From Planctomycetota bacterium (GTDB taxonomy: Bacteria; Planctomycetota; OFTM77), in assembly GCA_040219065.1 (NCBI GenBank), contig JAVJTD010000261.1, positions 657-64,656 of the forward strand: a stretch of 64,000 nt of DNA. Direction: 5' to 3'. This document shows, piece after piece, positions 1-64,000 of this stretch (positions within the stretch are counted from its first letter, which is position 1; the number at the start of each line of letters is the position of its first letter). The notes under the pieces were generated by a model. The model had not been told where the DNA came from. It did no database searches and saw only the letters and a program-made list of their open reading frames with translations. The translations under genes were made by a program, and so were the position numbers.

Positions 1-1800
1 CCGAGCTCTTCCTTTCGTTGCAGCAAAGCCGGGATATCCGGGTCCTCCATATACCCATAGTGCGCGGTGATGCTCCAGAAGCCCTGCTCGAGCTCGCGCA
101 CGTGAAGGCGCTCACCTTCGCCGAGATGAGGGACGCTTCGGGTGACCACCGTGAGGAGCACCGAGCGGCGGTGGAGGACGCGGTTGTGTCGCAGATTGTG
201 CACGAGGGCCGGAGGAGCGATCATCGGCGAGCCGGTCATGTAGATCGCGGTGCCGTCGACGCGAGTGGGGCGAGTCCGTCGCGTGCGCTCGAGAAAGGTC
301 TGGATCGGCTCGACGCGCTCCTGAATGCGGCGCTCGAGGATCTCGCGGCCTCGCCGCCACGTCGTCATGAGGAGGAAGATGCCAGCGGCGATGGCGAGCG
401 GGAACCACCCACCGTCGAGGATCTTGATCGCGTTGGCACCGAAGAAGGCGAGGTCGATGGCCAAGAATGCGGCCGTGAGCGCGAGGGCGCTCGCCAGGCT
501 CCAACGCCAGCGCCGGCGAGCGACGACGAAGGCCAGGAAAGTCGTGGCGACCATCGTCGTCGTGACCGCCATGCCGTAGGCAGCCGCCAGGCGGCTCGAG
601 GAGCCGAAGCCGATCACGAGGCCGATGGTCGACAGCATGAGGACCCAGTTGACGAGCGGCATGTAGATCTGACCGATCTCGGTCTCCGAGGTGTGGCGGA
701 TCTCGACCCTGGGCAGGTAGCCGAGCATCGTCGCTTGCCGGGTGAGCGAGAAGGACCCGGAGATGACCGCTTGGGAGGCGATGATGGTGGCCAGCGCGGC
801 CAGGGCGACACCGGGGTAGAGAAGCCAGCCCGGCATCATTTGATAAAAGGGATTGACGGCCGCCTGCGGCTCGGAGAGGAGCAGGGCCGACTGGCCAAAG
901 TAATTGAGCAGCAGAGCGGGCATGACCAGAGCGAACCAGGTGACGCGGATCGGACGCGGAGAAGTGCCCCATGTCGGCGTAGAGCGCCTCGCCGCCGGTG
1001 ACCACCAAGAAGACGGCGCCCAGGACCAGGAAGCCCGTGCCGCCTCCCTCGAGTAGGAACGAAGCCCCATAGAAGGGATTGATGGCGTAGAGGACATCCG
1101 GCCGGCGAAGCAGGTGCACGGTCCCGAGCACGGAAAGCGTGCCGAACCAGACGAGGGTGATGGGGCCGAAGAGGGCGCCGACGCTCGCGGTGCCACGGCG
1201 CTGGAAGGCGAACAGCGCGACCAGGATCCCGATCGTGATCGGCACCACGAACGGCTCGAGCACCGGCGTCGCGATCTCGAGGCCCTCGATGGCGCTCAAC
1301 ACCGAGATGGCCGGCGTGATCATGCCGTCGCCGTAGAGGAGCGCCGCTCCGAAGAGGCCAAGGCCAAGGAGCCAGGGATGAGGCCGGCGCCCTTCACGAC
1401 CTCGCAGGCAGGCGAGGGCGGTCAGGGCCAGCACGCCTCCCTCGCCCTTGTTGTCCGCGCGCATGACGTAGAGCAGGTACTTGATCGAGATGACGAGAGT
1501 CACCGACCAGAAGATCAATGACATGACCCCGAGCACGTGCTCCCGCGTCGGCTCGACGGCATGAGGACCGTGGAAGCACTCCCGGATCGCGTACAGGGGG
1601 CTCGTGCCGATGTCGCCGTAGACGATGCCCAGGGCGGCGAGGGAGAGGGCGGCCAGACGCCGGGATTCCGCGGCGTCGCGCGGTGCCGGATGCTCAGCGG
1701 CTGAGGTCACGGCTTGGACTTCGACGGGAGCCTCGGCACGCGATTCGACGTGAGCCTCGTCGCGGGCAGCTTCGACGGAACTGTCTGGCTCGGAGGTCAC
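1..1800 (-). pseudogene. kup: KUP/HAK/KT-family K+ uptake transporter (Kup); frame broken by an apparent 1-nt frameshift near nt ~950-960; 3' end runs off the window start
   Basis: ORF 112..1989(-) contains the KUP signature GDIGTSPLYAI and later GGEALYADMGHF. Immediately after MGHF the listed frame becomes R/P/H-rich junk for ~300 aa. The adjacent frame on the same strand reads SPRPIRVTWFALVMPALLLNYFGQSALLL, the canonical Kup continuation, and stays open past nt 1, so it is not listed in the track. Probable start is GTG at 1800, overlapping (GTGA) the stop of the upstream KTN gene. Confidence 0.8.
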
Positions 1801-2264
1801 GGCCGACCTCCTTCGCTCGAGCTCGACTCGTGCTCTTGCCCCTCGGCCAGTCCGCAGGAGCCGAGGATCGCGGTGGCGGCCAACCGCGTTGGACAGATGA
1901 TCTCGACGCCCAGCTCGCCGAAGGCCTCGCCTCGCCAGGGCTCGTTCACCAAGGCGATGACCCGACGTGCCTCGAAGGCTCGCCGGCAAAGGATGGCCGT
2001 GGTGAGGTTCCGCTCGTCACTGACGCTGGCACAGACGATCACATCGGCCTCCGACGCGTTCGCCCGACAGAGAATCGAGGGCTCGAAGAGATCGCCTTCG
2101 AGGTAGATCGCAACGGCCGACTCCGGGAAGCGGGCAGAATCTGCGCTCTCGTCCGAGACGAGTGCCACGCGATGTCCCCTTTGGTGGAGCTCTGCCGCCA
2201 TGAGGGCGGCCACACCGGTCGATCCAACGATCAAGACAGGACGGGCTGTCGCCATCCGGATCAC
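1797..2264 (-). CDS. stand-alone TrkA-N/KTN (RCK N-terminal, NAD-binding) domain protein, translationally coupled upstream of kup
   Basis: 155-aa ORF with Rossmann-like LIVGSTGVAALMAAELHQRGHRVALV and a typical KTN fold sequence; its stop overlaps the kup GTG start. Confidence 0.75.
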   Translation of the reverse strand: MIRMATARPVLIVGSTGVAALMAAELHQRGHRVALVSDESADSARFPESAVAIYLEGDLFEPSILCRANASEADVIVCASVSDERNLTTAILCRRAFEARRVIALVNEPWRGEAFGELGVEIICPTRLAATAILGSCGLAEGQEHESSSSEGGRP

Positions 2265-2569
2265 TCCGCGTCTCTCACCTGCTCGGGCTCACGTTCGAAC
2301 CGCCAACGAGTAGACCAGAGGACGTGCAGGGTCGGTCTCAAGAGGAGAGCCGGAGACATCAAGAAAGTGCAAAGAGAACGCGCGGACCCGAGGCGCTGAG
2401 CCTCGCGGGCGTGTGGCGGACTCGGGAGGACCAGCAGGGATCCGAGCCGCGCGCGCCCTCGGGCTGGGCCAGGAAGGCTCCTTGAGGTCTTCTTGACGCG
2501 CGCGGGTCGACTCTTGACACCCAATTCACCTCGCTTCTGCTCTCATGGGCTGCAACGCAACGGTGTGAG

Positions 2570-2971
2570 GTGAGCTCGATGAACGCCCGTGAGGAGCTGT
2601 GTATCGTCGTCGGCGATTGCCAACTGGCTGCCGCCCTGGAGGCGGAGCTCGCGAGCTCCGGTCGCCGAGTCACGACGACCGGGGTCGAATCGTTCTGTGG
2701 CATCGGCCGGAGAGTCGAGGACGACTCCGAATTGGAACAGTCTTGGATGGGAGAGGCGCGCGCCGTGGTGATTGCCGTGATCGGAGATCTCGAAGGCGCT
2801 CAGACCTGCATACTCTCTGCGCGAGCTGCCGCAGCCCGGCGGGTCATCGCCTTCTCGTGGACGGCCCCCCATGAAGAGCTCCTCCGCCGGGTGGGCGCAG
2901 GGGTGGTCATTCGCCTGGATCGACTGGCCGCCGAGGCAGTGCTTCGAGAAGTCGGGAAGCGATCGGAATGA
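2570..2971 (+). CDS. small KTN/TrkA-N-like domain protein (degenerate dinucleotide-binding motif)
   Basis: 133 aa; LCIVVGDCQLAAALEAELASSGRRV resembles a KTN N-terminus with GxGxxG replaced by VGDCQLA; ATGA overlap with the next gene; good GC3 codon bias. Confidence 0.55.
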   Translation: MSSMNAREELCIVVGDCQLAAALEAELASSGRRVTTTGVESFCGIGRRVEDDSELEQSWMGEARAVVIAVIGDLEGAQTCILSARAAAARRVIAFSWTAPHEELLRRVGAGVVIRLDRLAAEAVLREVGKRSE

Positions 2972-3402
2972 GCTCCCTTTATGTGATCGTGGTCGGATGC
3001 GGCCGCCTCGGCGCCCATCTCGCCAACCTCTTGAGTCGAGCCGAGCATCGAGTCGTGGTCATCGATCGGAGCGAGGCAGCCTTTGCGGGGCTCTCGGAAG
3101 CGTTCAGTGGGTTCCGGGTCGAAGGCGATGCTGCCGAGCCCGGAGTCTTGAAGCAGGCCAAGATCGAGCGAGCAGACCTGCTGATCGCCGCGACCCAACG
3201 GGACAACGTCAATCTGATGGTCGCCCTCGTCGCTCGAGAAGCGTTCGGCGTGCCGCACGTGATGGCGAGGGTCTATGACCCGGCGCGCGAGCAAGTCTAT
3301 CGCGAGCTGGGTCTTTCGACCGTCTGTCCCACGCTGCTCGCCGGCGAGGCCTTCCTCGAGCTGGTGCACGAGGCGATGTCGCAGGGAGGGGCCGAGGAGT
3401 GA
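2968..3402 (+). CDS. TrkA-N/KTN domain protein (K+ transport regulatory, NAD-binding)
   Basis: 144 aa; VVGCGRLGAHLANLLSRAEHRVVVIDRSE is the classical KTN Rossmann motif; conserved LLIAATQRDNVNLMVAL segment; GTGA overlap with the downstream gene. Confidence 0.8.
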   Translation: MSSLYVIVVGCGRLGAHLANLLSRAEHRVVVIDRSEAAFAGLSEAFSGFRVEGDAAEPGVLKQAKIERADLLIAATQRDNVNLMVALVAREAFGVPHVMARVYDPAREQVYRELGLSTVCPTLLAGEAFLELVHEAMSQGGAEE

Positions 3403-4061
3403 AGGTCATCCTCGTCGGTAGCGGGAGGACGCTGTACTTCCTGGGCCAGACGTTCGTCGCCCAGGGGCACTCGATCACCATCATCGATCGAGACTCGGAC
3501 GATTGCCTGAAGCTCGCGCGAAATCTGAAGGCCACCATCGTGCAAGGAGACGCGAGCGAGCCCAGCATCCTCGAGGAGGCAGGCGCACGGGGAGCGGACA
3601 TCGTGCTCGCCGCTACTGAGAGTGACCCCGACAACCTCATCATCTGCCACATGGCTCAATCCCGCTTCGGCGTCCCACGAGCCGTGGCGCTCGTGAACGA
3701 TCCGGACAATCAGAACATCTTCCGGAAGCTAGGCGTGGATGCCATCTCGACCTCCCTGACCGTGGCGAGCCTGATCGAGCAGAGGGCCGCCTTCGATCAG
3801 GTGATGAACGTGATCCCCGCCAGCGAAGGTCGGGTCATGATCTCGGAAGTCGCTCTCGATGAACGATCACCGGTCGTCGGGTTGCGGCTCGCCGACGTCC
3901 AGCTTCCCGAGGACGCCCTCATCGCCGTTCTCAACCGCGGATCGGAGACATTGATCCCGCGAGGCCACACGGTGCTCGAATCAGGCGACCGAGTGCTGGT
4001 GGTCATGCTGACGCGATCACGGGAAGCGACTCTCTTCAAGCTCACGGGCCAGAGCTCGTAG
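3399..4061 (+). CDS. trkA: TrkA/KtrA-like K+ transport regulatory subunit (KTN N-domain + RCK_C/TrkA-C domain)
   Basis: 220 aa; ILVGSGRTLYFLGQTFVAQGHSITIIDRD (KTN); C-terminal RVMISEVALDERSPVVGLRLADVQLPEDALIAVLNRGSETLIPRGHTVLESGDRVLVV is a typical TrkA-C domain. Confidence 0.85.
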   Translation: MKVILVGSGRTLYFLGQTFVAQGHSITIIDRDSDDCLKLARNLKATIVQGDASEPSILEEAGARGADIVLAATESDPDNLIICHMAQSRFGVPRAVALVNDPDNQNIFRKLGVDAISTSLTVASLIEQRAAFDQVMNVIPASEGRVMISEVALDERSPVVGLRLADVQLPEDALIAVLNRGSETLIPRGHTVLESGDRVLVVMLTRSREATLFKLTGQSS

Positions 4062-4072
4062 GAGGGTCGAAC

Positions 4073-5581
4073 GTGCGAGAGGCCTCCTACCTTCTGCAGC
4101 GGTATCGGGCCATGGGCTCCTACCTTGGCCTCGTCGTCGCCCTGGTGGGGACGCTGATGCTGTGTCCTCTCCTGACGCTGCTCGCGTGGCCGGCTGAATC
4201 GGAGGTCGTTTGGCCGTTCCTCGGGACGGGCCTGATAGCGGTGGTTATCGGGCTCGCGAGCTGGAAGCTGCTGCGAGCGAAGAACGACGTCGTCGTCCTG
4301 ACGATCCAGGAGGGCGGCGTCATCGTCCTCCTGAGCTGGTTGACCGCGTTCGGCTTGGCGGCGATCCCGCTGGCGATCTTGGAGGATCTGAGCTCGACGC
4401 AGGCCCTCTTCGAGTCGGTCAGCGGCTGGACGACGACGGGCTTGTCAGTGGTCGACGTCACTCGAGCTCATCCCGCGACGCTGCTCTGGCGAAGCGTGAT
4501 GCAGCTCGCCGGCGGTGCCGGCTTCGCGATTCTGATGCTCGCGGCCCTGACGGGGCAGACAGGACCGTCTCTCTCCGCCGCGGAAGGTCGATCGGATCAG
4601 CTCGTCCCGAACGTTCGCGCCTCCGCGCGCCTCGTGCTCCGGATCTATACGGGATTCGTCGCCTTCGGTGTCCTCGCGCTACGAGCCGCGGGGATGGGCT
4701 GGTTCGACGCCATCAACCATGCCTTCTGCGCCTTGTCGACGGGCGGCTTCTCGACCAGGGTCACGAGCATCGGGTACTTCGACTCAGCGGCGATCGAAGC
4801 GGTGACGATCGTGCTCATGCTCCTCGGCAACCTGAACTTCATCACCGCCTGGTGCTTGCTCCGGGGGAGCTTTCGAGCCGTGACTCGGAATGGCGAGATT
4901 CGCCTGGTCGCCGTCCTCGTGCCCATCTGTGGCGGACTCCTACTCTGGCTCACCTGCGCACCGCTCTATTCGTCACTATCTCGAGCGAGTCGAGTCGCGA
5001 TCTTCGAGACCGTTACCGCGCTCACGACCACCGGCTATTCGACGGTCGGGTACGGCGACTGGAATTCCTTCGGAGTCCTGATCCTATTGCTTCTCGTGTT
5101 GATCGGGGGAGCGACTTGCGGGACCGCCGGTGGGATCAAGCAATTCCGGATCTACCTCCTCTTCCGGGGACTGGTCCGAGAGCTCCGCCGCCCTTTTCTT
5201 CCGCGAACTTCGGTCGTCGACGACTCGACTTACGAGGGCGAGGAGCGAGTGCCCTTGACCGACGCGCGCCTGCGGACGATTGGGGTCTTCGTATTCCTCT
5301 ACCTCGGCGTCTGGCTCTGCGGGGCGGCGGTGCTGGCGGCGTGGGGCTTCACGCTCCGCGACTCCCTCTTCGAGCTCGCCTCGGCACTCGGCACGGTCGG
5401 CCTGTCCGTAGGGGTCACTGCTCCGGATGCCCCCTGGCCGGTACTTTGGACGGAGATGGTCGCGATGTTCCTGGGACGGCTCGAATTCTTCGTGATCATT
5501 GCAAGTGCCGCCAAGCTCGTCCGGGACGGCGTCGTCCTCGGGAGGAGCTCGAGGAGAGCTCAGCGGCCGGGCAATTCTTGA
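4073..5581 (+). CDS. trkH: TrkH/KtrB-family K+ transporter membrane subunit
   Basis: 502 aa polytopic membrane protein with repeated pore-loop motifs (SGWTTTGLSVVD, ALSTGGFSTR, ETVTALTTTGYSTVGYGDW, GGATCGTAGGIKQFRI) characteristic of the Trk/Ktr/HKT superfamily. Confidence 0.85.
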   Translation: MREASYLLQRYRAMGSYLGLVVALVGTLMLCPLLTLLAWPAESEVVWPFLGTGLIAVVIGLASWKLLRAKNDVVVLTIQEGGVIVLLSWLTAFGLAAIPLAILEDLSSTQALFESVSGWTTTGLSVVDVTRAHPATLLWRSVMQLAGGAGFAILMLAALTGQTGPSLSAAEGRSDQLVPNVRASARLVLRIYTGFVAFGVLALRAAGMGWFDAINHAFCALSTGGFSTRVTSIGYFDSAAIEAVTIVLMLLGNLNFITAWCLLRGSFRAVTRNGEIRLVAVLVPICGGLLLWLTCAPLYSSLSRASRVAIFETVTALTTTGYSTVGYGDWNSFGVLILLLLVLIGGATCGTAGGIKQFRIYLLFRGLVRELRRPFLPRTSVVDDSTYEGEERVPLTDARLRTIGVFVFLYLGVWLCGAAVLAAWGFTLRDSLFELASALGTVGLSVGVTAPDAPWPVLWTEMVAMFLGRLEFFVIIASAAKLVRDGVVLGRSSRRAQRPGNS

Positions 5582-5876
5582 GCGACCCGTCTCCGTTTTG
5601 AGCTCCCGCGCGGGTCCGCGATCCTGCAGACGTGCTTCGGTCGTCTCTTGGGGGAAGTGCGGTCCCGGACGAGTCTCGACGGGTGGCAGAGGAAGCCGGG
5701 AAGGAAACGGCGGCCCCGGCGGAGGCCCGATCAGAGGCCACGGTGGTAAAGGCGGAAAGAGGTGCTCCCGTCGCACCGCACTCATGACCGCCCATCGGTT
5801 GCTCAACCGGGGCCGCTGCGCGGCCCGAGGCGGGTTGGAAGCCCGCGCTCTTGGTTCCGCCCGCGCCCGCAGCTCC

Positions 5877-7139
5877 CTACTTCACGCGCTCGATGTCGGC
5901 GCCTAGCTTGGCGAGCCTTTCTTCGATGCGCTCGTAGCCTCGGTCGAGGTGGTAGACGCGGTGGATCTCGGTCTCGCCTTTGGCGACCAGGCCCGCCAGG
6001 ACGAGGGCGGCGCTGGCTCTCAGGTCGGAGGCCATCACTGGCGCGCCGGAGAGCTTGTCGACGCCTCGGATGATGACGGTCGGGCCTTCCTTTCGGATGT
6101 CGGCTCCCATGCGGTGGAGCTCGGCGACGTGGATGAAGCGGTCGGGGTAGACCTTCTCGGTGACGAGGCTCATGCCGTCGACGACGGAGAGCAAGGAGAC
6201 GAACTGCGCTTGCAGATCGGTCGGGAAGCCGGGGAAGGGCAGGGTCGTCAGGTCGGTCGGCTTGAGGCCGCCATTCGGTCGCACCCGCACCCAGTCCTCA
6301 CCGCACTCGACGTGGCAGCCGACTTCGCGGATCTTCTCGAGCACGGCGGTCACGTGGGAGGGCACCATTCCCTCGACGCAGACGTCGCCGCCGGTGATGA
6401 CGCCGGCCACGAGCATCGTCGCCGCGTCGATCCGGTCGGGGATGACGCTGTGGGTCGTGCCTCCCAGACGCTCGACGCCGTGCACCTCGAGCCGGTGCGT
6501 TCCCATGCCCCGGATGTCGGCGCCCATCTTGTTGAGGATCGTCACCAGATCCTGCACTTCGGGCTCGCAGGCGGCGTTCTCGATGATGGTGCGGCCCTCG
6601 GCGAGTACGGCTGCCATCAGGACGTTGGCCGTGCCGAGGACGGTCGAGCCGAAGGCGGAGCCGAGGTAGATCTCCGTCCCGACCAAGCGTTCGGCCTCGG
6701 CGACGACGTAGCCGTGCTCGATCTCGATCTCGGCGCCGAGCGCGCGCAGTCCCTTCAAATGAAGGTCGATCGGCCGCACGCCGAAGACGCAGCCGCCGGG
6801 CAGAGACACCTTCGCCCGCTGGCGCCTCGCGAGGAGCGGCCCGAGCACGCAGACCGAGCCACGCATCGCGCTGACGAGCTCGTAGGGCGCGGTGACCAGA
6901 TCCTCGTTGACCGATCGGCAGCGCACACCGCCGCCCTCTTGGTGCTCGACCTCGACGCCGAGCGCTTCCAGCAGGCGGAGCATGTTGGTCGTGTCGCGCA
7001 AGAGCGGCGGATTGGTGAGCTCGACCGGTTCGTCGGCGAGCAGAGTCGCCGCGAGGATCGGTAGCGCCGCGTTCTTCGATGCGTTTGCGCGGACCGTCCC
7101 GCTCAGCCGCGTCCCACCGCGGACGAGGATCTTGTCCAT
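5877..7139 (-). CDS. murA: UDP-N-acetylglucosamine 1-carboxyvinyltransferase
   Basis: 420 aa, full-length similarity to MurA (MDKILVRGGTRLSGTVRA..., active-site region KVSLPGGCVFGVRPIDLH). Confidence 0.93.
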   Translation of the reverse strand: MDKILVRGGTRLSGTVRANASKNAALPILAATLLADEPVELTNPPLLRDTTNMLRLLEALGVEVEHQEGGGVRCRSVNEDLVTAPYELVSAMRGSVCVLGPLLARRQRAKVSLPGGCVFGVRPIDLHLKGLRALGAEIEIEHGYVVAEAERLVGTEIYLGSAFGSTVLGTANVLMAAVLAEGRTIIENAACEPEVQDLVTILNKMGADIRGMGTHRLEVHGVERLGGTTHSVIPDRIDAATMLVAGVITGGDVCVEGMVPSHVTAVLEKIREVGCHVECGEDWVRVRPNGGLKPTDLTTLPFPGFPTDLQAQFVSLLSVVDGMSLVTEKVYPDRFIHVAELHRMGADIRKEGPTVIIRGVDKLSGAPVMASDLRASAALVLAGLVAKGETEIHRVYHLDRGYERIEERLAKLGADIERVK

Positions 7140-7179
7140 CTGGGACCCCTCCCGAATTGTCGACCCGCCCGGGTCGGTC

Positions 7180-8520
7180 TCAGCCCATCGTCAGGGCCTC
7201 GACTGCTTCGCGCTCCCTCGGCACCGCCTCGGTGAGCACGTCATGTCCAACCGCCGTGACGAGCACGTCGTCCTCGATCCGGATGCCCAGACCTCGGAAC
7301 TCAGGCGCCACGCTCTCGTCGTCCGCCGCGACGTAGAGCCCCGGCTCGACGGTGAGCACCATGCCTTCGACGAAGGGACGCCACTCGCCGTCTCTCTTGT
7401 ACAACCCCACGTCGTGCACGTCCATCCCGAGCCAGTGCGAGGTGCGATGCATGAAGAACTGCTTGTAGCTCTCGGTCTCGATCACCTCATCGCGGCTGCC
7501 CTCGAGCAGGCCCAGCTCGAGGAGGGAATCGACCAAAGAATGCAGGGCGATCTCGTGGATCGCTTCGATGTGATTCCCCGGCGCGATGGCGGCGATGGCC
7601 TTTTGCTCGGCCTCGAGGACCGCGTCGTACAGATCGGCCGCCGGACCTTGGAACCGTCCGCCCGGCGCGAAGGTGCGCGTCACGTCACCGGTGAAGTACC
7701 CCCACTCGGCGCCGGCATCGATCAAGAGCAGCTCGCCCTTCTTCAGCGGCGCGCGGTTGTCGACATAATGCAGTATCGTCGCATTCTCGCCGGACGCGAC
7801 GATCGAAGGGTAACCGTTCCGCGGCGAGCCTTGCATGCGGAAGGTGTACTCGAGTGTGGCTTGGACCTCGTACTCACGCTGTCCGGGGCGAGCGCTCTTC
7901 ATCGCTTGGAGGTGACCGGCGACGGTGATGTCGGTGGCGCGGCGCAGCGCCTTTTGGTCGTCGGGCGTCTTGATCAGCCGCATCTCGTGCAGCACTTCGC
8001 CCGGGTGGGAGAGCACGGTCGGCTGCTTGCCCTGCTTTTGCCGGCGCCGCGCGCCCTTCTCCGTCTCCTCGAGGATCCTCCGATCGAAGGCGGGATCCTC
8101 GCCGCGGGCGTAGAAGAGCCGATCCGCCTCATCGAGGATCGCGGGCAGCCGCTCGGAGAGCTCTTTTTCTTCGAAGGCTTCGTCCAAGGCGTAGTCGCGC
8201 CTCGCGCCCTCGGGACCGGTCCGGCGGCCGGTCCAGATCTCCATCTTGGGATCGCGGCCCTGGACGAAGATCGTGACGGGCTTCTCGCGCCCCGGGGCGA
8301 GGATCAACGTCGCGTTCGGCTCCTCGAAGCCGGTCAGGTAGTAGAGGTCGGAGTGCTGGCGGTACTCGTGATGGACGTCGCTGTTGCGGATCGCCTCGGG
8401 TGCGCTGCGAAACAGCGCGATGTCGCCGGGCTCCAGTCGGGACAGCAGCTCGGCGCGGCGCCGCACGAAGACCTCGCGAGGCAGGGTGTCGGCAGGAAAG
8501 CTCATCAGCATCGCGTCCAA
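7180..8520 (-). CDS. pepP: Xaa-Pro aminopeptidase (M24B family, PepP-like)
   Basis: 446 aa; N-terminal creatinase/prolidase domain plus M24 catalytic motifs (HYVDNRAPL, LIDAGAEWGYFTGDVTRTF, HRTSHWLGMDVHD, GMVLTVEPGLY). Confidence 0.9.
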   Translation of the reverse strand: MDAMLMSFPADTLPREVFVRRRAELLSRLEPGDIALFRSAPEAIRNSDVHHEYRQHSDLYYLTGFEEPNATLILAPGREKPVTIFVQGRDPKMEIWTGRRTGPEGARRDYALDEAFEEKELSERLPAILDEADRLFYARGEDPAFDRRILEETEKGARRRQKQGKQPTVLSHPGEVLHEMRLIKTPDDQKALRRATDITVAGHLQAMKSARPGQREYEVQATLEYTFRMQGSPRNGYPSIVASGENATILHYVDNRAPLKKGELLLIDAGAEWGYFTGDVTRTFAPGGRFQGPAADLYDAVLEAEQKAIAAIAPGNHIEAIHEIALHSLVDSLLELGLLEGSRDEVIETESYKQFFMHRTSHWLGMDVHDVGLYKRDGEWRPFVEGMVLTVEPGLYVAADDESVAPEFRGLGIRIEDDVLVTAVGHDVLTEAVPREREAVEALTMG

Positions 8521-8532
8521 GTGGTTCGGGTT

Positions 8533-9438
8533 CTAGGCGCCGAGGTGATCGTGCCAGGCGGCGATGGCGCGCTTCTTCTCCTCGGGCTCGAGGGAGGCCT
8601 CGAAGCCGAAGTCGACGTCGAAGAGGTGCATCAAAGCTTCATCCGCCTCTTCCTGGATCGCCTCCTTCTCGTCTTCGAGGCGAGGCAGGAGGTCCTTGGC
8701 CAGCGCGTTCAGTCCGGCGCGTCCGACGAGCTGCGTCGTGAAGAGGCGGATCTCCGGGTTCTCGTGCTCCAATCCGCCTCGCACCGTCGACTCGTCGAGT
8801 GAGATGGTCGCCATGCGGCGCTTGCGATACTCGGCGATGCCTTGCACGGCGCCCTGAAGGGCTTTGGGATTCGATTCGCGAACCGAGCTCTCGAACACCT
8901 CGGAGAGCAGCTCGAAGCCCGGCACTCCGATCTCACTGAGCACCTGGAAGGCGACCGGCCGCCAACGCGACTGACCGGAGACGAGCTGTTTGCGGATCTC
9001 CGCCAAGGACTCGTCCTTGTTCTTGACGAGCCAGGCGAGGCTCTTGTCGCCGAGGATGGAGGGCTCTTCCACCGGACGATCGCGCTCGGGGTCGAAGCGG
9101 CGGAAGTAGAGCGGAAAGCCTTCGGCGTCGACCTCTTGGACCAGCCTGAGCTCGGCACGGGCTTGCTGCCAGGCGACGCCGGGTGTCTCGGGCGCCATGG
9201 TCAGGAGGACGGTGCCTTCCTCGGTCGACTCCGTCCCCTCGGGTGGCAGGCCGCGCTCCGAGAGCCAACCGGCGACGATAATAGCCAGCTCTTCGCTCTC
9301 GAGCTCGAGGGTGCCACCTTTGGACGGGGCGTCTCGAGCTTCTTCGGCATCCAGGCTCGCGACCAGGTCCACCTCGCAGTCGGCGCAGGTGGCGACGCTG
9401 TCCTCGTACTCGCACTCACAACGGGGGCAGAAGGCCAC
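8533..9438 (-). CDS. hypothetical protein with N-terminal zinc-ribbon (CPRCECEY...CADCE) and C-terminal HEAT-like repeats
   Basis: 301-aa ORF, coding-like GC3, co-directional and tightly spaced upstream of pepP/murA; no specific family recognised. Confidence 0.55.
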   Translation of the reverse strand: MAFCPRCECEYEDSVATCADCEVDLVASLDAEEARDAPSKGGTLELESEELAIIVAGWLSERGLPPEGTESTEEGTVLLTMAPETPGVAWQQARAELRLVQEVDAEGFPLYFRRFDPERDRPVEEPSILGDKSLAWLVKNKDESLAEIRKQLVSGQSRWRPVAFQVLSEIGVPGFELLSEVFESSVRESNPKALQGAVQGIAEYRKRRMATISLDESTVRGGLEHENPEIRLFTTQLVGRAGLNALAKDLLPRLEDEKEAIQEEADEALMHLFDVDFGFEASLEPEEKKRAIAAWHDHLGA

Positions 9439-9711
9439 GAGCGGCTCCTCTCCAGCCGAGATTCCTGGGAAGAACGGCCCTCCAAGACCGTGGTCTGCGG
9501 GCCCCGGTGGCGCGCCACTCTAGCAGAGCGCCATCGGTTGACAAGGGGCAAAAACTTGCTACGGTTATGCGTTTCCTGAAGGCCGAGGGCACCGTCGGAT
9601 GGGGATGGAAATCCGACCGGCGAGCATGATGAGACGGGCCGTTCGGGGCGGATCCGCCCCGCTCGATCCCTCGGCAAAGGCGCCAAGCACCGAGCTGGAG
9701 AGCGAAACCCG

Positions 9712-11091
9712 ATGAGCGAAGAGTCTCTGGATCCGCGGGAAGCCGAAGTCACGGCCACGACGGACGTGTCGACCGAGACGACGGACGAGCCGACGTTCAA
9801 CGCGGTGGCGTTCTTCGAACAGGTCCCCCTCGAGTTCGAGTCGATCGAGCAGATCGAAGAGGCGAAGAGGAACCTCTTCGCCTGGCCCAGGTCCTTCGAG
9901 ACCTTGCGCACGCACGTCCTCGGCCTCGCCGAGTCCGGGCAGCCGAGCACTCGTCTGGGTCTCGGGTTCTGGCTGCTCGGTTACTCCTCGAAGGCCGCCG
10001 AGACGTTGTCTCAGGCCGGCGAGGACCTCATCGCCTACTACTTGTGGGCCCACGCGCTGCTCGAGTCGGGGCGTTATCAAGAGGCGGCCGATCAGTTCTC
10101 CGAGCTGGCGCGCACCAAGCTCAAGGAGCGTCGCTTCTTGTTCGGCCTGGCCGAGTCGTATCGCCGTCTCGACGACCTCGACAACCTCGAGAAGACCATC
10201 GGTCGCCTCGAGAAGCTCGACGATGTCGAAGCGGACCTCGCCTACTTCCGGGGCGCTCACGCCGAGCGGCAGGGCGAGTACCGGGAGGCGATCGAGCACT
10301 ATCGCAAGTCGATCCACTTCGAGTCGGAGCACAGTCACGCGCTCTTCCGACTCGCCTATCGTCTCGACCTCGAAGGCGAGGACGAAGAGGCGATGGACAT
10401 CTACGAGCAGTGCCTCGAATGCGGCGTGACGTACGTCAACGCCGCCATCAACCTGGGGGTGCTGCTCGAGGACGCCGGCCGCTTCCGCGATGCGATGCGC
10501 GCCTACCAGCGCGTCTTACATCACCACCCGAATCACCCGCGGGCGAAGCTGTTCTTCAAGGACGCCGAGTCGTCGCTCACGATGTTCTACGACGAGGATC
10601 AGGAGCGCAAGGAGGACAAGCGCAACCAGATCCTGCGCATCCCCGTCACCGACTTCGAATTGTCGGTCCGCTCCAGGAACTGCCTCGCCAAGATGAACAT
10701 CGTCACTCTCGGCGACCTCATCAAGAAGACCGAGGCCGAGCTGCTCTCCTACAAGAACTTCGGTGAGACCTCCCTGGCCGAGATCAAGGACATCCTCGGG
10801 CAGAAGGGCCTGCGCTTGGGCATGGCCAAGGACGAGGACCCTGCGCCGCCGGGAACCGTCGGACCGGTTTCCACCGGCGGCGGTGACGAGACCGTGCTCG
10901 GCAAGCCGATCTCCGAGCTCGAGCTCTCCATCCGCTCGCGCAAGGCGATGGATCGCCTCAACCTCAAGACGATCCACGACCTCACGCTGATCGGCGAGAA
11001 CGAGCTGATGTCGTGCCCGAACTTCGGGCAGACCTCCCTCAACGAGATCAAGCAGAAGCTCGCCGCCTTCAACCTCCGCCTCAAGGGCTGA
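9712..11091 (+). CDS. TPR-repeat protein with two C-terminal RNA polymerase alpha-subunit CTD-like (alpha-CTD, HhH) modules
   Basis: 459 aa; central TPR-like helices; two copies of the RpoA alpha-CTD signature ([55 protein letters not shown] and [54 protein letters not shown]). Confidence 0.7.
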
Positions 11092-11173
11092 GCGGCGAAG
11101 CACCGTCTCCGAGATTCCACCGGCCGAGGCCTGACGCCTCGGCCGGTTTCGTATCCGCCCGGAGCCCGCATCG

Positions 11174-11776
11174 ATGTTCGATTACTTCCAGGGTGAGCTC
11201 GTCGCCAAGGCGCCCGAAGGCGTGACCTTGGACGTCCGCGGAGTCGGCTACCAGCTCCAGGTGCCGTTCTCGACCTACAGCTCCCTCCCCGAGAGCGGGC
11301 TGGTCCTCCTGTATGCCCATCTGGTAGTGCGCGAGGACGAATGGCGGCTCTTCGGCTTCTCGACCGAAGCCGAGCGGACGGTGTTTCGGCGATTGATCTC
11401 GGTGAGCGGCGTCGGCCCGATGACGGCGATCCAGATGCTCTCGCAAGCGAACGTCGAAGAGATCGTGACCAGCATCGTCACCGGCGACACGCGCTTCCTC
11501 AAGAGCATGAAGGGCATCGGCGACAAGACCGCGCAGAGGATCGCCCTCGAGTTGAAGGAGCCGATGCGCCGGCTGGGCGGCAAGGTCCAGGGAGCTCAAA
11601 TCGGCGGCGCACCTGCACCGTCAGGCGGCGGACTGAGCGATGACGCCGTCGCCGTGCTCGTCTCCCTCGGCTACTCCGAGTCCCAAGCCGACAAGGCCGT
11701 GCGCAAAGCCGAGAAGGCCGGCGCGGATGCGACCAGCCTCGAGGATCTGGTCAAGTTCGCGCTGCAACACGTGTGA
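11174..11776 (+). CDS. ruvA: Holliday junction branch-migration complex subunit RuvA
   Basis: 200 aa; MFDYFQGELV...GVGYQLQVP...FGFSTEAERTVFRRLISVSGVGPMTAIQMLS and C-terminal domain III (DAVAVLVSLGY); no ruvB follows. Confidence 0.92.
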   Translation: MFDYFQGELVAKAPEGVTLDVRGVGYQLQVPFSTYSSLPESGLVLLYAHLVVREDEWRLFGFSTEAERTVFRRLISVSGVGPMTAIQMLSQANVEEIVTSIVTGDTRFLKSMKGIGDKTAQRIALELKEPMRRLGGKVQGAQIGGAPAPSGGGLSDDAVAVLVSLGYSESQADKAVRKAEKAGADATSLEDLVKFALQHV

Positions 11777-11914
11777 GCCTGGCCCGGCACCCAGGGAGGA
11801 GGTCGCCAAACCTCCAGCCGCCATCTTCGGCCGAGCGTGAAGGAGCCGAGCAAGAGTACCTTCGGACCGCAGGGTCTCAGCCGGACTCGGTGCCCCACGC
11901 CCCATGCTCTCCCA

Positions 11915-12136
11915 CTACTTCGCGGCGGGTTGGCTTTCCTCGGCGGCTCCCGTCTCGGAGCGGGTGCTGTCATGGTCCGCAGCGGCGATGACGAAGACGA
12001 TCGCGCCCGATAGCAAGAACGCCATGAAGACCACCACCAGCCAATGCTGCCAGCCGAAGTGGTCACCCGGCTCGTAGTGTGCCTGCGGGTCGGGGGTCTT
12101 CACCGGGAGGGTGTCTTCGAAGTCGTCGTGGATCAT
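11915..12136 (-). CDS. small hypothetical membrane protein (one TM helix), translationally coupled to the 3' end of mnmG
   Basis: 73 aa, ATGA overlap with the mnmG stop, high-GC3 codon usage, hydrophobic segment WLVVVFMAFLLSGAIVFVIAAA. Confidence 0.45.
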   Translation of the reverse strand: MIHDDFEDTLPVKTPDPQAHYEPGDHFGWQHWLVVVFMAFLLSGAIVFVIAAADHDSTRSETGAAEESQPAAK

Positions 12137-14040
12137 CGGCCCAGTACCACCATCAGTACAGAGATGTCGGCCGGCGTCACGCCCACGATGCGGCTCGCCT
12201 GGCCGAGCGAAACGGGCCGATAGTAGGACAGCTTGGTCTTGGCTTCATTGGAAATATGGGCGATCTCGCGGTAGTCGATGCGCTCGGGGATTCGCAGCGA
12301 CTCGAGGCGCTTGAACTTGGCGACCATCGCCTCTTGCCGCTCGATGTATCCTTCGTACTTCGTCTCGATCTCGAGCTGCTTTCGGACGTCTTCGCGCTCG
12401 AGACGCAGCTCGGCGAGGACCCCACTCTCGAGGAGCTTCTCGAGAGTCATGTCCGGCCGACGCAGGATGCGGGCACAGGAGGCGCCCTCGACGTGCACGC
12501 GATCGAGCAGCGCGCGCGCCGTTCGAATCGCGGCCTCCTTCTCGGCGACTCGCGACGCCGCTTCCTGCGAGACGAGTCCTCTCGTCGCCGCGATGGGCGT
12601 CAAGCGACGATCGGCATTGTCCGCGCGCAAGAGGAGCCGGTACTCGGCACGCGAAGTGAACATCCGATACGGCTCACGTGGGCTCTCGGTGACCAGGTCG
12701 TCGATCAGGACACCGATGTAGGCTTGCGAGCGATCGAGGATGAAGGGCTGTTCGCCGCGCAGCTTCAAGGCCGCATTGGCGCCGGCCACCAGCCCTTGCG
12801 CACCGGCCTCTTCGTATCCGGACGTGCCGTTGATCTGGCCGGCGAGATACAGGCCTTCGTGACGGCGCGACTCGAGCGTGAGTTGGAGCTGACAGGCCGG
12901 CGCGAAGTCGTACTCGACGGCGTAGCCGTAGCGCATCACCTCGGCGTTCTCGAGGCCGGGAATCGAGCGCAGGAAGAGATCCTGCACATTTCGCGGCAGT
13001 GAGGTCGAGAGCCCGTTGACGTAGACCTCGTGGGTCAGGTGCCCTTCCGGCTCGAGGAAGATCTGGTGCCGCGGCCGATCCGCGAAGCGCACGACCTTGT
13101 CCTCGATCGAGGGGCAATACCGCGGTCCTTGGCTCTGGATCTCGCCGGAGTACATCGGCGAGAGGTGCAGGTGATCGCGGATGATCTCGTGCGTCTCCTC
13201 GGTGGTGTAGGCGATGTGGCAGGGGATCTGACGAACGTCGAGCCGCTCATTGTGGAACGAGAAGGGCTGTGGCACGTCATCGCCCGGCTGCTCCTGGAGC
13301 TGGGAGCGGTCGATCGTCCGCCCGTGCAATCGCGCCGGCGTGCCGGTCTTCAGCCGTCCCAGCTCGAAGCCGAGGTCCGCGAGGCAACCGGAGAGCCCTT
13401 CCGATGCCGCTTCACCACCGCGTCCACCCTTCTCCTTCTGCGGACCGGTGTGCATGAGTCCGCGGAGGAAGGTCCCGGTGGTCAGGATCACCGCGCCAGC
13501 GCCGTACTCGGCACCGGACCGGCAGCGCACACCTCGAACGCGGTCGCCGTCCATGAGCAAGGACTCGACGGTGTCCTGGCGCAGCGAGAGGCCCTCCTGG
13601 CTCTCGATGGCGAACTTGATCCAGCTCCGGTAAGCGACCTTGTCGGCCTGGGCTCGCGGCGCCTGCACGGCGGGCCCCTTGCCCGTGTTCAGCATGCGGA
13701 ACTGGATGCCGGTCGCGTCGATCGCTCGCCCCATCAGCCCACCGAGCGCGTCGATCTCGCGAACGAGCTGTCCTTTGGCCAAGCCACCGATGGCCGGGTT
13801 GCAGGAGAGATGACCGACGGTGTCGAGATTCATTGCGAGGAGCAGGGTCCGCGCTCCCAGCCTCGCCGCGGCGGCCGCCGCTTCGGTGCCGGCATGACCG
13901 CCACCCACCACGATGACATCGTAGCTCGTCACTTCCTGGAGAATCCCTCGGTGTAGTCGCGTGAGCGCATTCGTATTATTCTGGGACGTCACGGAGACGA
14001 CCACTCTAGGAGAGATGGAAGCACCGCGCCAGAGGGCCAC
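12133..14040 (-). CDS. mnmG: tRNA uridine 5-carboxymethylaminomethyl modification enzyme MnmG (GidA)
   Basis: 635 aa; FAD-binding YDVIVVGGGHAGTEAA N-terminus and full-length MnmG similarity. Confidence 0.94.
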   Translation of the reverse strand: MALWRGASISPRVVVSVTSQNNTNALTRLHRGILQEVTSYDVIVVGGGHAGTEAAAAAARLGARTLLLAMNLDTVGHLSCNPAIGGLAKGQLVREIDALGGLMGRAIDATGIQFRMLNTGKGPAVQAPRAQADKVAYRSWIKFAIESQEGLSLRQDTVESLLMDGDRVRGVRCRSGAEYGAGAVILTTGTFLRGLMHTGPQKEKGGRGGEAASEGLSGCLADLGFELGRLKTGTPARLHGRTIDRSQLQEQPGDDVPQPFSFHNERLDVRQIPCHIAYTTEETHEIIRDHLHLSPMYSGEIQSQGPRYCPSIEDKVVRFADRPRHQIFLEPEGHLTHEVYVNGLSTSLPRNVQDLFLRSIPGLENAEVMRYGYAVEYDFAPACQLQLTLESRRHEGLYLAGQINGTSGYEEAGAQGLVAGANAALKLRGEQPFILDRSQAYIGVLIDDLVTESPREPYRMFTSRAEYRLLLRADNADRRLTPIAATRGLVSQEAASRVAEKEAAIRTARALLDRVHVEGASCARILRRPDMTLEKLLESGVLAELRLEREDVRKQLEIETKYEGYIERQEAMVAKFKRLESLRIPERIDYREIAHISNEAKTKLSYYRPVSLGQASRIVGVTPADISVLMVVLGR

Positions 14041-14076
14041 CTGGGCACTGGCGCTCTCGGAATTCGGAGGTCTCGG

Positions 14077-15336
14077 ATGTTCCTAGCCCCCATGCTCTGT
14101 CTGAGCATCGCGCTGCCCGCTCTCGAGGACGACGCGGCGCCCAAGATCGAGAAGCTCCTCGCCGCGAGCAAAGAAGCCCTCGCCGAGCGCCGCGCGCAGA
14201 TCCAAGCGGTCCTGCCCCCCGCGATCGAAGGGCTCAATCATGCACCCGGGAGTGGCGAGGTGCGTCTGGCGAGGACGTCGCTCTTGCAGCTCGGAGCGGC
14301 GGTGATTCCCGACCTCCTGCCCTACCTCGATCCCAAGGGTGGCTCCAGCCCGTTCCTGGGCTCGAACGTCGCCGACCTGATCGGTCGTCTCGCGACGCCG
14401 TCGACCCTGCCCCAGCTCGTCGAGATCATCGAGACCGGGACGCCGACGGCCGCTCAGAATGCGCTCTTGGCCCTGAAGCCTCACGCGAAGGCCGAGCACG
14501 TGCCCGCCATCACCGCCCTCCTCGAGAAGACGAAGAGCTGGAAGACCGAGATCGAGGCGCTGACGGTCCTTCGGGAGATCGGAGACCCGGCTGCGACATC
14601 GGCCGTCATCGCCAAGCTGGAGCACGACCGCCCCGATGTCCGCGAAGCCGCCGTCAACGCGCTGATCGTCTTCGATGATTCCGAGGGTATCAAAGCTCTC
14701 AAAGAGCGGCTGTCCAAAGAGACCCATGCCGAGACGTTCGAGGCGCTCGCGCGATTCTTCGTCGATCGCGACGAGCCCACGCTGGGCCCCCAGCTCTTGT
14801 CCCGCGCACGGAACGGTCTCGCCTCGCCGGACCATCGCGTGGCCATGATCCGGATGCTCGGCAAGCTCGGCTGGGAGGGCGCCGTCCAACCGCTCGAGCA
14901 ACTGGCCAGCAGCGAAGGCGAGAACTTTCGGGTGCGCGAAGAGGCAGCGTACGCCGCTTATCGTCTGGGCAACCGATCCGGTGCGGCCGCGATCATCCGG
15001 CGCTGGGAAGAGGAGATCAAGAACCGGCCTCAGAGCTGGGGAAACTGGCGGGGCCTGGCCAACGTGTACAAGAACCTCGGTCAGGAGAAGTCCGCGATCG
15101 AGAACTACACGAAGGCGATCAAGTTCAAGACGCTGCGCAATCGCGACGCCGACGTCTCCGACCTCGGACTCGAGATCGCGCGCTGCTACAGCTTGCTCGA
15201 TCGCACGCGCGAAGCGGCCCAGTGCTTCAAGAAGTTCAAGATCCCGCTGACCACCGAAGTCCAGAATGATCCCGAGCTCGAGAACCTGAGAGGGACTCGG
15301 CATTGGGAAGACCTGCTTCGTTACAAGGACGACTGA
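14077..15336 (+). CDS. secreted HEAT-repeat (PBS-lyase-like) protein
   Basis: 419 aa, signal peptide (MFLAPMLCLSIALPALE), repeated HEAT-like helical hairpins (e.g. DVREAAVNALIVFDDSEGIKAL). Confidence 0.6.
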   Translation: MFLAPMLCLSIALPALEDDAAPKIEKLLAASKEALAERRAQIQAVLPPAIEGLNHAPGSGEVRLARTSLLQLGAAVIPDLLPYLDPKGGSSPFLGSNVADLIGRLATPSTLPQLVEIIETGTPTAAQNALLALKPHAKAEHVPAITALLEKTKSWKTEIEALTVLREIGDPAATSAVIAKLEHDRPDVREAAVNALIVFDDSEGIKALKERLSKETHAETFEALARFFVDRDEPTLGPQLLSRARNGLASPDHRVAMIRMLGKLGWEGAVQPLEQLASSEGENFRVREEAAYAAYRLGNRSGAAAIIRRWEEEIKNRPQSWGNWRGLANVYKNLGQEKSAIENYTKAIKFKTLRNRDADVSDLGLEIARCYSLLDRTREAAQCFKKFKIPLTTEVQNDPELENLRGTRHWEDLLRYKDD

Positions 15337-15485
15337 CCTCGAGTGGGCTCCGCGGACGGAGAGCGCCAGACCTTGGAATGCTCCTTGCTACGCGACTCGC
15401 CTCCTCCCGCGATTCCGGCGCGTTTCCCGATCGGGCGCCGCGACCGGGTTACGAGGTTACCTGTCCGTGACGTGGAGCCCTTCCC

Positions 15486-16637
15486 ATGAGCATATCGGAG
15501 CCACCGATCGTCGATTCCGAATCCCCTCCGGCGCCCCCCCCTGCTCCGCCCGGCACGACCCCACCTCTCGTTCGCATCCAGCATCTGAGCTGCCGACGCG
15601 GCTCGACCCTCGCCTTGGACGATGTCTCGCTCGAGGTGCGGCGAGAGGAGATGGTCGCCGTGCTCGGTCCTTCGGGATGTGGCAAGACCACCCTGCTCCG
15701 CTGCCTCGCCGGTCTCCAGAAGCCCAGCGCCGGACGGATCGAGCTCTCGGGTCAGGTCGTCAACGATCCCGCGATCCGGATCGGTGCTCGGCAGCGCAAG
15801 ATCGGCTTGGTCTTCCAAGACCTCGCCCTTTGGCCACACTGGAGCGCGAAGAAGCAGCTCGAGTTCGTCTTGAAAGGTGCACGCCAGCACGTCGACCGGC
15901 AGGAGCGGGTGCGCGAGACGCTCGCGCTCTTCCACCTCGAAGGACTCGAGTCGCGTCGCCCGTCGGAGCTGTCGGGCGGTGAGTGCCAGCGGCTCGCGCT
16001 GGCGCGCTCGGTCGTGGTCGCTCCTGAGCTCTGGCTCCTCGACGAGCCGCTCTCCAGCCTCGATGCCCACCTTCGTCAAGAGCTGCGAGTGGAGCTGGCG
16101 CGCATCCACCGAACGCTCGGACTGACGTCCTTGATGGTCACCCACGATCAGGACGACGCCTTCGCCCTCGCCGATCGCGTAGCCGTCCTCCGCAATGGGC
16201 GCCTCGAGCAGTTCGACCGCCCCGAAGCACTCTATCGCGCCCCGGCCTCGCGCTTCGTCGCCGGCTTCGTCGGTGCCTGGATATCCTTGAAGGTCGAGCT
16301 AGAAGGCCGGGAAGTCGCGACGGCGCTGGGTCGATTCACCCTCGCCGGCGAGCCTCGAGGAGATGTCGAGGTGGGCATTCGACCGAGTGCGCTCCGCATG
16401 ACGCGGCGTGGCGAGTCGGGCCTGACCGGTACGGTTCGTCGCGTTCAAGCGAGTGGCGCGACGACGCGTTGCACGATCGCCATCGGCTCCGAAGAGCTCG
16501 CCATCGAGCGCCCGATCGACGAAGCCCCTGCGCAAGGTGAGACGGTCGGCCTCGAGCTCGTTCACCCGCCACTCGCCTTCGACGGGGAGGGTGCTCCTCT
16601 CGAATGGCAATCCTCCTCGAGCACACCCTCTGCATGA
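15486..16637 (+). CDS. ABC transporter ATP-binding protein (PotA/FbpC/ModC type with C-terminal TOBE-like domain); no cognate permease adjacent
   Basis: Walker A GPSGCGKTT, ABC signature LSGGECQRLALAR, Walker B LWLLDEPLSSLD, H-loop VTHDQ, Q/LSGG spacing typical of importer ATPases; 45-aa Pro-rich N-extension. Confidence 0.85.
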   Translation: MSISEPPIVDSESPPAPPPAPPGTTPPLVRIQHLSCRRGSTLALDDVSLEVRREEMVAVLGPSGCGKTTLLRCLAGLQKPSAGRIELSGQVVNDPAIRIGARQRKIGLVFQDLALWPHWSAKKQLEFVLKGARQHVDRQERVRETLALFHLEGLESRRPSELSGGECQRLALARSVVVAPELWLLDEPLSSLDAHLRQELRVELARIHRTLGLTSLMVTHDQDDAFALADRVAVLRNGRLEQFDRPEALYRAPASRFVAGFVGAWISLKVELEGREVATALGRFTLAGEPRGDVEVGIRPSALRMTRRGESGLTGTVRRVQASGATTRCTIAIGSEELAIERPIDEAPAQGETVGLELVHPPLAFDGEGAPLEWQSSSSTPSA

Positions 16638-16658
16638 TCCCTCAGGCAGGAGACCTCC

Positions 16659-17727
16659 CATGAATCTGGCAGCAAGAGCTCTGGGACTGGTCCTCGTCCT
16701 CGGGGGCGCCGCTTATCTGATCTTCGGCGGAGAAGATCCGAGCGGCAGCTCCGAGCCGAAGGCCACGGACGCGAGCGGCAAGCCGCTTCGCACATGGAGA
16801 TCCTCGGAGGAGTGTGCCGAGTGCCATCCTGAGCTCCATGAGGAATGGCAGGGATCCTGGCACGCCCGGGCCTACACGGATCCGGCTTTCGTCAAGCAAT
16901 CGAACAATCACGCCTTGCGCGACTGCGTCGCGTGTCACGCGCCGCGCCCCGTCTTCGAGACCGGCGCCGGGCTCTATGAGCGCGTGCTCGCCCGAGCGGA
17001 CCGGCTCCACGAAGGCGTCGATTGCTTGAGCTGCCACTTCCTCCCCGACGAACACCTCGCCTCGACGCGTGAGGACGTCGATACCAATGCGCCTTGTGCT
17101 CCGGTCTACGTCGAGGAGATGGGTACGGTCGAGGTTTGCGCGCCGTGTCACAACCAGCACGACACCGTCGATGAGTGGCGCCGCTCCCCGAAGGGGCAAG
17201 AAGGTGTCGGCTGCCGCGATTGTCACATGCCCACCGAGGAGCGTGCTCCGGCGACTGGAGTCGCGGCGAGGCTGGTGCGGACCCACGTGATGCCGGGCGG
17301 GCACTACCCCGAGCTCGTGAAAACTGCCTTCGAAGTGAATCACACGATCGAGGAAGGGAAGATCCAGGTCGGCGTGAAGAACACGCACCTGGGTCACAAC
17401 CTGCCGACCGACGATCGCGGGCGAGCGCTCGATCTGGTCGTTTCGGTATTCGACCGAGCGGGCAATCCGGTGCCGCAGCCCGAGGCCTTGATCAAGCCCG
17501 GGCAGACAGAGGGCACGTTTCGCGCCCGCTTCCGGCTGCCGTACCGTGAGGAGCTGATCAACGAGCCGATCACTCAGATCCCTCCGGGTGAGACTTCCGC
17601 CTTCGACTGGAGCCTCCCGGTCTCGACCGGCAAGGCGATCGTCGAGCTCTACTTCAAGCTGCAGCCCTACATCCCCGATGGTCACGAGGACTCGACCTTG
17701 GTCTACAGGCAGGAGTTGACGTTCTGA
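16659..17727 (+). CDS. membrane-anchored pentahaem c-type cytochrome
   Basis: Five CxxCH motifs (CAECH, CVACH, CLSCH, CAPCH, CRDCH) after an N-terminal signal/anchor LAARALGLVLVLGGAAYLIF; AGGAGA RBS before the internal ATG of ORF 16453..17727. Confidence 0.8.
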
Positions 17728-19301
17728 TGCGCTGGGCAGGCTGCTTCTTCGCGGTATTGTCGATGCTCTCGATCGTGGGCTGCTCCGAAGATGGTGAGGC
17801 TCCGACCAAGGAAGACTCCGCGCCCAAGAGTGGCACGCAATCGATGTCCGAGCGGGCGATGGAAGAGGGCACGTATCGCGAGGAGTGGTTCTGGCACGAC
17901 CGGCTTCTCGAGCCGCCGCCCTCGGCAGCCCGGCCGGGGTCGACCCCGGATCCTGCGAACTGGGCGCCGCGCCTGAAGCGATTGACGACGGCGCCACTGA
18001 CCGAGCTCGAGCCGGCTCTCGAAGAGATGGCTGCGGACGGCGCCGCTGCGCGCAACGCGCTCTGCCGGGAGATCGACACGACGCTCGACGCGAGTGAGGA
18101 CGATCCGCACCGGCGCTACCGGATGCTGATGGCCCTCGCCCGAGTCAACGGTCCCGAGGCCGCACCGACATTGGTTCGATTGCTGCGCGATCCGTTGCAG
18201 GAAACTTCGACGCTGGCCGCCGAGCTGCTCGGTGAGTGCGATGCGCCGTGGGTGACACCGAGGCTGCTCAAGAGCTTCGGCAAGTGGGAGAACAACCGGG
18301 ACATCCTGACGCGCGTGATGGCCATCGAGGCCCTCACGAAATACCGAATCTACTCGGGCTTGCCACAGCTCGTCGCCCTGCTCGCGGAGAACACAGCGCA
18401 AGAGGTGCCCGACACCGAGCGCAACTGGAAGCGCACCACGCGCATGGCGTTCATCAAAGACGAGGTCCGTCGCATCCTGCGCGAGATCAGCGGAGAGAGC
18501 TACGGCTTCGATTCGGGTCAAGGCGAAGCGGTGATGCGCGAAGCCGTCGGGAAGTGGCAGGACTGGTGGCGAGCGCACGAGCACGAGTACCTGCTCGGTG
18601 AAAGGACGCCGCACGATGCGGAGGACGCGGGCCTGCGTGAGCAGATCCAAAAGCTGATCGACATCGGGTTCCCCGCCTTCCAGCTCCGCAACGTCGACAA
18701 CGCGCGCTGGCTGCTCGAGCATCTCGGTCCCATCGCCGTGCCGCAGCTCATGGCCGCGCTCGATCGTCCCGAGCTGAGAGTGCGCGTGCATGCCGCCGAG
18801 GTGCTCGGCCGCATCGGAGACGAGCGCGCCCGAGCTGCTTTCGCTGCCAGGATTCCAAGGGAGCCCGAAGCGTCCGCGCGCGCCCAGATGATCGAGGCCC
18901 TCGGAGACATTGGCAATGAGGAGGATGCTCCGACACTGACGAAGATCCTCGAGAGCGAAAGCGAGGATACGAGCGTGCGCGTCGCCGCCGCACTGGCCCT
19001 GGGCAACATTGGCGGAGACGCCGCGATGACGGCGCTCGACCTAGCCGCAGGGAGCAGCAGTGACGACACCTCGAAAGAGATCGCCGTCGCGGTGTGGTCC
19101 GCCAAGGCCCTTCACGGCGACGATGCCTCCTTCGAATCGCTGCTCTCACTGCTGGCCTCGAAGTCCCTCGCCGAGCGCGCCCAAGGAAGCACCGCGCTCC
19201 TCGAGACCTTCCACGCCAGCATCGAGTACGATCCCTATTCCGACGAAGAGAAGCGCACCCAAGGCATCGAAGCCTGGCGCGAATGGTGGGCGAATCGGTA
19301 G
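17727..19301 (+). CDS. HEAT-repeat lipoprotein
   Basis: 524 aa, lipobox LSIVGC, multiple PBS-lyase-type HEAT repeats (VRVHAAEVLGRIGDERA, VRVAAALALGNIGGDAA); TGATG overlap with the cytochrome gene. Confidence 0.65.
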   Translation: MRWAGCFFAVLSMLSIVGCSEDGEAPTKEDSAPKSGTQSMSERAMEEGTYREEWFWHDRLLEPPPSAARPGSTPDPANWAPRLKRLTTAPLTELEPALEEMAADGAAARNALCREIDTTLDASEDDPHRRYRMLMALARVNGPEAAPTLVRLLRDPLQETSTLAAELLGECDAPWVTPRLLKSFGKWENNRDILTRVMAIEALTKYRIYSGLPQLVALLAENTAQEVPDTERNWKRTTRMAFIKDEVRRILREISGESYGFDSGQGEAVMREAVGKWQDWWRAHEHEYLLGERTPHDAEDAGLREQIQKLIDIGFPAFQLRNVDNARWLLEHLGPIAVPQLMAALDRPELRVRVHAAEVLGRIGDERARAAFAARIPREPEASARAQMIEALGDIGNEEDAPTLTKILESESEDTSVRVAAALALGNIGGDAAMTALDLAAGSSSDDTSKEIAVAVWSAKALHGDDASFESLLSLLASKSLAERAQGSTALLETFHASIEYDPYSDEEKRTQGIEAWREWWANR

Positions 19302-19309
19302 GAGCCCCC

Positions 19310-19890
19310 CCCCCTTCCGACCTGAAGCTCGCCGCATTCGGACCGCCGGCTTCAGCCGGTCTCGGTGTCCTCCATCCAAGCGCCTTGGAGAGGACCCAGA
19401 CCTCAGATCCGAAACTCCGTGGCACGATGCCGCCAGGTGTCGGATCGCCGGCTTCAAAGTTGAGAGTTGGAAGTCGAGCCGTTGGATGTTCGAAGAGGCC
19501 CAAGCTCGCTTGGGGAAGCCCTCACCAACAGACTCGGCCTTTGGCTCGCTCGGCTTGGGCACTCCAGTGCGCCGGGCCCAAGGAAGTCACGCCGGCACGG
19601 TGCGCCCCGGCCCAAGCTCGCTTGCGCAGAGCTCTCGCAGACAGACTCGGCCTTTGGCTCGCTCGGCTTGGGCACTCCAGTGCGCCGGGCACGTTTCACC
19701 CTTGTATGCTTAAGGCGCCGCGCCCGGGGGCGGGCTCGGAGTGCGCTGTCTCGGCGCCTCCGCGTGCCCCGGCCCAAGCTCGCTCGAGTAGAGCCCACAC
19801 AGACACACTCTGCCTTTGGCTCGCTCGGATTGGGCACTCCTTCGCCCTCGGGCCCAGTTTCACCACCTGCATGATCCGGGGGCGCTGCTG
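19310..19890. repeat. mosaic intergenic repeat locus 1 (reverse orientation relative to loci 2 and 3)
   Basis: Three reiterations of ~75-nt unit cccaagctcgcttg..agactcggcctttggctcgctcggcttgggcactcc. Additional shared modules ccgccggcttcagccggtctc, ggacccagacctcagatccgaaactccgtggc, agtttcaccacctgcatg. Whole segment is the reverse complement of segments at 45650-46090 and 56535-57260. Confidence 0.85.
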
Positions 19891-19903
19891 ATTTGCGCTT
19901 TCC

Positions 19904-21601
19904 TCAGTTCTCGAAGTAGGGCCTCTTCGAGACCAGGAACCAGGCTTCGAGGTCTTCTTGGAGGGTGGACTTGGATTGGAGGCGCGATGTCTTCGGCGTG
20001 CTTCCCGAAGCGTTGTACCCGCCTCCCGAGCCTCCCGAGTTACCGCTGCCTCCCGTGTTGTCGCCGTCGTTCTTCTCGGCGCCTTGGCCGGCGGTCGGCA
20101 CCGGCTCTTGGCCGACGACGCTCGTCTTGATGAGCCTGGGATCCTGGACACCGAAGAGGCACCAGAGGCCGAAGCGATTGTCGAGGCGATGGCGTTGGAG
20201 CTCCCAAGATGGTGCGTACATCGCCTCTGCTTCTGCAATCTCCCAATTCAAGCGCTTCACCGCGATCTGGCCCTTGGGAACGCGCTGCGCGAATCGATAG
20301 GCGCGCGCGGCGTCTTTCAGGTCCTCGACGCGAGGGTCGGGCATGGGAGTGGCCGGCATCTCCTCGAGCTGACGGGTCCGGGCGAGGACGGCGAGGTAGA
20401 GCCAGGCCGAGCGAATGAGGCGGGGGTTGCTGCGATCGTTGCGGACGACCGCGAGCGCGGTGTCCTTCCCCTCTGCGCTCTCGAGGCGAGCCAAGCCGAG
20501 GAGAGCGGCACTCTGCAGGTCGGGCTGCTTCGCTTGCAGGAGCCGCATCAGATAAGGAACGGCGTCCTGGCCGAGCACGCGCGCGGCGGTCGCGGCGATC
20601 TGGGGGGCTCGCTCCTCGGGCATCTTCGTGAGCTTCTCGAACCGATTGATCCAAGCCTTCGCGCCCGACTCGCCAGGCTCGAGCGTCGGCTCGATCCGCT
20701 CGAGGACCGGGAGGACGGTCAACAGGACTTCGGACTTGGCGTCGGCATAGAGGCTCTCGAGGTATTTGAGCGATTTGTCCTTGGGCTGATGAGCGCCGAG
20801 AGCCAAGGCCGCGAACATCTGCTCCTCGAGTGCCCCGCTCGAGCGGGCGACGTCCAAGAAGGAGTGATCGAGGCCCGAAGGCATCTGCCGGCCTTCGCCG
20901 AGATGGGCCAGGGTCAGCCAAGCGCCGAGACGGAGGATGCGCTCGCTGGTCTGATCCCCGTGCTTTCCCGAGAGGATCGCGATGGCGGTGACACCTGCGG
21001 ACTGATCGCCGATCAGTGCCCGGCTGAACAAGGCGGCCGCTTGCCGCCTCATCTCCCAGGCGTCCGGTCTCGCCAGACGCTCGATCTTCCTCAGGACCTC
21101 CACACTTTCGGCAGACCGCGCTCGCCCCAATGCCAACACGGCGGCCACCGCAGCCTGGGACCGGGGCCGATTCTCGCTGAGCGCGAGGGCCTCGAGCGTC
21201 TTTCGGGCTTCGGGGGTCAAGGTCGACCCCAGCCCGAGACCGAGAGCGACGACGACCTCTTCCTCGTCACTCCATTTCCCCAGGTTCCGGTTGAGGAGCT
21301 CGAGGGATTCGGGGTCGCGGAGTCCGGCGAGCATGAAGAGCAGGCTTCGGCGCACCTGGGCGGCGCCTTTTTCATCGAGCTTCCTGACGAGGCTCCGGCG
21401 CAGCTCGTCGAAGGTGCCCCAGTCGATGACGGCGTCGACGGCGGCTCGGCGCCGTTGGGCATTGCCGTCATTGAGCGCGCGCACGTGAGGTTCCAGCCGC
21501 GCCTCGAGGGCGGATCGGCCGGGCTCGAAGACGTCGAGAAACCCCTCTTCATCGCCGATCCCGCTCAGCGCCGCCAGTCCGAGTGCGATCCAAAGCATCA
21601 T
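19904..21601 (-). CDS. secreted HEAT-repeat protein with Gly/Ser-rich C-terminal tail
   Basis: 565 aa, signal peptide MMLWIALGLAALSG, many HEAT/ARM-like helical repeats. Confidence 0.6.
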   Translation of the reverse strand: MMLWIALGLAALSGIGDEEGFLDVFEPGRSALEARLEPHVRALNDGNAQRRRAAVDAVIDWGTFDELRRSLVRKLDEKGAAQVRRSLLFMLAGLRDPESLELLNRNLGKWSDEEEVVVALGLGLGSTLTPEARKTLEALALSENRPRSQAAVAAVLALGRARSAESVEVLRKIERLARPDAWEMRRQAAALFSRALIGDQSAGVTAIAILSGKHGDQTSERILRLGAWLTLAHLGEGRQMPSGLDHSFLDVARSSGALEEQMFAALALGAHQPKDKSLKYLESLYADAKSEVLLTVLPVLERIEPTLEPGESGAKAWINRFEKLTKMPEERAPQIAATAARVLGQDAVPYLMRLLQAKQPDLQSAALLGLARLESAEGKDTALAVVRNDRSNPRLIRSAWLYLAVLARTRQLEEMPATPMPDPRVEDLKDAARAYRFAQRVPKGQIAVKRLNWEIAEAEAMYAPSWELQRHRLDNRFGLWCLFGVQDPRLIKTSVVGQEPVPTAGQGAEKNDGDNTGGSGNSGGSGGGYNASGSTPKTSRLQSKSTLQEDLEAWFLVSKRPYFEN

Positions 21602-21870
21602 TCGATGACCTCCGCGGGATCTGACCCCGTCCGATGTCGTTCCAGGCAGGAACCGTCCCTATTGTAAGCGACATCCCCACGAGCTGCCGAGCCTTCACCT
21701 CATGCTCATTCGCCAACGCAACCTCCTGACCCCGATGATCCTAAGGGCATCTTCCCGTCGATGCCGAAAAGACAGGTCAGCCGAACCCCTTCCGAGCCGA
21801 ATCTGCAGCTCGTTGTGACACACACCCTGAAATCCGGGGGGGAGATCGGCGAAATCGGGAGACTCTGCGA

Positions 21871-24800
21871 ATGGGTCTGAGGGGCGACCTCGCCAACATA
21901 GGGCTGGCACAAATCTTCCAAACCCTCCTGATGGGGCAGCAGGAGGGCATTCTCAAGGTCACGAGAGACGGCCTGGATTGCCAGCTCCTGTTCACCCGGC
22001 AAGGAGTGTCCTTGCTCGACGTTCGCGGCCGGCACATGCTGCGTCTCGGGCGTTTGCTCGTGAACGCCAGCCGCATCAGCCAGGACGACCTCGAAGAGGC
22101 CCTGTTGTTCCAGGAGAGCCGCGGCGGCAAGCTCGGCGAGATCCTGGTCGAGCGCGGGAAGCTGAGCGAAGAGGAGCTCTCCCGGTATCTGACGATCCAG
22201 TCGCAGGAGCAGATCTTCGACGTCTTCAACTGGACCGATGCCCAGTTCGAGGTCATCCCCGTCGGCGAAGCACCGCCTCGGCGATCGGACGATCAGTTCG
22301 CGGATCACATGTTCGATCCGAACTCGATCTTGCTCGAGGCTGCCCGGCGCATCGATGAGTGGTCGCACGTCAACGATCACATCACCGACCTCGAGGAGAT
22401 CTACGTCCAGACGACGACCGATGCGCTCGATCCGATCGAGACCGGAGATCCCTTTCGGGACAAGATCCTCGGCTACTTCGACGGACAGACCAGCATCCGT
22501 CAGATCATCGACGCGACCTTCTCCCCGTCCTTGGACATCTGCAAGGCCGTGCTCGCCCTGCAGACCGCCGGCTGGATCCGGCCGGCGACGACCGAGGAGC
22601 TGCTGGAGGTCGCCGCGCTCCACACCGAGTCTCGGCACTACGAAGACGCGATCAACGTGCTCCGCGTCGCCCACAACCGTGAGCGCGCGCGCGTCGACAT
22701 CCTGCGCCAGCTCATCTCGCTCGAAGAGCGTCTGGGCCGAAACAAGGAAGCCGCGAACGATCTTTGCGACTTGGCGATCCTCTCCCAAGCGCGCGGCGAC
22801 GAGGAAGGCATGCTCGAGATCCTCGAGAATGCCCGAACCCTCGATCCCAGGAGCGCCAGGGCTTTGGAGCAGCTCTTCGAGGCTCGCTTCGAAAGAGAGG
22901 AGACGGCCGAGGCGATCGTGACGGGCCGCGAGCTGGCCGCGCTCTATCACGACCTCGATGACTACGAGCGCTCTTGCCAGGTGCTCGATCGCTTGATCGC
23001 GCTGGACCCCGACAACACGGTCTTTCGGTTCCAGTATGCCCAGTGCTGCCGCCAGCTCGGCCGCGAAGCCGACGCGCTCCTCACCTTGCAGGAGGTCGGG
23101 CGCCGGCTCGAGCAGCAAAAGCTGCATCGCCCGCTGATCGAGACCTATCGCAAGATCCTCGAGATCGACCCGAAGAATCGCGAGGTCAACAAGAAGGTCC
23201 GTCAGCTCCAGAAGAACCGTCGCCGCTCGCGGGCGCAGATCGTCTTCGCGGCAGCCGTCGTACTCGGCGTGCTCAGCGTCGGCTGGCACCTGCTCTCGCT
23301 ATCACGCGACCAAGAAGTCGCGAGCGCCGAGCTCGCCACGGCGCGTGCCCTCTGGTCGGCCGGTGACCTGAGCGGCGCCCGGACGGCCCTGCTCAAGCTG
23401 ATCGATCGCTACGATCACACCGAAGCCGGAGCCGAAGGCTCCGCGTTGCTCGAGCAGATCGACGTGCGCCTGCACGCCGCCGAGCGCCGGGAAGCCCAGG
23501 CCCGGGAAGCCCAGGTGATGAAGGAGCTGGAGCACGCCCTCGAGCTGCTCTCGCAAGAGCGCATCTTCGAGGCGGCCGACCTGTACACCGAGCTGCCCTC
23601 GACCTTGACGACCGCGGGCCTGCGCCAGGAGTACGACACGGGCTTGAACTCGCTCGACGTGCTCCTTCGCGAGCGCGTCGACGAGCTGACCACGCAGGCC
23701 AACGCCCTCCTCGCGCGCCAGCTTCGCGACCCGCAAGCCGCCCTCGACCTCATCAACGAGCAGTTTCCTCGCCTTGGCGAGCAGAAGTACCGCGGACTGC
23801 GCGACGATGTCGACACGCTGACGGCGGCGCCCAAGCGGCGCAAGAGCCTCGAGGAGTCCCTCGACAAGGCGCTCGACCTCTATCGCCGCCTGGAGCCGGT
23901 GCGCGCGGAGCTCGAGACCGACGTCGCCAAGACGCTCCAGCTCAAGAGCACCGACAAGCAGTACGGCATCGCCTACCGCTTCGAGCAGGCCGGTCGGATC
24001 CAGGACGCGATCCAGGGGTACCGGCGAGCGCTCGAGGTCGGTCAGGGCAAGTTCTCCGACATCATCGAGCAGCAGATCGCGAATCTCGAGATCCTCGATC
24101 GCGACGTGAATCAGGCGAAGGAGATGCTCCGGGAGGGTCGCTACAACAAGGCGCACGAAGTCTTCGATCGGCTGGTCCTCGAGTATCGCCACATCGACCT
24201 CGCGGCCCTGTTCGAGATGATCGTCTGGATCGACTCCTATCCGCAGGGTGCGCCGATCCTGCTCGACGGCCAACGCACCGACCTGCTCACGCCGGCCGCG
24301 GTGCGCTACGCACCGGGCAAGGCACCGGTCGTGCGGATCGAGGCGGCGGGTTACGAGCCGCTCGAGTACGATCTGCGCGAGGTCCGCACCGGGCTCATCC
24401 GCGAGTACCTCCACAAGAAGGTACTTTGGCAGAAGCACCTCGATGGCGCAGTCGACGCAGACCTCTTGGCGACGCCTCTCGGCGTGATCGTCGGGACTCG
24501 GGCGGGGACGGTCCAGCTCCTCAGCCTCGAGGACGGCCGCGCGCTGTGGAGCTACGATACCGAGTCCCTGGACGGTCTCGACGTCTCGGCCGCCGTCGCC
24601 GGGGACCGAGTCTACGTCGCCACGATCGACGGGACGGTGATCTGCCTGTCGACGCGGGGCCGCTTCCTCTGGCGAGCGAAGCTGGGCCAGAAGGTCCTGG
24701 CCCCCCCCATTCCGATCCAGGACAACCTCGCGATCCTGGCGAGGGACGGGATTCGCTTGCTGGCCGTGAGCGATGGTCGCCCGGCAGGGACCGTGCCGCT

Positions 24801-25383
24801 CGACCGGGTGGGGAGCCACAACGGCTTCGTGCAACGCCTCGGAGGCTTGATCGTCTCGGATCTGAGCTCGGTGTCCTCGATCGGCTTGCCCAGCGGGAAG
24901 AGCACCTGGCGCTTTCGCGGTGCCTTCGACATCGCCTCGGCCCCCATCACGTTCGCGGACCAGGTCGTCGTCAATCTCGAGGGCGGCGGCGTGGCCTGCC
25001 TCACCGCCAACTCGGGCGGGGTCAACTGGCGCTACTCGGGACGGATCGACACCGCCTTCGATCCCCTCGTCTTCGAGGACCGGATCTACACGGCGCTCGC
25101 CGGCGACGACGGCGAGCTGTTGTGCCTGGATCGGTTCACAGGCGAGCGCCTGCCGGCGTTCAAGCTCGATACCCCGATCGTCTCACCGCCGACCATCGCG
25201 GACGGTCGCCTGTACGTAGGCGGGGCCAACGGCGAGCTCTATGTGTGGAACCTCTCGAACCAGACCCTGGCCTGGAAGTTCCCCTGCAAGGAGCCCATCG
25301 CGTCGCGGCCGGCCGTCACGGGCGGCAGGCTCTTCGTCGCCACGGAGAGCGGTCGGATGCTCGCCTTCGACCTGACGGAGTGA
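21871..25383 (+). CDS. large multidomain protein: N-terminal DUF4388, TPR repeats, one TM helix, coiled coil, C-terminal PQQ-like beta-propeller
   Basis: 1170 aa; DUF4388-type start LANIGLAQIFQTLLMGQQEGILKV; TPR-like helices 22600-23200; TM IVFAAAVVLGVLSVGWHLLSL; C-terminal repeated beta-propeller blades (RVYVATIDGTVICL, RLYVGGANGELYVW, RLFVATESGRMLAF). Confidence 0.7.
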   Translation: MGLRGDLANIGLAQIFQTLLMGQQEGILKVTRDGLDCQLLFTRQGVSLLDVRGRHMLRLGRLLVNASRISQDDLEEALLFQESRGGKLGEILVERGKLSEEELSRYLTIQSQEQIFDVFNWTDAQFEVIPVGEAPPRRSDDQFADHMFDPNSILLEAARRIDEWSHVNDHITDLEEIYVQTTTDALDPIETGDPFRDKILGYFDGQTSIRQIIDATFSPSLDICKAVLALQTAGWIRPATTEELLEVAALHTESRHYEDAINVLRVAHNRERARVDILRQLISLEERLGRNKEAANDLCDLAILSQARGDEEGMLEILENARTLDPRSARALEQLFEARFEREETAEAIVTGRELAALYHDLDDYERSCQVLDRLIALDPDNTVFRFQYAQCCRQLGREADALLTLQEVGRRLEQQKLHRPLIETYRKILEIDPKNREVNKKVRQLQKNRRRSRAQIVFAAAVVLGVLSVGWHLLSLSRDQEVASAELATARALWSAGDLSGARTALLKLIDRYDHTEAGAEGSALLEQIDVRLHAAERREAQAREAQVMKELEHALELLSQERIFEAADLYTELPSTLTTAGLRQEYDTGLNSLDVLLRERVDELTTQANALLARQLRDPQAALDLINEQFPRLGEQKYRGLRDDVDTLTAAPKRRKSLEESLDKALDLYRRLEPVRAELETDVAKTLQLKSTDKQYGIAYRFEQAGRIQDAIQGYRRALEVGQGKFSDIIEQQIANLEILDRDVNQAKEMLREGRYNKAHEVFDRLVLEYRHIDLAALFEMIVWIDSYPQGAPILLDGQRTDLLTPAAVRYAPGKAPVVRIEAAGYEPLEYDLREVRTGLIREYLHKKVLWQKHLDGAVDADLLATPLGVIVGTRAGTVQLLSLEDGRALWSYDTESLDGLDVSAAVAGDRVYVATIDGTVICLSTRGRFLWRAKLGQKVLAPPIPIQDNLAILARDGIRLLAVSDGRPAGTVPLDRVGSHNGFVQRLGGLIVSDLSSVSSIGLPSGKSTWRFRGAFDIASAPITFADQVVVNLEGGGVACLTANSGGVNWRYSGRIDTAFDPLVFEDRIYTALAGDDGELLCLDRFTGERLPAFKLDTPIVSPPTIADGRLYVGGANGELYVWNLSNQTLAWKFPCKEPIASRPAVTGGRLFVATESGRMLAFDLTE

Positions 25384-25446
25384 GCCGAGCGCCGGCCCCT
25401 CGAGAACCCGGAGCGACCGAGGTCGCCCCGGGTGATGATCAAAGCA

Positions 25447-26610
25447 TCAGTTGACGTCAATGGTGATCGGGTTGGAGATCGCTCCGGCCGACAGGTCCAC
25501 GGTCTGCACCCAGCTCGTGACCTTTTGCCCGCCGAAGAACGGCACCGTCGTGCTGATCACGGCCTGCCCCTGCGCATCCCAGCGGCCGATGAAGCGCCAC
25601 CAGTTGCCCGCGAGCTGCTGGTAGGTCGGATCGTTGGGATCGAGCAGCCAGACCTCGGTGCCACCGAGGCCCGGACCGTAGGGTTGATACAGCGGCTGAC
25701 CCGACGCCATCAGCCAGTACAAGCCGTTCGGCGTGCCGCTGGACAGGCTGAGCTGGATCGTGGCGCCTTCGGCTGGCGTCGCGTCATCGACGTCGAGCGT
25801 CGGCATGCCGTCGACCGGAGCGGTGGTGAAGGCGATGGCGTTCAGCTCGACCGCATTGCCGAAGCCGAAGTCCGCCTCGGTGTACCCGGCGATGACCCGT
25901 CCGCCCTGGTCATCGACGAAGACGGTGGCATCGTCACTGCTGGGCGACTGCACCGTGAACGCCAGCTTGTTCGAAGCGGGGTCCCAGGCGAGCCCGAGCG
26001 TGTCACCGATCGAAGAAAGGGTGGTGCCGAGTGCGTTCTCGACGAGCGCGCGAATCTGATCCTCCGAGTACATCAAGACCGCCTGACCGCCCGCCGGAAT
26101 CCGGTAGACGTCACCGTCCTGGATCGAGCCGACGTTGCCGTCGATCGTGACGAGGAGCTCCCCTTGGGCGTTGTAGGTGAAGCCGTCGACATCGATCGCC
26201 GAGCCAGGGATGCCGAGGGCCGCTGCGATCGAGGCTTCATCGAGGACGAGCACGATCTGACCTGCGGCGTCGAGCGTCAGGATGTCGCCGTCCTGGAAGC
26301 CGAGCTGGTCGGAGAGCAGCGAGAACTGGAAGCTGCGATACGAGGGGCGGCCGGTCCCTTCGAAGTGCAGGCCATCGATGTCCGTCGGCAGCTCCCCGAG
26401 CAGAGCCGTCAGGCCCGCCCCGTTGAAATGCACGACCGGGGTACCTCCGGCGACGAAGCGACACACCTCCCCATCGTCGGCCGTGCGGCCGGGAAGCTGC
26501 GCGTCTCCGGACGTGGAGAACATGAGTGACGTGCCCTGCGCCGAAGCGGTCGACGGGCAGACGAAGAGAACAGCGGACACGAGGCACAGGCTCATCATGA
26601 GCTTGCCCAT
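25447..26610 (-). CDS. secreted hypothetical protein
   Basis: 387 aa, clear signal peptide (MGKLMMSLCLVSAVLFVCPSTASA), Gly/Asp/Thr-rich beta-type composition; no family recognised. Confidence 0.6.
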   Translation of the reverse strand: MGKLMMSLCLVSAVLFVCPSTASAQGTSLMFSTSGDAQLPGRTADDGEVCRFVAGGTPVVHFNGAGLTALLGELPTDIDGLHFEGTGRPSYRSFQFSLLSDQLGFQDGDILTLDAAGQIVLVLDEASIAAALGIPGSAIDVDGFTYNAQGELLVTIDGNVGSIQDGDVYRIPAGGQAVLMYSEDQIRALVENALGTTLSSIGDTLGLAWDPASNKLAFTVQSPSSDDATVFVDDQGGRVIAGYTEADFGFGNAVELNAIAFTTAPVDGMPTLDVDDATPAEGATIQLSLSSGTPNGLYWLMASGQPLYQPYGPGLGGTEVWLLDPNDPTYQQLAGNWWRFIGRWDAQGQAVISTTVPFFGGQKVTSWVQTVDLSAGAISNPITIDVN

Positions 26611-26797
26611 CAGTGAATCCTCCCGAGTTGATCGAGACCGATCGGCCGGGTGTGCCTTAACCAGTCGTGGCTCGCGCGAAAAGGTCGACAGAGATTCTCG
26701 ATTTTTCTCGGAGAAAATTGGTGAGAATCGTCTCCGACGCGAGTCGGACCGGCGCTTTCGAGGGAGTCACGTCAGGGTCCGACTCAGGGGGAGCGTC

Positions 26798-27397
26798 ATG
26801 ATCTGGAGAACGCTGATTCGCCTGCGCTTCACGATCATCTTGACGATCGTGGCCTGTGCTTGTGCCGAGGGGAGTCGGCGGTTGCCGATCCTCCTGTGGC
26901 GCCGTGTCACCGAGGCCGATGTTCAGCGCCCGATCCGAGCAGCGCACGAGAGGACGACGGTCCCCTTGTCCGGCCCTGGCATCTACGAACTCCTGCTTCA
27001 GTTTCCCGAGCTCTGGCCCGAATCAGGCGCGGTTGGAGCGCGATGGTCCGTTACCGGTGACGAGCCGTCACTGGATCCGAGCGAGTGGAAGCCGATTCGC
27101 CGCTCACTCTCCAGCGATGGGCTTTCGTCGGCATACCTGGACTCGGTACACATTCGAGGACCCGGGAATCAGGCGTTCTCGATCGAGCTCGATCTCGTCC
27201 CCGTTATCGAGGCGGCCGGCGAGTTCCGCTTGATCGTGCGGGACTTGGACTTGGTGATGGCGGCGAGGCAGGGATCGTACACCGCGTACTTCTTGCGTCA
27301 GGCCTCTTGGTTCTTCTTGGTCGGAGCGGCCTTGGCCTTCGTGACGGAAGCGCTACTCTGCTGGCGAGCCTTTCGGGCCGAGCCGGGCCCCGGCTGA
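26798..27397 (+). CDS. hypothetical membrane protein (N- and C-terminal TM segments flanking a periplasmic domain)
   Basis: Internal ATG of ORF 26282..27397 preceded by GGAG; hydrophobic FTIILTIVACACA and WFFLVGAALAFVTEALL. Confidence 0.45.
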   Translation: MIWRTLIRLRFTIILTIVACACAEGSRRLPILLWRRVTEADVQRPIRAAHERTTVPLSGPGIYELLLQFPELWPESGAVGARWSVTGDEPSLDPSEWKPIRRSLSSDGLSSAYLDSVHIRGPGNQAFSIELDLVPVIEAAGEFRLIVRDLDLVMAARQGSYTAYFLRQASWFFLVGAALAFVTEALLCWRAFRAEPGPG

Positions 27398-27500
27398 GAG
27401 CTCCCCCCGTTCGGAAAAGGCTCGCGCCACCGGCATCGATGTCCCAAATTGTGGCGCAGCAAGTGGTGACATCGGATTCGTCGTGGGAGATGAGTAGATC

Positions 27501-28040
27501 ATGCTGCGAGCTTCAGTGAGCCGTCAGGGGTCGACCTGTGCCTGGATCGCTCTCGCGTGCCTCTCTTTGGCCTGCTCGGGGACGCGTGTCGAGACGCAAT
27601 CGACCGAGGGCGTCCAGTTCGGTGATTCCGAAACCTACGCCTGGATGGTGGAGGACGCCGAGCGCGACGAGGTCCTCGCCCTTCGTGTCCGCCAAGCCGT
27701 CGACCAGCAGCTCAGAGAGCTCGGCTGGCAGCAAGTGGATCCCGAGGAGGCCGAGGTCCTGGTCTCGCAACGGACCGCGATCGAGGAGCGGGTCGAATAC
27801 CAAGATCCCTACTACGACACCTTCGTCGCGGAGAAGTACGAGGAGGGCGAGATCACGATCTGGCTCTTCGACGCACGCACGAAGGCGCGTCTTTGGCGAG
27901 GCACGGGGGCAGCGAAGCTGCGCAAGGTGGCGCGGGCGGTCGGGTTGAACGAGCACCAGTACGCCGCGGTGCCGCGAGAGGAGCGCGCCTGGCCGATCGC
28001 GACGATCGTGCGAGACATCCTCACCGAACTACCACGCTGA
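27501..28040 (+). CDS. hypothetical lipoprotein
   Basis: 179 aa, lipobox ALACLSLACSG, acidic mature domain. Confidence 0.5.
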   Translation: MLRASVSRQGSTCAWIALACLSLACSGTRVETQSTEGVQFGDSETYAWMVEDAERDEVLALRVRQAVDQQLRELGWQQVDPEEAEVLVSQRTAIEERVEYQDPYYDTFVAEKYEEGEITIWLFDARTKARLWRGTGAAKLRKVARAVGLNEHQYAAVPREERAWPIATIVRDILTELPR

Positions 28041-28184
28041 AAACAGCTCAGCTGAGGGTAGCCGCTAGGGTGTCGCGCAATTGGCGGTCGACTTCAGTTC
28101 TCGAGCCAGATTCGCCGAAGGCACAACTGAGCACCGGCACGGCTCGATCTCAACCTCGCCAATTGCGAGGACCCGGCGGCTGAA

Positions 28185-28661
28185 ATGATTGACTGCACGA
28201 ACCGAAGCCTATTGGTTGTCGATGATAACTTCGGGGCTCCCGAGGGCGTCCCGCAGGTTCTCTCCTCGCCCGAAGTCGAAGACCCGGCGTTGGATGAGCT
28301 CGGGGCTGCCTTGCTCGGCGAGGAGGCAGGCCCAGGTGGGCCGGCCCCGAGTGTTCCGAGCTACCTCGTCCGAACGCCTCCCACGGCGATTCTCGGGCTG
28401 GCCGGCCTCTCGTGCCGGATCCTGCTCGTCGAGGACACCCCGCTCAACCAGAAGATCATTCGCCGCACGCCCGAGCGCTCCGGCGCTACCGTCAAAATGC
28501 GTGAGAGCGGAGGCTACGATCGGCCGATCGTCGTGCTAACTGCCCGCGCAATGACGGAAGATTCCGTTCGATGCCTGAGAGCAGGCTTCGATGCTCATCC
28601 TTCAAGGCCTTTCCTGCGGAAAGCTCCGGTCGAAACGATCCGCGCTCATCAGGCGCGGTAA
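28185..28661 (+). pseudogene. decayed response-regulator receiver (REC) remnant
   Basis: Two REC-like beginnings (SLLVVDDN; RILLVEDTPLNQKIIRR) and a REC C-terminus (PIVVLTARAMTEDSVRCLRAGFDAHPSRPF), but the phospho-acceptor Asp region is missing; many A/T-ending codons, atypical for this genome. Confidence 0.4.
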
Positions 28662-29332
28662 GCTCTGCCCCCAGATTCCTCGCTGTCTTCCCTGCACCCA
28701 CTTGCCGTGTTCCTCCCACCTTGACAGCGCCCGAGTGCCTTCATCGTGACAACAACCGCCCGCCACTGGGCGGAGGAGGACACCGTGCTTCATTCTTCCA
28801 ATGCGGGATCTGCCGCTCTCTGGGCGGTCGAGAGACTCACGCGCTCGATCCTTCCCGTGCTCCAGGCTTCTTGGGTCCTGGGCATCGCGCTCGAGCTCGG
28901 ACTCCTGACGGTGGACAGAGCGGCTGCGGGGAAGCAAGGTCCACCCCCCAAGCGATGGCCGCCGGGCTCCGCATTGCCATTCTCGGCGAACGGGTTCACG
29001 CTCATCATGGCGGTCCCTCCGGGCTGCATTTACACGCATGAAGGTCACAGCGAGCAGGCTCGGCTGATGACGGGCTGCTCAGACGAATTGACCGCACTCG
29101 TCCCGTTCATCCTGTCCGAAGTGCAGCCTGCTGGCTGGGAGCACAGGTCTCCTTGGAAGGAAGCTTCGCTCATTCCAGCCTCGGTCGAGCTGCCTTGGCA
29201 CTCAGCAACACCTTCCACCGACCGTGTTGTGCGGCCGCCCAAAGGCATCAGCGACGGTCCGATCGCCTCGTAGGGCAGAGCCTCGACGGCTCGTGGAGAT
29301 TCCCTGCGATCCTCCCTTCACAGGATTCCAAT

Positions 29333-30610
29333 ATGTCATCACCCGACTGCCGACCCGAGATCGCCGTTGTCGACGACGACCCGATCACGATGCGAGTCAT
29401 CGAGCGCGTGCTGAATCAGGAGTTTCACGTACGAAGCTTCTCGGATGCCAGCTCACTGCTCGAGGCCGTTCGCGCCTCACCGCCCGAGATCATCATCTCG
29501 GATGTGCAGATGCCGGGGGTGTCCGGCTTCGATCTGGTGCAGTCGATTCGTTGCGATCGATCGCTGCCCTACATCCCGATCCTTCTGATCAGCGGCACGA
29601 CGACGAGCGAGACCGTTGCGCGCGGTCTCGATGGAGGCGCCGATGACTACCTCAGCAAGCCAATCGAGCCCTCGCGGCTCCTGGCACGCATCCGCGCCGC
29701 ACTTCGGATCCGCCGAGCGATGCATGAGCTGGATGCGAAGAACCGTGAGCTCGGAGAAGCACTCGAGAAGTTGCACGACACCCAAGTGCAAATGGTCCAC
29801 ATGCAACGCCTCGAGGCGATCGGTCAGTTAGCGGCTGGTATCGCGCATGAGATCAACACCCCGACCCAGTTCGTCAGTGACAACCTGTACTTTCTCTCCG
29901 ATGCCATCGCCGACAGCAAAGAAGCTGTCTCAAAGCTCCGGGCACTGACAGAGCTGCTGGCCGCCTCCCCGGAGCACGCAGCAGCAGAGGAGATCCTTGC
30001 CCTGCTCGAGAAGTCGATCTGCTCCAACGACGTCTGCCTCGCCCTGGACGACGCTCGACACGGCCTCGAGCGGATCACATCGATCGTGGGTGCAATGAAA
30101 GAATTCTCTCATCCCGGAACGGGTGAGAAAGTCGAGACCGACATCAACGCGGCGATCCAGACCACGCTCTCGGTGGCTCGGAACGAGTGGAAGTACGTAG
30201 CGGAAGTCACGCTACACTTGCTGCCAGATCTGGCTCTGCCTCGTGTACTTCCCGACGAGTTGAATCAGGTATTTCTCAACCTGATCGTCAACGGGGCCCA
30301 CGCCATCGACGAGCAAAACCTGCGCATCGGACGAGAGAAGGGCGAGCTGCACATTCGGACCTTCCACCAGGGTTCGGCGGTGTACGTCGAGTTCGAAGAT
30401 AACGGACCCGGCATTCCCGAGGAGATTCAGAAGCGCATCTTCGATCCGTTCTTCACGACGAAGCAAGTCGGTAAGGGGACGGGCCAAGGGCTGGCCATTG
30501 CCCGCTCGGTGGTCGTCGACAAGCACTCGGGCACCCTCGAGTACTTCCAGGCGTCGAGCGGCGGGGCGCTGTTCCGGGTTGGACTTCCGCTCTCGGAGGA
30601 GGCCGAATGA
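29333..30610 (+). CDS. hybrid signalling protein: N-terminal REC domain fused to HisKA + HATPase_c histidine kinase
   Basis: IAVVDDDPITMRVI...IIISDVQMPGVSGFDL...ADDYLSKPI (REC); H-box AAGIAHEINTP; N, G1, G2 boxes (LIVNGAHAI, DNGPGIP, GKGTGQGLAI). Confidence 0.88.
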   Translation: MSSPDCRPEIAVVDDDPITMRVIERVLNQEFHVRSFSDASSLLEAVRASPPEIIISDVQMPGVSGFDLVQSIRCDRSLPYIPILLISGTTTSETVARGLDGGADDYLSKPIEPSRLLARIRAALRIRRAMHELDAKNRELGEALEKLHDTQVQMVHMQRLEAIGQLAAGIAHEINTPTQFVSDNLYFLSDAIADSKEAVSKLRALTELLAASPEHAAAEEILALLEKSICSNDVCLALDDARHGLERITSIVGAMKEFSHPGTGEKVETDINAAIQTTLSVARNEWKYVAEVTLHLLPDLALPRVLPDELNQVFLNLIVNGAHAIDEQNLRIGREKGELHIRTFHQGSAVYVEFEDNGPGIPEEIQKRIFDPFFTTKQVGKGTGQGLAIARSVVVDKHSGTLEYFQASSGGALFRVGLPLSEEAE

Positions 30611-31752
30611 TGGAAGGAGGAGATCTCTTTCGGGGTCGCGTGCTGTTCGTCGACGACGAGCCAACGGTCTTACGGGGACTCGAGCGCATGCTGCATCGTC
30701 GCCGAGCGGAGTGGGATCTGATGTTCGCGGGGACTGGTGCTGAAGCCCTTTCGATGATGGCGGCGAAGCAGACGGACATCATCGTGTCCGACATGCGGAT
30801 GCCGGGCCTCGATGGTCCGGAACTACTGGCGAAGGTCCGTGAGCGTCATCCCGCAACGACGAGGATCGCTCTCTCGGGAAATGCGGAGGACTCCCTGGTT
30901 CGGCGGTGTGTGACCGTGGCGCATCAGTACCTGTCGAAGCCATGCTCCCGGCAGGAAGTGGAGGATCTCCTCGAGCGGACCTTCACGCTGCGTGAGCTCC
31001 TTTCTGATCCCGAGCTCGAGGCGTTGACGGCCTCTCTCGAGAAGCTCCCGAGCTCTCCAGCCATGTACCGAGAGATCTGCCGAGAGTTCGAGCGCGAGGA
31101 GCCGTGCACGAATCGGGTGGCCGCGATCATCCGCTCCGACCCCGCCATGGCGGCCAAGGTGCTGCAGCTTGCCAACTCGGCCTTCTTCAGGCGGCGGGTT
31201 CCGGTGGCTGACGTCCGTCAAGCGGTGATGCACCTCGGGCTCTCGACGATCCGCACTCTGGTCCTGGGGCTGGAAGTCTTCAAGCCGGCCGACGGTCAGT
31301 TGGATCTGCTTCAGGCCGAAGCACTCTGGAGCGTGAGCAGCCGGGTCGCCGGGCTGAGCCTCTTCGCGCTCGAGATTCTCGGCTTTCCCAAGAAGGTCGC
31401 CGAGGAAGGACTCTCGGCGGGACTGCTGCACCTGGTCGGCCGCATCGCTACTTTGCATCTGGAGCCTGCTGTGGTCGAAGACCCGGACACGGTCGCCCAC
31501 ATTGGCGCCTACCTGCTCGGCATCTGGGGCCTGCCGCACTCCATCGTGGAGGCGGTCGCCTTCCAGAACGACCCGAGCGCCTCTCGTGCGACACAAGGTT
31601 CTGTCTTGACAGGACTCTACATTGCGAAACACCTTGCCGGAGCGCATCGTGCCCAACCAGAGCTTGACGAACAGTACTTCGAACAGATCGGGCTCGTTGC
31701 AGACTGGGAGAGATGGCGGCGTGCGGCACAGGCACGGGAGAGTCAGGGATGA
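30607..31752 (+). CDS. response regulator with HDOD output domain
   Basis: REC (VLFVDDEPTVLRGL...IIVSDMRMPGLDG...YLSKP) followed by HDOD (SDPAMAAKVLQLANSAFF...VMHLGLSTIRTLVL); ATGA overlap with the upstream gene. Confidence 0.88.
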   Translation: MMEGGDLFRGRVLFVDDEPTVLRGLERMLHRRRAEWDLMFAGTGAEALSMMAAKQTDIIVSDMRMPGLDGPELLAKVRERHPATTRIALSGNAEDSLVRRCVTVAHQYLSKPCSRQEVEDLLERTFTLRELLSDPELEALTASLEKLPSSPAMYREICREFEREEPCTNRVAAIIRSDPAMAAKVLQLANSAFFRRRVPVADVRQAVMHLGLSTIRTLVLGLEVFKPADGQLDLLQAEALWSVSSRVAGLSLFALEILGFPKKVAEEGLSAGLLHLVGRIATLHLEPAVVEDPDTVAHIGAYLLGIWGLPHSIVEAVAFQNDPSASRATQGSVLTGLYIAKHLAGAHRAQPELDEQYFEQIGLVADWERWRRAAQARESQG

Positions 31753-32897
31753 GTGATAAGATCCTGTTCGTCGACGACGACCCGAGGCTTCTCGCGTCCT
31801 GCGAGAGGAACCTGCGAAAGCACTTCAGCATCGTCACCGCGGAGGGACCACAAGAAGGCCTTCGTCTTCTCGATCAGGCGGACGAGTTCGCCGTGGTCGT
31901 CTCGGACATGCGCATGCCTGGGATGAACGGGGTCGAGTTTCTCGCCGAGGTCCAAAAGCTCTGCCCGATGACGGTGAGGCTGATCCTGACGGGCCAGGCG
32001 GACCAGAACACCACGATCGCCGCGGTGAATCAGGGGAACCTCTTCCGGTTCCTGTTGAAGCCATGCAGCATCCCCGAGCTGACGCGGGCCATTTCAGCGG
32101 GCCTTCGGCAGTACCAGCTCCAGCGCTCCGAACGAGACTTGCTCGAAAAGACGGTGGCTGGCGCCGTCGAGGTGCTCGCCGAGGTCTTGGCTCTGGTGAG
32201 TCCGTCCGCGCTGGGACGCTCAAAAGCGCTTCAAACGCGGGTTCAGAGAGTCGCGGCCGAGCTCGGTCTGGAGTCGAGCTGGAGCCTGGATGTCGCCGCC
32301 AACCTCTCTCAGATCGGCTCGGTCACACTACCGGAGAGCCTCACCGAGAAGGCGTACCACGGGCGGCCACTCGATGCAGTCGAACGAGAGCAGTTCAGCC
32401 AGCGGACGGAAGTGGGCGCGAACCTGCTCCGGCGGATACCTCGCCTCGAAGAAGCGTCTCAAATCGTCGCGCTCCAGGATTCGAGCTGGAAGGATCTCTC
32501 TGAAACGCAACCGCCCCTCTCCCCGAGCATCCTTTGGGGAGCGAGCATCCTCAAGGCGGTCAACAGCTACGAGACCTTCAAGGCCTTCGGCAGAGAGAGG
32601 GCCAGCATCCTGGAGGAGTTGAAGGGCGCGAGCGACGAGTTTCGCCCCGAGGTCGTGGACGCGATGGGCCGGCTCGAGGAAGAGACCGTATGGTACGAGC
32701 CCGCACAGGTGCTCGCCAAAGACTTGGTGCCTGGGATGATCCTCGCCCAGGACCTTCGTACGCGCTCCGGGATCTTGCTCATCAGCCGCGGCCAGGATGT
32801 GAGCGAGACACTCTGCATCCGCCTGACCAATTTCTCCGATTCCCTCGGAGTCGACCGCGGGTGGATCCAGGTCTTCAGACCGATCGTTTCCGAGTGA
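31749..32897 (+). CDS. response regulator with degenerate (probably catalytically inactive) HD-GYP-like domain
   Basis: REC (ILFVDDDPRLL...VVVSDMRMPGMNG...FLLKP). C-terminal domain is colinear with HD-GYP but the metal-ligand motifs are replaced (HDIGK to SQIGS; HHERWDG to LQDSSWKD). Confidence 0.75.
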   Translation: MSDKILFVDDDPRLLASCERNLRKHFSIVTAEGPQEGLRLLDQADEFAVVVSDMRMPGMNGVEFLAEVQKLCPMTVRLILTGQADQNTTIAAVNQGNLFRFLLKPCSIPELTRAISAGLRQYQLQRSERDLLEKTVAGAVEVLAEVLALVSPSALGRSKALQTRVQRVAAELGLESSWSLDVAANLSQIGSVTLPESLTEKAYHGRPLDAVEREQFSQRTEVGANLLRRIPRLEEASQIVALQDSSWKDLSETQPPLSPSILWGASILKAVNSYETFKAFGRERASILEELKGASDEFRPEVVDAMGRLEEETVWYEPAQVLAKDLVPGMILAQDLRTRSGILLISRGQDVSETLCIRLTNFSDSLGVDRGWIQVFRPIVSE

Positions 32898-33043
32898 AGC
32901 GAGATGCAGTTGCCCGTCGCCCCGGCACACCACAGAGTCACTCGGCTACGAGGATCGCCTCGAGCTGGGAGCTCCATGACTCCGGACAGGGATTCCGTCC
33001 TCGGTCAGCTCGGCCCCGCTGGAAGCGATCGCGGCGAGTGCCG

Positions 33044-35080
33044 CTAGCCTGTCATCCTGCCGTTCAGAGCCGTCGGTCGGCCGAACAGGTAGCCCTGGGC
33101 GAACTCGACGCCGATGTCACGCAGCACATCTCGATCGGGTGCCCGCTCGACGCCTTCGGCGATGACTCTGGCATCGAGCGCCCGGGCCGTCTGGACGAGC
33201 CGTTCGAGACGCCGGCGCGCACCGCGCTCCTCGGCCACCTCATGCACGAACCTCCGGTCGATCTTGACGGTGTCCGCTTCGAGCAAGATCAGAGCTTCGA
33301 GCGAGCTCCGGCCGTAGCCGACATCGTCGATGGCGATGAGGCAGCCGACTCGTGAACGCAAACGGTGCACTCGATCGACGAGCTGCTGGGGGTCGCCGAC
33401 CACCATCTGCTCGTTGATCTCCAAGCAGAGCCGCCGAGGATCGTCGACGCGCTGCAATCGTTCGGCGAGAAGGTCCAGGTCGACTTCGAGGAGCGTCGAT
33501 GGGAACACATTCACGTGCACGGTTCGCTCCCCTGCAACCTGTGACATGCCGCTCAAACAGCAGTCCAGGCAGGCGAGATCCATCGCTGTCAGCAAGTTGA
33601 GCTCGCGATGAAACTGAAAGAGACGGTTCGGGGACTCCAGCGGCCCTTTCGGTCCGCGGATGAGGAGCTCCCAGCCTACCGTCTCGCCATCGCACAGCGC
33701 CACGATCGGCTGCATGACCGCGTGCAGTTGCTCCCGGGTGGTCACACCGACAGCCGCAGGGCGGTGCGACGAACTGACGACGTTCTTACCCGAGCGCTTG
33801 GCCTGCCCGAGCGCTTGGCTCGAATCGGCAACGATGGCGTCGAGCTCCGGTCGATCGGGATCGACGGACTCGACACCGCAACTGATCTGCACGCTCACGG
33901 GGCCGGCCGAGGTCTCGACAGGCTCACTCGCGACGGCAAGCCGAAGTCGTTCTGCTTGCTGCATCGCCTCGGACACGCGCGTCTCAACGGCGAGCACCAG
34001 GAACTCATCGCCGCCGATGCGCGCGACGCGGTCCGATTCCCGCACCGCATCCTCGATCCGGGCCGCGACCGTGCGGAGCACTTGATCTCCGACGTTATGC
34101 CCGAACTGCTCGTTGACGGCTTTGAAGTCGTCGATGTCGATCAGGATGACCGCAGCGCTGGAGCCGTGACGACGAAGGCGAGCGGCCTCGACGGCGAGCA
34201 CGACTTCGAAGCCTCGCCTGTTGAGTAGCGCCGTCAACGGGTCTCGATCGGCCAACTCCCGCAGCTTGAGATTGGCGCGTTCCAGCCGCACCGCGGCTGC
34301 CTCCAACTGCGCCTCGTACATCTTCTGCTCACTGATGTCGCGCGAGATGCCCGAGATGCCCACCACGCGCCGTTTACGGTCTCGCAGTGGCGAAAGGCTG
34401 AGTGAAACGGGAATTCGACGACCGTCCCGGCTCAGATGCTCCGTCTCGAATGGCTCCACCGTCTGCCCGGCGGAGGCACACCGGTCGGCGACGGCCATCT
34501 CCGCCTGACGATCATCTGGGACGACTCGCAAGAAAGGCTGACCGCACATTTCGTCGGCACTGTAGCCGAACATGCGCGTCGCAGCCGCGTTCCAGTGCGT
34601 GACGTTGCCTTCCCGATCCTTGGCGATGATCGCATCGCCTGAAGCAGAAACGATCGCCACCAGTCGCGCTGTGACTTCCTGGAAGACCGGCAGCCGCATC
34701 GCGTGCCGCATCGTCGGAACGAGCGCGATGACGGTTGCCAGCGAGACGGTCGCCGTGACCGCCTTGGCCACACCCGAGGCAGGGTAGACTGGCCACCAGA
34801 AGATCATCGCCTCGAGCAGATGCACGGTGCCGCAGGCGAAGATGAAGGTCGCGAACAAAGCCAGAACGCGTGGAAACGGCAGATCGCGCCGACGCCACAG
34901 AAACGAAGCCAAGACGAACGGAATGGCTGTGTAAGCCGCGAACGTCAGCAAGTCCGAGATGATGTGCAGCCAACCGAGCCACGCGGGCCAAGATCCACAG
35001 CTCCACCTCGGAGGAAAGGCGTCGGTGGCAAACGCTCGCTCGAACCAATCCCACATGGTTTCTCTCGGAAGAAAGGGCAC
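33044..35080 (-). CDS. membrane sensor with ETR1/ethylene-binding-like N-terminal TM domain, PAS, GGDEF and EAL domains
   Basis: N-terminus AYTAIPFVLASFLW...FATFIFACGTVHLLEA resembles ethylene-receptor-type TM sensor modules; PAS (ASGDAIIAKDREGNVTHWNAAATRMFGY); RIGGDEF; EAL domain with ELLIRG and DDVGYG motifs. Confidence 0.85.
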   Translation of the reverse strand: MPFLPRETMWDWFERAFATDAFPPRWSCGSWPAWLGWLHIISDLLTFAAYTAIPFVLASFLWRRRDLPFPRVLALFATFIFACGTVHLLEAMIFWWPVYPASGVAKAVTATVSLATVIALVPTMRHAMRLPVFQEVTARLVAIVSASGDAIIAKDREGNVTHWNAAATRMFGYSADEMCGQPFLRVVPDDRQAEMAVADRCASAGQTVEPFETEHLSRDGRRIPVSLSLSPLRDRKRRVVGISGISRDISEQKMYEAQLEAAAVRLERANLKLRELADRDPLTALLNRRGFEVVLAVEAARLRRHGSSAAVILIDIDDFKAVNEQFGHNVGDQVLRTVAARIEDAVRESDRVARIGGDEFLVLAVETRVSEAMQQAERLRLAVASEPVETSAGPVSVQISCGVESVDPDRPELDAIVADSSQALGQAKRSGKNVVSSSHRPAAVGVTTREQLHAVMQPIVALCDGETVGWELLIRGPKGPLESPNRLFQFHRELNLLTAMDLACLDCCLSGMSQVAGERTVHVNVFPSTLLEVDLDLLAERLQRVDDPRRLCLEINEQMVVGDPQQLVDRVHRLRSRVGCLIAIDDVGYGRSSLEALILLEADTVKIDRRFVHEVAEERGARRRLERLVQTARALDARVIAEGVERAPDRDVLRDIGVEFAQGYLFGRPTALNGRMTG

Positions 35081-35590
35081 CTGGGTCGAGGGAGCAGAGC
35101 GTCGCGAGAATTGTCCAGGCGTGAAGGGCTTGTTTCGAGGGACATTCTAGAACTTCTCTCCTTCGAAGCAAGCATTGAGTGATTGAAGCTCGCTACCGCG
35201 CCGGCTCGCCCGGCAGCTCGAGGACGCCCCATTGCTCGATGTTCAGGGACGGTATTCGTTCGTCCGACACGGAAAGAGTGAGGGACTCCTTCTCCACCGG
35301 CTGACCTCCATGCCGACCAGAGAGGGTGCCGCATCAGCAATTGAAGACAGCTCCCCATTCGACTTCGAGGCTCAGGCCAGCTCAGCGAGGGACGAGCTCG
35401 GCGCCGCCTTGGAAGTGGTCGGAGTCGACCTGTCCCCCGAGCTCTCGCATCGGCACGGCCTGGTCGTTCAAGACTCGCCCTTGAACCAGCGAGCCGAAGA
35501 CGAAGTCATTCCCCGGGACGATTCGTCAACCCAACTCACGAATCTCAAGAGGTCCGGGAGTCGCGCTTGGATTCATCTCGCCACGTTTCG

Positions 35591-35614
35591 GCCCGGGCGG
35601 CGAGCCGCCCGGGC
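35591..35614 (-). terminator. perfect GC hairpin downstream of the sigma-factor gene (gcccgggcgg-cgag-ccgcccgggc)
   Basis: 10-bp perfect stem with 4-nt loop ~25 nt after the sigma gene stop; no U-tract, as is common in high-GC genomes. Confidence 0.35.
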
Positions 35615-35636
35615 GTCTGACTCTGCGGTCGATGGA

Positions 35637-36824
35637 TCAGAGATAAGCGGCGAGCTCGTGGCTCTGGTCGGAGAGCTTGAGCTTGGAGAGAGCGCTCATC
35701 TGGAGCTGACGAATGCGCTCGCGCGAGACGTCGAAGCGCGTGCCGATCTCTTCGAGGGTGTGGGTGCGATCGCAGCCGATGCCGAATCGGAGCTTGAGGA
35801 CCTCGCGCTCTCGCTCGGGTAGGCTGGAGAGCACCTGGCGGATGCTCCGCCTCAAGCTGGTCTCTTCGATGATCTCGGCGGGAGCGGGCGTCTTCTCGTC
35901 TTCGAGACGCTCGCGCAAGCTGCCGCGCTCATCGGGATCGACCGAGCGCTCGAGGCTCACCGTTCCCGAGCTCAGCCGCAGCACGCGACGCACCTCGGTC
36001 GGCGAGAGGCCGGCGGTGTTGTCGTCCTTCACCTCGTCGTTCGGGCCGATCTCACCGCTGCGCATCAAGCGCCGCAGGCGCTGCTGGAGATAGATCGGCA
36101 CGCGAACGGTGCGGAGGTTGTTCGACAGCGAGCGCTTGATACCGTCCTGGATCCACCAGGTGGCGTAGGTCCCGAAGCGGCAGTTTCGTCGCCAGTCGAA
36201 CTTGTTCACGGCGCGGAGCAGGCCGATGTTGCCTTCCTGGACCAGGTCGTCGAGCGGCATGCCGAAGTGGCTGTACCGGCGCCCGATTCGGGCGACCAGG
36301 AACAGGTAACACTGGACGATATCTTCGCGCAGGGCGCTGAACTCACGCACACGCAGCCGGAAGAGGGCGAACTTGACCTGCCCCACCTTGCCACGTCGGC
36401 CCGGCCGACTCTTGGTGAGGATGTCGTCGACGACCTCGATCCCCTTGGCCTTGTCGCGAGGAAACGCTTCGTCGTGGGCGGTGAGGAGGAGGTTCCGAGC
36501 GACCTCGAATCGCTTGAAGAGGAGCTGCTCGTCTTCGCGGGTGAGCTGGACCAGGTCGTCCACGGCGAGTACATCGACACCGGGATCGACTCGCTGGAGC
36601 TCTGGATCGATCTCGTCGGTCTCGGTCTCTTCGAATCTCGTCTCGGAGAGGCGCTCGTGCAACACAGGAAGCTCGAGGCGATTGAGCTCGGAGACGAGCT
36701 TGTTCTGTATGGCGACCGTCCGGCTGGGGTAGGCCGCGATCAGCTCGTCGATCTGCTGACCCAAGACGAGATCTTGCTCGTGGGCGCGCTCGAAGAGCTG
36801 CAACATCTGATTCTTGAGTGTCAT
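35637..36824 (-). CDS. RNA polymerase sigma factor, sigma-70 family (RpoD/RpoS-like alternative sigma)
   Basis: Region 2 (DLVQEGNIGLLRAVNKFDWRRNCRFGTYATWWIQDGIKR), region 3 and region 4 HTH (HTLEEIGTRFDVSRERIRQLQMSALSKL); start placed at the internal ATG (MTLKNQ) to avoid overlap with merR; ORF is open to 36926. Confidence 0.8.
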   Translation of the reverse strand: MTLKNQMLQLFERAHEQDLVLGQQIDELIAAYPSRTVAIQNKLVSELNRLELPVLHERLSETRFEETETDEIDPELQRVDPGVDVLAVDDLVQLTREDEQLLFKRFEVARNLLLTAHDEAFPRDKAKGIEVVDDILTKSRPGRRGKVGQVKFALFRLRVREFSALREDIVQCYLFLVARIGRRYSHFGMPLDDLVQEGNIGLLRAVNKFDWRRNCRFGTYATWWIQDGIKRSLSNNLRTVRVPIYLQQRLRRLMRSGEIGPNDEVKDDNTAGLSPTEVRRVLRLSSGTVSLERSVDPDERGSLRERLEDEKTPAPAEIIEETSLRRSIRQVLSSLPEREREVLKLRFGIGCDRTHTLEEIGTRFDVSRERIRQLQMSALSKLKLSDQSHELAAYL

Positions 36825-36885
36825 GTTCTTCGATCCATTCACTTTGGTCGTGGGACCAGAAACCGCCTTCAATCCGACCCTCGCA

Positions 36886-37356
36886 TCAACGAAGAATCGT
36901 CCCCAGGACTCGAGGCAAGTCGTCATCTTTACCGCCGAGGCAGTCGAGGCAGCCGGAACGATCGGTTTGCTTCGAGCATTCCTGGCAGCCCCGGATCTTC
37001 TGGCGAGCTTTCTCCAGCGACTGGAGCAGCTCTTCGAGCCGTCGAATCCGGTCCCGAATCGCCTCCTGTTGATTCGCGAACGCCTTGTCGAGTGTCGCGG
37101 ATCGCTCGGGAGTGACTCGGTCCCAGTCCGTCGGTTTACGAAGAAGAGCGACGTCTTCCAAGCTCAGTCCGGCGAGTTTTAGATCTTGGATGCACTGAAC
37201 GTCCGCAATGGTCGATTCTTCGAAGAGTCGAAATCCGCCGGAGCTCCTCTCGGCCGCCTGAATCAGCCCCAACTGCTCGTAGAAGCGGATGGTACGCGTC
37301 GTCGAGCACGTGCGTTTGGCGAGCTGTCCGATGGTGAGGTGCCGAGGTTTCGTCAC
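36886..37356 (-). CDS. MerR-family transcriptional regulator
   Basis: N-terminal HTH LTIGQLAKRTCSTTRTIRFYEQLGLI, coiled-coil dimerisation helix, C-terminal Cys cluster (CQECSKQTDRSGCLDC) suggesting a metal/redox-sensing MerR. Confidence 0.8.
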   Translation of the reverse strand: MTKPRHLTIGQLAKRTCSTTRTIRFYEQLGLIQAAERSSGGFRLFEESTIADVQCIQDLKLAGLSLEDVALLRKPTDWDRVTPERSATLDKAFANQQEAIRDRIRRLEELLQSLEKARQKIRGCQECSKQTDRSGCLDCLGGKDDDLPRVLGTILR

Positions 37357-37375
37357 GATGTCGCTCCGATATCTA

Positions 37376-37391
37376 ACCTTTACGTGAAGGT
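37376..37391. promoter_or_regulatory. near-perfect 16-bp palindrome ACCTTtACGTgAAGGT, candidate MerR operator
   Basis: Lies ~20 nt upstream of the merR start between TTGACC-like and TATCGG-like hexamers on the minus strand. Confidence 0.4.
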
Positions 37392-37870
37392 CAAAGTTTA
37401 ACGTCGAGGCCCGTAGGATTCAACACCGGGCCCCGCGTGGGGCGGCTCGCGAGGATCCATCTCAAAACGACTTAGCTCCAACCCCTCACGAGCGGCCCGG
37501 GAGCTGGGCCTTCACTGCTCGTCCACCCCCTTTAGACGCACCCCGCTCCCTCACCACCTCGTCGATATTCGACTGGATCCTCTCCATCCTCGCCGCTCCT
37601 CCCAGCACTCCCCCTCCTCGCCGATGCCCTCCCCGACCCCCTTCCACCCCCAACGAAGCAGTCCGCCTAAGCCGTTCCTTTTCAAAGAGTCACAATGGCC
37701 GCGCGGATGGAGCCCGCCTTCAAGGACCGGGCGCTCCTGGCCGATGATCTCCTTGAGCTTTCCCGGCCTCAGGCCAATCCGACCAAGGTCGCCAAGATCG
37801 CTTCGCAGAAAAGCCGCGCACTCATCCGACATTGCCGACCGACGGCCGCCCGAAAGGAGCCCCCCCTCCG

Positions 37871-38815
37871 ATGATCTGGGTTGGAGCCACCATCTGTCTG
37901 CTCCTCATGACCGTAACGAGCCTGGCTCGTTACCATAAACTGCACAAGAGCTTGTGGAGTCTCGCCCACGTGGATGGTCCCGCCGGACCACCCGCCTGGT
38001 GGACTTCTCGAGATCCCATGGCCGGTGTACGCGACCGCCTCGTCGAGCTCGAGGCCGCCATCCGTGAACTGCGAACCCAAGAGCGAGAAAAGGACCAGTT
38101 CGTCTCCGAAGTGTCCCACGAGCTCAGGACGCCCCTCACCTCGATCCGCTCATTCACCGAGATCCTCCTCGCCCATCCGGACGACCGCGAGAATCGCGAA
38201 GAGTTCCTGGGCATCATCCGGGAGGAGAGCGAGCGATTGACCCGGATCCTCGATGATCTGCTCGATCTGGCGAAGATCCAGTCCCGGCGAGATGCGTTCG
38301 AGATGGTGGACGTCGATGCGCGTGAGCTGATTCGAGCGGCGACGTCGTCGGTGCGGGCCTTGGCCCATGAGCGCACCGTCGGGATCGACATCGAGTTCGC
38401 TCCTGAGGTCTCCCAGGTCCGCGGCGATCGGGACAAGCTCATGCAAGTCCTGGTGAATCTGCTGTCGAATGCCCTGAAGTTCTCGCAGCCGAACGCACGC
38501 ATCCGAGTGTTCGCGAAGGTCGACGAAGGCGCGATGATCACCGTGGCGGTCGAAGACGACGGCCCGGGAATCGCCTCCGCGGACCAGGAGCGGATCTTCG
38601 GCCGGTTCCAGCAGGTCCGGCACCCGGGTCTCCGCCGAGGAACTGGCCTGGGCCTGCCGATCTGCCGCGAGATCGTCCACCGCCACGGCGGCAGGATCTG
38701 GGTCGAGAGCGAGCCGGATCGCGGCAGCCGCTTCCTGTTCACGATTCCCTCCCCGAGTCGAGACCCTAGCCTCAGCAAGAGCCGCGGCCGCGAGGAGACC
38801 GCCATTCCCTGCTGA
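37871..38815 (+). CDS. sensor histidine kinase (HisKA + HATPase_c)
   Basis: H-box VSHELRTPLTSI, N/G boxes (LLSNALKFS, DDGPGI, GTGLGLPI); AAGGAG RBS before the ATG at 37871; ORF is open from 37832. Confidence 0.85.
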   Translation: MIWVGATICLLLMTVTSLARYHKLHKSLWSLAHVDGPAGPPAWWTSRDPMAGVRDRLVELEAAIRELRTQEREKDQFVSEVSHELRTPLTSIRSFTEILLAHPDDRENREEFLGIIREESERLTRILDDLLDLAKIQSRRDAFEMVDVDARELIRAATSSVRALAHERTVGIDIEFAPEVSQVRGDRDKLMQVLVNLLSNALKFSQPNARIRVFAKVDEGAMITVAVEDDGPGIASADQERIFGRFQQVRHPGLRRGTGLGLPICREIVHRHGGRIWVESEPDRGSRFLFTIPSPSRDPSLSKSRGREETAIPC

Positions 38816-39041
38816 TCCCCTCCCAGAGGCCAAGGCTCCGGACACCGCACGGGAGCTCGTCGCAACCCCAACCATGCGAGCTCGACGCTGCGGTCCGTCC
38901 GGTCGCCCCTCGCGCCTCAGTGGCCTCGCCCCGACGACTTATTCGCTTGGCGGCCTCATGGCCCTGTACTAGGCTGGCGCCCTCGTCGGCGACCGGGCTG
39001 CGGGCGCCGGTTTGCTCCTGACGACGGGCCAGGACGACTTC

Positions 39042-39803
39042 ATGAGACTCGAGAACAAGCGCGCCTTGATCACCGGTGCCGGCTCCGGCATCGGTGCCGC
39101 CATCGCCGAGCGATTCGCCAATGAAGGAGCGCACGTCGCCCTGCTCGGTCGGACGGAGGCCAAGCTCAAGACGATCCGCTCGCGGCTGCCCAAGGATCGG
39201 ACGGTCCAGGCGATCGTCTGCGACGTCTCGGATCCGAGTCAATGCGAGGCTGCCGTCCGTGAGACGGTCAGCGCTCTCTCGGGTCTCGACATCCTGGTGA
39301 ACAGCGCCGGGATCTTCCGGGGCGGTGGCGCGGACGAGCTGACCCTCGAAGACTTCGAGACAATGCTCCGCATCAACCTGACCGGGCCGCTCTGGCTCTC
39401 GAAGCTCGCCTTGGGTCCGATGCGCGAGGCCGGCGGCGGAGCCATCTTGAACATCAGCTCGACGCTCGCGCTGCGGCCCGTCCCCAGCTCCCTCGCCTAC
39501 AGCATCTCCAAGGCGGCGCTCGACATGATGACTCGCTGCCTCGCCCTGGATCACGGCGGCGAGGGGATCCGAGTCAACGCGATCAGCCCGGCCATCGTCG
39601 AGACGCCGATCCACGGCACGGTGATGCCCTCGGACGCCGTCGCGGAGATGTACGCTCAGATGGCGACCCATCACCCGCTCGGGCGCATCGGTCGCCCCGA
39701 CGACATCGCCGGCGCGGCCGTTCACTTGTGCTCGGACGAATCCTCCTGGACCACGGGCAGCGTGTTCGTCGTCGACGGCGGACTGTCCTTGGCCGGTCCC
39801 TGA
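39042..39803 (+). CDS. SDR-family oxidoreductase
   Basis: ALITGAGSGIGAAIA cofactor motif, catalytic SSTLALRP...YSISKAAL (YxxxK). Confidence 0.85.
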   Translation: MRLENKRALITGAGSGIGAAIAERFANEGAHVALLGRTEAKLKTIRSRLPKDRTVQAIVCDVSDPSQCEAAVRETVSALSGLDILVNSAGIFRGGGADELTLEDFETMLRINLTGPLWLSKLALGPMREAGGGAILNISSTLALRPVPSSLAYSISKAALDMMTRCLALDHGGEGIRVNAISPAIVETPIHGTVMPSDAVAEMYAQMATHHPLGRIGRPDDIAGAAVHLCSDESSWTTGSVFVVDGGLSLAGP

Positions 39804-39827
39804 CCCCTCGAAGAGGACGCGACGCGA

Positions 39828-40808
39828 ATGAGACCAAGGGGCCTTTCCGCCACCGTGGTGCTGTTGATTCTGCTGTGCATGGCGAGCTGCCAGAAGGAGA
39901 CGGACGATCGGTTCTCGGTGGCCCTGGTGACGCCGGGTACGAGCGACGATCGCGGTTGGAATGCCGGTGCGCACGACGGGCTCATCCTGATCGGCAGCGA
40001 GCTGGAGGCTCGAATCGCTCATCAGGTGGCGGCCGATTCCCAGCGGCAGAAGGAAGCCTTCGTGGACTTCGCTGAGGAAGGCTACGAGCTGGTCTTCGGC
40101 CACGGCTATGAGTTCCAGGCACACGCGCTCGAGATCTGCAAGAAGTACCCGGATACGATCTTCATCTCGACATCGGGAGACCAGTCGGGACCGAACTTCG
40201 CCCCCATCCGATTTCGCATCGAAGAGGCGACTTACTTGCTCGGCTACCTCGGGGCACGCCTATCGAAGTCCGGACAGATCGCGGCCGTCGGTGGCTTGAG
40301 CATTCCCTCAATTGAAAGCTCCTTCAAAGCCTACGCCGCCGGTGCGAAGGCCGCGCGAGAGGACATTCGCGTCACCACGAGCTACGTCGGGAGCTTCGAC
40401 GACATCAGCTCCGCGCGCGAGTCGACCTTGGCCTTGCTCGAGAGCGGCTGCGACATCATCTTCCAGAACGCCAACCAGGCCGGACTGGGCGTCTTCAAGG
40501 CCGTTCAGGAGCATGGCCAGGGGGCCCGCGCCTTCGGCTCCAATGTCGACCAGACCGACGTCGCTCCGAAGGTGATCCTCGCCAGCGCCGTTCTCGGCAT
40601 CCCCGAAGCGCTGCTCCAGGTCGCTCGCGACGTCCGAGATGGACAGTTCAAGCCGGAGCCGAGGGAGCTCGATCTCACCGGAGGGATCGTCTCCGTCGCG
40701 TTCAACCCGGCTCTCGAGGGCGAGATCTCGCCCCAGTTACGCTCAGACTTCGAGGATCTCCGGAAGCGGATCCTGAGTGGCGAGGTGAAGGTTCCCTCGG
40801 GCTTCTGA
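39828..40808 (+). CDS. BMP-family (PnrA/Med/TmpC) ABC-transporter substrate-binding lipoprotein, probable nucleoside binding
   Basis: Lipobox LLCMASC; BMP-family conserved segments (VALVTPGTSDDRGWN, IAAVGGLSIPSI, DIIFQNANQAGLGV). Confidence 0.8.
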   Translation: MRPRGLSATVVLLILLCMASCQKETDDRFSVALVTPGTSDDRGWNAGAHDGLILIGSELEARIAHQVAADSQRQKEAFVDFAEEGYELVFGHGYEFQAHALEICKKYPDTIFISTSGDQSGPNFAPIRFRIEEATYLLGYLGARLSKSGQIAAVGGLSIPSIESSFKAYAAGAKAAREDIRVTTSYVGSFDDISSARESTLALLESGCDIIFQNANQAGLGVFKAVQEHGQGARAFGSNVDQTDVAPKVILASAVLGIPEALLQVARDVRDGQFKPEPRELDLTGGIVSVAFNPALEGEISPQLRSDFEDLRKRILSGEVKVPSGF

Positions 40809-40833
40809 AAGGGCGAGTCGGTGAGCTGAGACC

Positions 40834-42369
40834 GTGCTCCTGCGATTCGAGAACGTCTCCCGCGACTTTGGCCCGGTCCGAGCCCTCCGCTCGGTCTCGC
40901 TATCCGTCCGAGCCGGGGAGATCGTCGCGCTCCTCGGGGAGAACGGAGCCGGCAAGTCGACGCTCATGCACATCGTGGCCGGTCTCGACACGCCGACGGC
41001 TGGCCGGATCCTGATCGAGGATCGCGAGCAGACGATCGACTCGCCCCGCCGCGCCGCCGCTCTCGGGATCGGCCTCGTGTCCCAGCATTTCGCGCTCGCT
41101 CCCGCCTTGACGGCCGCCGAGAACTACGAGCTCTTCCTTCGCGCCGCACCCCGCCTTTATCGCAAGGAGCGAATCGAGGAGCGCCTCTCGCGCGACGCCG
41201 ACGAGTACGGTCTCCCGATCTCGAGCCATCGGCTGGTCCGCGACCTCGCCGTCGGAGATCGGCAGCGGCTGGAGATCCTCAAGGCGCTCGGTCAGAGCAG
41301 CCGGCTGCTCATCCTCGACGAGCCGACGGCCGCACTCACCCCGGCCGAGTTCGGCGAGCTCGCCCGGGTGCTCCGCGACCTCCGGAGCTCGGGGACGGCC
41401 ATCGTCTTCATCAGCCACAAGCTTTCCGAGGTCCTCCAGCTCGCCGACCGGATCGCCATCCTTCGCCAAGGCGAGCTCGTCGGTGAGCGCTCACCCGCCG
41501 ACACCGACGCCTCCGAGCTGGCCCGCCTGATGGTCGGCGAGGATCTTCCGCCGCCGCTCGCTCGCGACGAGCACGAGCCTTCGTCGGTGCGGCTCTGTGT
41601 ACGGGATCTGCGGGTCGCGCGCGAGCGCGGCCGTGAGCTCCACGTGCCCACACTCGACCTTCGGGGCGGTGAGATCCTCGGCGTGGCGGGGATCGACGGC
41701 AACGGTCAGGACGAGCTCTTCGAAGCGTTGAGTGGTGAGCGGACACGGACGGCCGAGACGCTCGAGATCGAAGGGCAGGACGCACGCGCTTGGGACGTGA
41801 ATCAAAGAGCCCGCGCCGGCGTGGGGGCGATTCCGGGTGATCGGCACCGGCGAGGATTGGTGCTCGGGATGACCGCGGCGGAGAATCTCTTCCTGCGCGG
41901 GGTTCCGAAGGGCCTGACCGATCTCCGGCCGAGACTCTTGCGATGGATCCCGGGGACGCTCTCCCGGCGCCGACTGATCGAGCACGCCCGTCCCCTGCTG
42001 TCCCGATTTCGCGTGCGCGGTGATGCCGCCTCACCCGTGAGCAGCCTCTCGGGAGGCAACCAGCAGAAGGTCGTCCTCGCGCGGGAGCTCCTTCGCGAGC
42101 CGCGCATCCTCTTGGCCCACAGCCCGACACGCGGCGTCGATGTCGCCGGTGCCGCCTTCATCCACGAGCAGCTCGCCCGGCGTCGCCGAGAGGGCTGCGC
42201 CATCCTGCTCGTCTCCACGGACCTCGACGAGATCCTGAAGCTGTCGGATCGGATCGCGGTGCTCTCGGAAGGGCGCTGGCGGGGGATCCCGCGAGGTCCG
42301 GGCGAGCGCACGCTCCTCGGCCATGCCCTGGGAGGCGCTGAGGTCCCCGATGAAGGTGTGAAGTCATGA
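40834..42369 (+). CDS. ABC transporter ATP-binding protein with duplicated ABC domains (nucleoside/sugar type)
   Basis: Two Walker A / signature / Walker B sets (GENGAGKST ... LAVGDRQRLEILKAL ... LILDEPT; second: GIDGNGQDELF, LSGGNQQKVVLAREL). Confidence 0.88.
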   Translation: MLLRFENVSRDFGPVRALRSVSLSVRAGEIVALLGENGAGKSTLMHIVAGLDTPTAGRILIEDREQTIDSPRRAAALGIGLVSQHFALAPALTAAENYELFLRAAPRLYRKERIEERLSRDADEYGLPISSHRLVRDLAVGDRQRLEILKALGQSSRLLILDEPTAALTPAEFGELARVLRDLRSSGTAIVFISHKLSEVLQLADRIAILRQGELVGERSPADTDASELARLMVGEDLPPPLARDEHEPSSVRLCVRDLRVARERGRELHVPTLDLRGGEILGVAGIDGNGQDELFEALSGERTRTAETLEIEGQDARAWDVNQRARAGVGAIPGDRHRRGLVLGMTAAENLFLRGVPKGLTDLRPRLLRWIPGTLSRRRLIEHARPLLSRFRVRGDAASPVSSLSGGNQQKVVLARELLREPRILLAHSPTRGVDVAGAAFIHEQLARRRREGCAILLVSTDLDEILKLSDRIAVLSEGRWRGIPRGPGERTLLGHALGGAEVPDEGVKS

Positions 42370-43376
42370 AGCTCGACGCTCGCCACTTCCGAGCGGCCGC
42401 ACTCGCTGGCTTGCCCCTCGCCGTCTTGGGCGCCCTGCTCGAGGCGACGGGTTACTCCTCGATCGCCGCCGCGCGAGCGCTGCTCGAAGGCGCCTTCGGC
42501 AGCCCATACGCCTTCGAAGGCACGCTCCTGCGTACAGTCCCACTCCTCTTCTGCGGAATGGCTGTCGCCCTGTGCTTTCGAGCGGGCCTGTGGAACATCG
42601 GCGCAGAAGGTCAGCTCCTCGCCGGCGCGCTGGCGGCCACCGCCGCGGGAACTCGGCTACCCGACATGCCTCTTTGGATCCTGCTGCCGCTGTGCCTCGC
42701 CGCAGGCGCTTTGGCGGGAGGCCTGGTCGGCGGTCTGGCGGGCGGGCTCCGGGCCTGGCGCGGAGTGCCCGAGGTCGTCTCGACGCTGATGCTGAACTTC
42801 GTCTTGCTCCAAACCGTGTCCTGGGCGGTGCACGGCCCGCTGAAGGAGACGAGCGGTGCCTACCCACAGAGCGACGTCCTCGACGTGCTCCTGCCGCGGA
42901 TCGGGGACGGGCGAGTGCACCTCGGGTTGGCGATCGCCTTGATCGTGACGGTGCTCCTCGAGGTGGTGCTCTTCTCGTCGACGCTCGGCTTCCGCCTGCG
43001 GATGTTCGGCCTGAGCCCGGACGCGGCGATCACCGCCGGGCAGCGAGCCAAGCCGCTCGTCATCGGCCTGATGTTCGCCGCGGGAGCGTGCGCCGGACTG
43101 GGAGGAAGCATCGAGGTGCTCGGTGTGACGGGGCGACTCTTCGAGGGCTTTTCGCCGGGCTACGGCTACAGCGCGATCGCGGTCGCCCTGCTCGGACGGC
43201 TCCGCCCGAGCGCCATCCTGGCGGCGGCCTTCCTCTTCGGCGCGCTCGAGTCGGGTGCCGGTCGCATGCAGCGCTCGGCGGGGGTCCCGGCCTCGCTCAC
43301 CTATCTCGCCGAAGGCTTGATCTTGATCACCGTCCTCTGGATGCGCGCCGATCGCTCGAAGGAGGTCCGAGCATGA
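42366..43376 (+). CDS. ABC transporter permease (BMP-system inner-membrane subunit)
   Basis: 336-aa polytopic protein, ATGA overlaps on both sides. Confidence 0.8.
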   Translation: MKLDARHFRAAALAGLPLAVLGALLEATGYSSIAAARALLEGAFGSPYAFEGTLLRTVPLLFCGMAVALCFRAGLWNIGAEGQLLAGALAATAAGTRLPDMPLWILLPLCLAAGALAGGLVGGLAGGLRAWRGVPEVVSTLMLNFVLLQTVSWAVHGPLKETSGAYPQSDVLDVLLPRIGDGRVHLGLAIALIVTVLLEVVLFSSTLGFRLRMFGLSPDAAITAGQRAKPLVIGLMFAAGACAGLGGSIEVLGVTGRLFEGFSPGYGYSAIAVALLGRLRPSAILAAAFLFGALESGAGRMQRSAGVPASLTYLAEGLILITVLWMRADRSKEVRA

Positions 43377-44344
43377 GCGCTTTGACCTTCGCCGAAGACT
43401 CGCTCGCCGCGTCCATCCGACTCGGCACACCGCTCCTCTTCGCGGCGCTGGGCGAGATGTTCGTGCAACGCTCGGGCGTGCTCAACATCGGGATCGAGGG
43501 CTTGATGCTGACCTCGGCCTTCTCGGGAGTCGTCGCCACCGACCAGTTCATCGCCGCCGGTTGGCCAGCAGAAGCGGCGCTCGCCGCCGGCGTGCTCCTC
43601 GCCATCGTCTCCGGGCTCTTCTTCTCGTCGGCGTTCGCGGCGATGACCGTCGTCGGTCGGAGGGACCAGATCGTTGCCGGCATGGCCCTCAACCTGGCGG
43701 CCCTCGGCCTCACCGGAACCTTGCATCGAGCCCTCTTCCTGGACACCGGTCGCCTCCTGTCGGTCCCGACATTCCCGCCTCTCGCGATCCCCGGGCTGGT
43801 CGATCTCCCCTTGATCGGACGCGCCTTCGACCAGAGCCTGCTCGTGTACCTCGCGGCACTCACCGTTCCCATTGCCGTGATCGTTCTCTTTCGAAGCCGA
43901 CTCGGGCTCTGGATCCGAGCCGCCGGCGAGAACCCGCTAGCCCTCGATGCGGCCGGGATCTCGGTCTCGCGGGTGCGCTTCGGGGCGGTGCTGATCGGCG
44001 GCGCACTCGCCGGACTCGCCGGTGCGACGCTCACCCTCGGCGACGCGAGCAGCTTCGCGGAGAACATGACGGCCGGCCGAGGGTTCATCGCATTGGCGGT
44101 CGTCATCTTCGGTCGTTGGCATCCGGGCTGGATCGCCGCCGTGGCCCTGTTCTTCGGAGCTGCGAACGCCGCGCAGTTCCGCCTGCAGGCGCTCGGTCTC
44201 GAAGGGCTCCCCCATCAGGCGCTCCTCGCCTTGCCATACCTCGCCAGCCTCGTGGCCCTCGCCTGGAGCGGCGGTCGGCCCGGTGCCGCGCCGTCGATGC
44301 TCGGACGTCCTTATCGTCGCGGGGAGCGCGAGCGCGAGACGTGA
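43373..44344 (+). CDS. ABC transporter permease (second subunit)
   Basis: Starts MSALTF within composite ORF 42572..44344; hydrophobic helices, EAA-like loop region. Confidence 0.8.
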   Translation: MSALTFAEDSLAASIRLGTPLLFAALGEMFVQRSGVLNIGIEGLMLTSAFSGVVATDQFIAAGWPAEAALAAGVLLAIVSGLFFSSAFAAMTVVGRRDQIVAGMALNLAALGLTGTLHRALFLDTGRLLSVPTFPPLAIPGLVDLPLIGRAFDQSLLVYLAALTVPIAVIVLFRSRLGLWIRAAGENPLALDAAGISVSRVRFGAVLIGGALAGLAGATLTLGDASSFAENMTAGRGFIALAVVIFGRWHPGWIAAVALFFGAANAAQFRLQALGLEGLPHQALLALPYLASLVALAWSGGRPGAAPSMLGRPYRRGERERET

Positions 44345-44536
44345 GGGCGCCGACCTATGATCCCTGGTTGTCCTTGAATCGCAGGACCGAGTCCCGTCGA
44401 AGGAGAAGCCGGTTCCGGGTCGCTGGCTGGCGAGTCGCGTGGTCTTGTTTTATGTTCGGCCCCGATCCGATCTGGCGGAAAGCTCCTGAACGTTCAGTCC
44501 GAGGGGACCGCCTGCCTGAGCTGGGACTCGTGTGAC

Positions 44537-44974
44537 TTGAGCCCGTCCGAAACCCGACCGACCTATCTGACGCGTCGCCTTCGATTCTCGGCCGCGCATC
44601 GGTATCACCATCCGGAGCTTTCCGACGAGGAGAACCGCCGGATCTTCGGGGCGTGTAACAACCGCTATGGTCACGGGCACAACTACGAGCTCGAGGTGAC
44701 CGTGGTCGGTCCGGTGGATCCGGTGACGGGCATGGTGATGAACTTGGTCGACCTCGACCAGTTGCTCCAGCGCGAGATCGTGACCCGCTTCGATCATCGG
44801 CACATCAATCACGAGGTCGAAGGCTTCGACACCTGTGTCCCGACGACCGAGAACCTCGCCGCTCGGATGTGGAAGCTGCTCGAGCTCGAGCTCCCAGAAC
44901 ATTGCCGCCTTCATCGCATCCGGCTCTACGAGGATCCGGATCTCTACGTCGATTGCTATGGAGATCGTTCTTGA
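44537..44974 (+). CDS. queD: 6-carboxy-5,6,7,8-tetrahydropterin synthase (QueD/PTPS family)
   Basis: RFSAAHRY...[17 protein letters not shown] (Cys-x5-HGH QueD-type zinc/catalytic motif) ... DHRHINHEV. Confidence 0.8.
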
Positions 44975-45639
44975 TGAGCGACACCGAACGCCGATCCTCC
45001 GACGCCGATTCCGATCACACGGATTGGCCGTTCGAATTGCCCCCTCTCGAGCCCTACGAGACGACCGAGGGCAATCGACTCGGCCTGATGGATGCCGTTT
45101 CGACCATGCTGGGGGGCATCGGTGAAGACGCGAGCCGGGACGGCTTGATCAAGACGCCGCTCCGGGTGGCCAAGGCGATGATGTTCCTCACGAAGGGGTA
45201 CCGCGAAGACCCCGCCGAGATCATCAACGGCGCGATCTTCGAAGAGGACTGCGAGGAGATGGTCCTGGTGAAGGACATCGACTTCTTCAGCCTCTGCGAG
45301 CATCACCTCCTGCCGTTCTTCGGCAAGGCGCACGTGGCCTACATCCCCAACAAGAAGATCCTGGGCTTGAGCAAGATGGCGCGCATCGTCGAGGTGTTCG
45401 CCCGGCGCCTCCAAGTTCAAGAGCGCCTGACGCGGCAGATCGCCAAGACACTCGAACAGCACCTCAAGCCCCGCGGCGTCGCGGTCGTCATCGAGGGCCA
45501 GCACCTTTGCATGCAGATGCGCGGCGTCGAGAAGCAGAACTCCGTCGCGGTGACATCCTCGATCCTCGGCCTGTTCCGCACCTGCGCCGACACGAGGGCC
45601 GAGTTCATGAACCTGATCGGTCACCCCGGACGCCGCTGA
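44974..45639 (+). CDS. folE: GTP cyclohydrolase I (FolE type I)
   Basis: Internal ATG (MSDTERR) overlapping the queD stop (TGATG); conserved [21 protein letters not shown] and [15 protein letters not shown] motifs. Confidence 0.9.
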
Positions 45640-46096
45640 GCCGGACATCAAAGGAGTGCCCAAACCGAGCGAGCCGGTGACCGAGTCTCTTGGAGAGGGC
45701 TCTCCCGAGCGAGCTTGGGCCGGGGCGCGTCGGACGACGGCAGGTGCGGGCCACGGAGCTTCGGATCTGAGGTCTGGGCCTCTCCGAGGTGCCCGGATAG
45801 AGGACACGGAGACCGGCTGAAGCCGGCGGTCCGAATGCGGCCGGTTTCAGCTCAGGAGCCGCTCCCCGTTTCGGTCGCGCGGGCTTTGGTTTGGTTGTGC
45901 GGGCTCCGGTTTCAGTCCAGCCCCGACCCCGGCAGCGGACCGCCGGAGCAGACTGTGGTGAGACTGGCCGCTTCAGGCCACCTCCCGGCTGAAGCCGGGG
46001 AACCAACCCGACTGAAGTCGGGGGATACAGGGATTCCCGCTGAGCCGGTTTCAGCTCAGGAGCCGATTCCCGTTTCGGTCGCGCGGGCTCTGGTGA
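45640..46096. repeat. mosaic intergenic repeat locus 2
   Basis: Contains unit ggagtgcccaaaccgagcgagccggtgaccgagtctcttggagagggctctcccgagcgagcttgggccggggc plus modules ggccacggagcttcggatctgaggtctgggcc, gagaccggctgaagccggcggtccgaatgcgg and a duplicated gtttcagctcaggagccg..cccgtttcggtcgcgcgggct; fills the whole folE / ECF-sigma convergent spacer. Confidence 0.85.
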
Positions 46097-46666
46097 TCAA
46101 TCACCGAGTCGCTGGCGGAGCCAGGCGCGGGCCATGCTCCAGTCGTTGCGGACGGTGCGCTCGGAGACTTGCAGGGCGATTGCGATGGCCGGCTCGGTCA
46201 GGCCGCCGAAGAACTTCAGCTCGACGACTTTCGCCGCGCGCTCGTCCATCTCGGCGAGGTCCGTCAGTGCTTCATCGAGCGCCTCGAGGTCGAAGTCCTG
46301 GCTGGCTCCGGACAGCTCGCTCAACGTGACCCGCTCCCAACCGCCGCCGCGCTTGGCCGCTCGGCGACTCCGGAGATGATCGATCAGGATCTGCCGCATG
46401 ACCGTCGCGGCGACCGCCCGGAAGTGCGTCTGATCGTTGAAGTCGTCCACCGCGTGATCGACCAACTTCAAGAACGCCTCGTGCACCAAGGCCGTCGGCT
46501 GGATCGTCAACTCGCCGCCGCGTCCCATGTATCGCTGCGCCAGCTCGCGCAGCTCCTCGTAGAGCCGAGGCGTCAGACGGCGAGACGCGGACTCGTCACC
46601 GGCCTCGATCGCGGCCAGGATCTCACGGACGTCTTCGCTCAAAGGGCACCTCCGCCTCGGGGACAA
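46097..46666 (-). CDS. ECF-family RNA polymerase sigma factor (start uncertain; ORF open to 47212)
   Basis: Region 2 (RRLTPRLYEELRELAQRYMGRGGELTIQPTALVHEAFLKLVD) and region 4 (VVELKFFGGLTEPAIAIALQVSERTVRNDW); candidate TTG start at ~46666, upstream of LSEDVREIL. Confidence 0.75.
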   Translation of the reverse strand: MSPRRRCPLSEDVREILAAIEAGDESASRRLTPRLYEELRELAQRYMGRGGELTIQPTALVHEAFLKLVDHAVDDFNDQTHFRAVAATVMRQILIDHLRSRRAAKRGGGWERVTLSELSGASQDFDLEALDEALTDLAEMDERAAKVVELKFFGGLTEPAIAIALQVSERTVRNDWSMARAWLRQRLGD

Positions 46667-46708
46667 TTGAACCGGCGTCCATGATGAGGTCCAATCGAGC
46701 GATTCACA

Positions 46709-49510
46709 ATGCTCGCGCCCGACACTGGATCGACCTCTCTCCCCCATGAGTGCGACGGGACCCATGGCACGACTCGACACCACGGCCGCTGCTCGGCTCG
46801 AGGACGCGACGTGAGCGATCGCTACCAGCGGCTGAAGCAACTCTTCCTCGAGCTTCGAGACCTGCCCGCTTCCGAGCGCGCGGTGTCGCTCGACCGTCTT
46901 CAAGACGCGGAGCTTCGAAGAGAGCTCGAGAGCCTCCTGACCGCCCATGACGAAGGCTCCCGGTTCCTCGACGCCGCGGCGAGCCAGATGGAGCAGCTCG
47001 GGCCGACCGAGCGACTCGGCGCCGGCAGCCGAATCGACGAGTACGAGATCCTGGATGTCCTGGGCGAAGGCGGCATGGGCATCGTGTACCGCGCGCGGCA
47101 GGCGCGGCCCGAGCGAATCGTCGCTCTCAAGGTCATCCGCCCCGGCTGGCTCAACAAGACGCTGCTGCGCCGCTTCGAAAACGAGGGCGAGCTGCTCGGC
47201 CGACTGCGTCATCCCGGCATCGCCCAGATCTATCAGGCCGGTGCTGCCAACTCGCCGCAGGGCCCACTCCCCTACCTCGCGATGGAGCTCGTCGAGGGCG
47301 AGGCGATCACCGACTTCGCAGAGCTGCGTCAGCTCGGCATCCGCGCGCGGCTCGGGCTAGTCGCGAAGGTCTGCGATGCCGCCCAGCACGCTCACGAGAA
47401 AGGCGTCGTCCATCGCGATCTCAAGCCGAGCAACATCCTCGTCGACGACTCGGGGCACCCGAAGATCCTCGACTTCGGCGTGGCGCGCGTCACCGAGCCG
47501 GAGCTGCGGACGGCGACGCTCGAGACGGCCACCGGACAGATCATCGGCACGCTTCCCTACATGAGCCCCGAGCAGGCGAGCGGCGACCCGGGCCGGGTCG
47601 ATCCACGCAGCGATGTCTACGCGATCGGCGTCATCCTGTACGAGCTCCTCGTCGGACGGCTCCCACAAGACCTCGGCGACAAGATCCTCGCCGAAGCTCT
47701 GCGCATGATCGCCGAAGACGACGTGACGCCGCCGAGCTCGATCGATCGCGTGCTCCGAGGTGATCTCGAGACGATCCTCCTGACGGCGCTCTCGAAGGAT
47801 CTCGCTCGGCGTTATTCCTCGGCCTCCGCGCTGGCCGCCGACATCCGGCGCTATCTCGCTGACGAGCCGATCCTCGCTCGCCCGGCGAGCACCTTTTATC
47901 AAATGCGCAAGTTTGCCAGGCGCCACGTCGGGCTGGTCGCAGGCCTCACGGCGGCCTTCGTGATCCTGCTGGCGGGCACGATCGTGGCCACCGCCCTGGC
48001 GATCGAGGCGGGACGGCGCGCCGAGGATGCTAGCCGGGAGAAGAAGCGCGCCGATCGCGAAGCCCATGATGCAAGGCTCGCCCGGGACGATGCGGTTCTT
48101 CAGGCGAAGATCTCTCGCGAGCAGCGCGAGATCGCGGTCGATCAGAGGAAACGTGCCGAGCGCGAAGCGATCGCGGCCACGGAAGTCTCCGATTGGCTGG
48201 TCCAGCTCTTCGAGATCAACGAGCCGAACCGCGCTCTCGGGGAGAGCATCACGGCGCGGGCGATCCTGGATCGCGCGGCCGAGACGGTCCAACAAGAGAT
48301 GCAAGAGCAGCCTTGGCTGAGCTCGCGTCTGGCGGTCGCGATCGGTCGCGCCTACTCTCAGCTCGCGCTGTTCGAAGAAGCCGAGCCGCTCATTCGCTGG
48401 GGCATCGCAAGGCAACGCGAGACCGAGCGCGTGGGTCCGCTCGAGCTCGCCACCAGCCTGCACGTTCTCGGCGATTTCTTGATGAAGCGCAATCGCAATG
48501 GGGAGGCGATCGATTGCTTCGAGGAGTCGTTGTCGATTCGAGAGCGCGAGCTTCCCGAGGACAGCTTCGACATCATGATCTCGCTCTTGGGACTGGGCAC
48601 GGCCGAGCGGCGCTCCGATCGCTTCGAGGATGCGCTCTCACACCTGAGCCGCGCCGAGACGATCGGGGTCGCGACGGTCTCCGAGAATGACGAGCACTTG
48701 GCGCAAGTGCTGGGCGAGCTCGGCAATGTCTACCAATCGACGGCCGAGTACGAGCAAGCTGCCGAGCTTCTCGAACGATCGCTCGACATCTGGTCCAAAT
48801 CCTTGCCGCCCGGCCATCCTCGCCTGGCGCAGGGGTACAACAACCTCGGCGTGCTGCAGAAGAGCCTCGGGCAGACCGAAGCCGCCGAGGCGAGCTTCCT
48901 CCGGACGCTCGAGATCCTCGAGACACTCTTCCCGGATGGCCACCCCAACATCGCCTTGATCACGCTCAACGTCGCGTTGCTCTGGGCAGACAGCGGCGAC
49001 CTCGAGCGCGCGGCCCCGTACGTCGAGCGAACCGACTTGCTCCTGAAAGAGCTGGGCATCGACGACTGGACGCTCACCGCCACGCTCTCGAACCTGCGCG
49101 CGCGAAGGGCCGCGGCGGCGGGCGATGGCGAAGCGGCGAGCCGTGCCTTCGGCGAAGCCGTTCGGCTCGCCGAGGCCGGCGGCGGTCCCGAGACCACCAA
49201 GCTCGCCACGCACCTGATGTACGCGGCGAACCACCACCGCTCGCAGGGAGGCCCCGAGAAGGCAATGGAGCTGACGCGTCGCGCGCTCACGATTCGAGAG
49301 AAGCTGCTGCCGCCCGATCATCCCGACATCGGTGAGTCACTCGCGATGCTTGGCCGAATCCTGGTCGGCCAGGAGCGCTTCGACGAAGCCGAGCCGGTGC
49401 TGAGGCGCGCGCTCGAAATCGAAGGGGAGCGCGCTCGCACTGATACACGAGAGGCCTGGGCGAAGGTGCAAGGGCAGAGCACCGAGCATTCGCCTTCGGG
49501 CGACAAGTAA
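46709..49510 (+). CDS. serine/threonine protein kinase with TM segment and long C-terminal TPR-repeat domain (start may be GTG ~46811)
   Basis: YEILDVLGEGGMGIVYRARQ...ALKVI (ATP site), HRDLKPSNILVD (catalytic loop), ILDFGVAR (DFG), TM LVAGLTAAFVILLAGTIVATALAI, many TPR-like repeats to the C-terminus. Confidence 0.88.
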   Translation: MLAPDTGSTSLPHECDGTHGTTRHHGRCSARGRDVSDRYQRLKQLFLELRDLPASERAVSLDRLQDAELRRELESLLTAHDEGSRFLDAAASQMEQLGPTERLGAGSRIDEYEILDVLGEGGMGIVYRARQARPERIVALKVIRPGWLNKTLLRRFENEGELLGRLRHPGIAQIYQAGAANSPQGPLPYLAMELVEGEAITDFAELRQLGIRARLGLVAKVCDAAQHAHEKGVVHRDLKPSNILVDDSGHPKILDFGVARVTEPELRTATLETATGQIIGTLPYMSPEQASGDPGRVDPRSDVYAIGVILYELLVGRLPQDLGDKILAEALRMIAEDDVTPPSSIDRVLRGDLETILLTALSKDLARRYSSASALAADIRRYLADEPILARPASTFYQMRKFARRHVGLVAGLTAAFVILLAGTIVATALAIEAGRRAEDASREKKRADREAHDARLARDDAVLQAKISREQREIAVDQRKRAEREAIAATEVSDWLVQLFEINEPNRALGESITARAILDRAAETVQQEMQEQPWLSSRLAVAIGRAYSQLALFEEAEPLIRWGIARQRETERVGPLELATSLHVLGDFLMKRNRNGEAIDCFEESLSIRERELPEDSFDIMISLLGLGTAERRSDRFEDALSHLSRAETIGVATVSENDEHLAQVLGELGNVYQSTAEYEQAAELLERSLDIWSKSLPPGHPRLAQGYNNLGVLQKSLGQTEAAEASFLRTLEILETLFPDGHPNIALITLNVALLWADSGDLERAAPYVERTDLLLKELGIDDWTLTATLSNLRARRAAAAGDGEAASRAFGEAVRLAEAGGGPETTKLATHLMYAANHHRSQGGPEKAMELTRRALTIREKLLPPDHPDIGESLAMLGRILVGQERFDEAEPVLRRALEIEGERARTDTREAWAKVQGQSTEHSPSGDK

Positions 49511-49531
49511 GCGCCCGGATCGCTTCCGCGA

Positions 49532-49798
49532 TCACCCGATCGCGACGCGGTGCAGGAGGTCGACGAGCTGACCGATGTTCTCGAGCTTGCCGAGCTCGGC
49601 GCGAGGCACCTTGACTCGCAGGTCGCGCATGCTGCACGAGACGATCTCGACAATGTCGAGGCTGGACGCACCGAGATCCTCGAGGGAGTCGGTCGGTTGG
49701 ACCTCGACGTCCTCGAGCTCGTCGATCGTGTCGATCAAGTGACCTCGGACGATGTCGAAGACCTGGCTGCGCGTGATCTCGTGAAGGCTCTGGCTCAT
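49532..49798 (-). CDS. acyl carrier protein
   Basis: 88 aa four-helix ACP with phosphopantetheine site LEDLGASSLDIVEIV (D-S-L). Confidence 0.85.
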   Translation of the reverse strand: MSQSLHEITRSQVFDIVRGHLIDTIDELEDVEVQPTDSLEDLGASSLDIVEIVSCSMRDLRVKVPRAELGKLENIGQLVDLLHRVAIG

Positions 49799-49936
49799 GA
49801 CTCGAGCTCCATCAGGGGAGTGACTTCAGATCGCCGATCGACCTGCTCGGGGAGTGAAACGGGAGGCGCCTCACGATCCGGCAATGGAGTCGTGAGTTTT
49901 CGTATCCCCCCACTTCAGGAGGTTGGCTCTCCGGCT

Positions 49937-50809
49937 TCAGCCGGATCGTTTCCCTTCGAAACGCGCGTTCCTCGTGGTCGCGGGCTCCACTCCGACGCTC
50001 TCGGTCTTCGCGAAGACCCGTTCCCGGTGCTGGAAGAGCCGGACGACGTTGTCGGAGAATTCGAGGCCGCGGTCGAGGGTGATGACTTGGCCGGTGATCG
50101 CGTCCATCTTGCCGCTGCAGAGGCCGACGATGGCGCTGGCGATCTCCTCGGCTTCCAGGAAGAACGCGTCGCTGTGGTACTGGCGACAGAAGGCGGCGAA
50201 GTCCTCGCCGAACGTCGCCTCGAGAGAGCGGGTCTCGCAGAACCAGGCGCGGAGGACGTTCACTCGGACGTCGTCTCCGAGAAGGTCGGCGGCGAGGTAG
50301 CGGCAGAAGGTCTCCATGACAGACTTGGAGGCGGCGACGACGTCGTAGCCTGGCAGGAAGTACTCGGGACCGGGTGACGAGAGCCCGATCGCGTAGCGTG
50401 GATAGGCACCGAAGTGCTCTTTGATCGCTTGCAGGTACGACGCGAACGGCCAGGCGCTGTACTCGAGCCCGCGGCGGAGGCCCTTGCGCGTCAGGTCGCT
50501 GGGCGTGTGACACACCGGCGCGAACGAGACGTTGCTGACGAAGACCTCGATGCGCTCGTGATAGCGTCGCACCGACTCGAAGAGCGCCCGCGTGTCCTCG
50601 TCTCGAGCGACATCGGCTTCGAGGATCGCGGGCGTTGGCGCCCCCTCCTCTTGAAAGCGCTCGGTAATCGCGTCCTCGTCGGCCGAGCCCCAGCGATGCG
50701 TCAGGATCGTGCTCGCACCGCGCCGCCCGAAGGCCAGCGCCGTCTCGAGACCGATGCCTTGCGTGCCGCCGGTGACCAGCACCGCCTTGCCCGTGAAGTC
50801 AACGCGCAT
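49937..50809 (-). CDS. enoyl-[ACP] reductase-like SDR (FabI/FabL-type Tyr-x6-Lys)
   Basis: AVLVTGGTQGIGLETA; active-site spacing Y-DVVAAS-K; paralogous to the next gene. Confidence 0.7.
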   Translation of the reverse strand: MRVDFTGKAVLVTGGTQGIGLETALAFGRRGASTILTHRWGSADEDAITERFQEEGAPTPAILEADVARDEDTRALFESVRRYHERIEVFVSNVSFAPVCHTPSDLTRKGLRRGLEYSAWPFASYLQAIKEHFGAYPRYAIGLSSPGPEYFLPGYDVVAASKSVMETFCRYLAADLLGDDVRVNVLRAWFCETRSLEATFGEDFAAFCRQYHSDAFFLEAEEIASAIVGLCSGKMDAITGQVITLDRGLEFSDNVVRLFQHRERVFAKTESVGVEPATTRNARFEGKRSG

Positions 50810-51602
50810 GGTCCACCTCCTCGAAGAGCCTCTGGCCGAGCGTCATCATGTTGTCGACGAAGCCCGAGCCGTGATCGACGGTGATCACCTGTCCGGACAA
50901 GGCGTCCCAGAGCCCGCTGCAGAGACTCGACGCGACATCGGCGACCTGCTCCGCCTCGACCGCGTACTCGGCGAAAGCCCGGGACACGGCCGCACCGTGC
51001 TCGCCGAACATCTCGCCGAAGCCGTCGGTCGTCACCTGCCGCGTCCGAATCACGTTCACGCGGCACCCGGCCTCCCTGAGATGAGTCGCCCAGTATTTCG
51101 CGAGCGTCTCGAGCACCGACTTGGCGAGCGCGACGTAGCCGTAGCCCGGGTAATGTCGATCGGCCCCGTCTGACGAGAGCGCCAGGGCATAACGCGGATA
51201 CCGGCCGAACACCGACGCGATCCCTTGCAGCGTGCCGATGAAGGGCCAAGCGCTGTAGTCGATGCTGCGCAGCAGGTCGCGGCGGCGATAGTCCATCGCG
51301 CCCTGCGAGCGCGGCACGACGCACACGTTGTGGACGAACACGTCGATCACTCCATACCGATCGCGAATGAGCTCGAGCAGCTCCCGTGTCTCGCCGTCGT
51401 CGCCGGCATCCGCCTGCACGATCATCAACATCTTTGCCCCGAGCTCTTCAAACCGTCCTCGGATCTCGTCCTCGTCGGCCGAGCTCCACCGATGCGTCAG
51501 GACCACCCGATCGCCCTCGCCCCCGAAGGCCTCGCCGATCGCCAGGCCCAGCCCTTTCGTCCCGCCGGTGACCAGCACGACGCGTCCAGGATTCTCACTC
51601 AT
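50799..51602 (-). CDS. enoyl-[ACP] reductase-like SDR (FabI/FabL-type), tandem paralogue
   Basis: VVLVTGGTKGLGLAIG; Y-GYVALA-K (Y-x6-K); colinear with the 49937..50809 protein. Confidence 0.7.
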   Translation of the reverse strand: MSENPGRVVLVTGGTKGLGLAIGEAFGGEGDRVVLTHRWSSADEDEIRGRFEELGAKMLMIVQADAGDDGETRELLELIRDRYGVIDVFVHNVCVVPRSQGAMDYRRRDLLRSIDYSAWPFIGTLQGIASVFGRYPRYALALSSDGADRHYPGYGYVALAKSVLETLAKYWATHLREAGCRVNVIRTRQVTTDGFGEMFGEHGAAVSRAFAEYAVEAEQVADVASSLCSGLWDALSGQVITVDHGSGFVDNMMTLGQRLFEEVDHAR

Positions 51603-52359
51603 GCCGATCCTCCATTCCGGGGAAGTAGCTGCCTTGAATCCTCTGCGCGGTCTCGGGCTTCTCGAAGCACACCGCGTGCATCAGCGCCTCGGACACGCGC
51701 GCGCGCTCGAACGCTACGCGACGCGGCGCCACGAGCGTCTGCTTCAATAGCCTGAGCGCGAAGCCCGGCTTCTCGGCGATGCGCCGCGCGATGCCGAGCG
51801 CGTGTGGCAACACGTCTTGTCCAGGCAACACCGCATTGACTCCACCTGACAGCTCGGAGCCGCGAACGAATCGCCCGCTCATCATCATCTCGGTGGCGAG
51901 GTACTCGCCGCACGCCACCTGCAGGAGACCGGTCGTGCCCATCCCCGGCGTGAACCCGAGATCCATGAAGTTGCAGCCGTAGCGTTTCTCCTTCGCCAGG
52001 ATCACCATGTCGCAGCACAGGCCGAAGACCAGCCCGCCACCGACGGCATGCCCGCTCATCGCGGCGATCGTCGGGACCGGGACATCCAACAACGTGCGGG
52101 TGAGCGTCAAGTCGTAGGGCGAGCGCCGACCTTCGGCGAGGTCGAGCAGGACTTCCTGGTCGCCGCCCGCCGAGAAGACATCGTCACTGCCCGTCACGAC
52201 ACAGCACTTCACCGCGGGATCGGAGAGCGCTTCCAGTCGCGCGACCAGCTCCGAGACGAAGCTCTCGCCGAAGGCGTTCTTCCCGGCTGGGTCTTGCATG
52301 CGTAGCAAGGCGACACCGTCACGATCGATCTCGAGCGTGATGCACGGCTCGCTCATCAC
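51595..52359 (-). CDS. enoyl-CoA hydratase/isomerase (crotonase) family, ECH2-like (decarboxylase of beta-branching cassettes)
   Basis: Crotonase fold motifs KCCVVTGSDDVFSAGGDQ and AAMSGHAVGGGLVFGLCCDMVI; position after ECH1/HMGS matches PksI/MupK-type. Confidence 0.75.
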   Translation of the reverse strand: MMSEPCITLEIDRDGVALLRMQDPAGKNAFGESFVSELVARLEALSDPAVKCCVVTGSDDVFSAGGDQEVLLDLAEGRRSPYDLTLTRTLLDVPVPTIAAMSGHAVGGGLVFGLCCDMVILAKEKRYGCNFMDLGFTPGMGTTGLLQVACGEYLATEMMMSGRFVRGSELSGGVNAVLPGQDVLPHALGIARRIAEKPGFALRLLKQTLVAPRRVAFERARVSEALMHAVCFEKPETAQRIQGSYFPGMEDRHE

Positions 52360-53126
52360 ACCGCCTCCGACTCGATGGTCCAGGGCGAGCGGCCTTCGAG
52401 GAACGCCGCGATGGACCGGCGCACGCTCGGATCCCGAAGTCGCTCCGCCGTCAACGATGCCCCCGCCGACAGTGCCTCTTCGAGTGACCGGGACGTCAGT
52501 CCGCTCAGGAGCCGAGCGATTCGGCGACTCGCTGCCGGGTCGACGCGGACGAGCTGCCGCTCCAAGCGCTTCAGCTCCCGCTCCAGCTCATCATGCGTCG
52601 TGACGACATCGACGAGCCCGATCTCCCGTGCGCGATGCGCCGAGCAAGGCAACGCCGAGGCCGCGAGCCAGCGCGCCTTCTGAGAGGCCATCCGCCCGAG
52701 GAGCATCGGCAGCACCATCGCCGGCACCAGCCCGAGGACCGCTTCGGGCAACGTGAAGGTCGCTCGCTCGGTCGCGATCACATGATCTGCCGCGGCCACG
52801 AGCCCCACACCCCCAGCAGCCACCTCGCCGTCGACGACCGCGATCACCACGGCCTTCAAATGATGCAGGCGAGCCAGCACCCTCGCGAACTGCTCCAGGC
52901 AAGGTTGGAGCTCGCCATCCGCCATCGAGAGGACTCGGCCGAGGTCCATGCCCCGGCAGAACGGATCGCTGCCGGACAACACCAGCACGCGGCAGTTCGC
53001 GTCCTTCTCCAGCTCGCCCAGAATTCGCTCCAGGCGATCGAGCGAATCGGGGTCGAGCGTCGCCTCACCGCCTAGCCGGATCTCGCGGACGTCTTCGGAG
53101 AGGAGCTCATGGTCGATCGTCATCAT
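52356..53126 (-). CDS. enoyl-CoA hydratase/isomerase family, ECH1-like (dehydratase of beta-branching cassettes)
   Basis: Crotonase motifs RVLVLSGSDPFCRGMDL and AVVDGEVAAGGVGLVAAADHVIA; 4-nt overlaps with both neighbours. Confidence 0.75.
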   Translation of the reverse strand: MMTIDHELLSEDVREIRLGGEATLDPDSLDRLERILGELEKDANCRVLVLSGSDPFCRGMDLGRVLSMADGELQPCLEQFARVLARLHHLKAVVIAVVDGEVAAGGVGLVAAADHVIATERATFTLPEAVLGLVPAMVLPMLLGRMASQKARWLAASALPCSAHRAREIGLVDVVTTHDELERELKRLERQLVRVDPAASRRIARLLSGLTSRSLEEALSAGASLTAERLRDPSVRRSIAAFLEGRSPWTIESEAV

Positions 53127-53138
53127 GGTCGGACTCCT

Positions 53139-54356
53139 TCAGCTCAATCCGTACTGACGCTCGAACCCCGAGACGCCCTCGAGAACGAGTCGGCCTCGCC
53201 CCGCATAAAGGCGCTCGTACAGGTCACCGTGCTCGCCCCGCGCCACGAGGTAGTCGGGCTGCTCGGCCCGCTCCGTCCTGGTGCGCTCGATGCGCTCATA
53301 CTCGGAGACGCTCACGGGCCGTCGCTCCTCGAGCAGCTCTTCCAGCCGGGCAGCGGCGACGATCTCCTTGGCTCTTGCTCCGATGCGCCCTTCGTAGATC
53401 TCGGCGCACGAGCCCGATCCGTACGAGAAGATGCTGACGCGGTCGCCCGGGGAGAGCTCGGGATCGCTATCGATCAAGCCGAGCAGCCCGAAGAAGGTCG
53501 AGCTCGAGTAGGTGCCACCGAGGAGCGCGTTGTAGGTGAGGCTCGGCCGCACCTTCCGCTCGAAGTGGGCCCGCGCCTCGGCCGCGTCCACTCGCCGTGC
53601 ACGCCGCAGCAGCGCTCGGTGAGCTCGCCAGGCCATGCCGCCGAAGGGCATGTGGTAGATGTGCCGCTGGAAATAGTCGTCGAGATCGTTGTCGCCGGCG
53701 CGCGTGAGGAAATGATCATAGGCGCCTTCGAGGCCGTCGAGGTAGCAGAACAGGCTGTCGTCGGCATGTCCTACCTCGCTCGTGGCGGTCGGGCGATAGG
53801 TATCGGCGACCTCGCTCGTCCAGTACCCGCAGTGCGAGAGCTCCAGCTCGAGGACATCGGGCCGATCCCCGACGATCATCGCGACGGCGCCCGCCCCCAT
53901 CACCATCTCCCAGGGCTTGCCGAAGTGGGCGCGGCTCTGGTCGGTGGTGACGACGAGCGCCTTCGCTCCGGGCCGAATGCCACTCGCCACCCAGTGCGCG
54001 GCGAGCATCAAGGCGGAGGTGCCGCTGTAACAAGCGTGCTTCGTCTCGAGCGTCCGGCAGTTGGGCTGGATGCCGCCGTAGCGGTGCACATACGCGGCGA
54101 TCGGCTTGCCGAAGTCCGGCGAGGACTCGGTGCCGACGACGAGGAGCTCGATGCGCTCCCGGTCCTCATCGGTGAGGACCGAGAGCGCGGCATTGACGGC
54201 CATCGTCACCGGATCTTCGAAGAGCGGATTGAGTGACCGCGTCTTCACCATGAGCTCGTCGAGCGATGCCGGGTCCTGGCCACGGGCAATCGCGAGCTCT
54301 GCGAGGTCCAAGGAGAGCGTGCACGGGTAGGCCGAGATCTTCTGGATTCCGATCAT
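53139..54356 (-). CDS. hydroxymethylglutaryl-CoA synthase homologue (HMGS; PksG/MupH-like)
   Basis: 405 aa from MIGIQKISAYP (RBS GGAG upstream); catalytic Cys in RTLETKHACYSGTSAL, His in HIYHMPFGG, C-terminal SYGSGS; the listed 710-aa ORF is this gene plus an out-of-frame overlap of the KR gene. Confidence 0.85.
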   Translation of the reverse strand: MIGIQKISAYPCTLSLDLAELAIARGQDPASLDELMVKTRSLNPLFEDPVTMAVNAALSVLTDEDRERIELLVVGTESSPDFGKPIAAYVHRYGGIQPNCRTLETKHACYSGTSALMLAAHWVASGIRPGAKALVVTTDQSRAHFGKPWEMVMGAGAVAMIVGDRPDVLELELSHCGYWTSEVADTYRPTATSEVGHADDSLFCYLDGLEGAYDHFLTRAGDNDLDDYFQRHIYHMPFGGMAWRAHRALLRRARRVDAAEARAHFERKVRPSLTYNALLGGTYSSSTFFGLLGLIDSDPELSPGDRVSIFSYGSGSCAEIYEGRIGARAKEIVAAARLEELLEERRPVSVSEYERIERTRTERAEQPDYLVARGEHGDLYERLYAGRGRLVLEGVSGFERQYGLS

Positions 54357-54379
54357 CTTCCGGCTCCGATCGAACGAGC

Positions 54380-55168
54380 TCACTTCGTCCAGTCCAGTCC
54401 GCCGGTGACGGGGATCACCTGCCCATTGATGAAGCTGGCGGCATCGCTCGCGAGGAAGAGGACGACGCGCGCCAGCTCTTCGGCTTCGCCCATGCGTCCA
54501 CCCGGCATGGGGCAGAGGTCTCGCCAGTAGTCCCGCATGCGCTCCGGCATCGTCTCGCGCGTCATGTCGGTCTCGAAGAAGCCCGGCCGCACGACGTTGG
54601 CGCGGATTCCCTTCGGTCCGTACTCCTTCGCGAGGCTTCGCGTGAGCCCTTCGAGCCCGGCCTTGCTCGCCGCGTAGTTGGCCTGACCCGAGCCGCCGCC
54701 GGCTTGGATCGAGGAGACGTTGATGATGCGGCCACAGCGGCCCGCGAGCATCGAGGGCAAGAAGTGCCGGCAGACGCGGAAGGGGCCCGAGAGGTTCGTC
54801 GCGATCACCGTGTCCCATTCCTGGTCCGACATCGAGATCGCGAGGTTGTCGCGGTTCACGCCCGCGCAGTTCACGACGACCTCCACCGGCTCGAAGTCGA
54901 GCTGCACCGCCTCGAGCGCCGGCTCGATCGCCTGGGCATCGGAGACATTCAACTCGTAGGCGCGGCAGTGAGCTTCTGGACGCATCGCTCGGGCGGCCTC
55001 GATCACGCCACCGGCAGCAGCGCGATTCGATTTGAAGGTAAAGGCAACATCGTGACCGGCTCGGATCGCCTCCAGCACGATCGCCGCGCCCAGCCCGCGC
55101 GAGCCTCCTGTGACCAGCCAGTTCACCTCGCGTCTCCTTCTTCGAAGCGCCGATACAGCGCGCAGCAA
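54380..55168 (-). CDS. fabG: 3-oxoacyl-[ACP] reductase (FabG-like KR); probable true start at a GTG near 55126 preceded by AAGGAGA
   Basis: WLVTGGSRGLGAAI, NAG motif VVNCAGVN, catalytic S..YAASKAGLEG (YxxxK). Confidence 0.88.
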   Translation of the reverse strand: MLRAVSALRRRRREVNWLVTGGSRGLGAAIVLEAIRAGHDVAFTFKSNRAAAGGVIEAARAMRPEAHCRAYELNVSDAQAIEPALEAVQLDFEPVEVVVNCAGVNRDNLAISMSDQEWDTVIATNLSGPFRVCRHFLPSMLAGRCGRIINVSSIQAGGGSGQANYAASKAGLEGLTRSLAKEYGPKGIRANVVRPGFFETDMTRETMPERMRDYWRDLCPMPGGRMGEAEELARVVLFLASDAASFINGQVIPVTGGLDWTK

Positions 55169-56427
55169 TTGATCCCGCCGAAGCCGAAGGAGTTCTTGAG
55201 CAGGACGTCGGCGCGGTGCTCGACGGGTCCTTCGGCGCAGACATCGAGCGCGACCTCGTCATCGAGCTCATCGATGTTGATCGAGGGATGCAGGACGCCG
55301 CCTTGCATCTGCAGCAGCGCGGCCACCGTCTCGACGACGGGCGCCGACCAGCAGGTGTGACCGAGCATCGACTTCGGCGCGTTGACCTTCAGCCGATCGG
55401 CATGACTACCGAACGCCGCGCGCAGCGCTCGCATCTCGGACAGGTCGCCCTGCGGCGTCGAGGTCGCGTGCGCACACACGAAGTCGACATCCTCGGGGCG
55501 CGTACCCGTGCGTTGCAGCAGCCGCTCGATCGTCCGAGTCTGCCCTTCGGGAGACGGCGCGGGCAGGTGACAGCCGTCGGCGGTCGCTGTACATCCGAGC
55601 ACCTCGGCGTAGATGCGTGCGCCCCGCCCGAGCGCATGCCCCAGCTCCTCGAGCACCAGCACGCCCGCTCCGTGCGATGGCACGAAGCCCTCTCGCCGCT
55701 TGTCCCACGGCCGGCTGGCCGCTTCGGGACAATCGTTGAAGCTCTCGATGCTGATCGCGCCCATCAACGCCATCGCCTGCACATCGAGCGCTGAGAACTC
55801 GAGCACCGGACCGACGACCATGACGAGGTCTTGGTCATGATGACGAATCTCGTCGAGGCCGGTGCGCAAGGCGAGGTTGGCGCTCGCGCAGGCACCACCG
55901 AGCGTGAATGCCGATCCCTTCCAGCCGAGCACCTCGCTGACGGAGCCGGCGTGATCGGTGTCGAGCATCAGCAGCGCCGCGGCCGCGTCGATGTAATCGG
56001 GCTCGCCGCGAAACGTCTCGTAGTTGCCGATGAGGTAGTTCTGGTTCAGGTTGTGCCCGCCGACGAGCACGCTGCTCCGGGTCGGGTCTTCCTGGCCGGT
56101 CAGTCCGGCGTCCCTCCAGCCCTCGGCGGCGACGAGCATCGAGATCTCGGTCGAGAACGGAGCCTTCTTACTGAGCTGACGGAGCCGACGATGCATCGCG
56201 TCGGGCAGCCGCTCCCGCAGCGCCTCACGCCGCGCCACGCCATCGACGTGACCGGCGAGGTCGCCGCCGATCTTCGAGTAAACACCCTCCGTCTCCAGGC
56301 TGCGCCACTGCCGGATCGCCGAGCGCCCGGCGAGGAGGTTCGCGTAGAAGGTCTCGAGGTCACCGCCGAGCGGCGTCTGTATCGCCATCCCCGTTACGAC
56401 CACTCGCCGTTGATTCGCCGCGATCAT
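55123..56427 (-). CDS. beta-ketoacyl-[ACP] synthase (FabF/FabB-like KS, Cys-His-His triad intact)
   Basis: Starts MIAANQRRVVVTGMAIQTPLG within ORF 55123..56508; active-site Cys LGGACASAN, His CAHATSTPQGD, His KSMLGHTCWSA. Confidence 0.88.
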   Translation of the reverse strand: MIAANQRRVVVTGMAIQTPLGGDLETFYANLLAGRSAIRQWRSLETEGVYSKIGGDLAGHVDGVARREALRERLPDAMHRRLRQLSKKAPFSTEISMLVAAEGWRDAGLTGQEDPTRSSVLVGGHNLNQNYLIGNYETFRGEPDYIDAAAALLMLDTDHAGSVSEVLGWKGSAFTLGGACASANLALRTGLDEIRHHDQDLVMVVGPVLEFSALDVQAMALMGAISIESFNDCPEAASRPWDKRREGFVPSHGAGVLVLEELGHALGRGARIYAEVLGCTATADGCHLPAPSPEGQTRTIERLLQRTGTRPEDVDFVCAHATSTPQGDLSEMRALRAAFGSHADRLKVNAPKSMLGHTCWSAPVVETVAALLQMQGGVLHPSINIDELDDEVALDVCAEGPVEHRADVLLKNSFGFGGINCCALYRRFEEGDAR

Positions 56428-56509
56428 GACGTGCTCCTTCGTGAGGCTCCGAGCGACTCGACAGTCGCTGTCGCCGAGGGAAACGAAGGAGGCATGCCGA
56501 TCCGGCAAT

Positions 56510-57335
56510 CAAGTCAGCAAGATCGTTGCGGCGAACCGGCGGAGCATACAGTGCTGAAACTGGGCCCGAGGGCAATGGAGTGCCCAAGCCGAGCGAGCCC
56601 GTGACCGAGTCTCTTGGTGAGGGCTTTCCCAAGCGAGCTTGGTCCGGGGCGGCCGTGCGACGACAGCGCACTCCGAGCGGCCCCTTGCTCCGCGCCTCCC
56701 AATTCGATCGGTGGCACCGTCGAGGAAGCAGCTCCCCGCTCAGCAGCCGCTCCCCGGTTCGGTCGCGCGGGCTCTGTTTTCGGTCGCGCGGGATCTAGTT
56801 TCAAGTCAGCAGCGCCCCCGCGGTGGACCGCCGGAGCATACAGGGGGTGAAGCTCGAGTGCGTTGGAGTGCCCAAGCCGAGCGAGCCCGTGACCGGGTCT
56901 GTCGGTGAGGGCGCTGCGCAAGCGAGCTTGGGCCTCTTCGAACGTCCAACGGCTCGACTTCCAACTCTCAACTTTGAAGCTGGCGATCCGATCGCACGCG
57001 GCGGCATCGGGCCACGGAGCTTCGGACCTGAGGTTTGGGGCTTCTTCAAGGCGCTGGGATGAGGGCACCGAGACCGGCTGAAGCCGGCGGTCCGAATGCG
57101 GCATGTTTCAAGTCAGCAGCGCCCCCAGCGCGGCGCCGGAGCATGCAGGTGGTGAAACGTGCTCGGTGCATTGGAGTGCCCAAGTCGAGCGAGCCGGGGA
57201 CCGGGTCTCTTGGTGAGGGCCTTCCCAAGCGAGCTTGGGCCGGGGCCGACCGCTGCAACCCCAAGCCTGTGAGGCTTGCCCTCGTCTGGGTCGTGCCGCT
57301 GCGCGGACCGATGCGGGCAGGATCCCGCGCTCCTC
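56510..57335. repeat. mosaic repeat locus 3: ~2.7 tandem copies of a ~300-bp unit inserted between the fabZ-like and KS genes of the biosynthetic operon
   Basis: Unit starts ccggagcat(a/g)cag..gtgaa..ggagtgcccaagccgagcgagcc..gaccg.gtct.t.ggtgagggc..cccaagcgagcttgggcc, recurring at ~56535, ~56834 and ~57141; also contains ggccacggagcttcggacctgaggtttgggg and gagaccggctgaagccggcggtccgaatgcgg, shared with loci 1 and 2. Confidence 0.85.
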
Positions 57336-57851
57336 TCAGTCGTCCAGCCAAACCACCTGACAAGCTGCGGCGGTGCAGATCTTGCCGTCGACGATTGCCT
57401 GGCCGATGCAGGTACCGATCCAGCCGTCGTCTTCGGTCATCTTCACGACCAACCGGACATCGTCGCCGGGCCGGACCTCTTCGAGGAACTGGGCGCCTTC
57501 GATCCTGGCGAGCCGAAGAGAGCGCGGTGCGTCGCCGGGCAGGAGCTCGGTCCGCTCCGCGCGGATGAAGTGAGCGAGGGCGAGTCCGGCCTGACCGATC
57601 ATCTCGAGGAGGAGCACGCCCGGGTAGACGGGATCGGACGGGAAGTGCCCGTCGAAGACCGGGTCCGCCACATCGATGTGCCGCCGTGCCTCGAGCGCCC
57701 GCTACGCGAGGTCGATCTGCGCCACGCCGTCGAGCAACAAGAAGGGCGCACGGTGCGGGAGGATCTGCTCCAGCCCCATGCGATCGATGTCGACCGCGGT
57801 GCCTCGTTCCTCCATGAGCGTGCTTCGGGTCGGCAGTCTCACGCGCTTCAT
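57336..57851 (-). pseudogene. FabZ/FabA-like hotdog dehydratase interrupted by an in-frame TAG (~codon 50)
   Basis: Listed ORF 57336..57671 begins mid-domain at (V)ADPVFDGHFPSDPVYPGVLLLE, the FabZ catalytic-His motif region. The 177 nt upstream reads in the same frame MKRVRLPTRSTLMEERGTAVDIDRMGLEQILPHRAPFLLLDGVAQIDLA-TAG-RALEARRHIDV, i.e. the FabZ N-terminus (ILPHRxPFLLxD). Its ATG overlaps (ATGA) the stop of the upstream AT gene. Confidence 0.7.
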
Positions 57852-58798
57852 GACGCCACCGAACGCGGCGAGGTCGCCGCTCTCAGGCGTGGAATCAACT
57901 CACGGAGATGCTGCGCCGTTTCGTCTTTGCTGTCGCAGGCGTGCTTGTCGACGCGGCACCACTTGCGATCCATCAGGCTAGTCAGCACCGACTTCGCCCC
58001 GACCTCGACGAACACCGCATCCGGCCAGCGCTCGCGAACGTGATCGATCGACGCTCGCCACTGAACGGGCGAATGCACGTGCTCGGTCAGTAGCCGCTGC
58101 ATCTGCTCGGGGGACGGGCAGAGACACTCGCGTCCCAGCACGTTGGAGAAGTACGGTCGATGCGGCCGCTGCCAGCGCACGCGATGCAGGTGCTCCGCCA
58201 ACTCGTCGGCGACCGGGCGGAACATCGAGCTGTGCATAGGGCACCGCTTCTCGATGACGACTGGCTGCGCAAAGTGCTCGTCCTCGGCGCTGCGGACAGC
58301 ATCAGCGACGGCTTCGGCATGGCCTGCGATGACCTGCTGGCGCGGCGAGTTGAGGTTCGCGATCTCGAGGCAGCGGTCTCCGCGGACGCGCTCGATCAGC
58401 GCTTGCACCTCGCCCTCTTCCATTGGCTGAACGGCGGCCATCCAGCCGCGTGGTCCGCGATCGTACGCACGCCCGCGAGCCTGCACCGTCAGGAGCGCCT
58501 CACGAAAGCTCAGAGCGCCGATGTGCACGAGATGGTTGAGCTCGCCGAGGCTCGCGCCGAGGGAGAGATCCGCTCGTACACCGCGAGCTTCGAGGAGGCT
58601 CTGGAACATCAGGTTGGCGAGGAACACCGCGATCTGGATGTCCTCGTTGCGCTCGAATCGTCGCTCATCGAGCTCGCGGCCGAGCAGCCGCTGCGCCTCG
58701 GCGAGAACACCCAGGTTCGGGGCGTGCAGCTCGGTCAGCTTGGTCAGCATCCCGGGATACCGCGAGCTCTGACCGGGGAAGAGGTAGACGAGAGTCAT
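57848..58798 (-). CDS. malonyl-CoA:ACP transacylase-like acyltransferase (FabD family)
   Basis: FPGQSSRYPGM, active-site GASLGE (GxSxG), ...HS... motif; 316 aa. Confidence 0.82.
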   Translation of the reverse strand: MTLVYLFPGQSSRYPGMLTKLTELHAPNLGVLAEAQRLLGRELDERRFERNEDIQIAVFLANLMFQSLLEARGVRADLSLGASLGELNHLVHIGALSFREALLTVQARGRAYDRGPRGWMAAVQPMEEGEVQALIERVRGDRCLEIANLNSPRQQVIAGHAEAVADAVRSAEDEHFAQPVVIEKRCPMHSSMFRPVADELAEHLHRVRWQRPHRPYFSNVLGRECLCPSPEQMQRLLTEHVHSPVQWRASIDHVRERWPDAVFVEVGAKSVLTSLMDRKWCRVDKHACDSKDETAQHLRELIPRLRAATSPRSVAS

Positions 58799-58813
58799 GG
58801 CGACCTCCCCGGG

Positions 58814-60043
58814 TCAAAGAAGGGTATCGGTGAGGATATCGAGCGCGCAGTCGAGCTCGTCCGGAGTGTGGGCCGCGGTGATGGCGACGCGGTAGCGCAG
58901 CGCGTCCTCGGGCACGGACGGGTAGTCGATCGGGGCGAGGAACAGGCCGCGGCGGGTCATCTCGGCGCATCGCTCGTAGAGGCGATCGCGGTCGGAGCCC
59001 ATCATGATCGGGATCACCGGGCTCTCCGATTCGCCGCAGTCCAAGCCTGCCTCCTGCGCGCGCGCCCGGAAGTAATGAGTATTCCTCCATAACGTCTCTC
59101 GCCTGGAACCGTCGCGCGTGGCGATGTCGAGCGCGGCCATCACACCGGCCACGACCGAAGGCGGCAAGGCGCAGGAGAAGCCGTAGGGCCTCGAGTACAG
59201 CCGGAGGTACTGCAGCGTCTCGCGGTCCCCGGCCGTGAATCCGCCGATGCCTGCCAGCGCCTTGCTGAACGTCCCGAACTGGAGAGCGATCCGCCCCTGC
59301 ATTCCAAAATGCTCGACGACGCCCCCGCCGGTCTCGCCGAACATCAGGTACGAGTGCGCCTCGTCGATGAAGATCGGGACGTCGTGCGCCTCGGCCACCG
59401 GGACCAATGATGGGAGATCGGCGAGGTCGCCGTCCATCGAGTACACGCCTTCGAGCACGACGAGACGACGGCGTCCGGCAGCCGCATCGAGGGCACGCTC
59501 GAGCGAGACGGGATCGTTGTGGTCGAAGAAGACGAGCTTGGCGCCCGAGACTCGCGCGCCATCGATCAGGCAGAGGTGGCAGCGCGCATCGAGGATCGCC
59601 ACATCCCCCTTGCGAAGCAAGCCGGCGAGGCTGCCCATGCCGCCCGCGTAGCCGCTGTTGAAGAGCAGGCAGGACTCGCGGCCGAGGTGCTCGGCCAAGC
59701 GCTCCTCGAGGAGGGCGTGGAGGTCGGATGTGCCGGAGAGGATCGGCGAGCCGCAAGCGCCAGTGCCGTACTCCTGGAGCGCAAGGGCAGCGGCTCGGAG
59801 CACGTCGGGGTGGCGGTTGAGCCCGAGGTAGTTGTACGAGGCGAGGTTGATCACCGATCGACGCGCTCCGGCGCGCTCGATGTCGACCCGCGGAAGAGCG
59901 GCTCCGTGGAGCCGAGGCTCCATCAAGGAGAGGGGCTCCTGGCACCGCGCGAGCCAGGCCGTGAACTCGGGAGGCGCTTGGGCCGGATCGGAGGTGTCGG
60001 GGAACGCGAAATCGGCCAGGCTGTACTCGATGGACGTGCTCAT
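58814..60043 (-). CDS. PLP-dependent alpha-oxoamine synthase family enzyme (SPT/CqsA/BioF/KBL-like acyl-thioester:amino-acid C-acyltransferase)
   Basis: Starts MSTSIEY within ORF 58814..60115; SYNYLGL, GTGACGSPILSGT, PLP-lysine motif GTFSKALAGIGGF. Confidence 0.85.
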   Translation of the reverse strand: MSTSIEYSLADFAFPDTSDPAQAPPEFTAWLARCQEPLSLMEPRLHGAALPRVDIERAGARRSVINLASYNYLGLNRHPDVLRAAALALQEYGTGACGSPILSGTSDLHALLEERLAEHLGRESCLLFNSGYAGGMGSLAGLLRKGDVAILDARCHLCLIDGARVSGAKLVFFDHNDPVSLERALDAAAGRRRLVVLEGVYSMDGDLADLPSLVPVAEAHDVPIFIDEAHSYLMFGETGGGVVEHFGMQGRIALQFGTFSKALAGIGGFTAGDRETLQYLRLYSRPYGFSCALPPSVVAGVMAALDIATRDGSRRETLWRNTHYFRARAQEAGLDCGESESPVIPIMMGSDRDRLYERCAEMTRRGLFLAPIDYPSVPEDALRYRVAITAAHTPDELDCALDILTDTLL

Positions 60044-60146
60044 GAGTGAGTCCTCGTTCTCGTGATCGATTCGGTCGTCACCGAGCGAAACGAGAACGAA
60101 GATCGGATCCGGCAAGAAGGAGCGCCGGATTCGTGGCGCGTCAGCA

Positions 60147-61400
60147 TCAGCCGGACTGGCTTGATGCGCCGTGTCTTTGTGTTGATCCCTGCGAGCGGGA
60201 CGGCCGCGCTCCAGATCGCACAGCGGATGGCTCGCCCGTCAGGTGGAAGGTCTCTCGCCGATTCCGGCAGGGGTTGCCGCGGCAGACGTCGATCGTGCGA
60301 GTCGTGGGATCCAAGATCGCGTTGAACAGAGTCTCGCTGAGGGGGTCATCGTGGCGGCAGACCGTCAGGCTGTTGCCTGAGCTACCGTCGTGATCGCTGG
60401 AGATATTGACGATGTCCCTGTCTCCATACTTGTCTCGGGTCAACAGCCTCGGAAGCCGCGCGCTCCTCGAGACATTGCAGGCGTGGATGTCGACGCCGCT
60501 GATGACGCCGCGACTGAGCGAGCCGACGGGGACTTCGACCGCCGGCATCTCCTTCGAGAAGTACTGGTTGACCGACCAGAGGACCTCATTGCGCTCCGGT
60601 CGTCGGACAGATTTGCGTGTGGCGGAGATCTCGATCGCGGCGCGATCGCCCGATGCATCGACGAAGGTGAGGATGCCGCCACTCAGCGTCTCGGTGCGCA
60701 ACACGGTGTCGACCGCCTCTTGGGTGGATCGAGCACGCTCGAGGCACTCTTGGAGCAACATCGTCAGGAATCGACCCGGCTTCCGGCGGCGGATGTCGGC
60801 AGCGAAGGCATGGTTGAGCGAGACGGCGAGCCCGGCTTCATTGACGCCGGCGACGGCACCGAGGAGGACGGGGTACGTCAAGGCGAGCGAGCGAAGGCCA
60901 TGCGTGGGATCCGACCGCCGGATCATCGCGAACGGGCGGAAGGCGGGCGGAAAGTCGTGGTTGTAGGCCAGCTTCGGGCGCCCGGACTCGGTCTGGGACC
61001 CAGCGAAGCCGAGGGAGCTGCACCCTGGCGTGAAGCCGAAGTGGGAGCTCTCGAGCTCGATGGCATTGAGTCCGTAGACCTGGCTCTTGCTGAGACCCAA
61101 TCCCGCCGCGAGGCCATCCAGGGCCTCGCGCCAGAACGGATCGAGCGCGTCTCGGTGCCAATGCCGATAGCAGCGGCCGAGCACGCTCGAGATCCCTCGA
61201 AGGACCAGTCGGCCCAATCCGCGTGGCAGCCTTTCGGGCACGAAGGGAAGCTGTAGCAGGGCGTCGAGCGCCGCCCCCAGCTCGCCGCGACCCGACCGCC
61301 CTTGAGCTCCATACCGCTCGCTGGGGCTCCCTTCTGCCAGGACGACGCTCCAACCCGGCGCTCGTTGCAGTGACTTCATTTCAACATACCTTCCTTTCAA
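60147..61400 (-). CDS. peptidase C45 / acyl-CoA:6-aminopenicillanic-acid acyltransferase (AAT)-family Ntn-hydrolase-fold protein
   Basis: 417 aa; GCSSLGF nucleophile-region motif and AYNHDFP segment typical of the AAT/C45 family; low-complexity R/S/G-rich C-terminal ~90 aa. Confidence 0.6.
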   Translation of the reverse strand: MKGRYVEMKSLQRAPGWSVVLAEGSPSERYGAQGRSGRGELGAALDALLQLPFVPERLPRGLGRLVLRGISSVLGRCYRHWHRDALDPFWREALDGLAAGLGLSKSQVYGLNAIELESSHFGFTPGCSSLGFAGSQTESGRPKLAYNHDFPPAFRPFAMIRRSDPTHGLRSLALTYPVLLGAVAGVNEAGLAVSLNHAFAADIRRRKPGRFLTMLLQECLERARSTQEAVDTVLRTETLSGGILTFVDASGDRAAIEISATRKSVRRPERNEVLWSVNQYFSKEMPAVEVPVGSLSRGVISGVDIHACNVSRSARLPRLLTRDKYGDRDIVNISSDHDGSSGNSLTVCRHDDPLSETLFNAILDPTTRTIDVCRGNPCRNRRETFHLTGEPSAVRSGARPSRSQGSTQRHGASSQSG

Positions 61401-63508
61401 CCGATGGTGCGATACGTCTCCGGCCGTCCGGCGATGACGTTGGCCGCGCGGATTCCCGACTCACAGGCCCCTTCGACCAGTGCGATGCAGAAGCGCGTCC
61501 GCGTGTGGTCCCCCGCCAGGATCAGCCCCCAGCGCTCGTAGAGATCACCCGCGCCCAGCCGGGTCGCGGTCGATCCCGCCGGCACACGGTTGTAGCGGTC
61601 CGAGCTGCTGGGCAGGTCGGGAAGGTACTGATCGCGAATCCGGTCGCGACCGGAGGCGCCCTTCTCCGCGTGCACGACCTCGTCCCACAGGAACCGACCC
61701 TCTCGGTACGCCTTCGGCCAAAAGTGGGCCATGTGATCCTCGAGATACCCGGCGAGGTGGCTTTGCTCGTCGAGGCGCTCGTCGTCGAAGAAGCTCGCCG
61801 GGATGTCGGCTCGCTCGCCCCAGAAGTACGCCACGCTCGACGGTGCGTCGTCGCCATGATCCTCGGCTGCGAGCGTCTGACTCATGTCGGTGTAGCCGGC
61901 GATCGGATCGAGATACGTTCCGCAGAGGATCGGGCCCGGCTCGCGCCCGAGGCCAGGCTGATCGTGCGCGCTCCAGCCGAGCTCCTGCGCCGAGCGCTTC
62001 AGCCAGACCTGTCCGCCCGCCGGCTCGACGGCGTTCTGGGCTCCCCGGCGAACGAAGGCATCGTAGGCTGCGTCCTTCGCCATGAGCTCGGAGGCGATCT
62101 CGGCGTGGGCACCGATGGCGATGGCGTTGAGGATCACGTCGAAGTCGCGGCCGCGCTGGATCGTCGCGTCGGTCTGGCCCGGGATGTCTCGAAAGCTCTC
62201 CAGCCCGGCCTCGGGAGGGAGCTGCCGCAGATCCTGCCCGTCGACGCGCGTGACGATCTGATCCCAAAGCGGCTCACTCGGCCAACAGTCGATCGGCCTT
62301 TCGAGTCGACCTTGCACGGGAATCAAAGGGTCGTATCCGCGGTCCTCATCCGCCAACCTGCACTGACGCACCATCTCGACGGCTTCGATCCCTTCACCGT
62401 TCTCAGCCAAGCGCAGGTTCGTCACTCGGTGGAAGAACCGGAACCGGACACCGCGATCCCTGAGCATTTGATAAACAGGCGCGACGACGACATCGCCCAT
62501 GCCGGCGTTCATCAGGTACTGCGGGCAGCCGGTCCAGGTGAACATCAACCGGCTGACGGTGTAGAGCGCCGCCCCGGCTGCCAAGGTCGAGGTGTTGTGG
62601 GCGATCGTCTTGTAGAGGTTCTTCAAGAGCGGAGAGCGCTCGGCCGACACCTCGGTCAGGCCGTAGCGGCGGAGCCAGTCGATGAAGTCCTCGCCGTCCA
62701 ATTCGCGGTAGCCGGCGGCATCCGGCTTTCGCAGTCGCCAGAAGCTCGCGATGCGGCCCCGCAGGAGCGCACACATCAGGTCGATGTTGTAGAAGGCCCG
62801 ACGCAGGCGGGGTGAGCTCTTCGGTGTCCTCACTCGGTGATGATAGAGCGCATTGAGCTTCGCGATGACGACGAGCACCGGTGCGACGACGAGGAGGCAG
62901 AAGACGAAGGTCGCCCCAGCCGAGCACGAGCTGATGAGAGCGCCCGGCAGGAGAGCTCGTCCGTGCGCCGACACCCGGCGGCGGAGCCGGGGTCGGTCTC
63001 GGGTCCCCGGGCGCGGTCCGCGCAGCTTCCCCCAGAAGGCGCGCACGAAGGACGCCGCGAAGAAGTCCGCGCGAGCTCGCCGCTCTTCTCCGGGGTAGAG
63101 CGCGTTCGTCCAGAAGCGGTTCGGCCAGTGCACCCATTCGGGATCGTGACCGGGGAAGTGCTCTTGGAGCTGCCAGCTCGGCATCTGGCGAATCGCGCTC
63201 TTCAAGCCGCCCAGCGGTGCGCCCGACCCCAGCCCGCGCTCGCCGACGTATTCGTAGGCATCCCAGAGTAGCCGAAAAGTCATCCCGTAGAAGCCGAGCA
63301 GAATGTGGAGTCCGTGCTCTTCGATGCGCTGCCCGCGGGCGGCATTGCGACCCGAGCGGGCCTTGCCACCCAGCCTCCAGCCGAGCTGATACACGGTGAT
63401 ATCGTAGCGGTCCTGCCAACCCGGCTCGCGCGTCAGCTCGTGCACCGCCGACAACGCCGCGACGCCACCGCCGAGCACCGCGATCCTCTTGGGTCTTTCT
63501 CGAGTCAT
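61397..63508 (-). CDS. large FAD/NAD(P)-binding oxidoreductase (amine-oxidase / CrtI-like desaturase superfamily) with a central hydrophobic segment
   Basis: Starts MTRERPKRIAVLGGGVAALSAVHEL (dinucleotide-binding fold) within ORF 61397..63991; ~703 aa; TM-like LLVVAPVLVVIAKL; ATGA overlap with the downstream C45 gene. Confidence 0.7.
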   Translation of the reverse strand: MTRERPKRIAVLGGGVAALSAVHELTREPGWQDRYDITVYQLGWRLGGKARSGRNAARGQRIEEHGLHILLGFYGMTFRLLWDAYEYVGERGLGSGAPLGGLKSAIRQMPSWQLQEHFPGHDPEWVHWPNRFWTNALYPGEERRARADFFAASFVRAFWGKLRGPRPGTRDRPRLRRRVSAHGRALLPGALISSCSAGATFVFCLLVVAPVLVVIAKLNALYHHRVRTPKSSPRLRRAFYNIDLMCALLRGRIASFWRLRKPDAAGYRELDGEDFIDWLRRYGLTEVSAERSPLLKNLYKTIAHNTSTLAAGAALYTVSRLMFTWTGCPQYLMNAGMGDVVVAPVYQMLRDRGVRFRFFHRVTNLRLAENGEGIEAVEMVRQCRLADEDRGYDPLIPVQGRLERPIDCWPSEPLWDQIVTRVDGQDLRQLPPEAGLESFRDIPGQTDATIQRGRDFDVILNAIAIGAHAEIASELMAKDAAYDAFVRRGAQNAVEPAGGQVWLKRSAQELGWSAHDQPGLGREPGPILCGTYLDPIAGYTDMSQTLAAEDHGDDAPSSVAYFWGERADIPASFFDDERLDEQSHLAGYLEDHMAHFWPKAYREGRFLWDEVVHAEKGASGRDRIRDQYLPDLPSSSDRYNRVPAGSTATRLGAGDLYERWGLILAGDHTRTRFCIALVEGACESGIRAANVIAGRPETYRTIG

Positions 63509-63533
63509 CGCCGCCTCCAAGCAAGGGGTTCCA

Positions 63534-63553
63534 GCCGTGCGCTCGAGCGCACG
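63534..63553. promoter_or_regulatory. perfect 20-bp palindrome ccgtgcgctcgagcgcacgg in the divergent promoter region of the biosynthetic cluster
   Basis: Located ~30 nt upstream of the FAD-oxidoreductase start; followed at ~63680 by a direct repeat TCACGAA-TCACGAA. Confidence 0.35.
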
Positions 63554-63778
63554 GGTCGAAGGCGAAAACGGAAGTCGGTGCCGGATCCGGCAATGAGCCG
63601 ATCGAGTTACGAAGGACGAGATCTTGATGACGAGGCGTGGAGAGCCGGCGTCGGGTGATTGCGGGGTGAGCCGCGATTCACGAATCACGAAGATTGCCGG
63701 ATCGCGAGCTCCCTGCCGTTTCAACCTCCGACTCTTTGAGCTGTCGCTTTCCGAACCGGCCGACCGCAGGAGCCAACG

Positions 63779-64000
63779 ATGACCAGGATCGATACGACTG
63801 CGAGCCCACGGATGCTCGATGTCCCGACCCAGCTCCGCTACTCCGAGGACTACGCTCTGGAGAACAGGCGCTTGGTGCGTCTCTACGAACACGCCAAGCG
63901 CGATCAATGGAATGCGACACAGCGTCTCGACTGGTCGATCGAGGTCGATCCCGGGCGCGGCGTCTTTTCCGACGAGCTCATCGGCATCCACGGCAGCGCG
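63779..64000 (+). CDS. 5' fragment of a CDS running off the window; weak resemblance to ferritin-like di-iron oxygenases (AurF-like)
   Basis: ATG at ~63779 preceded by GGAG; reads MTRIDTTASPRMLDVPTQLRYSEDYALENRRLVRLYEHAKRDQWNATQRLDWSIEVDP..., open to the window end; high GC3. Confidence 0.35.
   Translation, partial: MTRIDTTASPRMLDVPTQLRYSEDYALENRRLVRLYEHAKRDQWNATQRLDWSIEVDPGRGVFSDELIGIHGSA

Follow-up and report, generated by a model that had tools for sequence, protein, structure and literature searches.

Most detailed descriptions of small interspersed repeats concern Proteobacteria, Firmicutes and Neisseria. Elements of the REP/RAYT type occur in tens to hundreds of genomic copies, and the cognate Y1 transposase gene is typically flanked by REPs. 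REPINs are inverted REP doublets with a short spacer, which are mobilised by RAYTs. A repetitive element in the ops-tps spacer of Myxococcus xanthus was reportedly described by Fujitani et al. in J Bacteriol in 1991; like the family reported here, it is said to be an intergenic multicopy repeat in a myxobacterium. Clusters of REPs, which are G+C-rich stem-loops, are found preferentially at convergent genes and influence the stability of mRNAs (PMC3184786). In the composite BOX elements, boxA-boxB(n)-boxC, the middle module is repeated in tandem (PMC3049150), and a minisatellite inside a MITE has a precedent (PMC4596501).

We analyzed a stretch of 64,000 nucleotides from one contig of an uncultured MAG (hereafter the window), in which an earlier note had pointed out a mosaic repeat family at three intergenic loci and had proposed a REP/BIME-type or MITE-like element family or structured small RNA genes. 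All three loci, and all modules quoted for them, were found at the stated places (Table 1). The family is repeated, non-coding and mosaic, is limited to spacers adjoining the ends of genes, and enlarges spacers that are short in relatives. Its building blocks are a 14-nt palindrome, CCGGC-TGAA-GCCGG, a ~75-nt unit (U), and a ~105-nt hairpin composed of modules B and C (B-C). These modules occur either solo (49900-49944 and 11860-11897) or strung together in one direction, with one to three H-U cycles plus L-B-C and D.

The unit U is present in seven copies in the window compared to none expected by chance. Its 5' core, GGAGTGCCCAANNCGAGCGAGCC, has seven matches, all with 0 mismatches, and none of 100 dinucleotide-preserving shuffles gave a match (0/100). 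The reiteration of one to three units per locus, as proposed before, agrees with the three, one and three copies counted in loci 1, 2 and 3, respectively. Pairwise identity among the U copies ranges from 75 to 92%, profile matches to U obtained with nhmmer had E-values of 1e-20 to 1e-37, and GGAGTGCCCAAGCCGAGCGAGCC occurs in four exact copies in the window. Module C, GAGACCGGCTGAAGCCGGCGGTCCGAATGCGG, is identical at 32/32 positions in its three copies, and the sequences flanking it are ~88% identical. Further modules are H (GTTTCAAGTCAGCAGCGCCCCC...CCGGAGCATGCAGGTGGTGAAAC), x (ACAGCGCACTCCGAGC) and D (GGTTTCAGCTCAGGAGCCGCTCCCCGTTTCGGTCGCGCGGGCTCTGG).

Table 1 Loci, modules and solo members of the repeat family, with their positions in the window
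Feature	Position	Strand	Remarks
Locus 1	19302..19903	-	Entire 602-nt spacer; flanking stop codons 19299-19301 and 19904-19906
Locus 2	45640..46096	+	Entire 457-nt spacer; folE stop codon 45637-45639, ECF sigma stop codon 46097-46099
Locus 3	56509..57335	+	827-nt array, KS promoter-like motif to stop codon of FabA-like gene (57336-57338)
U 5' core, locus 1	19543-19565, 19656-19678, 19818-19840	-	0 mismatches
U 5' core, loci 2 and 3 (starts)	45653, 56577, 56865, 57173	+	0 mismatches
U copy L1_U1	19766..19840	-	Core match, profile search
U copy L1_U2	19604..19678	-	Core match
U copy L1_U3	19491..19565	-	Core match; recombinant
U copy L2_U1	45653..45727	+	Core match, profile search; begins 13 nt past folE stop codon
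U copy L3_U1	56577..56651	+	Core match
U copy L3_U2	56865..56939	+	Core match
U copy L3_U3	57173..57247	+	Core match
Module B	19395-19424	-	0-2 mismatches
Module B	45749-45778	+	0-2 mismatches
Module B	57010-57039	+	0-2 mismatches
Module C	19332-19363	-	100% identical
Module C	45809-45840	+	100% identical
Module C	57070-57101	+	100% identical
B-C composite, locus 1	19332..19433	-	Predicted ~105-nt imperfect hairpin on sense strand
B-C composite, locus 2	45749..45840	+	Without L linker
B-C composite, locus 3	57010..57101	+	
H 3' part	57136-57158	+	
H 3' part	19857-19879	-	
E module	45984..46028	+	Hairpins CCGGC-TGAA-GCCGG and CCGAC-TGAA-GTCGG
Solo E-like module	49900..49944	-	45 nt, two hairpins; ~87% identical to 45984-46028
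Decayed solo copy, end of B and C (GGGCACCGAGtCCGGCTGAgacCctGCGGTCCGAAgg)	11860..11897	-	nhmmer E = 0.005

On the strand that is the + strand in loci 2 and 3, the modules follow each other as H, a ~15-nt leader, U, either L-B-C or x-D, and the next H, so that the recurring order in the window can be written as H-U-(L)-B-C-(D/H). Locus 1, read on the - strand, comprises H, U, x, the 3' part of H, U, U, L, B, C and a truncated start of H. Locus 2 consists of U, B, C, D, an H-like module, E with its two TGAA hairpins, and D, and locus 3 of three H-U cycles, whose U copies start 288 and 308 nt apart; the first cycle carries x-D' and the second L-B-C, and an 88-nt unique tail closes the array. Within a given locus, U, H, B, C and D all have the same orientation, and the units of locus 1 lie on the - strand vs the + strand in loci 2 and 3, confirming that locus 1 is the reverse complement of the other two; a generic repeat finder recovered the same families and the same inversion. 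The long stretches of high identity reported earlier are exemplified by a U-L-B-C stretch of 240 nt with 88.8% identity between loci 1 and 3 (19331-19566 on the - strand vs 56864-57102 on the + strand, BLAST). The arrays end differently, locus 1 with C and an H stub, locus 2 with D and locus 3 with U and the unique tail, and they look like cyclic permutations of one module order and not like bounded elements. Spacing of the U copies is irregular (113, 162, 288 and 308 nt), and TRF reported a single tandem array only (21 nt x 2). A CRISPR array was considered and dismissed, because the spacing is irregular and the sequence between the units is itself homologous among the loci.

Profile searches found two further, smaller members, raising the number of sites in the window from three to five, and homology detected within the window by BLAST and nhmmer was restricted to these five intergenic sites. 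When the three spacers were compared with the whole window by BLAST, homology was seen only at the loci themselves and at 49921-49944. The miniature hairpin that had been noticed at 49931-49944 is real and forms part of the 45-nt match to the E module of locus 2. In this solo E-like module, the TGA stop codon of the SDR gene lies in the loop of the first hairpin, and the module is located directly upstream of a promoter-like motif of the ACP gene. The other small member is the decayed copy of the end of B and C, which retains exact blocks of 10, 8 and 9 nt and lies 16 nt past the stop codon of a 73-aa ORF, between the convergent pair of this small ORF and RuvA.

The KS protein encoded beside locus 3 is 100% identical to NCBI MEQ8765390.1 ("MAG: Planctomycetota bacterium"). 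The next-best KS homologues were ≤72% identical, and all named taxa among them were Nannocystaceae or Myxococcales (Nannocystis, Enhygromyxa, Plesiocystis and Pseudenhygromyxa). Therefore, judging from these protein similarities, the host probably represents a Nannocystales-like lineage of the Myxococcota. Two short-read contigs of 2.5-3.6 kb that stem from the same organism but from another data set (Logan SRR26147846, contigs L001 and L004) reproduce gene-to-repeat junctions: one junction leads from the HEAT gene into module C and is covered to 19359, and the other connects the FabA-like gene with U and is covered from 57215. They show only strain-level mismatches to the window over 6.1 kb, and they end inside the repeats. 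As an additional observation, short-read contigs break exactly at the repeats.

At three syntenic loci of relatives (L002, L003 and L005), no family member was detected by BLAST, nhmmer or a hairpin search, and no comparable arrays were found. Exact-pattern searches with the U core, the U 3' end and C (one pattern with Ns) yielded 0 matches in GTDB representatives among the matches listed, and exact-pattern scans of JGI metagenomes and IMG/VR with the same three targets also yielded 0 matches. Plasmids and phages likewise lacked a match to locus 3 in a distant blastn search. The collections scanned do not contain the source MAG, whose nearest relatives are distant; these negative results say only that the family is lineage-restricted and are silent on the copy number in its own genome.

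Every reading frame in the repeats is broken by indels, and a six-frame translation of the repeats, submitted as one concatenated query, had no match at E ≤ 10 in a set of 5.8 billion predicted proteins, a weak negative as the query was artificial. The arrays extend through the spacers from one stop codon to the facing stop codon or to a promoter and start 0-16 nt from stop codons. The array of locus 1 begins 8 nt past one stop codon and reaches to ~3 nt from the other, and in locus 2 the final D ends 2 nt short of the stop codon of the sigma factor gene. In agreement with the earlier note, two of the three main loci, locus 1 (HEAT/HEAT) and locus 2 (folE/ECF sigma), are located between convergent genes; together with the small ORF/RuvA pair, this applies to three of the five sites. 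Locus 3 is flanked by two genes on the - strand, FabA/ApeI-like and KS, and its array is antisense to both. A rule that arrays start right after a co-oriented gene was rejected as uninformative: any array between convergent genes obeys it automatically, and the two sites that could tell give opposite answers (49900 is co-oriented, locus 3 antisense).

The proposal that the repeats fill spacers which would otherwise be short was borne out at the FabA-KS junction, which measures 19 nt in Nannocystis (orthologous) compared to 908 nt here. In L002 and L003, aurF and other genes sit at this junction. Locus 3 as a decayed aurF gene was discarded, since tblastn placed the aurF homologue at 63863-63997 and gave no match in locus 3. 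Compared with L002 and L003, the SDR-ACP spacer is extended by ~27 nt in the window, a difference attributed to the E-like insert. A Pfam scan of 37 ORFs in the window revealed no transposase, integrase or RAYT domains.

Variation among the U copies is distributed unevenly. Variable columns account for 2/23 and 1/12 positions at the two ends vs 18/32 in the middle (permutation p < 1e-4), and U thus has conserved ends and a variable middle that is predicted to form hairpins. Conserved blocks flanking variable parts measure 23 nt at the U 5' end, 15 nt at the U 3' end and 32 nt in C; they are either constrained or else were lately homogenised. The 5' halves of U cluster by locus, with 92-100% identity for the copies of locus 1 and 89-95% for those of loci 2 and 3 taken together. 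The leader and 5' part of L1_U2 contain a tract of 50 nt with 100% identity to L1_U3 and its leader (19641-19690 vs 19528-19577). In L1_U3, the 5' half is identical to that of L1_U2, whereas the 3' half is 82-84% identical to locus 3 vs 66% to its neighbours, and the L-B-C block downstream is common with locus 3. Such a pattern is the signature that local duplication or gene conversion plus exchange between loci would leave.

The window contains six CCGRC-TGAA-GYCGG hairpins compared to 0.26 expected, all of which are intergenic or overlap a stop codon, and one of them carries a compensatory (two-sided) stem change with the loop kept. Together with module sets that differ by locus, this matches the mosaic, palindrome-containing organization described previously. 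B-C is predicted to fold into a ~105-nt imperfect hairpin of -48 to -53 kcal/mol (z = -1.0, -3.0 and -3.1), with the sense fold 9-15 kcal/mol lower than the antisense fold. Because of G.U pairs, the sense strand folds better than the antisense strand: paired cells amount to 33/35 vs 25/35 for the inner hairpin of U, and to 113/120 vs 102/120 for B-C. In a two-hairpin model of U, 93.5% of the cells are paired, and two two-sided changes fall into the inner hairpin, within the variable middle. The covariation of this model did not reach significance, being equalled by 47-70 of 500 shuffles, several single-unit folds were no better than those of shuffled sequence, and minimum-free-energy folds differed among copies. 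Overall, an RNA structure of the units is plausible according to these models, which slightly favour the sense strand.

The family works like REP/BIME/BOX-type elements but lacks defining features of BIME, REPIN and MITE; compared with BOX, it has a unit reiterated one to three times (H-U) and terminal modules that differ among the loci. It is thus probably none of these. As in the REP and BIME elements of Enterobacteria and Pseudomonas, G+C-rich extragenic stem-loops are often found between convergent genes (PMC3184786), stand singly or clustered in mosaic arrays with conserved linkers (here L and x), and could by analogy affect mRNA 3' ends (PMC3184786). The 14-nt CCGGC-TGAA-GCCGG hairpin behaves like a REP core, with six copies that are solo or in arrays, and the TGAA hairpins are short G+C-rich extragenic palindromes in the sense used for REPs (~20-40 nt). 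The REP/BIME type proposed earlier is thus supported by the behaviour of the family, which resembles REP, BIME and BOX. However, BIMEs alternate two REP types in orientation, whereas the units are direct within a locus here. Moreover, the main unit (75 nt for U, ~150 nt for H-U) is far longer than a REP, no RAYT is encoded in the window, and the sequences are not similar.

BOX elements of Streptococcus are likewise modular composites in which one module is reiterated variably in tandem, with predicted RNA folding, a reiterated module that folds alone, and module sets that vary by locus or species (PMC3049150). However, BOX has fixed terminal modules with TIR-like ends and is regarded as MITE-like, whereas the loci described here end in differing modules and show no TIRs; the host is also high-GC, and sequence similarity is absent. 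The B-C composite resembles a REPIN in being one long imperfect hairpin of comparable size and shape. Unlike in a REPIN, B does not represent an inverted copy of C at the DNA level, and their pairing needs G.U pairs and bulges; module E has its two hairpins in direct and not in inverted orientation, and no RAYT is known. An interpretation of B-C as a REPIN-like inverted doublet was abandoned, as the alignment score of B with the reverse complement of C was no better than that of shuffles. ERIC elements are small interspersed repeats of the same general kind.

Taken together, we consider it somewhat better than an even call that the repeats in the window form a lineage-specific, REP/BIME/BOX-like family whose members are small, modular, non-coding and interspersed, in an uncultured MAG and known from one contig. 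Of the two other proposals made earlier, structured small RNA genes appear quite unlikely to us. They would require that U, H-U and/or B-C be structured RNA genes or cis-acting RNA, transcribed in sense as small or 3'-UTR-derived RNAs, with the invariant 23-nt and 32-nt blocks as binding sites for a protein or a target RNA. The strong block-wise conservation in copies that are otherwise 75-90% identical would fit such a role, as would the better folding of the sense strand in the U inner hairpin and B-C, the two two-sided changes that preserve the U inner hairpin, and the TGAA hairpin with a kept loop and a stem changed on both sides. However, Rfam covariance models gave 0 matches at gathering score over the window and only chance-level ones (E > 1) in loci 1 and 3, with no match even at E ≤ 10 to speak for a known RNA family. 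No sigma-70-type promoter consensus was found in the repeats, and the only terminator-like site was a weak one. The covariation did not exceed the shuffle control, the folds vary by copy, unit number and module content are free to vary among loci, the sequences are not conserved at the syntenic sites of relatives, and the orientation to neighbouring genes is not fixed. A sigma-54 -24/-12 motif in the U 5' end, inspected by eye, proved one base short in its spacing and was rejected. No tRNA or tmRNA match was obtained with Rfam or ARAGORN, and a tRNA-derived unit was rejected. A related view, that the invariant blocks (in U the 23-nt and 15-nt ends, in C all 32 nt including a C(UGAA)G hairpin) are under selection as an undescribed multi-copy structured RNA, a 3'-end processing or insulator element arrayed behind genes, or protein-binding sites, and are not selfish or neutral repeats, seems distinctly improbable to us.

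The MITE-like nature suggested before could not be upheld, and we regard a MITE or IS-derived non-autonomous transposon with TIRs, mobilised by an IS transposase and possibly with an internal minisatellite, as very improbable. The repeats are intergenic, have strong predicted secondary structure and measure 100-300 nt per cycle, and the internal minisatellite would have the precedent named above (PMC4596501). Against this, an inverted-repeat search of the loci and their flanks gave internal unit-to-unit matches only, with no TIR at locus or unit ends and no direct duplications (TSD) at the borders. The G+C content of the arrays is close to that of the genome (~66% over the window), so they are not AT-rich, they look like cyclic permutations of modules and not like bounded elements, and the window encodes no IS or transposase. 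It is also unlikely that the pattern is purely local, with one non-coding segment copied within ~46 kb by segmental duplication or ectopic recombination. Every known copy is located on one contig between 11.8 and 57.3 kb (46 kb), no copy was found in the other collections searched, and one fatty-acid/polyketide-like gene cluster is flanked by two of these sites. However, the five sites carry differing module subsets in both orientations with unrelated housekeeping genes between them, and the two additional, smaller members speak against a simple segmental duplication with three copies. Divergence among the copies amounts to 8-25%, and one of them is a decayed relic, which we take as support for the age and turnover of the family; an old family that is turning over fits these data better. 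The negative searches cannot count here, as the collections lack the rest of this genome. A weak hint comes from contig L001, which ends at 57215 in a U copy that shares no exact repeat of at least 28 nt with the other copies in the window: this is compatible with a further copy elsewhere, and low coverage explains it equally well. The probability of an assembly or binning artefact, with collapsed or chimeric repeats in a MAG, is close to negligible. The source is a MAG, and the short-read contigs of the other data set break in the repeats, but these independent contigs reproduce the junctions with strain-level mismatches only over 6.1 kb, so that the repeats cannot be put down to this assembly; the copies are, furthermore, diverged and not collapsed into identical ones.

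If the family is an interspersed repeat of the REP/BIME/BOX-like kind that we favour, its modules may have been seeded into "safe" spacers, mostly between convergent genes, by a trans-acting enzyme or by recombination. The arrays would then have been enlarged and homogenised locally by unequal crossing-over or gene conversion. Such local growth and homogenisation would explain the locus-specific signatures, the 50-nt identical tract and the recombinant U copy. Any effect on the host would, by analogy, probably be exerted as RNA hairpins at gene ends. In 3' UTRs or read-through transcripts, the hairpins could block 3' exonucleases or stall RNA polymerase, and they may thus serve as mRNA-end stabilisers or as insulators between convergent genes, as for REP/BIME. 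A role in 3' UTRs cannot apply to all sites, however, because the locus 3 array runs antisense to the genes on both of its sides. Alternatively, the repeats may simply be tolerated by the host.

The family is a new example of the small interspersed repeats that are already known from many bacteria (REP/BIME/BOX type), and the finding opens no long-standing question. A literature search on myxobacterial intergenic repeats found no such family for Nannocystales-type myxobacteria. The FabA-KS junction illustrates that a biosynthetic gene cluster can be pried open by 0.9 kb of repeats. Should the family prove to be genome-wide, it would lend itself as a marker in strain typing and in the assessment of assembly breaks in MAGs, and would also provide a handle on gene-end insulation in high-GC genomes without U-rich terminators.

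Within the window, a motif of the form TTGCCGG(A/T)(T/C)C followed, after ~17 nt, by CGT(T/G)TC precedes both the KS and the ACP gene in the fatty-acid/polyketide-like cluster. It was kept 5' of both genes in two relatives with ~70% protein identity. In sequence, the motif looks like an ECF-sigma-type promoter (−35/−10), and the cluster is adjoined in the window by genes for an ECF sigma factor (PF07638) and a Ser/Thr kinase. The non-coding repeats border on this motif at two sites, as both the locus 3 repeat array and the solo two-hairpin module at 49900 abut its upstream edge.

Coordinates of features in the window and in syntenic loci of relatives (L002, L003, and the Nannocystis locus L005).
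Feature	Coordinates	Strand	Source and remarks
Homology to the Kup potassium transporter (positions 229-453 of the K_trans profile; C-terminal domain)	ORF 3-1295	-	
Longer ORF overlapping 3-1295	112-1989	-	
73-aa ORF with one hydrophobic helix	11914-12136	-	window
FabA/ApeI-like dehydratase gene	57336-57851	-	
Promoter-like motif	49855-49886	-	window
Promoter-like motif	56481-56510	-	window
Promoter-like motif	63566-63597	-	window, one of two near 63.6 kb
Promoter-like motif	63695-63722	+	window, one of two near 63.6 kb
Promoter-like motif	~9935-9975		L002, relative
Promoter-like motif	~9940-9980		L003, relative
GGACATGTCC...GGACATGTCC motif	355-441		L005
GGACATGTCC...GGACATGTCC motif	2608-2638		L005
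GGACATGTCC...GGACATGTCC motif	4149-4179		L005

The nearest homologues of the KS protein (represented by the identical P0001, MEQ8765390.1) belong to the Nannocystaceae/Myxococcales, and synteny of the entire AT-FabA-KS-KR-HMGS-ECH-ECH-SDR-SDR-ACP cluster points to the same group. The source MAG is named “Planctomycetota bacterium” at NCBI; judging from these homologies, either this label or the binning of the contig may be wrong. The two SDR paralogues of the cluster lie side by side (49937-51602, minus strand; DNA ~72-79% identical, 796-818 nt apart), explain several of the “direct repeat” families in the window, and were kept as a pair in all relatives examined (L002, L003, and L005, each at ~14.9-16.6 kb).

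Differences from the window were seen in short-read contigs of the same organism from a separate data set (Logan SRR26147846). Codon 50 of the FabA-like gene is an in-frame TAG in the window (position 57704) and CAG (Gln) in the independent contig L001, which thus encodes an intact 171-aa FabA-like protein. Either the TAG is a genuine nonsense allele carried in the MAG population, or the consensus is wrong at this position. Compared with contig L004, the window showed four transitions (T/C, A/G, A/G, and A/G) clustered in 28 nt (17038-17065) of a cytochrome-c-like gene, and the rest of the 3.6 kb compared was identical. The Kup gene (3-1989) may carry a frameshift, or a different frame may hold its 5' part.

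The start codon of the 73-aa ORF overlaps the MnmG/GidA stop codon (ATGA), and this ORF, which is followed by the decayed C module, is probably a genuine, translationally coupled small membrane protein. A homopolymer of 10-11 C (G on the minus strand) was observed at 19306-19316, directly after the stop codon of a HEAT-repeat gene (17727-19301). This run lies where the locus 1 array ends and takes the place of the CGCCCCC that is usual in module H. The only array part that TRF called as a tandem repeat was a duplicated 21-nt unit, TTCGGTCGCGCGGGATCTAGTT, within the D' module of locus 3 (56758-56801).

A distinct small palindromic motif, GGACATGTCC...GGACATGTCC (repeat family D3; n = 4), was found in the Nannocystis locus. 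According to called-gene coordinates, the copy at 2608-2638 is within the PGI gene, and the other three fall between genes. Further members of the group may possess short repeats of their own.

Follow-up and report, generated by a model that had tools for sequence, protein, structure and literature searches.

What does a gene cluster make when it joins the enzymes of polyketide β-branching to discrete type II enzymes and an α-oxoamine synthase (AOS)? Such a cluster lies in a 64,000-nucleotide (nt) stretch of a Planctomycetota MAG (contig JAVJTD010000261.1; hereafter referred to as the window). The original prediction did not recognize the gene combination as a described pathway, and our search of the accessible literature likewise found no description of this cluster. 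Here we report the gene content, family assignments and catalytic residues of the cluster, together with the conservation and boundaries of an 11-gene unit within it. We propose, at slightly better than even odds (a probability of roughly 0.55), that the cluster encodes a dedicated ACP-dependent type II lipid pathway, operating without a modular polyketide synthase (PKS), in which a methyl-branched acyl-ACP is released by the AOS as a long-chain α-amino ketone. Judged from the sequences, the product would most likely be an undescribed methyl-branched, sphingoid-like amino lipid.

Domain assignment with Pfam and NCBIfam placed 13 co-directional genes on the minus strand at positions 49532–63508, encoding an ACP, two FabI/FabL-like enoyl reductases (ERs), ECH2, ECH1, HMGS, KR, KS, DH, AT, the AOS, a C45 acyltransferase and a phytoene-desaturase-fold flavoprotein (Table 1). 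The originally predicted domain assignments all hold in these searches, but the predicted count of 14 genes becomes 13, and the cluster, drawn at first to position 64000, ends earlier: the operon starts at 63508, and 63779–64000 covers the 5′ part of a divergently oriented diiron gene. Most junctions are tight, with overlaps of 4–11 nt or gaps of 12–23 nt; besides the DH–KS spacer, the widest are 103 nt before the AOS gene and 138 nt before the ACP gene. The spacer (56428–57335; 908 bp) is gene-free and filled by three copies of a REP-like repeat, for which an Rfam search returned no match; at other loci, DH directly adjoins KS without a spacer. The operon may be split at this point. In this assembly, the DH gene contains an in-frame TAG at 57702–57704, where its orthologues have Q or A. 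An independent assembly from the same sequencing run (Logan contig L092) has CAG (Gln) at this site, the sole mismatch in 2486 nt, and its gene call gives an intact 171-residue protein. Accordingly, the stop represents either a variant or a mistake in assembly, and DH is not a fixed pseudogene. Beyond the ACP gene, an ECF sigma factor gene (46097–46642) is paired with the Ser/Thr kinase gene. Kinases also flank the core block in no fewer than three further, independent types of locus (L005/L034, L018 and L076/L077), and the kinase here is a possible, weakly indicated regulator of the cluster.

Table 1 Features of the cluster and its borders, in window coordinates
Feature	Position	Strand	Basis or remark
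Ser/Thr protein kinase with TPR repeats	46709..49510	+	Pkinase and TPR domains; convergent on ACP gene
ACP, 88 aa	49532..49798	-	PF00550, 28 bits; sole ACP of the cluster
SDRb, FabI/FabL-like enoyl-ACP reductase paralogue, 290 aa	49937..50809	-	adh_short_C2, 120 bits
SDRa, FabI/FabL-like enoyl-ACP reductase paralogue, 267 aa	50799..51602	-	Best NCBIfam match FabL, 98 bits, below cut-off
ECH2, PksI/CurF-type crotonase-fold decarboxylase, 253 aa	51595..52356	-	NF005496 and PDB relatives
ECH1, crotonase-fold dehydratase of HCS type, 256 aa	52356..53126	-	ECH_1, 114 bits
HMGS homologue, ACP-dependent (HCS) type, 405 aa	53139..54356	-	PDB sequence relatives and NCBIfam
KR, FabG-like 3-ketoacyl-ACP reductase, 248 aa	54380..55126	-	NF009466 and TIGR01830
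KS, 434 aa, Cys-His-His intact	55123..56427	-	NCBIfam and motif conservation
REP-like repeat, three copies, dispersed type (not a gene)	56509..57260	.	Repeat comparison
DH, FabA/FabZ-like dehydratase, 171 aa	57336..57851	-	PF07977, 72 bits, stop masked
AT, FabD-like acyltransferase, 316 aa	57848..58798	-	PF00698, 78 bits; conserved in core block
AOS, PLP-dependent, 409 aa	58814..60043	-	Aminotran_1_2, 165 bits
C45 (IAT-family) Ntn cysteine acyltransferase/hydrolase, 410 aa	60147..61379	-	NF040521, 127 bits, cut-off 85
Flavoprotein, phytoene-desaturase/amine-oxidase fold, 703 aa	61397..63508	-	NAD_binding_8 and Amino_oxidase
Ferritin-like diiron oxygenase, AurF Pfam family, 5′ end	63779..64000	+	Divergent; truncated by window end; 316 aa in Logan contig

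Eleven of these genes form a conserved core, AOS–AT–DH–KS–KR–HMGS–ECH1–ECH2–ER–ER–ACP, which recurs in this one order on many unrelated contigs and is a grouping far beyond chance. The core is complete at 14 of 84 related loci, KR precedes HMGS at 46 of 50, and ECH1 follows HMGS at 44 of 48. At the four loci checked, the core spans 9.6–9.9 kb, the sum of its gene lengths, leaving no space for a FabH, a chain-length factor (CLF), a thioesterase or a PKS. The GC content of the clade ranges from 31 to 74%, and the loci with a named source come from Planctomycetota, Vicinamibacterales and Candidatus Xenobia/CPR1; the genes travel together at dozens of loci in several phyla. No modular PKS lies near the cluster, and the flanks of at least 20 loci inspected contain no PKS gene, in agreement with the predicted union of discrete type II enzymes and an AOS outside a modular PKS. 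The original prediction had included the FAD enzyme and C45 acyltransferase in the cluster; both proved to be lineage-specific additions to the core. Other loci carry accessory genes for GNAT-like (7 loci), extended-SDR epimerase-like (5), PAP2 (3) and PPTase (at least 4, counting L091) proteins; a classical SDR gene lies beside the AOS gene at some of them, and L091 additionally carries Omp85 and MFS genes.

By sequence, HMGS and both ECHs resemble the ACP-dependent β-branching enzymes (CurD/PksG, VirD/PksH and PksI/CurF) more than MvaS and LiuC, the alternatives raised with the original prediction. Among solved structures, HMGS scores 273 bits against CurD, 242 against 8s81 and 240 against PksG, as compared with 180–198 against MvaS-type synthases, and it matches the prokaryotic HMG-CoA synthase model TIGR01835 at 254 bits, below the cut-off of 360. 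Four clade members all share its E77, C109 and H235. ECH2 passes the PksI-type model NF005496 (264 bits; cut-off 215), and its PDB scores fall from 162 bits for PksI and 133 for CurF to 97 for generic hydratases. The top NCBIfam match of ECH1, NF005498, stays below its cut-off (126 bits against 250); VirD (8AHQ; PMC10006238; 82 bits) and PksH (78) are among its three best solved relatives, behind 4nnq (113) and ahead of generic hydratases (76 or less).

The remaining synthase components are similarly conserved. The intact Cys-His-His triad predicted for KS stands, with its GACAS, HATST and GHT motifs kept in 37–43 orthologues, whereas the FabF-like label gives way to a PksF-type cassette KS as the nearest type: the top NCBIfam match, PRK07103 'polyketide beta-ketoacyl:ACP synthase', scores 349 bits (cut-off 445) against 295 for fabF. 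KR, with a start codon picked from the ribosome-binding site and the Logan gene call, exceeds the cut-off of the FabG-subfamily model NF009466 (223.5 bits against 222) and scores 246 bits against TIGR01830. SDRa and SDRb are 46% identical, and both conserve the predicted Y-x6-K motif; the nearest solved relatives of SDRa are exclusively FabI or FabL, and the top five NCBIfam matches of SDRb include FabL and FabI models, all below cut-off. The phosphopantetheine motif of the ACP, Ser-Leu-Asp, is conserved in 25 orthologues.

The AOS appears from its sequence to be the sole chain-releasing enzyme of the core. It falls below every curated NCBIfam equivalog cut-off (BioF, KBL, SPT, ALAS and CqsA) and is therefore not the plain BioF or KBL that it might have been. 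Its PDB relatives include SPT from S. multivorum (262 bits), ThAOS (252) and KBL (229), with no CqsA structure among the matches at E of 1e-30 or better, and the lysine motif FSK is conserved among orthologues. On each point that the original prediction had named as a possible refutation, the outcome favours the prediction.

Among related loci, the flavoprotein, C45 and diiron genes are restricted to this MAG and one sister MAG. The AF2 model of the C45 protein (pLDDT 89) is nearest to IAT (TM 0.77–0.81), then to NAAA and acid ceramidase, and among 23 sequences Cys120 is invariant and Gly119 nearly so. The flavoprotein has only two close homologues in 5.8 billion proteins; its N terminus matches HpnE (NCBIfam), its helical insert is probably membrane-associated, and its AF2 model (pLDDT 86) is nearest to rice phytoene desaturase (TMt 0.76), then to PPOX, NicA2 and MAO. 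The modelled kinship of the C45 fold with acid ceramidase and NAAA, and of the flavoprotein fold with a lipid-chain desaturase, would favour an amino lipid. The nearest solved sequence relative of the diiron protein is an aldehyde-deformylating oxygenase, not AurF, and in the sister cluster (L003) its orthologue lies between DH and KS, the position of the repeat spacer here.

From the gene content and family assignments, we infer each reaction of the pathway as well as the length of the chain, the position of its branch and the choice of amino acid. AT would load malonate onto the cluster's own ACP, and the single KS would decarboxylate malonyl-ACP to acetyl-ACP, as primer and HMGS donor, and also elongate the chain, with KR, DH and one ER performing ordinary reductive cycles. 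HMGS would add acetyl-ACP at one β-ketoacyl-ACP stage; the simplest candidate is acetoacetyl-ACP, from which the chain would start as an iso-branched isovaleryl unit. Dehydration by ECH1 and decarboxylation by ECH2 would then yield a β-methyl enoyl-ACP for reduction by the second ER paralogue. Once complete, the branched acyl-ACP would be joined by the AOS to an amino acid, with loss of CO2, to form a long-chain α-amino ketone (a 3-keto-sphingoid-like base). In this MAG and its sister, the C45 enzyme may N-acylate or de-acylate the product amine, the flavoprotein may desaturate or oxidize the product, and the diiron enzyme may oxygenate or desaturate it; in other lineages, GNAT-like, SDR, PAP2, Omp85 and MFS genes would replace this trio, a pattern that suggests a membrane lipid. 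An AOS fed by a dedicated acyl-ACP has a precedent in Spt with AcpR (PMC11324152). Several observations weigh against an amino lipid. The AOS scores below the SPT cut-off, and the lone ACP must act as both HMGS donor and acceptor, roles that characterized HMGSs tell apart (PMC11522927). Judged by inspection of its sequence, the ACP lacks the aromatic 'flag' residue (a concept from PMC10006238). Close relatives of the GNAT-like protein lie beside glmS, not spt, in three genomes, and comparison gave no link of this protein to bacterial ceramide synthase; the window has none of the SDR, GNAT-like and PAP2 genes of other loci. The repeat-filled spacer and the DH stop codon of this assembly belong on the same side.

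The product might instead be a short-chain, diffusible signal: the cassette would only carry HMG-ACP to 3-methylcrotonyl- or isovaleryl-ACP, perhaps with one or two extensions, for release as a small amino ketone, a CAI-1/LAI-1-like autoinducer or, by dimerization, a pyrazine, sensed by the adjacent kinase and ECF sigma factor. Signals are made by CqsA-type AOS enzymes, a kinase recurs beside the core as noted above, and HMGS is nearest to CurD, the substrate of which is acetoacetyl-ACP (PMC11522927). We nevertheless consider such a signal unlikely: KR, DH and two ERs, for which a C5 product has no use, show strict conservation alongside the cassette, the AOS reaches 170–203 bits against the autoinducer-synthase (CqsA/LqsA) cut-off of 428, and a membrane lipid is indicated by accessory genes for PAP2, Omp85, GNAT-like and MFS proteins. 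It is also rather improbable that rounds of KR/DH/ER alternate with rounds of HMGS/ECH1/ECH2/ER to mimic an isoprenoid, giving a phytanyl-like multi-methyl acyl-ACP and, through the AOS, a polymethyl sphingoid base. Two complete β-processing sets and two ER paralogues are indeed conserved jointly, and phytoene desaturase and HpnE, which the flavoprotein resembles in fold and N terminus, respectively, act on methyl-branched isoprenoid chains; however, the sequences give no sign of programmed alternation, most loci lack the flavoprotein, and one branching event is a simpler account of the same gene set.

We regard as very remote the idea that AT, ACP, KS, HMGS, ECH1 and ECH2 form an ordinary trans-acting HCS cassette for a distant modular trans-AT PKS, amid unrelated neighbours. 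All six components are present and KS scores highest against the PksF-type model, but the inspected flanks contain no PKS gene, the cassette cannot be separated from KR, DH, both ERs and the AOS, and every KS orthologue keeps the condensing Cys, whereas the cassette KS0 is condensation-incompetent (PMC11522927). Hardly more credible is an MvaS/LiuC-type module of leucine, isovaleryl-CoA or mevalonate metabolism beside BioF or KBL. The matches of HMGS to the HMG-CoA synthase model and of the AOS to the BioF and KBL models are all below cut-off, HMGS and ECH2 lie nearer to CurD/PksG and PksI, respectively, and the block has ACP, AT and KS as integral members; moreover, bioA/B/D, HMG-CoA reductase and liu/aib genes are absent near the cluster in the window and did not turn up in a flank survey of 23 related loci. 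If the amino-lipid pathway is correct, a methyl-branching cassette typical of polyketide antibiotic pathways serves amino-lipid synthesis in many uncultured bacteria.

As regards known systems, the cluster shares a malonate-loading AT, a free ACP, a stand-alone KS, HMGS, ECH1 and ECH2 with the HCS cassettes of trans-AT and some cis-AT PKSs (AcpK/PksF/G/H/I, CurB–F and VirC/D/E). Unlike them, it has neither a modular PKS nor tandem flagged acceptor ACPs, its KS keeps the condensing cysteine, and it joins the cassette, a discrete KR, a DH and two ERs in one block, with the chain ended by an AOS. The fogacin type II PKS (Sato et al. 2019, cited in PMC11522927), as outlined there, likewise pairs an HCS cassette with discrete type II enzymes instead of a modular PKS, but uses KS–CLF pairs to make aromatic polyketides, whereas the cluster, with a single KS and no CLF, would reduce its chain fully and release it through the AOS. 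CqsA and LqsA, the α-hydroxyketone autoinducer synthases, are also stand-alone AOS enzymes that turn an acyl thioester into an amino ketone beside a sensor kinase gene; unlike the cluster, they have no dedicated synthase, and the cluster AOS, at 182 bits, is far below their family cut-off of 428. The alternative isovaleryl-CoA route of myxobacteria (MvaS, LiuC and AibA/B) provides a leucine-independent iso-branched starter by HMG-type chemistry, as proposed here, but with CoA thioesters and an MvaS-type synthase, whereas the cluster has an ACP-dependent-type HMGS, a PksI-type ECH2 and its own ACP and AT. In the Spt–AcpR–AasR–CerR–CerS pathway of Caulobacter and other Proteobacteria (PMC11324152), the AOS is similarly encoded beside its own ACP, and, as in bacterial sphingolipid synthesis, some sister loci of the cluster also carry genes for an N-acyltransferase-like protein, a reductase and a PAP2 protein of head-group type. 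However, the cluster AOS is below every SPT cut-off and the accessory genes are only candidates for CerS and CerR; moreover, the Caulobacter-type pathway obtains its acyl-ACP from a ready-made fatty acid by an acyl-ACP synthetase, whereas the cluster encodes all of a de novo synthase, branching cassette included.

Gene calls for the window place 13 genes, rather than the 14 of the original prediction, on the minus strand at 49532-63508. Pfam and NCBIfam searches bore out the families that had been listed for them: an ACP, two enoyl-reductase-type SDRs, two crotonase-fold proteins, an HMG synthase homologue (HMGS), a FabG-like KR, a KS, a FabA/Z-like DH, a FabD-like AT, a class I/II PLP-dependent α-oxoamine synthase (AOS), a C45/AAT-family protein and an NAD_binding_8/Amino_oxidase flavoprotein. 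Most junctions are overlaps of 4-11 nt or gaps of 12-23 nt, the GC content is 62-69% over the window, and the cluster shows no compositional break. The proteins of the window match Logan contigs of run SRR26147846, an independent assembly of the window's own sequencing run. A further FabG/FabI-type SDR gene at 39012-39803 (adh_short_C2, 222 bits) lies 10 kb off the cluster and adjoins an ABC transporter operon.

Coordinates of features flanking, interrupting or accompanying the cluster (window positions unless a locus is named; L-numbers denote loci compared with the window, L003 being the sister MAG cluster)
Feature	Coordinates	Strand	Remarks
Divergent ferritin-like diiron gene	from 63779, past window end	+	upstream of first cluster gene
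Ser/Thr kinase with TPR repeats	46709-49510	+	convergent, at ACP end of cluster
Planctomycete-type ECF sigma factor (PF07638)	46097-46642	-	paired with the Ser/Thr kinase; housekeeping genes beyond
Dispersed REP-like repeat	56509-57260; also 45636-46092 and 19497-19878 (opposite orientation)		intergenic, clusters of ~3 copies
GNAT-like family	L003 13287-14405; L093, L094, L095 10001-11128		members beside the core in seven loci and downstream of glmS in three genomes

The DH and KS genes are separated by a spacer of 908 bp, the sole content of which is three copies of the REP-like repeat, whose conserved hairpin core spans ~70 nt (GGAGTGCCCAAGCCGAGCGAGCC...CCCAAGCGAGCTTGGGCC). The repeat has no match in Rfam and no copies in the related loci, and a scan of the spacer for sigma-70 promoters and terminators turned up no more than expected by chance. 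The spacer may split the cluster into two transcription units. The DH frame itself contains a TAG codon at 57702-57704 in the window, whereas CAG stands there in the Logan assembly of that run (the difference is at 57704). This is the sole mismatch in 2486 nt, the Logan gene call gives an uninterrupted FabA-domain protein of 171 aa, and Q or A occupies the position in DH orthologues. On the comparison with the Logan contig we reject the reading of DH as a pseudogene, and we treat the stop as a possible population or strain variant, or a consensus error, and not as the sign of a dead cluster.

HMGS searches of genome and metagenome collections yielded 84 related loci, with identities of 44-73%, onto which all window proteins were mapped by tblastn. 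KR precedes HMGS in 46 of the 50 loci with upstream room, and ECH1 follows it in 44 of the 48 with downstream room. The complete set AOS-AT-DH-KS-KR-HMGS-ECH1-ECH2-ER-ER-ACP is present in 14 loci, mostly in the order of the window and in some cases permuted, so that the predicted co-occurrence of these genes in related genomes is borne out. The core block measures 9.6-9.9 kb, which equals the summed length of its 11 genes in the four loci checked; it contains no FabH-type KS III, and its length leaves no space for FabH, a chain-length factor, a thioesterase or a PKS. Furthermore, neither the window nor the flanks of at least 20 inspected loci contain a PKS gene, in agreement with the claim that this is not a modular PKS. 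The GC content of the related loci ranges from 31 to 74%, and those with a named source come from Planctomycetota, Vicinamibacterales and Candidatus Xenobia / 'bacterium CPR1'. The conserved unit is wider in distribution than first supposed, covering many phyla, and smaller in extent, with 11 genes, to which three add-on genes are joined here.

HMGS and ECH2 of the cassette resemble enzymes that act on ACP-bound substrates, and ECH1 may do so as well. Against solved structures, the scores of HMGS with CurD, 8s81 and PksG (273, 242 and 240 bits) exceed those with a 5hwo-type HMG-CoA synthase (198 bits) and with MvaS of Enterococcus and Staphylococcus (~180 bits). Its score against the prokaryotic HMG-CoA synthase model TIGR01835 (254) does not reach the cut-off of 360, and residues E77, C109 and H235 are invariant in four clade members. 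These comparisons place it with the ACP-dependent PksG/CurD kind and not with MvaS, as had been proposed. The assignment of ECH2 to the PksI/CurF type is likewise sustained: ECH2 passes the PksI-type model NF005496 (264 bits, cut-off 215), and its best solved relatives are PksI (162 bits) and CurF (133 bits), with ordinary hydratases at 97 bits or less. The best solved relatives of ECH1 are 4nnq (113 bits), VirD (82 bits) and PksH (78 bits), with generic hydratases close behind at 76 bits, a small margin, and its 126 bits against NF005498 fall below the cut-off of 250. In the virginiamycin cassette, VirD (8AHQ) serves as ECH1 (PMC10006238).

Among the NCBIfam models, the KS scores 349 bits with PRK07103 ('polyketide beta-ketoacyl:ACP synthase') versus 295 bits with FabF, both below cut-off. 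The Cys-His-His triad described as intact is indeed kept, together with the FGFGG motif, throughout the 37-43 orthologues examined. The KSs of β-branching cassettes are described as condensation-incompetent KS0 proteins that only decarboxylate malonyl-ACP (PMC11522927), whereas the conserved catalytic residues set the KS of the cluster apart from these. The two ERs, SDRa and SDRb, are paralogues with 46% identity; both carry the Y-x6-K motif and the nearest solved relatives of SDRa are FabI and FabL, consistent with the two FabI-type enoyl reductases of the original prediction. Discrete AT, KS, KR, DH, ER and ACP proteins, as in a type II FAS or PKS, are thus all present, and the cluster carries a single free ACP.

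The AOS retains the conserved lysine motif and falls short of every curated model. Its scores against three serine palmitoyltransferase (SPT) models are 311, 293 and 230 (cut-offs of 640, 500 and 670, respectively), and those against the other equivalogs are 323 for bioF (cut-off 426), 311 for KBL (460), 224 for ALAS (339) and 182 for the CqsA type (428). Eight orthologues drawn from related loci likewise stay below all curated AOS cut-offs, and the enzyme is accordingly not a plain BioF or KBL, as had been anticipated, but an unclassified member of the AOS group. Among solved proteins it is nearest to Sphingobacterium SPT (262 bits), followed by Thermus BioF/KBL (252 bits) and KBL (229 bits). 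Eight loci (L059, L060, L071, L072, L076, L082, L089 and L091) encode a second, divergent AOS type, which is 33-38% identical to that of the window and sits after the ACP gene instead of at the head of the block. Given this divergence and position, the release enzyme may have been exchanged or have strongly diverged.

On these sequence comparisons, the cluster is real, and the interpretation first placed on it has stood up to each test available.

Among the loci mapped, the window and L003 (GCA_964649825.1) alone have flavoprotein, C45 and diiron genes beside the core. L003 runs from the flavoprotein through C45, an oppositely oriented GNAT-like gene, an additional SDR, AOS, AT and an intact DH to the diiron gene, KS, KR and HMGS, at which the stretch seen stops. 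The C45 protein passes NF040521 (127 bits, cut-off 85) and has a Gly-Cys processing site, with Gly119 nearly invariant and Cys120 invariant. A sequence search of the PDB gave no match, making structure prediction necessary, and the predicted structure (pLDDT 89) is closest to isopenicillin-N acyltransferase (IAT; TM 0.77-0.81), with NAAA and acid ceramidase ranking next. Family model, processing site and Ntn fold all agree with the proposed C45/AAT-family acyltransferase. As modelled, the protein is an Ntn cysteine enzyme predicted to make or break acyl amides, which makes N-acylation or de-acylation of an amino lipid a natural guess; the neighbourhoods of its homologues vary and indicate no function. 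In a Myxococcales MAG (L097 1456-12736), a C45 homologue adjoins a TetR gene and an aryl-polyene-like set comprising a KS, a Ketoacyl-synt_2 protein, an ApeP-like protein, a halogenase-like flavoprotein, a KR, an acyltransferase-ACP and an AMP-binding/ApeI-like protein.

Among the 5.8 billion proteins searched, just two are close relatives of the flavoprotein, with identities of 62% (the one in L003) and 48%. Its AlphaFold2 model (pLDDT 86) best matches the plant phytoene desaturase 5mog (TMt 0.76), with PPOX, NicA2 and MAO next, and shows the two-domain FAD-binding fold of the phytoene desaturase/flavin amine oxidase superfamily. This fold would be compatible with either chain desaturation or amine oxidation. 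The wider family is large and carries the JGI name 'NAD-binding domain and iron-sulfur cluster' (homologues P0006-P0120), and a fused acetoacetate-decarboxylase-like domain (PF06314) is common among its members. In L004 (6009-10781), the 48%-identical homologue follows genes for a PlsC-type acyltransferase and an AMP-binding, fatty-acyl-AMP-ligase-like protein. The diiron protein belongs to Pfam AurF (69 bits), and among solved sequences an aldehyde-deformylating oxygenase is its closest relative. No chain labelled AurF or CmlI is found among its solved-sequence matches at E <= 1, and we do not class it with the AurF/CmlI arylamine N-oxygenases.

Elsewhere, other accessory genes accompany the core, encoding GNAT-like proteins of ~370-420 aa (seven loci), extended-SDR epimerase-like proteins (five loci), PAP2 proteins (three loci), PPTases (at least four loci, including L091), classical SDRs beside the AOS and Ser/Thr kinases (five loci and the window). 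In L091 (31% GC), MFS, PPTase, Omp85-like, GNAT-like and PAP2 genes lie ahead of the core. The cluster of the window has none of the SDR, GNAT-like and PAP2 accessory genes, and no GNAT-like or epimerase-like gene occurs anywhere in the window. The recurrence of kinases beside the core hints at shared regulation; they flank it also in Vicinamibacterales and other metagenomic loci (L005 985-4461, L018, L076 3019-4698).

The GNAT-like proteins form part of a large, well conserved family (~370 aa, 55-62% identity) in Myxococcota and Alphaproteobacteria MAGs and have no NCBIfam match. In three genomes, members lie immediately downstream of glmS and not beside spt, and with this neighbourhood a link to ceramide synthase (CerS) is unproven. 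The epimerase-like gene scores best with the HpnA, OleD and SdmB models, all below cut-off. It would be compatible with CerR, which is NDUFA9-like (PMC11087976), as a candidate at most, and a tie to ceramide-type tailoring is no more than suggestive. The acyltransferase-like, reductase, PAP2, Omp85 and MFS genes of the sister loci would fit a sphingolipid-type membrane amino lipid.

The core combines its own AT and ACP and a catalytically complete KS with two full sets of β-carbon enzymes, KR/DH/ER and HMGS/ECH1/ECH2/ER. In the simplest reading, which we infer from this gene content, these proteins form a dedicated type II synthase that would build a reduced, methyl-branched acyl-ACP, followed by decarboxylative condensation with an amino acid. 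As no FabH is present, acetyl-ACP would be supplied by the PksF-like KS, whose decarboxylation would serve both priming and the HMGS donor. One ER would act on ordinary 2-enoyl-ACPs and the other on the 3-methyl-2-enoyl-ACP left by ECH2, giving a neat account of the two ER paralogues. Since CurD, the nearest relative of HMGS, uses acetoacetyl-ACP (PMC11522927), HMGS may act on the same substrate, in which case the pathway would provide an ACP-bound, leucine-independent start of an iso-branched chain. The AOS is predicted to be the sole core enzyme able to release the chain, and the product would be a long-chain α-amino ketone. One ACP would have to function as both donor and acceptor for HMGS.

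A bolder version of the synthase model, which we regard as a long shot, has the 11-gene unit follow a polyketide-logic route to isoprenoid-like lipids. Reductive and HMGS/ECH1/ECH2 cycles would alternate on one ACP to yield a polymethyl-branched (phytanyl-like) acyl chain independently of the mevalonate and MEP pathways, which the AOS would release as a new class of branched sphingoid bases, desaturated in Planctomycetota by the carotenoid-desaturase-like flavoenzyme.

If the type II synthase model is true, β-branching by an HMGS/ECH1/ECH2 (HCS) cassette would no longer be PKS tailoring alone, but would also be integral to a fatty-acid-type lipid synthase, and a new, widespread amino-lipid pathway would exist in abundant, poorly cultured groups, namely Acidobacteriota (Vicinamibacterales), Planctomycetota and Eremiobacterota-type Xenobia. 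The pathway could account for unassigned environmental lipids or biomarkers, or for signals. Branched-lipid engineering would profit from the AOS clade and from an ACP-dependent HMGS set using a single free ACP, and the unit, at ~9.5 kb, is compact enough for a direct heterologous test of the hypothesis.

Full-text searches of the openly accessible literature yielded no paper that pairs an HMGS or HCS cassette with type II enzymes and an AOS or SPT, in keeping with the earlier remark that this combination was not recognised as a described pathway. A Black Sea study reported Spt-like proteins in 138 Planctomycetota MAGs (PMC11334938); the word 'polyketide' is absent from its main text, so such a synthase is apparently not described there. 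In the case of the aromatic fogacins, as cited in PMC11522927, an HCS cassette acts together with discrete type II enzymes; their system differs from the present cluster in using KS-CLF pairs and having no AOS. The likeness to HCS cassettes in general lies in the working logic, and two of their defining features are absent here, the KS0 and the modular-PKS acceptor (often a tandem flagged ACP). Proteobacterial Spt with AcpR (PMC11324152) provides a precedent for an AOS fed by a dedicated acyl-ACP. Here too the likeness is one of working logic, whereas the AOS of the cluster fails the SPT score tests and would be supplied by a whole synthase instead of an acyl-ACP synthetase.

Follow-up and report, generated by a model that had tools for sequence, protein, structure and literature searches.

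Dispersed repeat modules make up the long gap between dehydratase and ketosynthase genes in a planctomycete biosynthetic cluster

Bacterial repeats of the BOX type, which follow the scheme boxA-boxB(n)-boxC in pneumococci, are built from a middle module that is reiterated and from end modules that differ. The repeats described in the present work presumably resemble pneumococcal BOX, as well as the ERIC, RUP and Correia elements, in that they are intergenic, modular and endowed with hairpin potential; to our knowledge, no sequence relationship links our modules to any of these elements. They depart from them in that their modules combine in many orders, and in that neither terminal inverted repeats nor target duplications were detected. 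Another family that invites comparison is that of the BIMEs of E. coli and Pseudomonas. Here the likeness is extensive: in both cases we find extragenic and dispersed repeats, sited behind gene ends, whether the gap is convergent or within an operon, in which hairpin-forming sequences are mixed with other short modules into mosaics, and which are specific to one species. There are differences too, since the units of the array that concerns us are all in the same orientation rather than alternating, and since REP and BIME families comprise more than 100 copies per genome together with a RAYT gene flanked by the repeats, whereas no RAYT is encoded in the 64 kb that we analysed. The REP sequence proper is an imperfect palindrome of 20-40 nt, one end of which is tagged by GTAG or CGTC (PMC3733652). 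We rejected an identification of our repeats as REPs, because their palindromic core is 69-70 nt long and because neither this core nor the TGAA-loop hairpins that accompany it carry a GTAG or CGTC tag. Their location is nevertheless that of REPs and BIMEs: all six sites where we found them (6/6) are extragenic, at gene 3' ends, and the modules form mosaic clusters.

The sequence considered here, termed the window in what follows, is the whole stretch of 64 kb that was analysed from a Planctomycetota bacterium. It contains a biosynthetic cluster which, as delineated with Pfam and open reading frames, is interrupted by an unusual gap. The genes that flank this gap are all on the minus strand, in the order alpha-oxoamine synthase (AOS), acyltransferase, dehydratase (DH), gap and ketosynthase (KS):

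58814-60043, minus strand: AOS, start codon ATG at 60043 (Pfam, open reading frame)
57848-58798, minus strand: acyltransferase (Pfam, open reading frame)
57336-57851, minus strand: FabA/ApeI-like DH, whose stop codon bounds the gap (Pfam FabA, tblastn with four orthologues, translation)
56428-56480, minus strand: KS leader; its Shine-Dalgarno sequence, AAGGAG, lies 6 nt upstream of the ATG start codon at 56427 (sequence, fold)
55123-56427, minus strand: KS (Pfam, open reading frame)

Beyond KS come a ketoreductase, an HMG-CoA synthase, two enoyl-CoA hydratases, two SDRs and an ACP, assigned by the same means. Between the stop codon of DH (57336-57338, minus strand) and the start codon of KS, the gap spans 908 nt (56428-57335). 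The initial annotation had contrasted it with all other junctions of the cluster, held to be overlaps or spacers shorter than 110 nt, and this is nearly right, the SDR-ACP gap with its 138 nt being the exception. The gap is non-coding. Its GC content at codon positions 1, 2 and 3 stays at about 0.66-0.69 in all six frames, with no codon-position bias, while in the genes beside it GC3 is 0.81-0.85 and GC2 0.44-0.48; the longest open reading frame that it contains (196 aa) found no match in a Pfam search and no relative among 5.8 billion proteins searched. The remnant of an AurF gene, of the kind that a related cluster (L001) has at this junction, was also sought and had to be discarded: tblastn confined to the spacer gave a best E-value of 0.58, and blastn with the AurF region of L001 only noise. 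The AurF-like gene of the window lies at the distant end of the cluster, with its start at 63779.

Most of the gap is filled with an array of modules, listed here in the direction that leads from KS to DH:

56509-56650, plus strand: head a, made of module A (56509-56575) and core B (56577-56645); repeat search, alignment, nhmmer E 1.5e-41
56651-56726, plus strand: module E, common to 19765-19715 (minus strand) and more diverged at 45727-45745
56727-56800, plus strand: module D, homologous to 45850-45895 and 46043-46094
56801-56934, plus strand: head b, made of module A (56801-56863) and core B (56865-56934); repeat search, alignment, nhmmer E 1.2e-36
56935-57107, plus strand: module C, 173 nt, with homologues at 19496-19330 (minus strand) and 45747-45858
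57108-57246, plus strand: head c, made of module A (57108-57171) and core B (57173-57241); repeat search, alignment, nhmmer E 3.8e-40
57242-57294, no strand assigned: linker without self-BLAST partner in the window, with a small hairpin, caagcctgtgaggcttg, present in folds
57295-57332, minus strand: GC-rich module F, a hairpin 3 nt past the DH stop codon, sense to the DH transcript and present in the minimum free energy fold

The three copies of the conserved head, each of about 140 nt (56509-56650, 56801-56938 and 57108-57246), follow one another with a start-to-start distance of 288-308 nt, and each associates module A (about 65 nt) with the imperfect palindrome of core B (69-70 nt). They are 76-82% identical to one another, versus 52% in shuffles. 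By contrast, the tails that separate them (about 90-170 nt) share 42-50% identity, which is the level of shuffles, and they are made of differing modules, namely E, D, C, the unique linker and hairpin F. The periodicity is therefore real, yet the unit is not 300 bp long. What had been described as an approximately 830-bp block of about 2.7 tandem units of some 300 bp was thus correctly seen as repeated, non-coding and periodic, and misjudged as to its unit. In line with this, TRF at a minimum score of 30 found no tandem array of about 300 bp, and a minisatellite-type array was discarded on the strength of that negative outcome and of the chance-level tails. The more general statement, that a large repeat-built non-coding block occupies the DH-KS junction, is borne out by the flat codon-position GC and by repeats far above chance.

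Within the heads, core B starts with GGAGTGCCC, and its interior is variable while its ends are invariant (GGAGTGCCCAA..CGAGCGAGCC and AGCGAGCTTGG). The beginning of the core comprises GGAGTGC, the complement of which, GCACTCC, is carried by module E. Module D holds a 21-nt tandem duplication (TTCGGTCGCGCGGG...), retrieved by TRF as a period of 21 at 56758-56801. In module C, a stretch of 33 nt (57070-57102) is identical in the three copies of the window (3/3), and the ccggcTGAAgccgg hairpin (57074-57087) sits inside it. The palindromic motifs quoted in the initial annotation as part of the unit are all present, with the qualification that the gagaccggctgaagccggcgg hairpin occurs once in the array and not once per unit. 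A CRISPR array was considered as well and rejected: the heads, of about 140 nt, are not in the range of 23-50 nt, the would-be spacers are modules that recur elsewhere, and there are no cas genes among the open reading frames of the window. At both borders the fit of the array is tight. Module A of head a directly abuts a promoter-like motif, with zero spacing, and hairpin F lies 3 nt past the DH stop codon, so that the array exactly fills the space between a gene end and a promoter-like site.

This array belongs to a family. A 24-mer of the core has 7 matches in the window, versus 0.00 in shuffles, and comparison of the window with itself retrieves the repeats with BLAST E-values from 1e-27 to 1e-80; besides two paralogous SDR genes, they are the sole repeated DNA in the 64 kb, core B being present in 7 copies and module C in 3. 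Modules A to F, together with the TGAA-loop hairpins, recur in five further intergenic gaps:

5812-5850: degenerate piece resembling module F, 27 nt past the EPSP synthase stop codon (self-BLAST)
11861-11895, minus strand: degenerate end of module C (35 nt, 88.6% identity), where RuvA converges with a small open reading frame after MnmG
19314-19885, minus strand: paralogous composite array A-B-E-A'-B-B-C, inverted, with three B cores and C, between convergent HEAT-repeat genes
45636-46094, plus strand: third of the composite arrays (B-E'-C-D-A, two TGAA hairpins, then D), in the gap where the GTP cyclohydrolase I and ECF sigma genes converge
49902-49944, minus strand: SDR-ACP gap, a TGAA-hairpin module that matches 45985-46028 with 86% identity over 44 nt

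The view that the element was peculiar to the biosynthetic operon is contradicted by these five sites. The genes at the other sites of the family are unrelated housekeeping genes (HEAT-repeat, GTP cyclohydrolase I, ECF sigma, RuvA, MnmG and EPSP synthase). The relationship between arrays extends beyond single modules: 56540-57119 and 19878-19314 form a collinear block of 589 bp with 72% identity (E 1e-79), which points to duplication of whole composites. The B cores, for their part, have interior variants particular to each array, a situation that would fit local amplification or homogenisation. It can be observed that the ends of core B and the 33-nt stretch of module C are strongly conserved, against an overall identity of roughly 72%. 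When sorted by the type of gap in which they reside, the members of the family are found in 4 of 6 convergent, 2 of 11 co-directional and 0 of 8 divergent gaps, and all six sites are downstream of a gene end (6/6). There is thus a bias of the family for gene 3' ends over promoter-only regions, at a level of roughly p 0.07 with the 25 gaps available. Orientation is not uniform: the modules of the array run antisense to the genes that flank the DH-KS gap, whereas those of the other arrays have at least one upstream gene to which they are sense. Module F is a case apart, as it is 85% identical over 39 nt to the piece at 5812-5850, and as both copies share the same orientation relative to the gene upstream, DH or EPSP synthase. 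We may take it as a candidate 3'-end or terminator-like hairpin of the DH transcript. At 49902-49944, the SDR stop codon falls in the loop of the hairpin.

The promoter-like motif that borders the array on its KS side is bipartite, TTGCCGGATC-N13-CGTTT. It was defined by local alignment of the regions upstream of KS and ACP, with a score of 33 versus 15.6 ± 2.3 in shuffles. Plain alignment of the KS upstream regions, carried out before this local alignment, was uninformative. The window has five exact copies, for 0.04-0.09 expected (0.09 when 2 mismatches are allowed):

49857-49884, minus strand: 58 nt before the ACP ATG (49798)
56481-56508, minus strand: 53 nt upstream of the KS ATG
60088-60115, minus strand: 44 nt before the AOS ATG (60043)
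63566-63593, minus strand: 57 nt before the start of an amine-oxidase-like gene (63508)
63694-63721, plus strand: 57 nt upstream of the divergent AurF-like gene, whose start is at 63779

All five (5/5) point at genes of the cluster, 44-58 nt before their start codons. A relaxed form of the motif, TGCCGG[AT]-N15-CGT[TG]T, was found in the two closest of the orthologous clusters, at three sites in L001 (before AOS, KS and ACP) and at four in L003 (before SDR, AOS, KS and ACP), where a further relaxed match precedes a divergent hydroxylase gene; over the window, L001 and L003 the distance to the start codon is 44-65 nt. The motif was not found in L002, L004 and L005. All three loci that have the motif (3/3), and none of the three that lack it (0/3), have an ECF sigma gene next to the cluster, and a Ser/Thr kinase gene lies beside this sigma gene in the window and in L001, the sequence of L003 ending inside the sigma gene. 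Upstream of the sigma and kinase genes themselves, the motif was not found. ECF groups linked to Ser/Thr kinases are known (PMC7826278). As for ECF promoters, which are bipartite, with -35 and -10 elements and CGT in the latter, the motif of the window is likewise bipartite, recurs at a fixed distance before several genes of one cluster and is conserved in orthologous loci; its -35 half, however, departs from the common GGAAC-type consensus. This comparison concerns the motif that flanks the array and not the repeats. We infer that the motif is the promoter of each unit, probably dependent on the adjacent kinase-linked ECF sigma factor.

The recurrence of the motif, its conservation in L001 and L003 and the adjacent ECF sigma gene make the DH-KS junction probably an operon boundary, and one that varies across orthologues. 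With such a site between the array and KS, the two halves of the cluster look like separate transcription units. The cluster as a whole appears to be built of at least five units sharing one promoter-like motif and tied to the neighbouring ECF sigma/kinase pair, an organisation that amounts to a testable regulatory model and that is a more useful by-product of this work than the repeats. A pairing of the Shine-Dalgarno sequence with its complement, as a designed switch, was set aside, because the pyrimidine tract in question is part of the motif spacer at all five sites (5/5). The orthologous clusters illustrate how the junction varies:

L001: an AurF-family gene between DH and KS
L002 (Nannocystis bainbridge): DH-KS gap of 19 nt
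L003: three genes between DH and KS, encoding an AMP-ligase, AurF and a divergent fatty-acid hydroxylase
L004: DH and KS not adjacent, KS beginning its own unit
L005 (an Enhygromyxa MAG): DH and KS overlapping by 4 nt

The initial annotation had rightly pointed to orthologues as the decisive comparison, and the long repeat spacer is absent from the junction in all of L001-L005. The same place has extra genes in the closest orthologous clusters and nothing in the more distant ones; the DH-KS boundary is a place where, repeatedly, genes have been gained or lost or repeats have built up.

Taken together, these features lead us to consider it likely that the gap holds a species-specific interspersed family of mosaic repeats, accumulated in a permissive space between units of a multi-promoter cluster. 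The same modules are found in other gap sites at gene ends, and the array is located upstream of the KS promoter-like motif; we therefore take the DH-KS gap for repeat DNA of a common intergenic sort, rather than for a dedicated device inside an operon. We would picture it as a patchwork of dispersed non-coding modules, where three A+B heads are interleaved with E, D and C, then F, and which belongs to a family that would populate the gene-end gaps of the chromosome, in this organism only as far as the collections searched can tell. The family may have spread as composite blocks, via duplication or recombination, with subsequent local amplification and homogenisation, and its modules would have filled the space left free between the 3' end of the AOS-acyltransferase-DH unit and the promoter-like motif of KS. 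The array itself would be selectively neutral or selfish, acting at most as a hairpin-rich insulator or as a buffer at the 3' end; an insulating or terminating side effect is possible. The conserved ends of core B and the conserved stretch of module C hint at some constraint or at gene conversion, and at the inadequacy of a purely neutral model. In practical terms, the gap should be labelled in annotations as interspersed repeat DNA, and not taken for a device that regulates the biosynthetic cluster. Repeat families of Planctomycetota are little described, and a catalogued example is of modest value.

Could the family be mobile? One may imagine a non-autonomous element, MITE-like or REP/REPIN-like, with a transposase encoded elsewhere in the genome, the array being the outcome of repeated insertions. 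The family is dispersed, intergenic, hairpin-forming and lineage-restricted, its cores have conserved ends and variable interiors, and it is missing from a syntenic relative, L016, all of which would suit such an element. In L016, whose MnmG is 80% identical to that of the window, blastn and nhmmer found no modules, and the gap orthologous to 19302-19903 is 296 nt long and unrelated in sequence, its divergence being too great for insertion points to be placed. A search with exact patterns of a genome collection from which the source genome is absent gave no homologous repeat among the matches listed; a metagenome scan gave 0 matches with the B core and 9 with the module C hairpin, all in unrelated coding sequence; plasmid, phage and viral contig collections had no homologue of the repeats, and the five orthologous cluster loci had no module detectable by nhmmer profiles or blastn. 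As to the organism, its KS is 100% identical to a protein from a MAG labelled Planctomycetota, and 60-64% identity links the MnmG of the window to relatives in the Pirellulales, which makes the host a planctomycete; otherwise the closest relatives of the KS (up to 72%) are in MAGs and Nannocystaceae. The hallmarks of transposition are otherwise wanting, which makes mobility of this kind unlikely in our eyes. Neither a transposase nor a RAYT is encoded in the 64-kb window, and no target-site duplications were seen. The search for inverted repeats yielded three weak pairs only, none at unit boundaries, and no terminal inverted repeats, and the lack of the latter at unit ends led us to reject an identification as MITEs. 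What bounds the core is the 7-nt pair GGAGTGC/GCACTCC, which flanks B+E in just two of the seven copies (2/7); there is no GTAG or CGTC tag such as that of the REP super-families (PMC3733652); and the 589-bp collinearity fits duplication of a block better than insertion of single units.

A more elaborate proposal sees in the repeats a BOX-like, non-autonomous planctomycete family of A-B(n)-C architecture, where an unknown protein recognises the ends of the core and the 33-nt hairpin, and where the arrays actively insulate transcription units. That protein would be either an enzyme that mobilises the elements or a factor for termination or insulation. We hold this to be quite unlikely.

The hairpins also raise the question of a structured RNA family with a host function, be it as small RNAs or as orientation-dependent terminators. 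In core B, the consensus folds into an imperfect hairpin with 20 pairs, 2 of them compensated and several broken. Stem-loops with a TGAA loop number 6 in the window, versus 0.28 in shuffles; their stems show compensated variants (cccggc/gccggg versus cccgac/gtcggg), and five out of six are sense to an upstream gene. The invariant 33 nt of module C would find a natural place in such an RNA. When it comes to measurable structure the case weakens considerably. The covariation term of the core B consensus is only -0.16 kcal/mol, for seven closely related copies, and folding of single units, which had been advocated as a check, gave z-scores mostly from +0.9 to -1.6, with -3.1 as the best, so that stability is mostly unremarkable. 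Rfam 15 had no match with E of 1 or less in the DH-KS gap or in the array at 19.2-20.0 kb, and nothing reached the gathering score anywhere in the window, the third array displaying a chance-level match to RF02657 (E 0.26, 16.5 bits against a gathering score of 61 bits). In addition, the modules of this array run antisense to the genes on either side. A host-serving RNA is accordingly improbable. A tRNA-derived element was also envisaged; a tRNA-like gene was sought, and none is present.

The idea put forward at the outset was that of a tandem insertion within one operon, acting as a polar block, as an internal promoter or terminator, or as an RNA processing or stability site that would uncouple the two halves of the cluster. 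It is true that so large a gap is unique to the source genome among orthologues, that there are hairpins within the modules and that one of them, F, comes right after the DH stop codon. But the array is not tandem, and the conserved promoter-like motif before KS makes the halves probably separate units. Moreover, a consensus scan found no sigma-70-like promoter in the array, and retrieved one weak terminator-like site only, on the plus strand, the wrong one for the operon. Folding of the whole spacer gives a z-score of -1.2 for the minus strand and -1.4 for the plus strand, unremarkable at 67% GC. Finally, the modules run antisense to the operon at this place, and sense to one or more upstream genes in the other arrays. 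The proposal did not withstand these observations, and we give it scant credence.

It is highly unlikely that the array is an artefact of the assembly, in which repeats would have led to a chimeric join or to a mis-expanded one, even though the source is a MAG and contigs assembled independently from run SRR26147846, which is the same organism, break in repeats (L019 inside the third B core, and L018 inside the third array, near 46016, as deduced from gene coordinates), because both flanks, DH and KS, are expected syntenic neighbours and because L019 is exact over the 121 nt of the array beside DH, the number and order of the middle units being outside its reach. This contig is identical to the window from 59700 to 57215, bar one base, and ends at 57215 in core B of head c. 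From DH inwards it agrees with the array over the first 121 nt; its match and its break tell us that the repeats directly follow DH, and that such repeats break short-read assemblies. The single base that differs lies in the DH gene, where the source assembly has an in-frame TAG at 57702-57704: L019 has C for T at 57704, which gives CAG, a glutamine codon.

Several genes of the cluster carry, at a near-constant 44-65 nt upstream of their start codons, a bipartite promoter-like motif with consensus TGCCGG[AT]-N15-CGT[TG]T, which is kept in the two closest orthologous clusters (L001 and L003):

49857-49884, minus strand, promoter-like motif, window
56481-56508, minus strand, promoter-like motif, window
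60088-60115, minus strand, promoter-like motif, window
63566-63593, minus strand, promoter-like motif, window
63694-63721, plus strand, promoter-like motif, window
5903-5929, 9918-9944 and 16573-16599, promoter-like motif, L001
2173-2199, 3136-3162, 9916-9942 and 16586-16612, promoter-like motif, L003

A gene for an ECF sigma factor adjoins the cluster in all three loci that bear the motif (the window, L001 and L003), with a Ser/Thr kinase gene at its side in the window and in L001. We may take the motif as a candidate promoter of an ECF regulon. In the minimum-free-energy fold of the region just upstream of KS (56428-56500, minus strand), the Shine-Dalgarno sequence CGAAGGAG is predicted to pair over 8 bp with CCUCCUUCG, some 45 nt upstream, a segment which falls within the motif's spacer and -10 region, so that only read-through transcripts, not those started at the motif, would hold the pairing partner. 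This pairing may be incidental, as the spacer is pyrimidine-rich in all five motif copies.

In L001 and L003 a gene of the AurF family (diiron oxygenase) lies between DH and KS; in the window, an AurF-like gene begins at the opposite end of the cluster, in divergent orientation, and continues past the window edge:

8821-9903, AurF-family gene, L001
7793-8890, AurF-family gene, L003
63779-64000, plus strand, AurF-like gene, window

Judged by the housekeeping gene mnmG, whose product has Pirellulales relatives at 60-64% identity, the organism belongs to Planctomycetota, and the named relatives of the cluster KS all belong to Nannocystaceae (Myxococcota), with up to 69-70% identity. The biosynthetic cluster is common to these two phyla, possibly as a consequence of horizontal transfer.

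In the present assembly codon 50 of DH (57336-57851, minus strand) is an in-frame TAG (57702-57704), where a contig of the same organism, assembled independently from run SRR26147846, reads CAG (Gln) instead, this single base being the sole mismatch across 2,486 bp. Either this base varies within the population or a consensus sequence is in error; DH is probably not a fixed pseudogene.

Four other long gaps of the window, of 0.9-1.4 kb, hold neither a member of the repeat family nor a confidently called gene:

1990-3398, long gap
26611-27500, long gap
28041-29152, long gap
36927-37831, long gap

At 49930-49945 (minus strand) the second SDR gene has its TGA stop in the TGAA loop of a 6-bp hairpin, tccggcTGAAgccgga, which is of the same family as the hairpins of the repeat arrays.

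Follow-up and report, generated by a model that had tools for sequence, protein, structure and literature searches.

A one-base nonsense variant or consensus error interrupts a FabZ-family dehydratase gene in a planctomycete metagenome-assembled genome

FabZ-type 3-hydroxyacyl-ACP dehydratases, several of which have been solved (PDB 3d6x, 5buy, 1u1z, 6n3p), have a hotdog fold, LPHRxPF and GHFP motifs and a Glu on the central helix, and their usual gene neighbourhood is lpxD-fabZ-lpxA. ApeI-like and other FabZ-family dehydratases are found in specialised type II fatty-acid synthase or polyketide synthase-like clusters. A third point of comparison is the ordinary nonsense polymorphism, or micro-heterogeneity, of metagenome-assembled genomes (MAGs), in which one transition creates a premature stop and two assemblers retain different alleles. 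The gene described here resembles each of these in part. It lies in a 64,000-nt stretch of DNA (hereafter the window) that encodes the proteins deposited for a 69,963-nt contig of the GenBank MAG 'Planctomycetota bacterium', and its reading frame is broken by an in-frame TAG. We read the break as either a nonsense variant of a single base or an error of the MAG consensus, an ordinary matter that points neither to recoding nor to an established pseudogene.

The dehydratase frame runs along the minus strand from 57851 to 57336 and comprises 172 codons (171 plus the stop). Its ATG overlaps the TGA of the preceding acyltransferase gene as ATGA (57851..57848), and around codon 50 the frame reads ILPHRAPFLLLDGVAQIDLA, then the stop, then RALEARRHIDVADPVFDGHFPSDPVYPGVLLLE. 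An earlier note, made from the sequence alone, had described a FabZ-like gene coupled through ATGA to the acyltransferase gene and interrupted by a TAG near 57703, at about codon 50; it had cited an open reading frame list in which only the C-terminal 111 codons are open from an internal GTG, and had allowed that its own reading of the nucleotides might be wrong. Translation and Pfam bear out the gene and its coupling, the TAG is found at 57704..57702, the 111-codon frame extends from 57671 to 57336, and on checking the nucleotides read as the note had quoted them. The coordinates of these and the other features are collected in Table 1.

Table 1. Features of the window and results of its comparison with the Logan assembly of run SRR26147846.
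Feature	Position in window	Strand	Basis or result
Conserved 11-gene cluster	49532..60115	-	Pfam, NCBIfam, Logan gene calls, shared order
Malonyl-CoA:ACP acyltransferase gene, 316 aa	57848..58798	-	TGA overlaps dehydratase ATG
Interrupted FabZ-family (FabA-like, ApeI-like) 3-hydroxyacyl-ACP dehydratase gene	57336..57851	-	Translation, Pfam, PDB matches, AlphaFold2, Foldseek
In-frame TAG, codon 50	57702..57704	-	Translation; compared with CAG in Logan contig
N-terminal 49-codon fragment	57702..57851	-	Open reading frame list
111-codon open frame, internal GTG at 57671	57336..57671	-	Open reading frame list; same frame as the 49-codon frame
Non-coding spacer, dehydratase to ketosynthase, ~905 nt	56431..57335		Three dispersed-repeat copies
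Second difference site, in 267-aa SDR gene (50799-51602)	51427..51430	-	GACGCC to GATGTT, three C to T in 4 nt
kup potassium transporter gene, frameshifted	1-1989	-	K_trans profile positions 2-231 in one frame, 229-453 in another
Window compared with Logan	1-15677		100% identical
Window compared with Logan	19844-35383		100% identical
Window compared with Logan	29828-45688		Three mismatches, all within last ~30 nt of Logan contig
Window compared with Logan	46052-55582		Differs at 51427, 51428, 51430 and in last few nt of contig
Window compared with Logan	57216-59700		Single difference, 57704

The two open pieces divide the elements of the enzyme between them. The 49-codon fragment has the invariant LPHRxPF motif and the strands at residues 18-23 and 42-47, while the third N-terminal strand (52-58) lies past the stop; the 111-codon frame has the catalytic His69 (GHFP), Glu83 and the central helix, and lacks residues 1-60. 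GenBank lists the 49-aa fragment as a hypothetical protein (MEQ8765391.1, RL885_15765), and none of the sources looked up has a protein record for the 111-codon fragment. The PF07977 (FabA-like) profile nevertheless matches the interrupted frame as a single stretch that spans the stop (residues 31-161, 72.2 bits against a cut-off of 23) and takes in profile positions 1-136 of 138. Solved FabZ proteins retrieved by a PDB sequence search likewise align to residues 22-167. Because one domain match and the FabZ alignment both run across the stop, the two halves are one gene, and the interruption is real rather than a chance reading.

Homologues were sought in a collection of 5.8 billion proteins, with the stop in the query replaced by X. 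The nearest relatives among the matches listed are intact proteins of 160-195 aa that share at most 49% identity with the query, come mostly from Myxococcota MAGs and isolates, and carry PF07977 together with the ApeI-like PF22818 in precomputed annotation. A scan of one genome per species gave a best match, among those listed, of 48% identity, and supplied the loci used below to compare gene order and codon 50. We considered these relatives as a source of the ancestral codon and set them aside, since even the nearest one listed, at 49% identity, is too distant; the codon came instead from exact-sequence look-ups. The residues invariant in an alignment of 25 sequences are H33, R34 and P36, which fall upstream of the stop, and G68-H69-F70-P71 and E83; H69 of the GHFP motif and E83 on the central helix fall downstream of it.

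An AlphaFold2 model built on the homologue alignment (pLDDT 92, pTM 0.89) has a central helix (residues 78-98) wrapped by a beta sheet, and Foldseek superposes it on FabZ crystal structures with TM-scores of 0.85-0.92; the protein is thus predicted to adopt the hotdog fold. Residue 50 is modelled at the surface, in the turn that joins strand 42-47 to strand 52-58, and its column is variable in homologues. Identity to the FabZ structures named above is 27-35% over ~150 aligned columns, and the protein shares with them both motifs (LPHRxPF, GHFP) and the central-helix Glu. However, the protein scores below both NCBIfam FabZ equivalog cut-offs (NF000582, 101.8 against 113; TIGR01750, 96.2 against 155). 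It also differs from FabZ in its interruption at codon 50, in an N-terminal extension of ~20-25 residues, which the model folds into a further strand and helix (18-30), and in its place within a specialised cluster beside an acyltransferase gene. Judged by sequence, it is a FabZ-family paralogue and not the housekeeping enzyme.

The cluster contains, in order, genes for a BioF/Kbl/Spt-like oxoamine synthase, an acyltransferase (AT), the dehydratase (DH), a ketosynthase (KS), a FabG-like ketoreductase (KR), an HMG-CoA-synthase-like protein (HCS), two enoyl-CoA hydratase-family (ECH) proteins, two SDR proteins (FabL/FabI-like) and an ACP. For most of these proteins the NCBIfam score stays under the equivalog cut-off. 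An equivalent set, with largely conserved gene order, is present in most of the 80 orthologous loci listed (L001-L075 among them), which represent at least eight phyla, including Myxococcota, Spirochaetota, Bacteroidota, Acidobacteriota, Nitrospinota, Bdellovibrionota and Actinomycetota. The nearest relatives of the dehydratase, which carry PF22818 and PF07977, stand in the same AT-DH-KS-KR-HCS-ECH-ECH-SDR-SDR-ACP arrangement as in the window. With its HMG-CoA-synthase beta-branching genes and its oxoamine synthase, the cluster here is not of the aryl-polyene type. Neither this cluster type nor its product was found described in the literature; we take it for a widespread and apparently uncharacterised pathway that may condense a beta-branched acyl chain with an amino acid. 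Directly upstream on the minus strand (60147-63991) are two genes that overlap end to start, one of 417 codons resembling C45-family autoproteolytic acyltransferases/hydrolases and one of 864 codons resembling FAD/NAD-binding amine oxidases and HpnE. Neither occurs in any of the 80 orthologous loci listed, and they may be lineage-specific tailoring genes.

The spacer between the dehydratase and ketosynthase genes is unusually long, the same spacer having a median length of 5 nt in 52 co-linear orthologous loci. It is filled by three tandem-like repeat units with a period of ~290-308 nt and the core GGAGTGCCCAAGCCGAGCGAGCCCGTGACCG, for which 0 chance matches are expected, and a fourth copy with its flanks lies at 45653-45683. 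Through this insertion the operon may be transcribed as two separate units. We also considered the repeat as a structured RNA and rejected it, as its copies gave unlike folding z-scores, between -2.2 and +0.35, and had no Rfam match. Short-read contigs break at the repeat copies.

A second assembly was available for comparison, namely the Logan assembly of Illumina run SRR26147846. An exact-sequence look-up of the acyltransferase returned one other coding place, the 2,486-nt Logan contig SRR26147846_81113 (L081), which ends inside the spacer. L081 is identical to the window at all but one of 2,485 aligned nt (57216-59700). The sole difference is at plus-strand position 57704, where G in L081 is replaced by A in the window (C and T, respectively, on the minus strand). 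In L081 the dehydratase is accordingly an intact gene call of 171 aa with CAG (Gln) as codon 50, so that the window gene is one base away from an intact allele and keeps all conserved residues. The earlier note had proposed looking for a sense codon at this place in orthologous clusters. That comparison gave CAG in the second assembly, and Gln is also the commonest residue among orthologues (Gln 22, Glu 17, Arg 10 and Ala 9 in the codon-50 column of the 80 loci listed). The 171-aa Gln version was found only in Logan, and none of the window proteins was found in Logan samples beyond SRR26147846.

Run SRR26147846 is a NovaSeq PE150 metagenome of a non-axenic culture of Coleofasciculus sp. WW12 (DSM 104231), for which trimmed reads were deposited, and the MAGs from that culture were assembled with MEGAHIT 1.2.7 (PMC11785472, which mentions extractions from both 2019 and 2023). 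One bin, G1-WW12-33 (probably SAMN36815403), has a size of 9.1 Mb in 582 contigs, a G+C of 0.65 that fits the window, 17.4x coverage and 4.65% contamination, and is the only WW12 bin classified no further than Planctomycetota (Table S2D, PMC11785472). From the organism name, the G+C and the single matching sample, we infer that the window belongs to this bin. The window and the Logan contigs are then very probably two assemblies of one read set. Positions 1-22 of another Logan locus, L082, are an Illumina adapter remnant (CAGACGTGTGCTCTTCCGATCT), a sign of short-read origin and of incomplete adapter trimming in the Logan assembly.

The Logan loci L081-L085, on four contigs, cover window positions 1-15677, 19844-45688, 46052-55582 and 57216-59700, or ~58 kb. 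Four internal differences occur across this length. Read along the coding (minus) strand, each has C in the Logan sequence against T in the window, and no synonymous change is among them. Besides codon 50, they lie in an enoyl-reductase-like (FabL/FabI-like) SDR gene of the same cluster, where three changes give T58M and P59L. Pro59 is invariant in the orthologues (26 of 26). This invariance and the orthologue comparison indicate that the Logan alleles are ancestral at both sites, and that the window alleles are derived and radical. The triple change in the SDR gene arose either in a single clustered mutational event or as an artefact of damage. Additional differences at 45662-45684 and 46052-46061 were not accepted as variants but put down to graph ambiguity, since they are confined to the terminal ~30 nt of Logan contigs that end in or close to dispersed-repeat copies. 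Nor is a protein of 565 aa in one source and 564 aa in the other (GenBank and Logan) a sequence difference, as the DNA is identical and only the start-codon call differs. The acyltransferase is identical between the GenBank MAG and the Logan assembly.

A second disrupted gene in the window, kup, had been taken in the earlier note as a hint of poor sequence quality. The frameshift lies near 953-958, with no homopolymer at the site. However, the Logan assembly is 100% identical over this region and also has a truncated gene call there (371 aa), so that the shift is a reproducible property of the reads and does not speak for poor quality; kup is probably a real pseudogene. Genes for TrkH/TrkA and a Kdp sensor lie near it.

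We lean towards a real nonsense allele, seen as the T of the MAG consensus and carried by some of the planctomycete cells in the laboratory cyanobacterial co-culture. The gene would be an ordinary, recently functional FabZ-family dehydratase of a conserved type II fatty-acid/polyketide-like cluster, in which one C to T transition turned Gln50 (CAG) into the amber codon of the deposited consensus. Two alleles would be present in the culture, of which MEGAHIT would have kept the T allele and Logan's assembler the wild type. Both assemblers drop k-mers that occur a single time and, at a bubble, retain the branch with the higher coverage. Their disagreement therefore suggests intermediate allele frequencies, and both alleles would be present at appreciable frequency in the reads. 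Translation in T-allele cells would end after 49 residues. A restart at the GTG at 57671, 11 codons downstream, would yield residues 61-171, without three of the seven beta strands and without LPHRxPF. We considered whether such a restart could supply a working enzyme and judged against it, since the model places strands 18-23, 42-47 and 52-58, together with H33, R34 and P36, outside the product. The truncated product would presumably be inactive, leaving T-allele cells null for the dedicated dehydratase of the cluster. The P59L and T58M changes in the SDR gene of the same consensus would fit a haplotype that lost function while selection was relaxed in a laboratory consortium, provided that the two changes are linked.

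That only four differences occur in ~58 kb, at two sites that both lie within the dehydratase cluster, counts in favour of a real allele. Against it, three substitutions in 4 nt would be odd for independent spontaneous mutations and could stem from a damaged template or a library artefact, and the two sites, whose linkage is presumed, are 6 kb apart. The T allele of either site is carried by none of the retained Logan contigs. These last points lead to the principal alternative, which we regard as possible though doubtful: the organism has only CAG, and the T arose in the consensus from a deaminated or otherwise damaged template, from library preparation or from a path choice by MEGAHIT. The Logan assembly of SRR26147846, with its CAG and ancestral Thr-Pro, is as expected under an artefact, as is the lack of T alleles among its contigs. 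The four C to T differences on one strand, three of them in 4 nt, resemble deamination of a single molecule, and the coverage of the likely source bin is modest (17.4x). However, under the k-mer and bubble rules given above an occasional damaged read would be expected to lose out at 17x, and the remainder of the 58 kb is free of such errors. Moreover, both events fall in one cluster that makes up ~8.5 of the 58 kb compared, for which a rough estimate puts the chance at roughly 0.02.

It is unlikely that the two assemblies represent two older co-existing strains that had diverged naturally, with the TAG strain carrying an established pseudogene in a decaying cluster. The bin contamination of 4.65% and its 582 contigs are compatible with strain heterogeneity, and decay would be consistent with two radical changes in one cluster and with the 905-nt repeat insertion that splits the operon. 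However, just two mutational events in ~58 kb, with zero synonymous differences, point to very recent divergence, and the repeat insertion is common to both assemblies as far as L081 reaches. Somewhat less probable again is strand-specific cytosine deamination, either transcription-associated or by a deaminase toxin, which would have produced a non-producer sub-population of a cyanobacterium-associated planctomycete during long-term co-culture. This reading is prompted by four private changes that are all radical, all C to T on the coding (non-transcribed) strand and limited to two sites of one cluster; no particular deaminase motif is evident, as the altered cytosines follow G, A, G and C. 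A nonsense allele segregating in the culture, our preferred reading, would closely resemble ordinary nonsense polymorphism in MAGs, from which it differs in the second change within the same cluster and in the C to T strand bias at both sites.

Programmed recoding, in which a suppressor tRNA, pyrrolysine or the codon context would let the TAG be read through to a full-length dehydratase, finds some encouragement in a frame that goes on perfectly past the stop and in the intact remainder of the cluster. The TAG is also followed by C, a base often tied to leakier termination in this position. However, the CAG allele stands in otherwise identical sequence, and the dehydratase is uninterrupted in all 80 orthologous loci listed, from many phyla, none of which has a stop at codon 50; an uninterrupted coding sequence is thus absent from the window and present in L081 and every listed orthologue. 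TAG serves as the ordinary terminator of at least three other window genes at normal lengths, namely murA (420 aa) and two other well-supported genes. The 64-kb window contains no tRNA gene and no Rfam family, and the 96 nt between 57710, which is 6 nt before the TAG, and 57615, a candidate stimulatory element, are no more stable when folded than shuffled versions (-40.2 kcal/mol; mean of the shuffles -40.7; z = 0.15). With residue 50 also lying in a variable surface turn, recoding is highly improbable.

The earlier note had left three options for the interruption, a pseudogene, programmed readthrough or a base-call error. Readthrough is unsupported given CAG in the second assembly and the uninterrupted orthologues, and a fixed pseudogene is unsupported because an intact allele was assembled from SRR26147846; what stands of the proposal as possible is a nonsense allele carried by some of the cells or an error in the consensus.

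The split of this gene in GenBank, which lists the 49-aa piece as a hypothetical protein and omits the C-terminal piece, matters mainly as annotation hygiene. Cluster mining of the MAG would wrongly score the dehydratase as missing, or might take the TAG for recoding. The case also shows that questions of this kind can be settled, even when the reads are out of reach, by an independent assembly of one public run. A real T allele would be a modest instance of micro-diversity through loss of function that arose in a non-axenic culture kept for a long time; if the deamination reading were true, a consortium would offer a natural case in which a secondary-metabolite cluster was lost. Of greater biological interest are the surroundings of the gene, an apparently uncharacterised cluster shared by many phyla and a lineage-specific repeat insertion that splits its operon.
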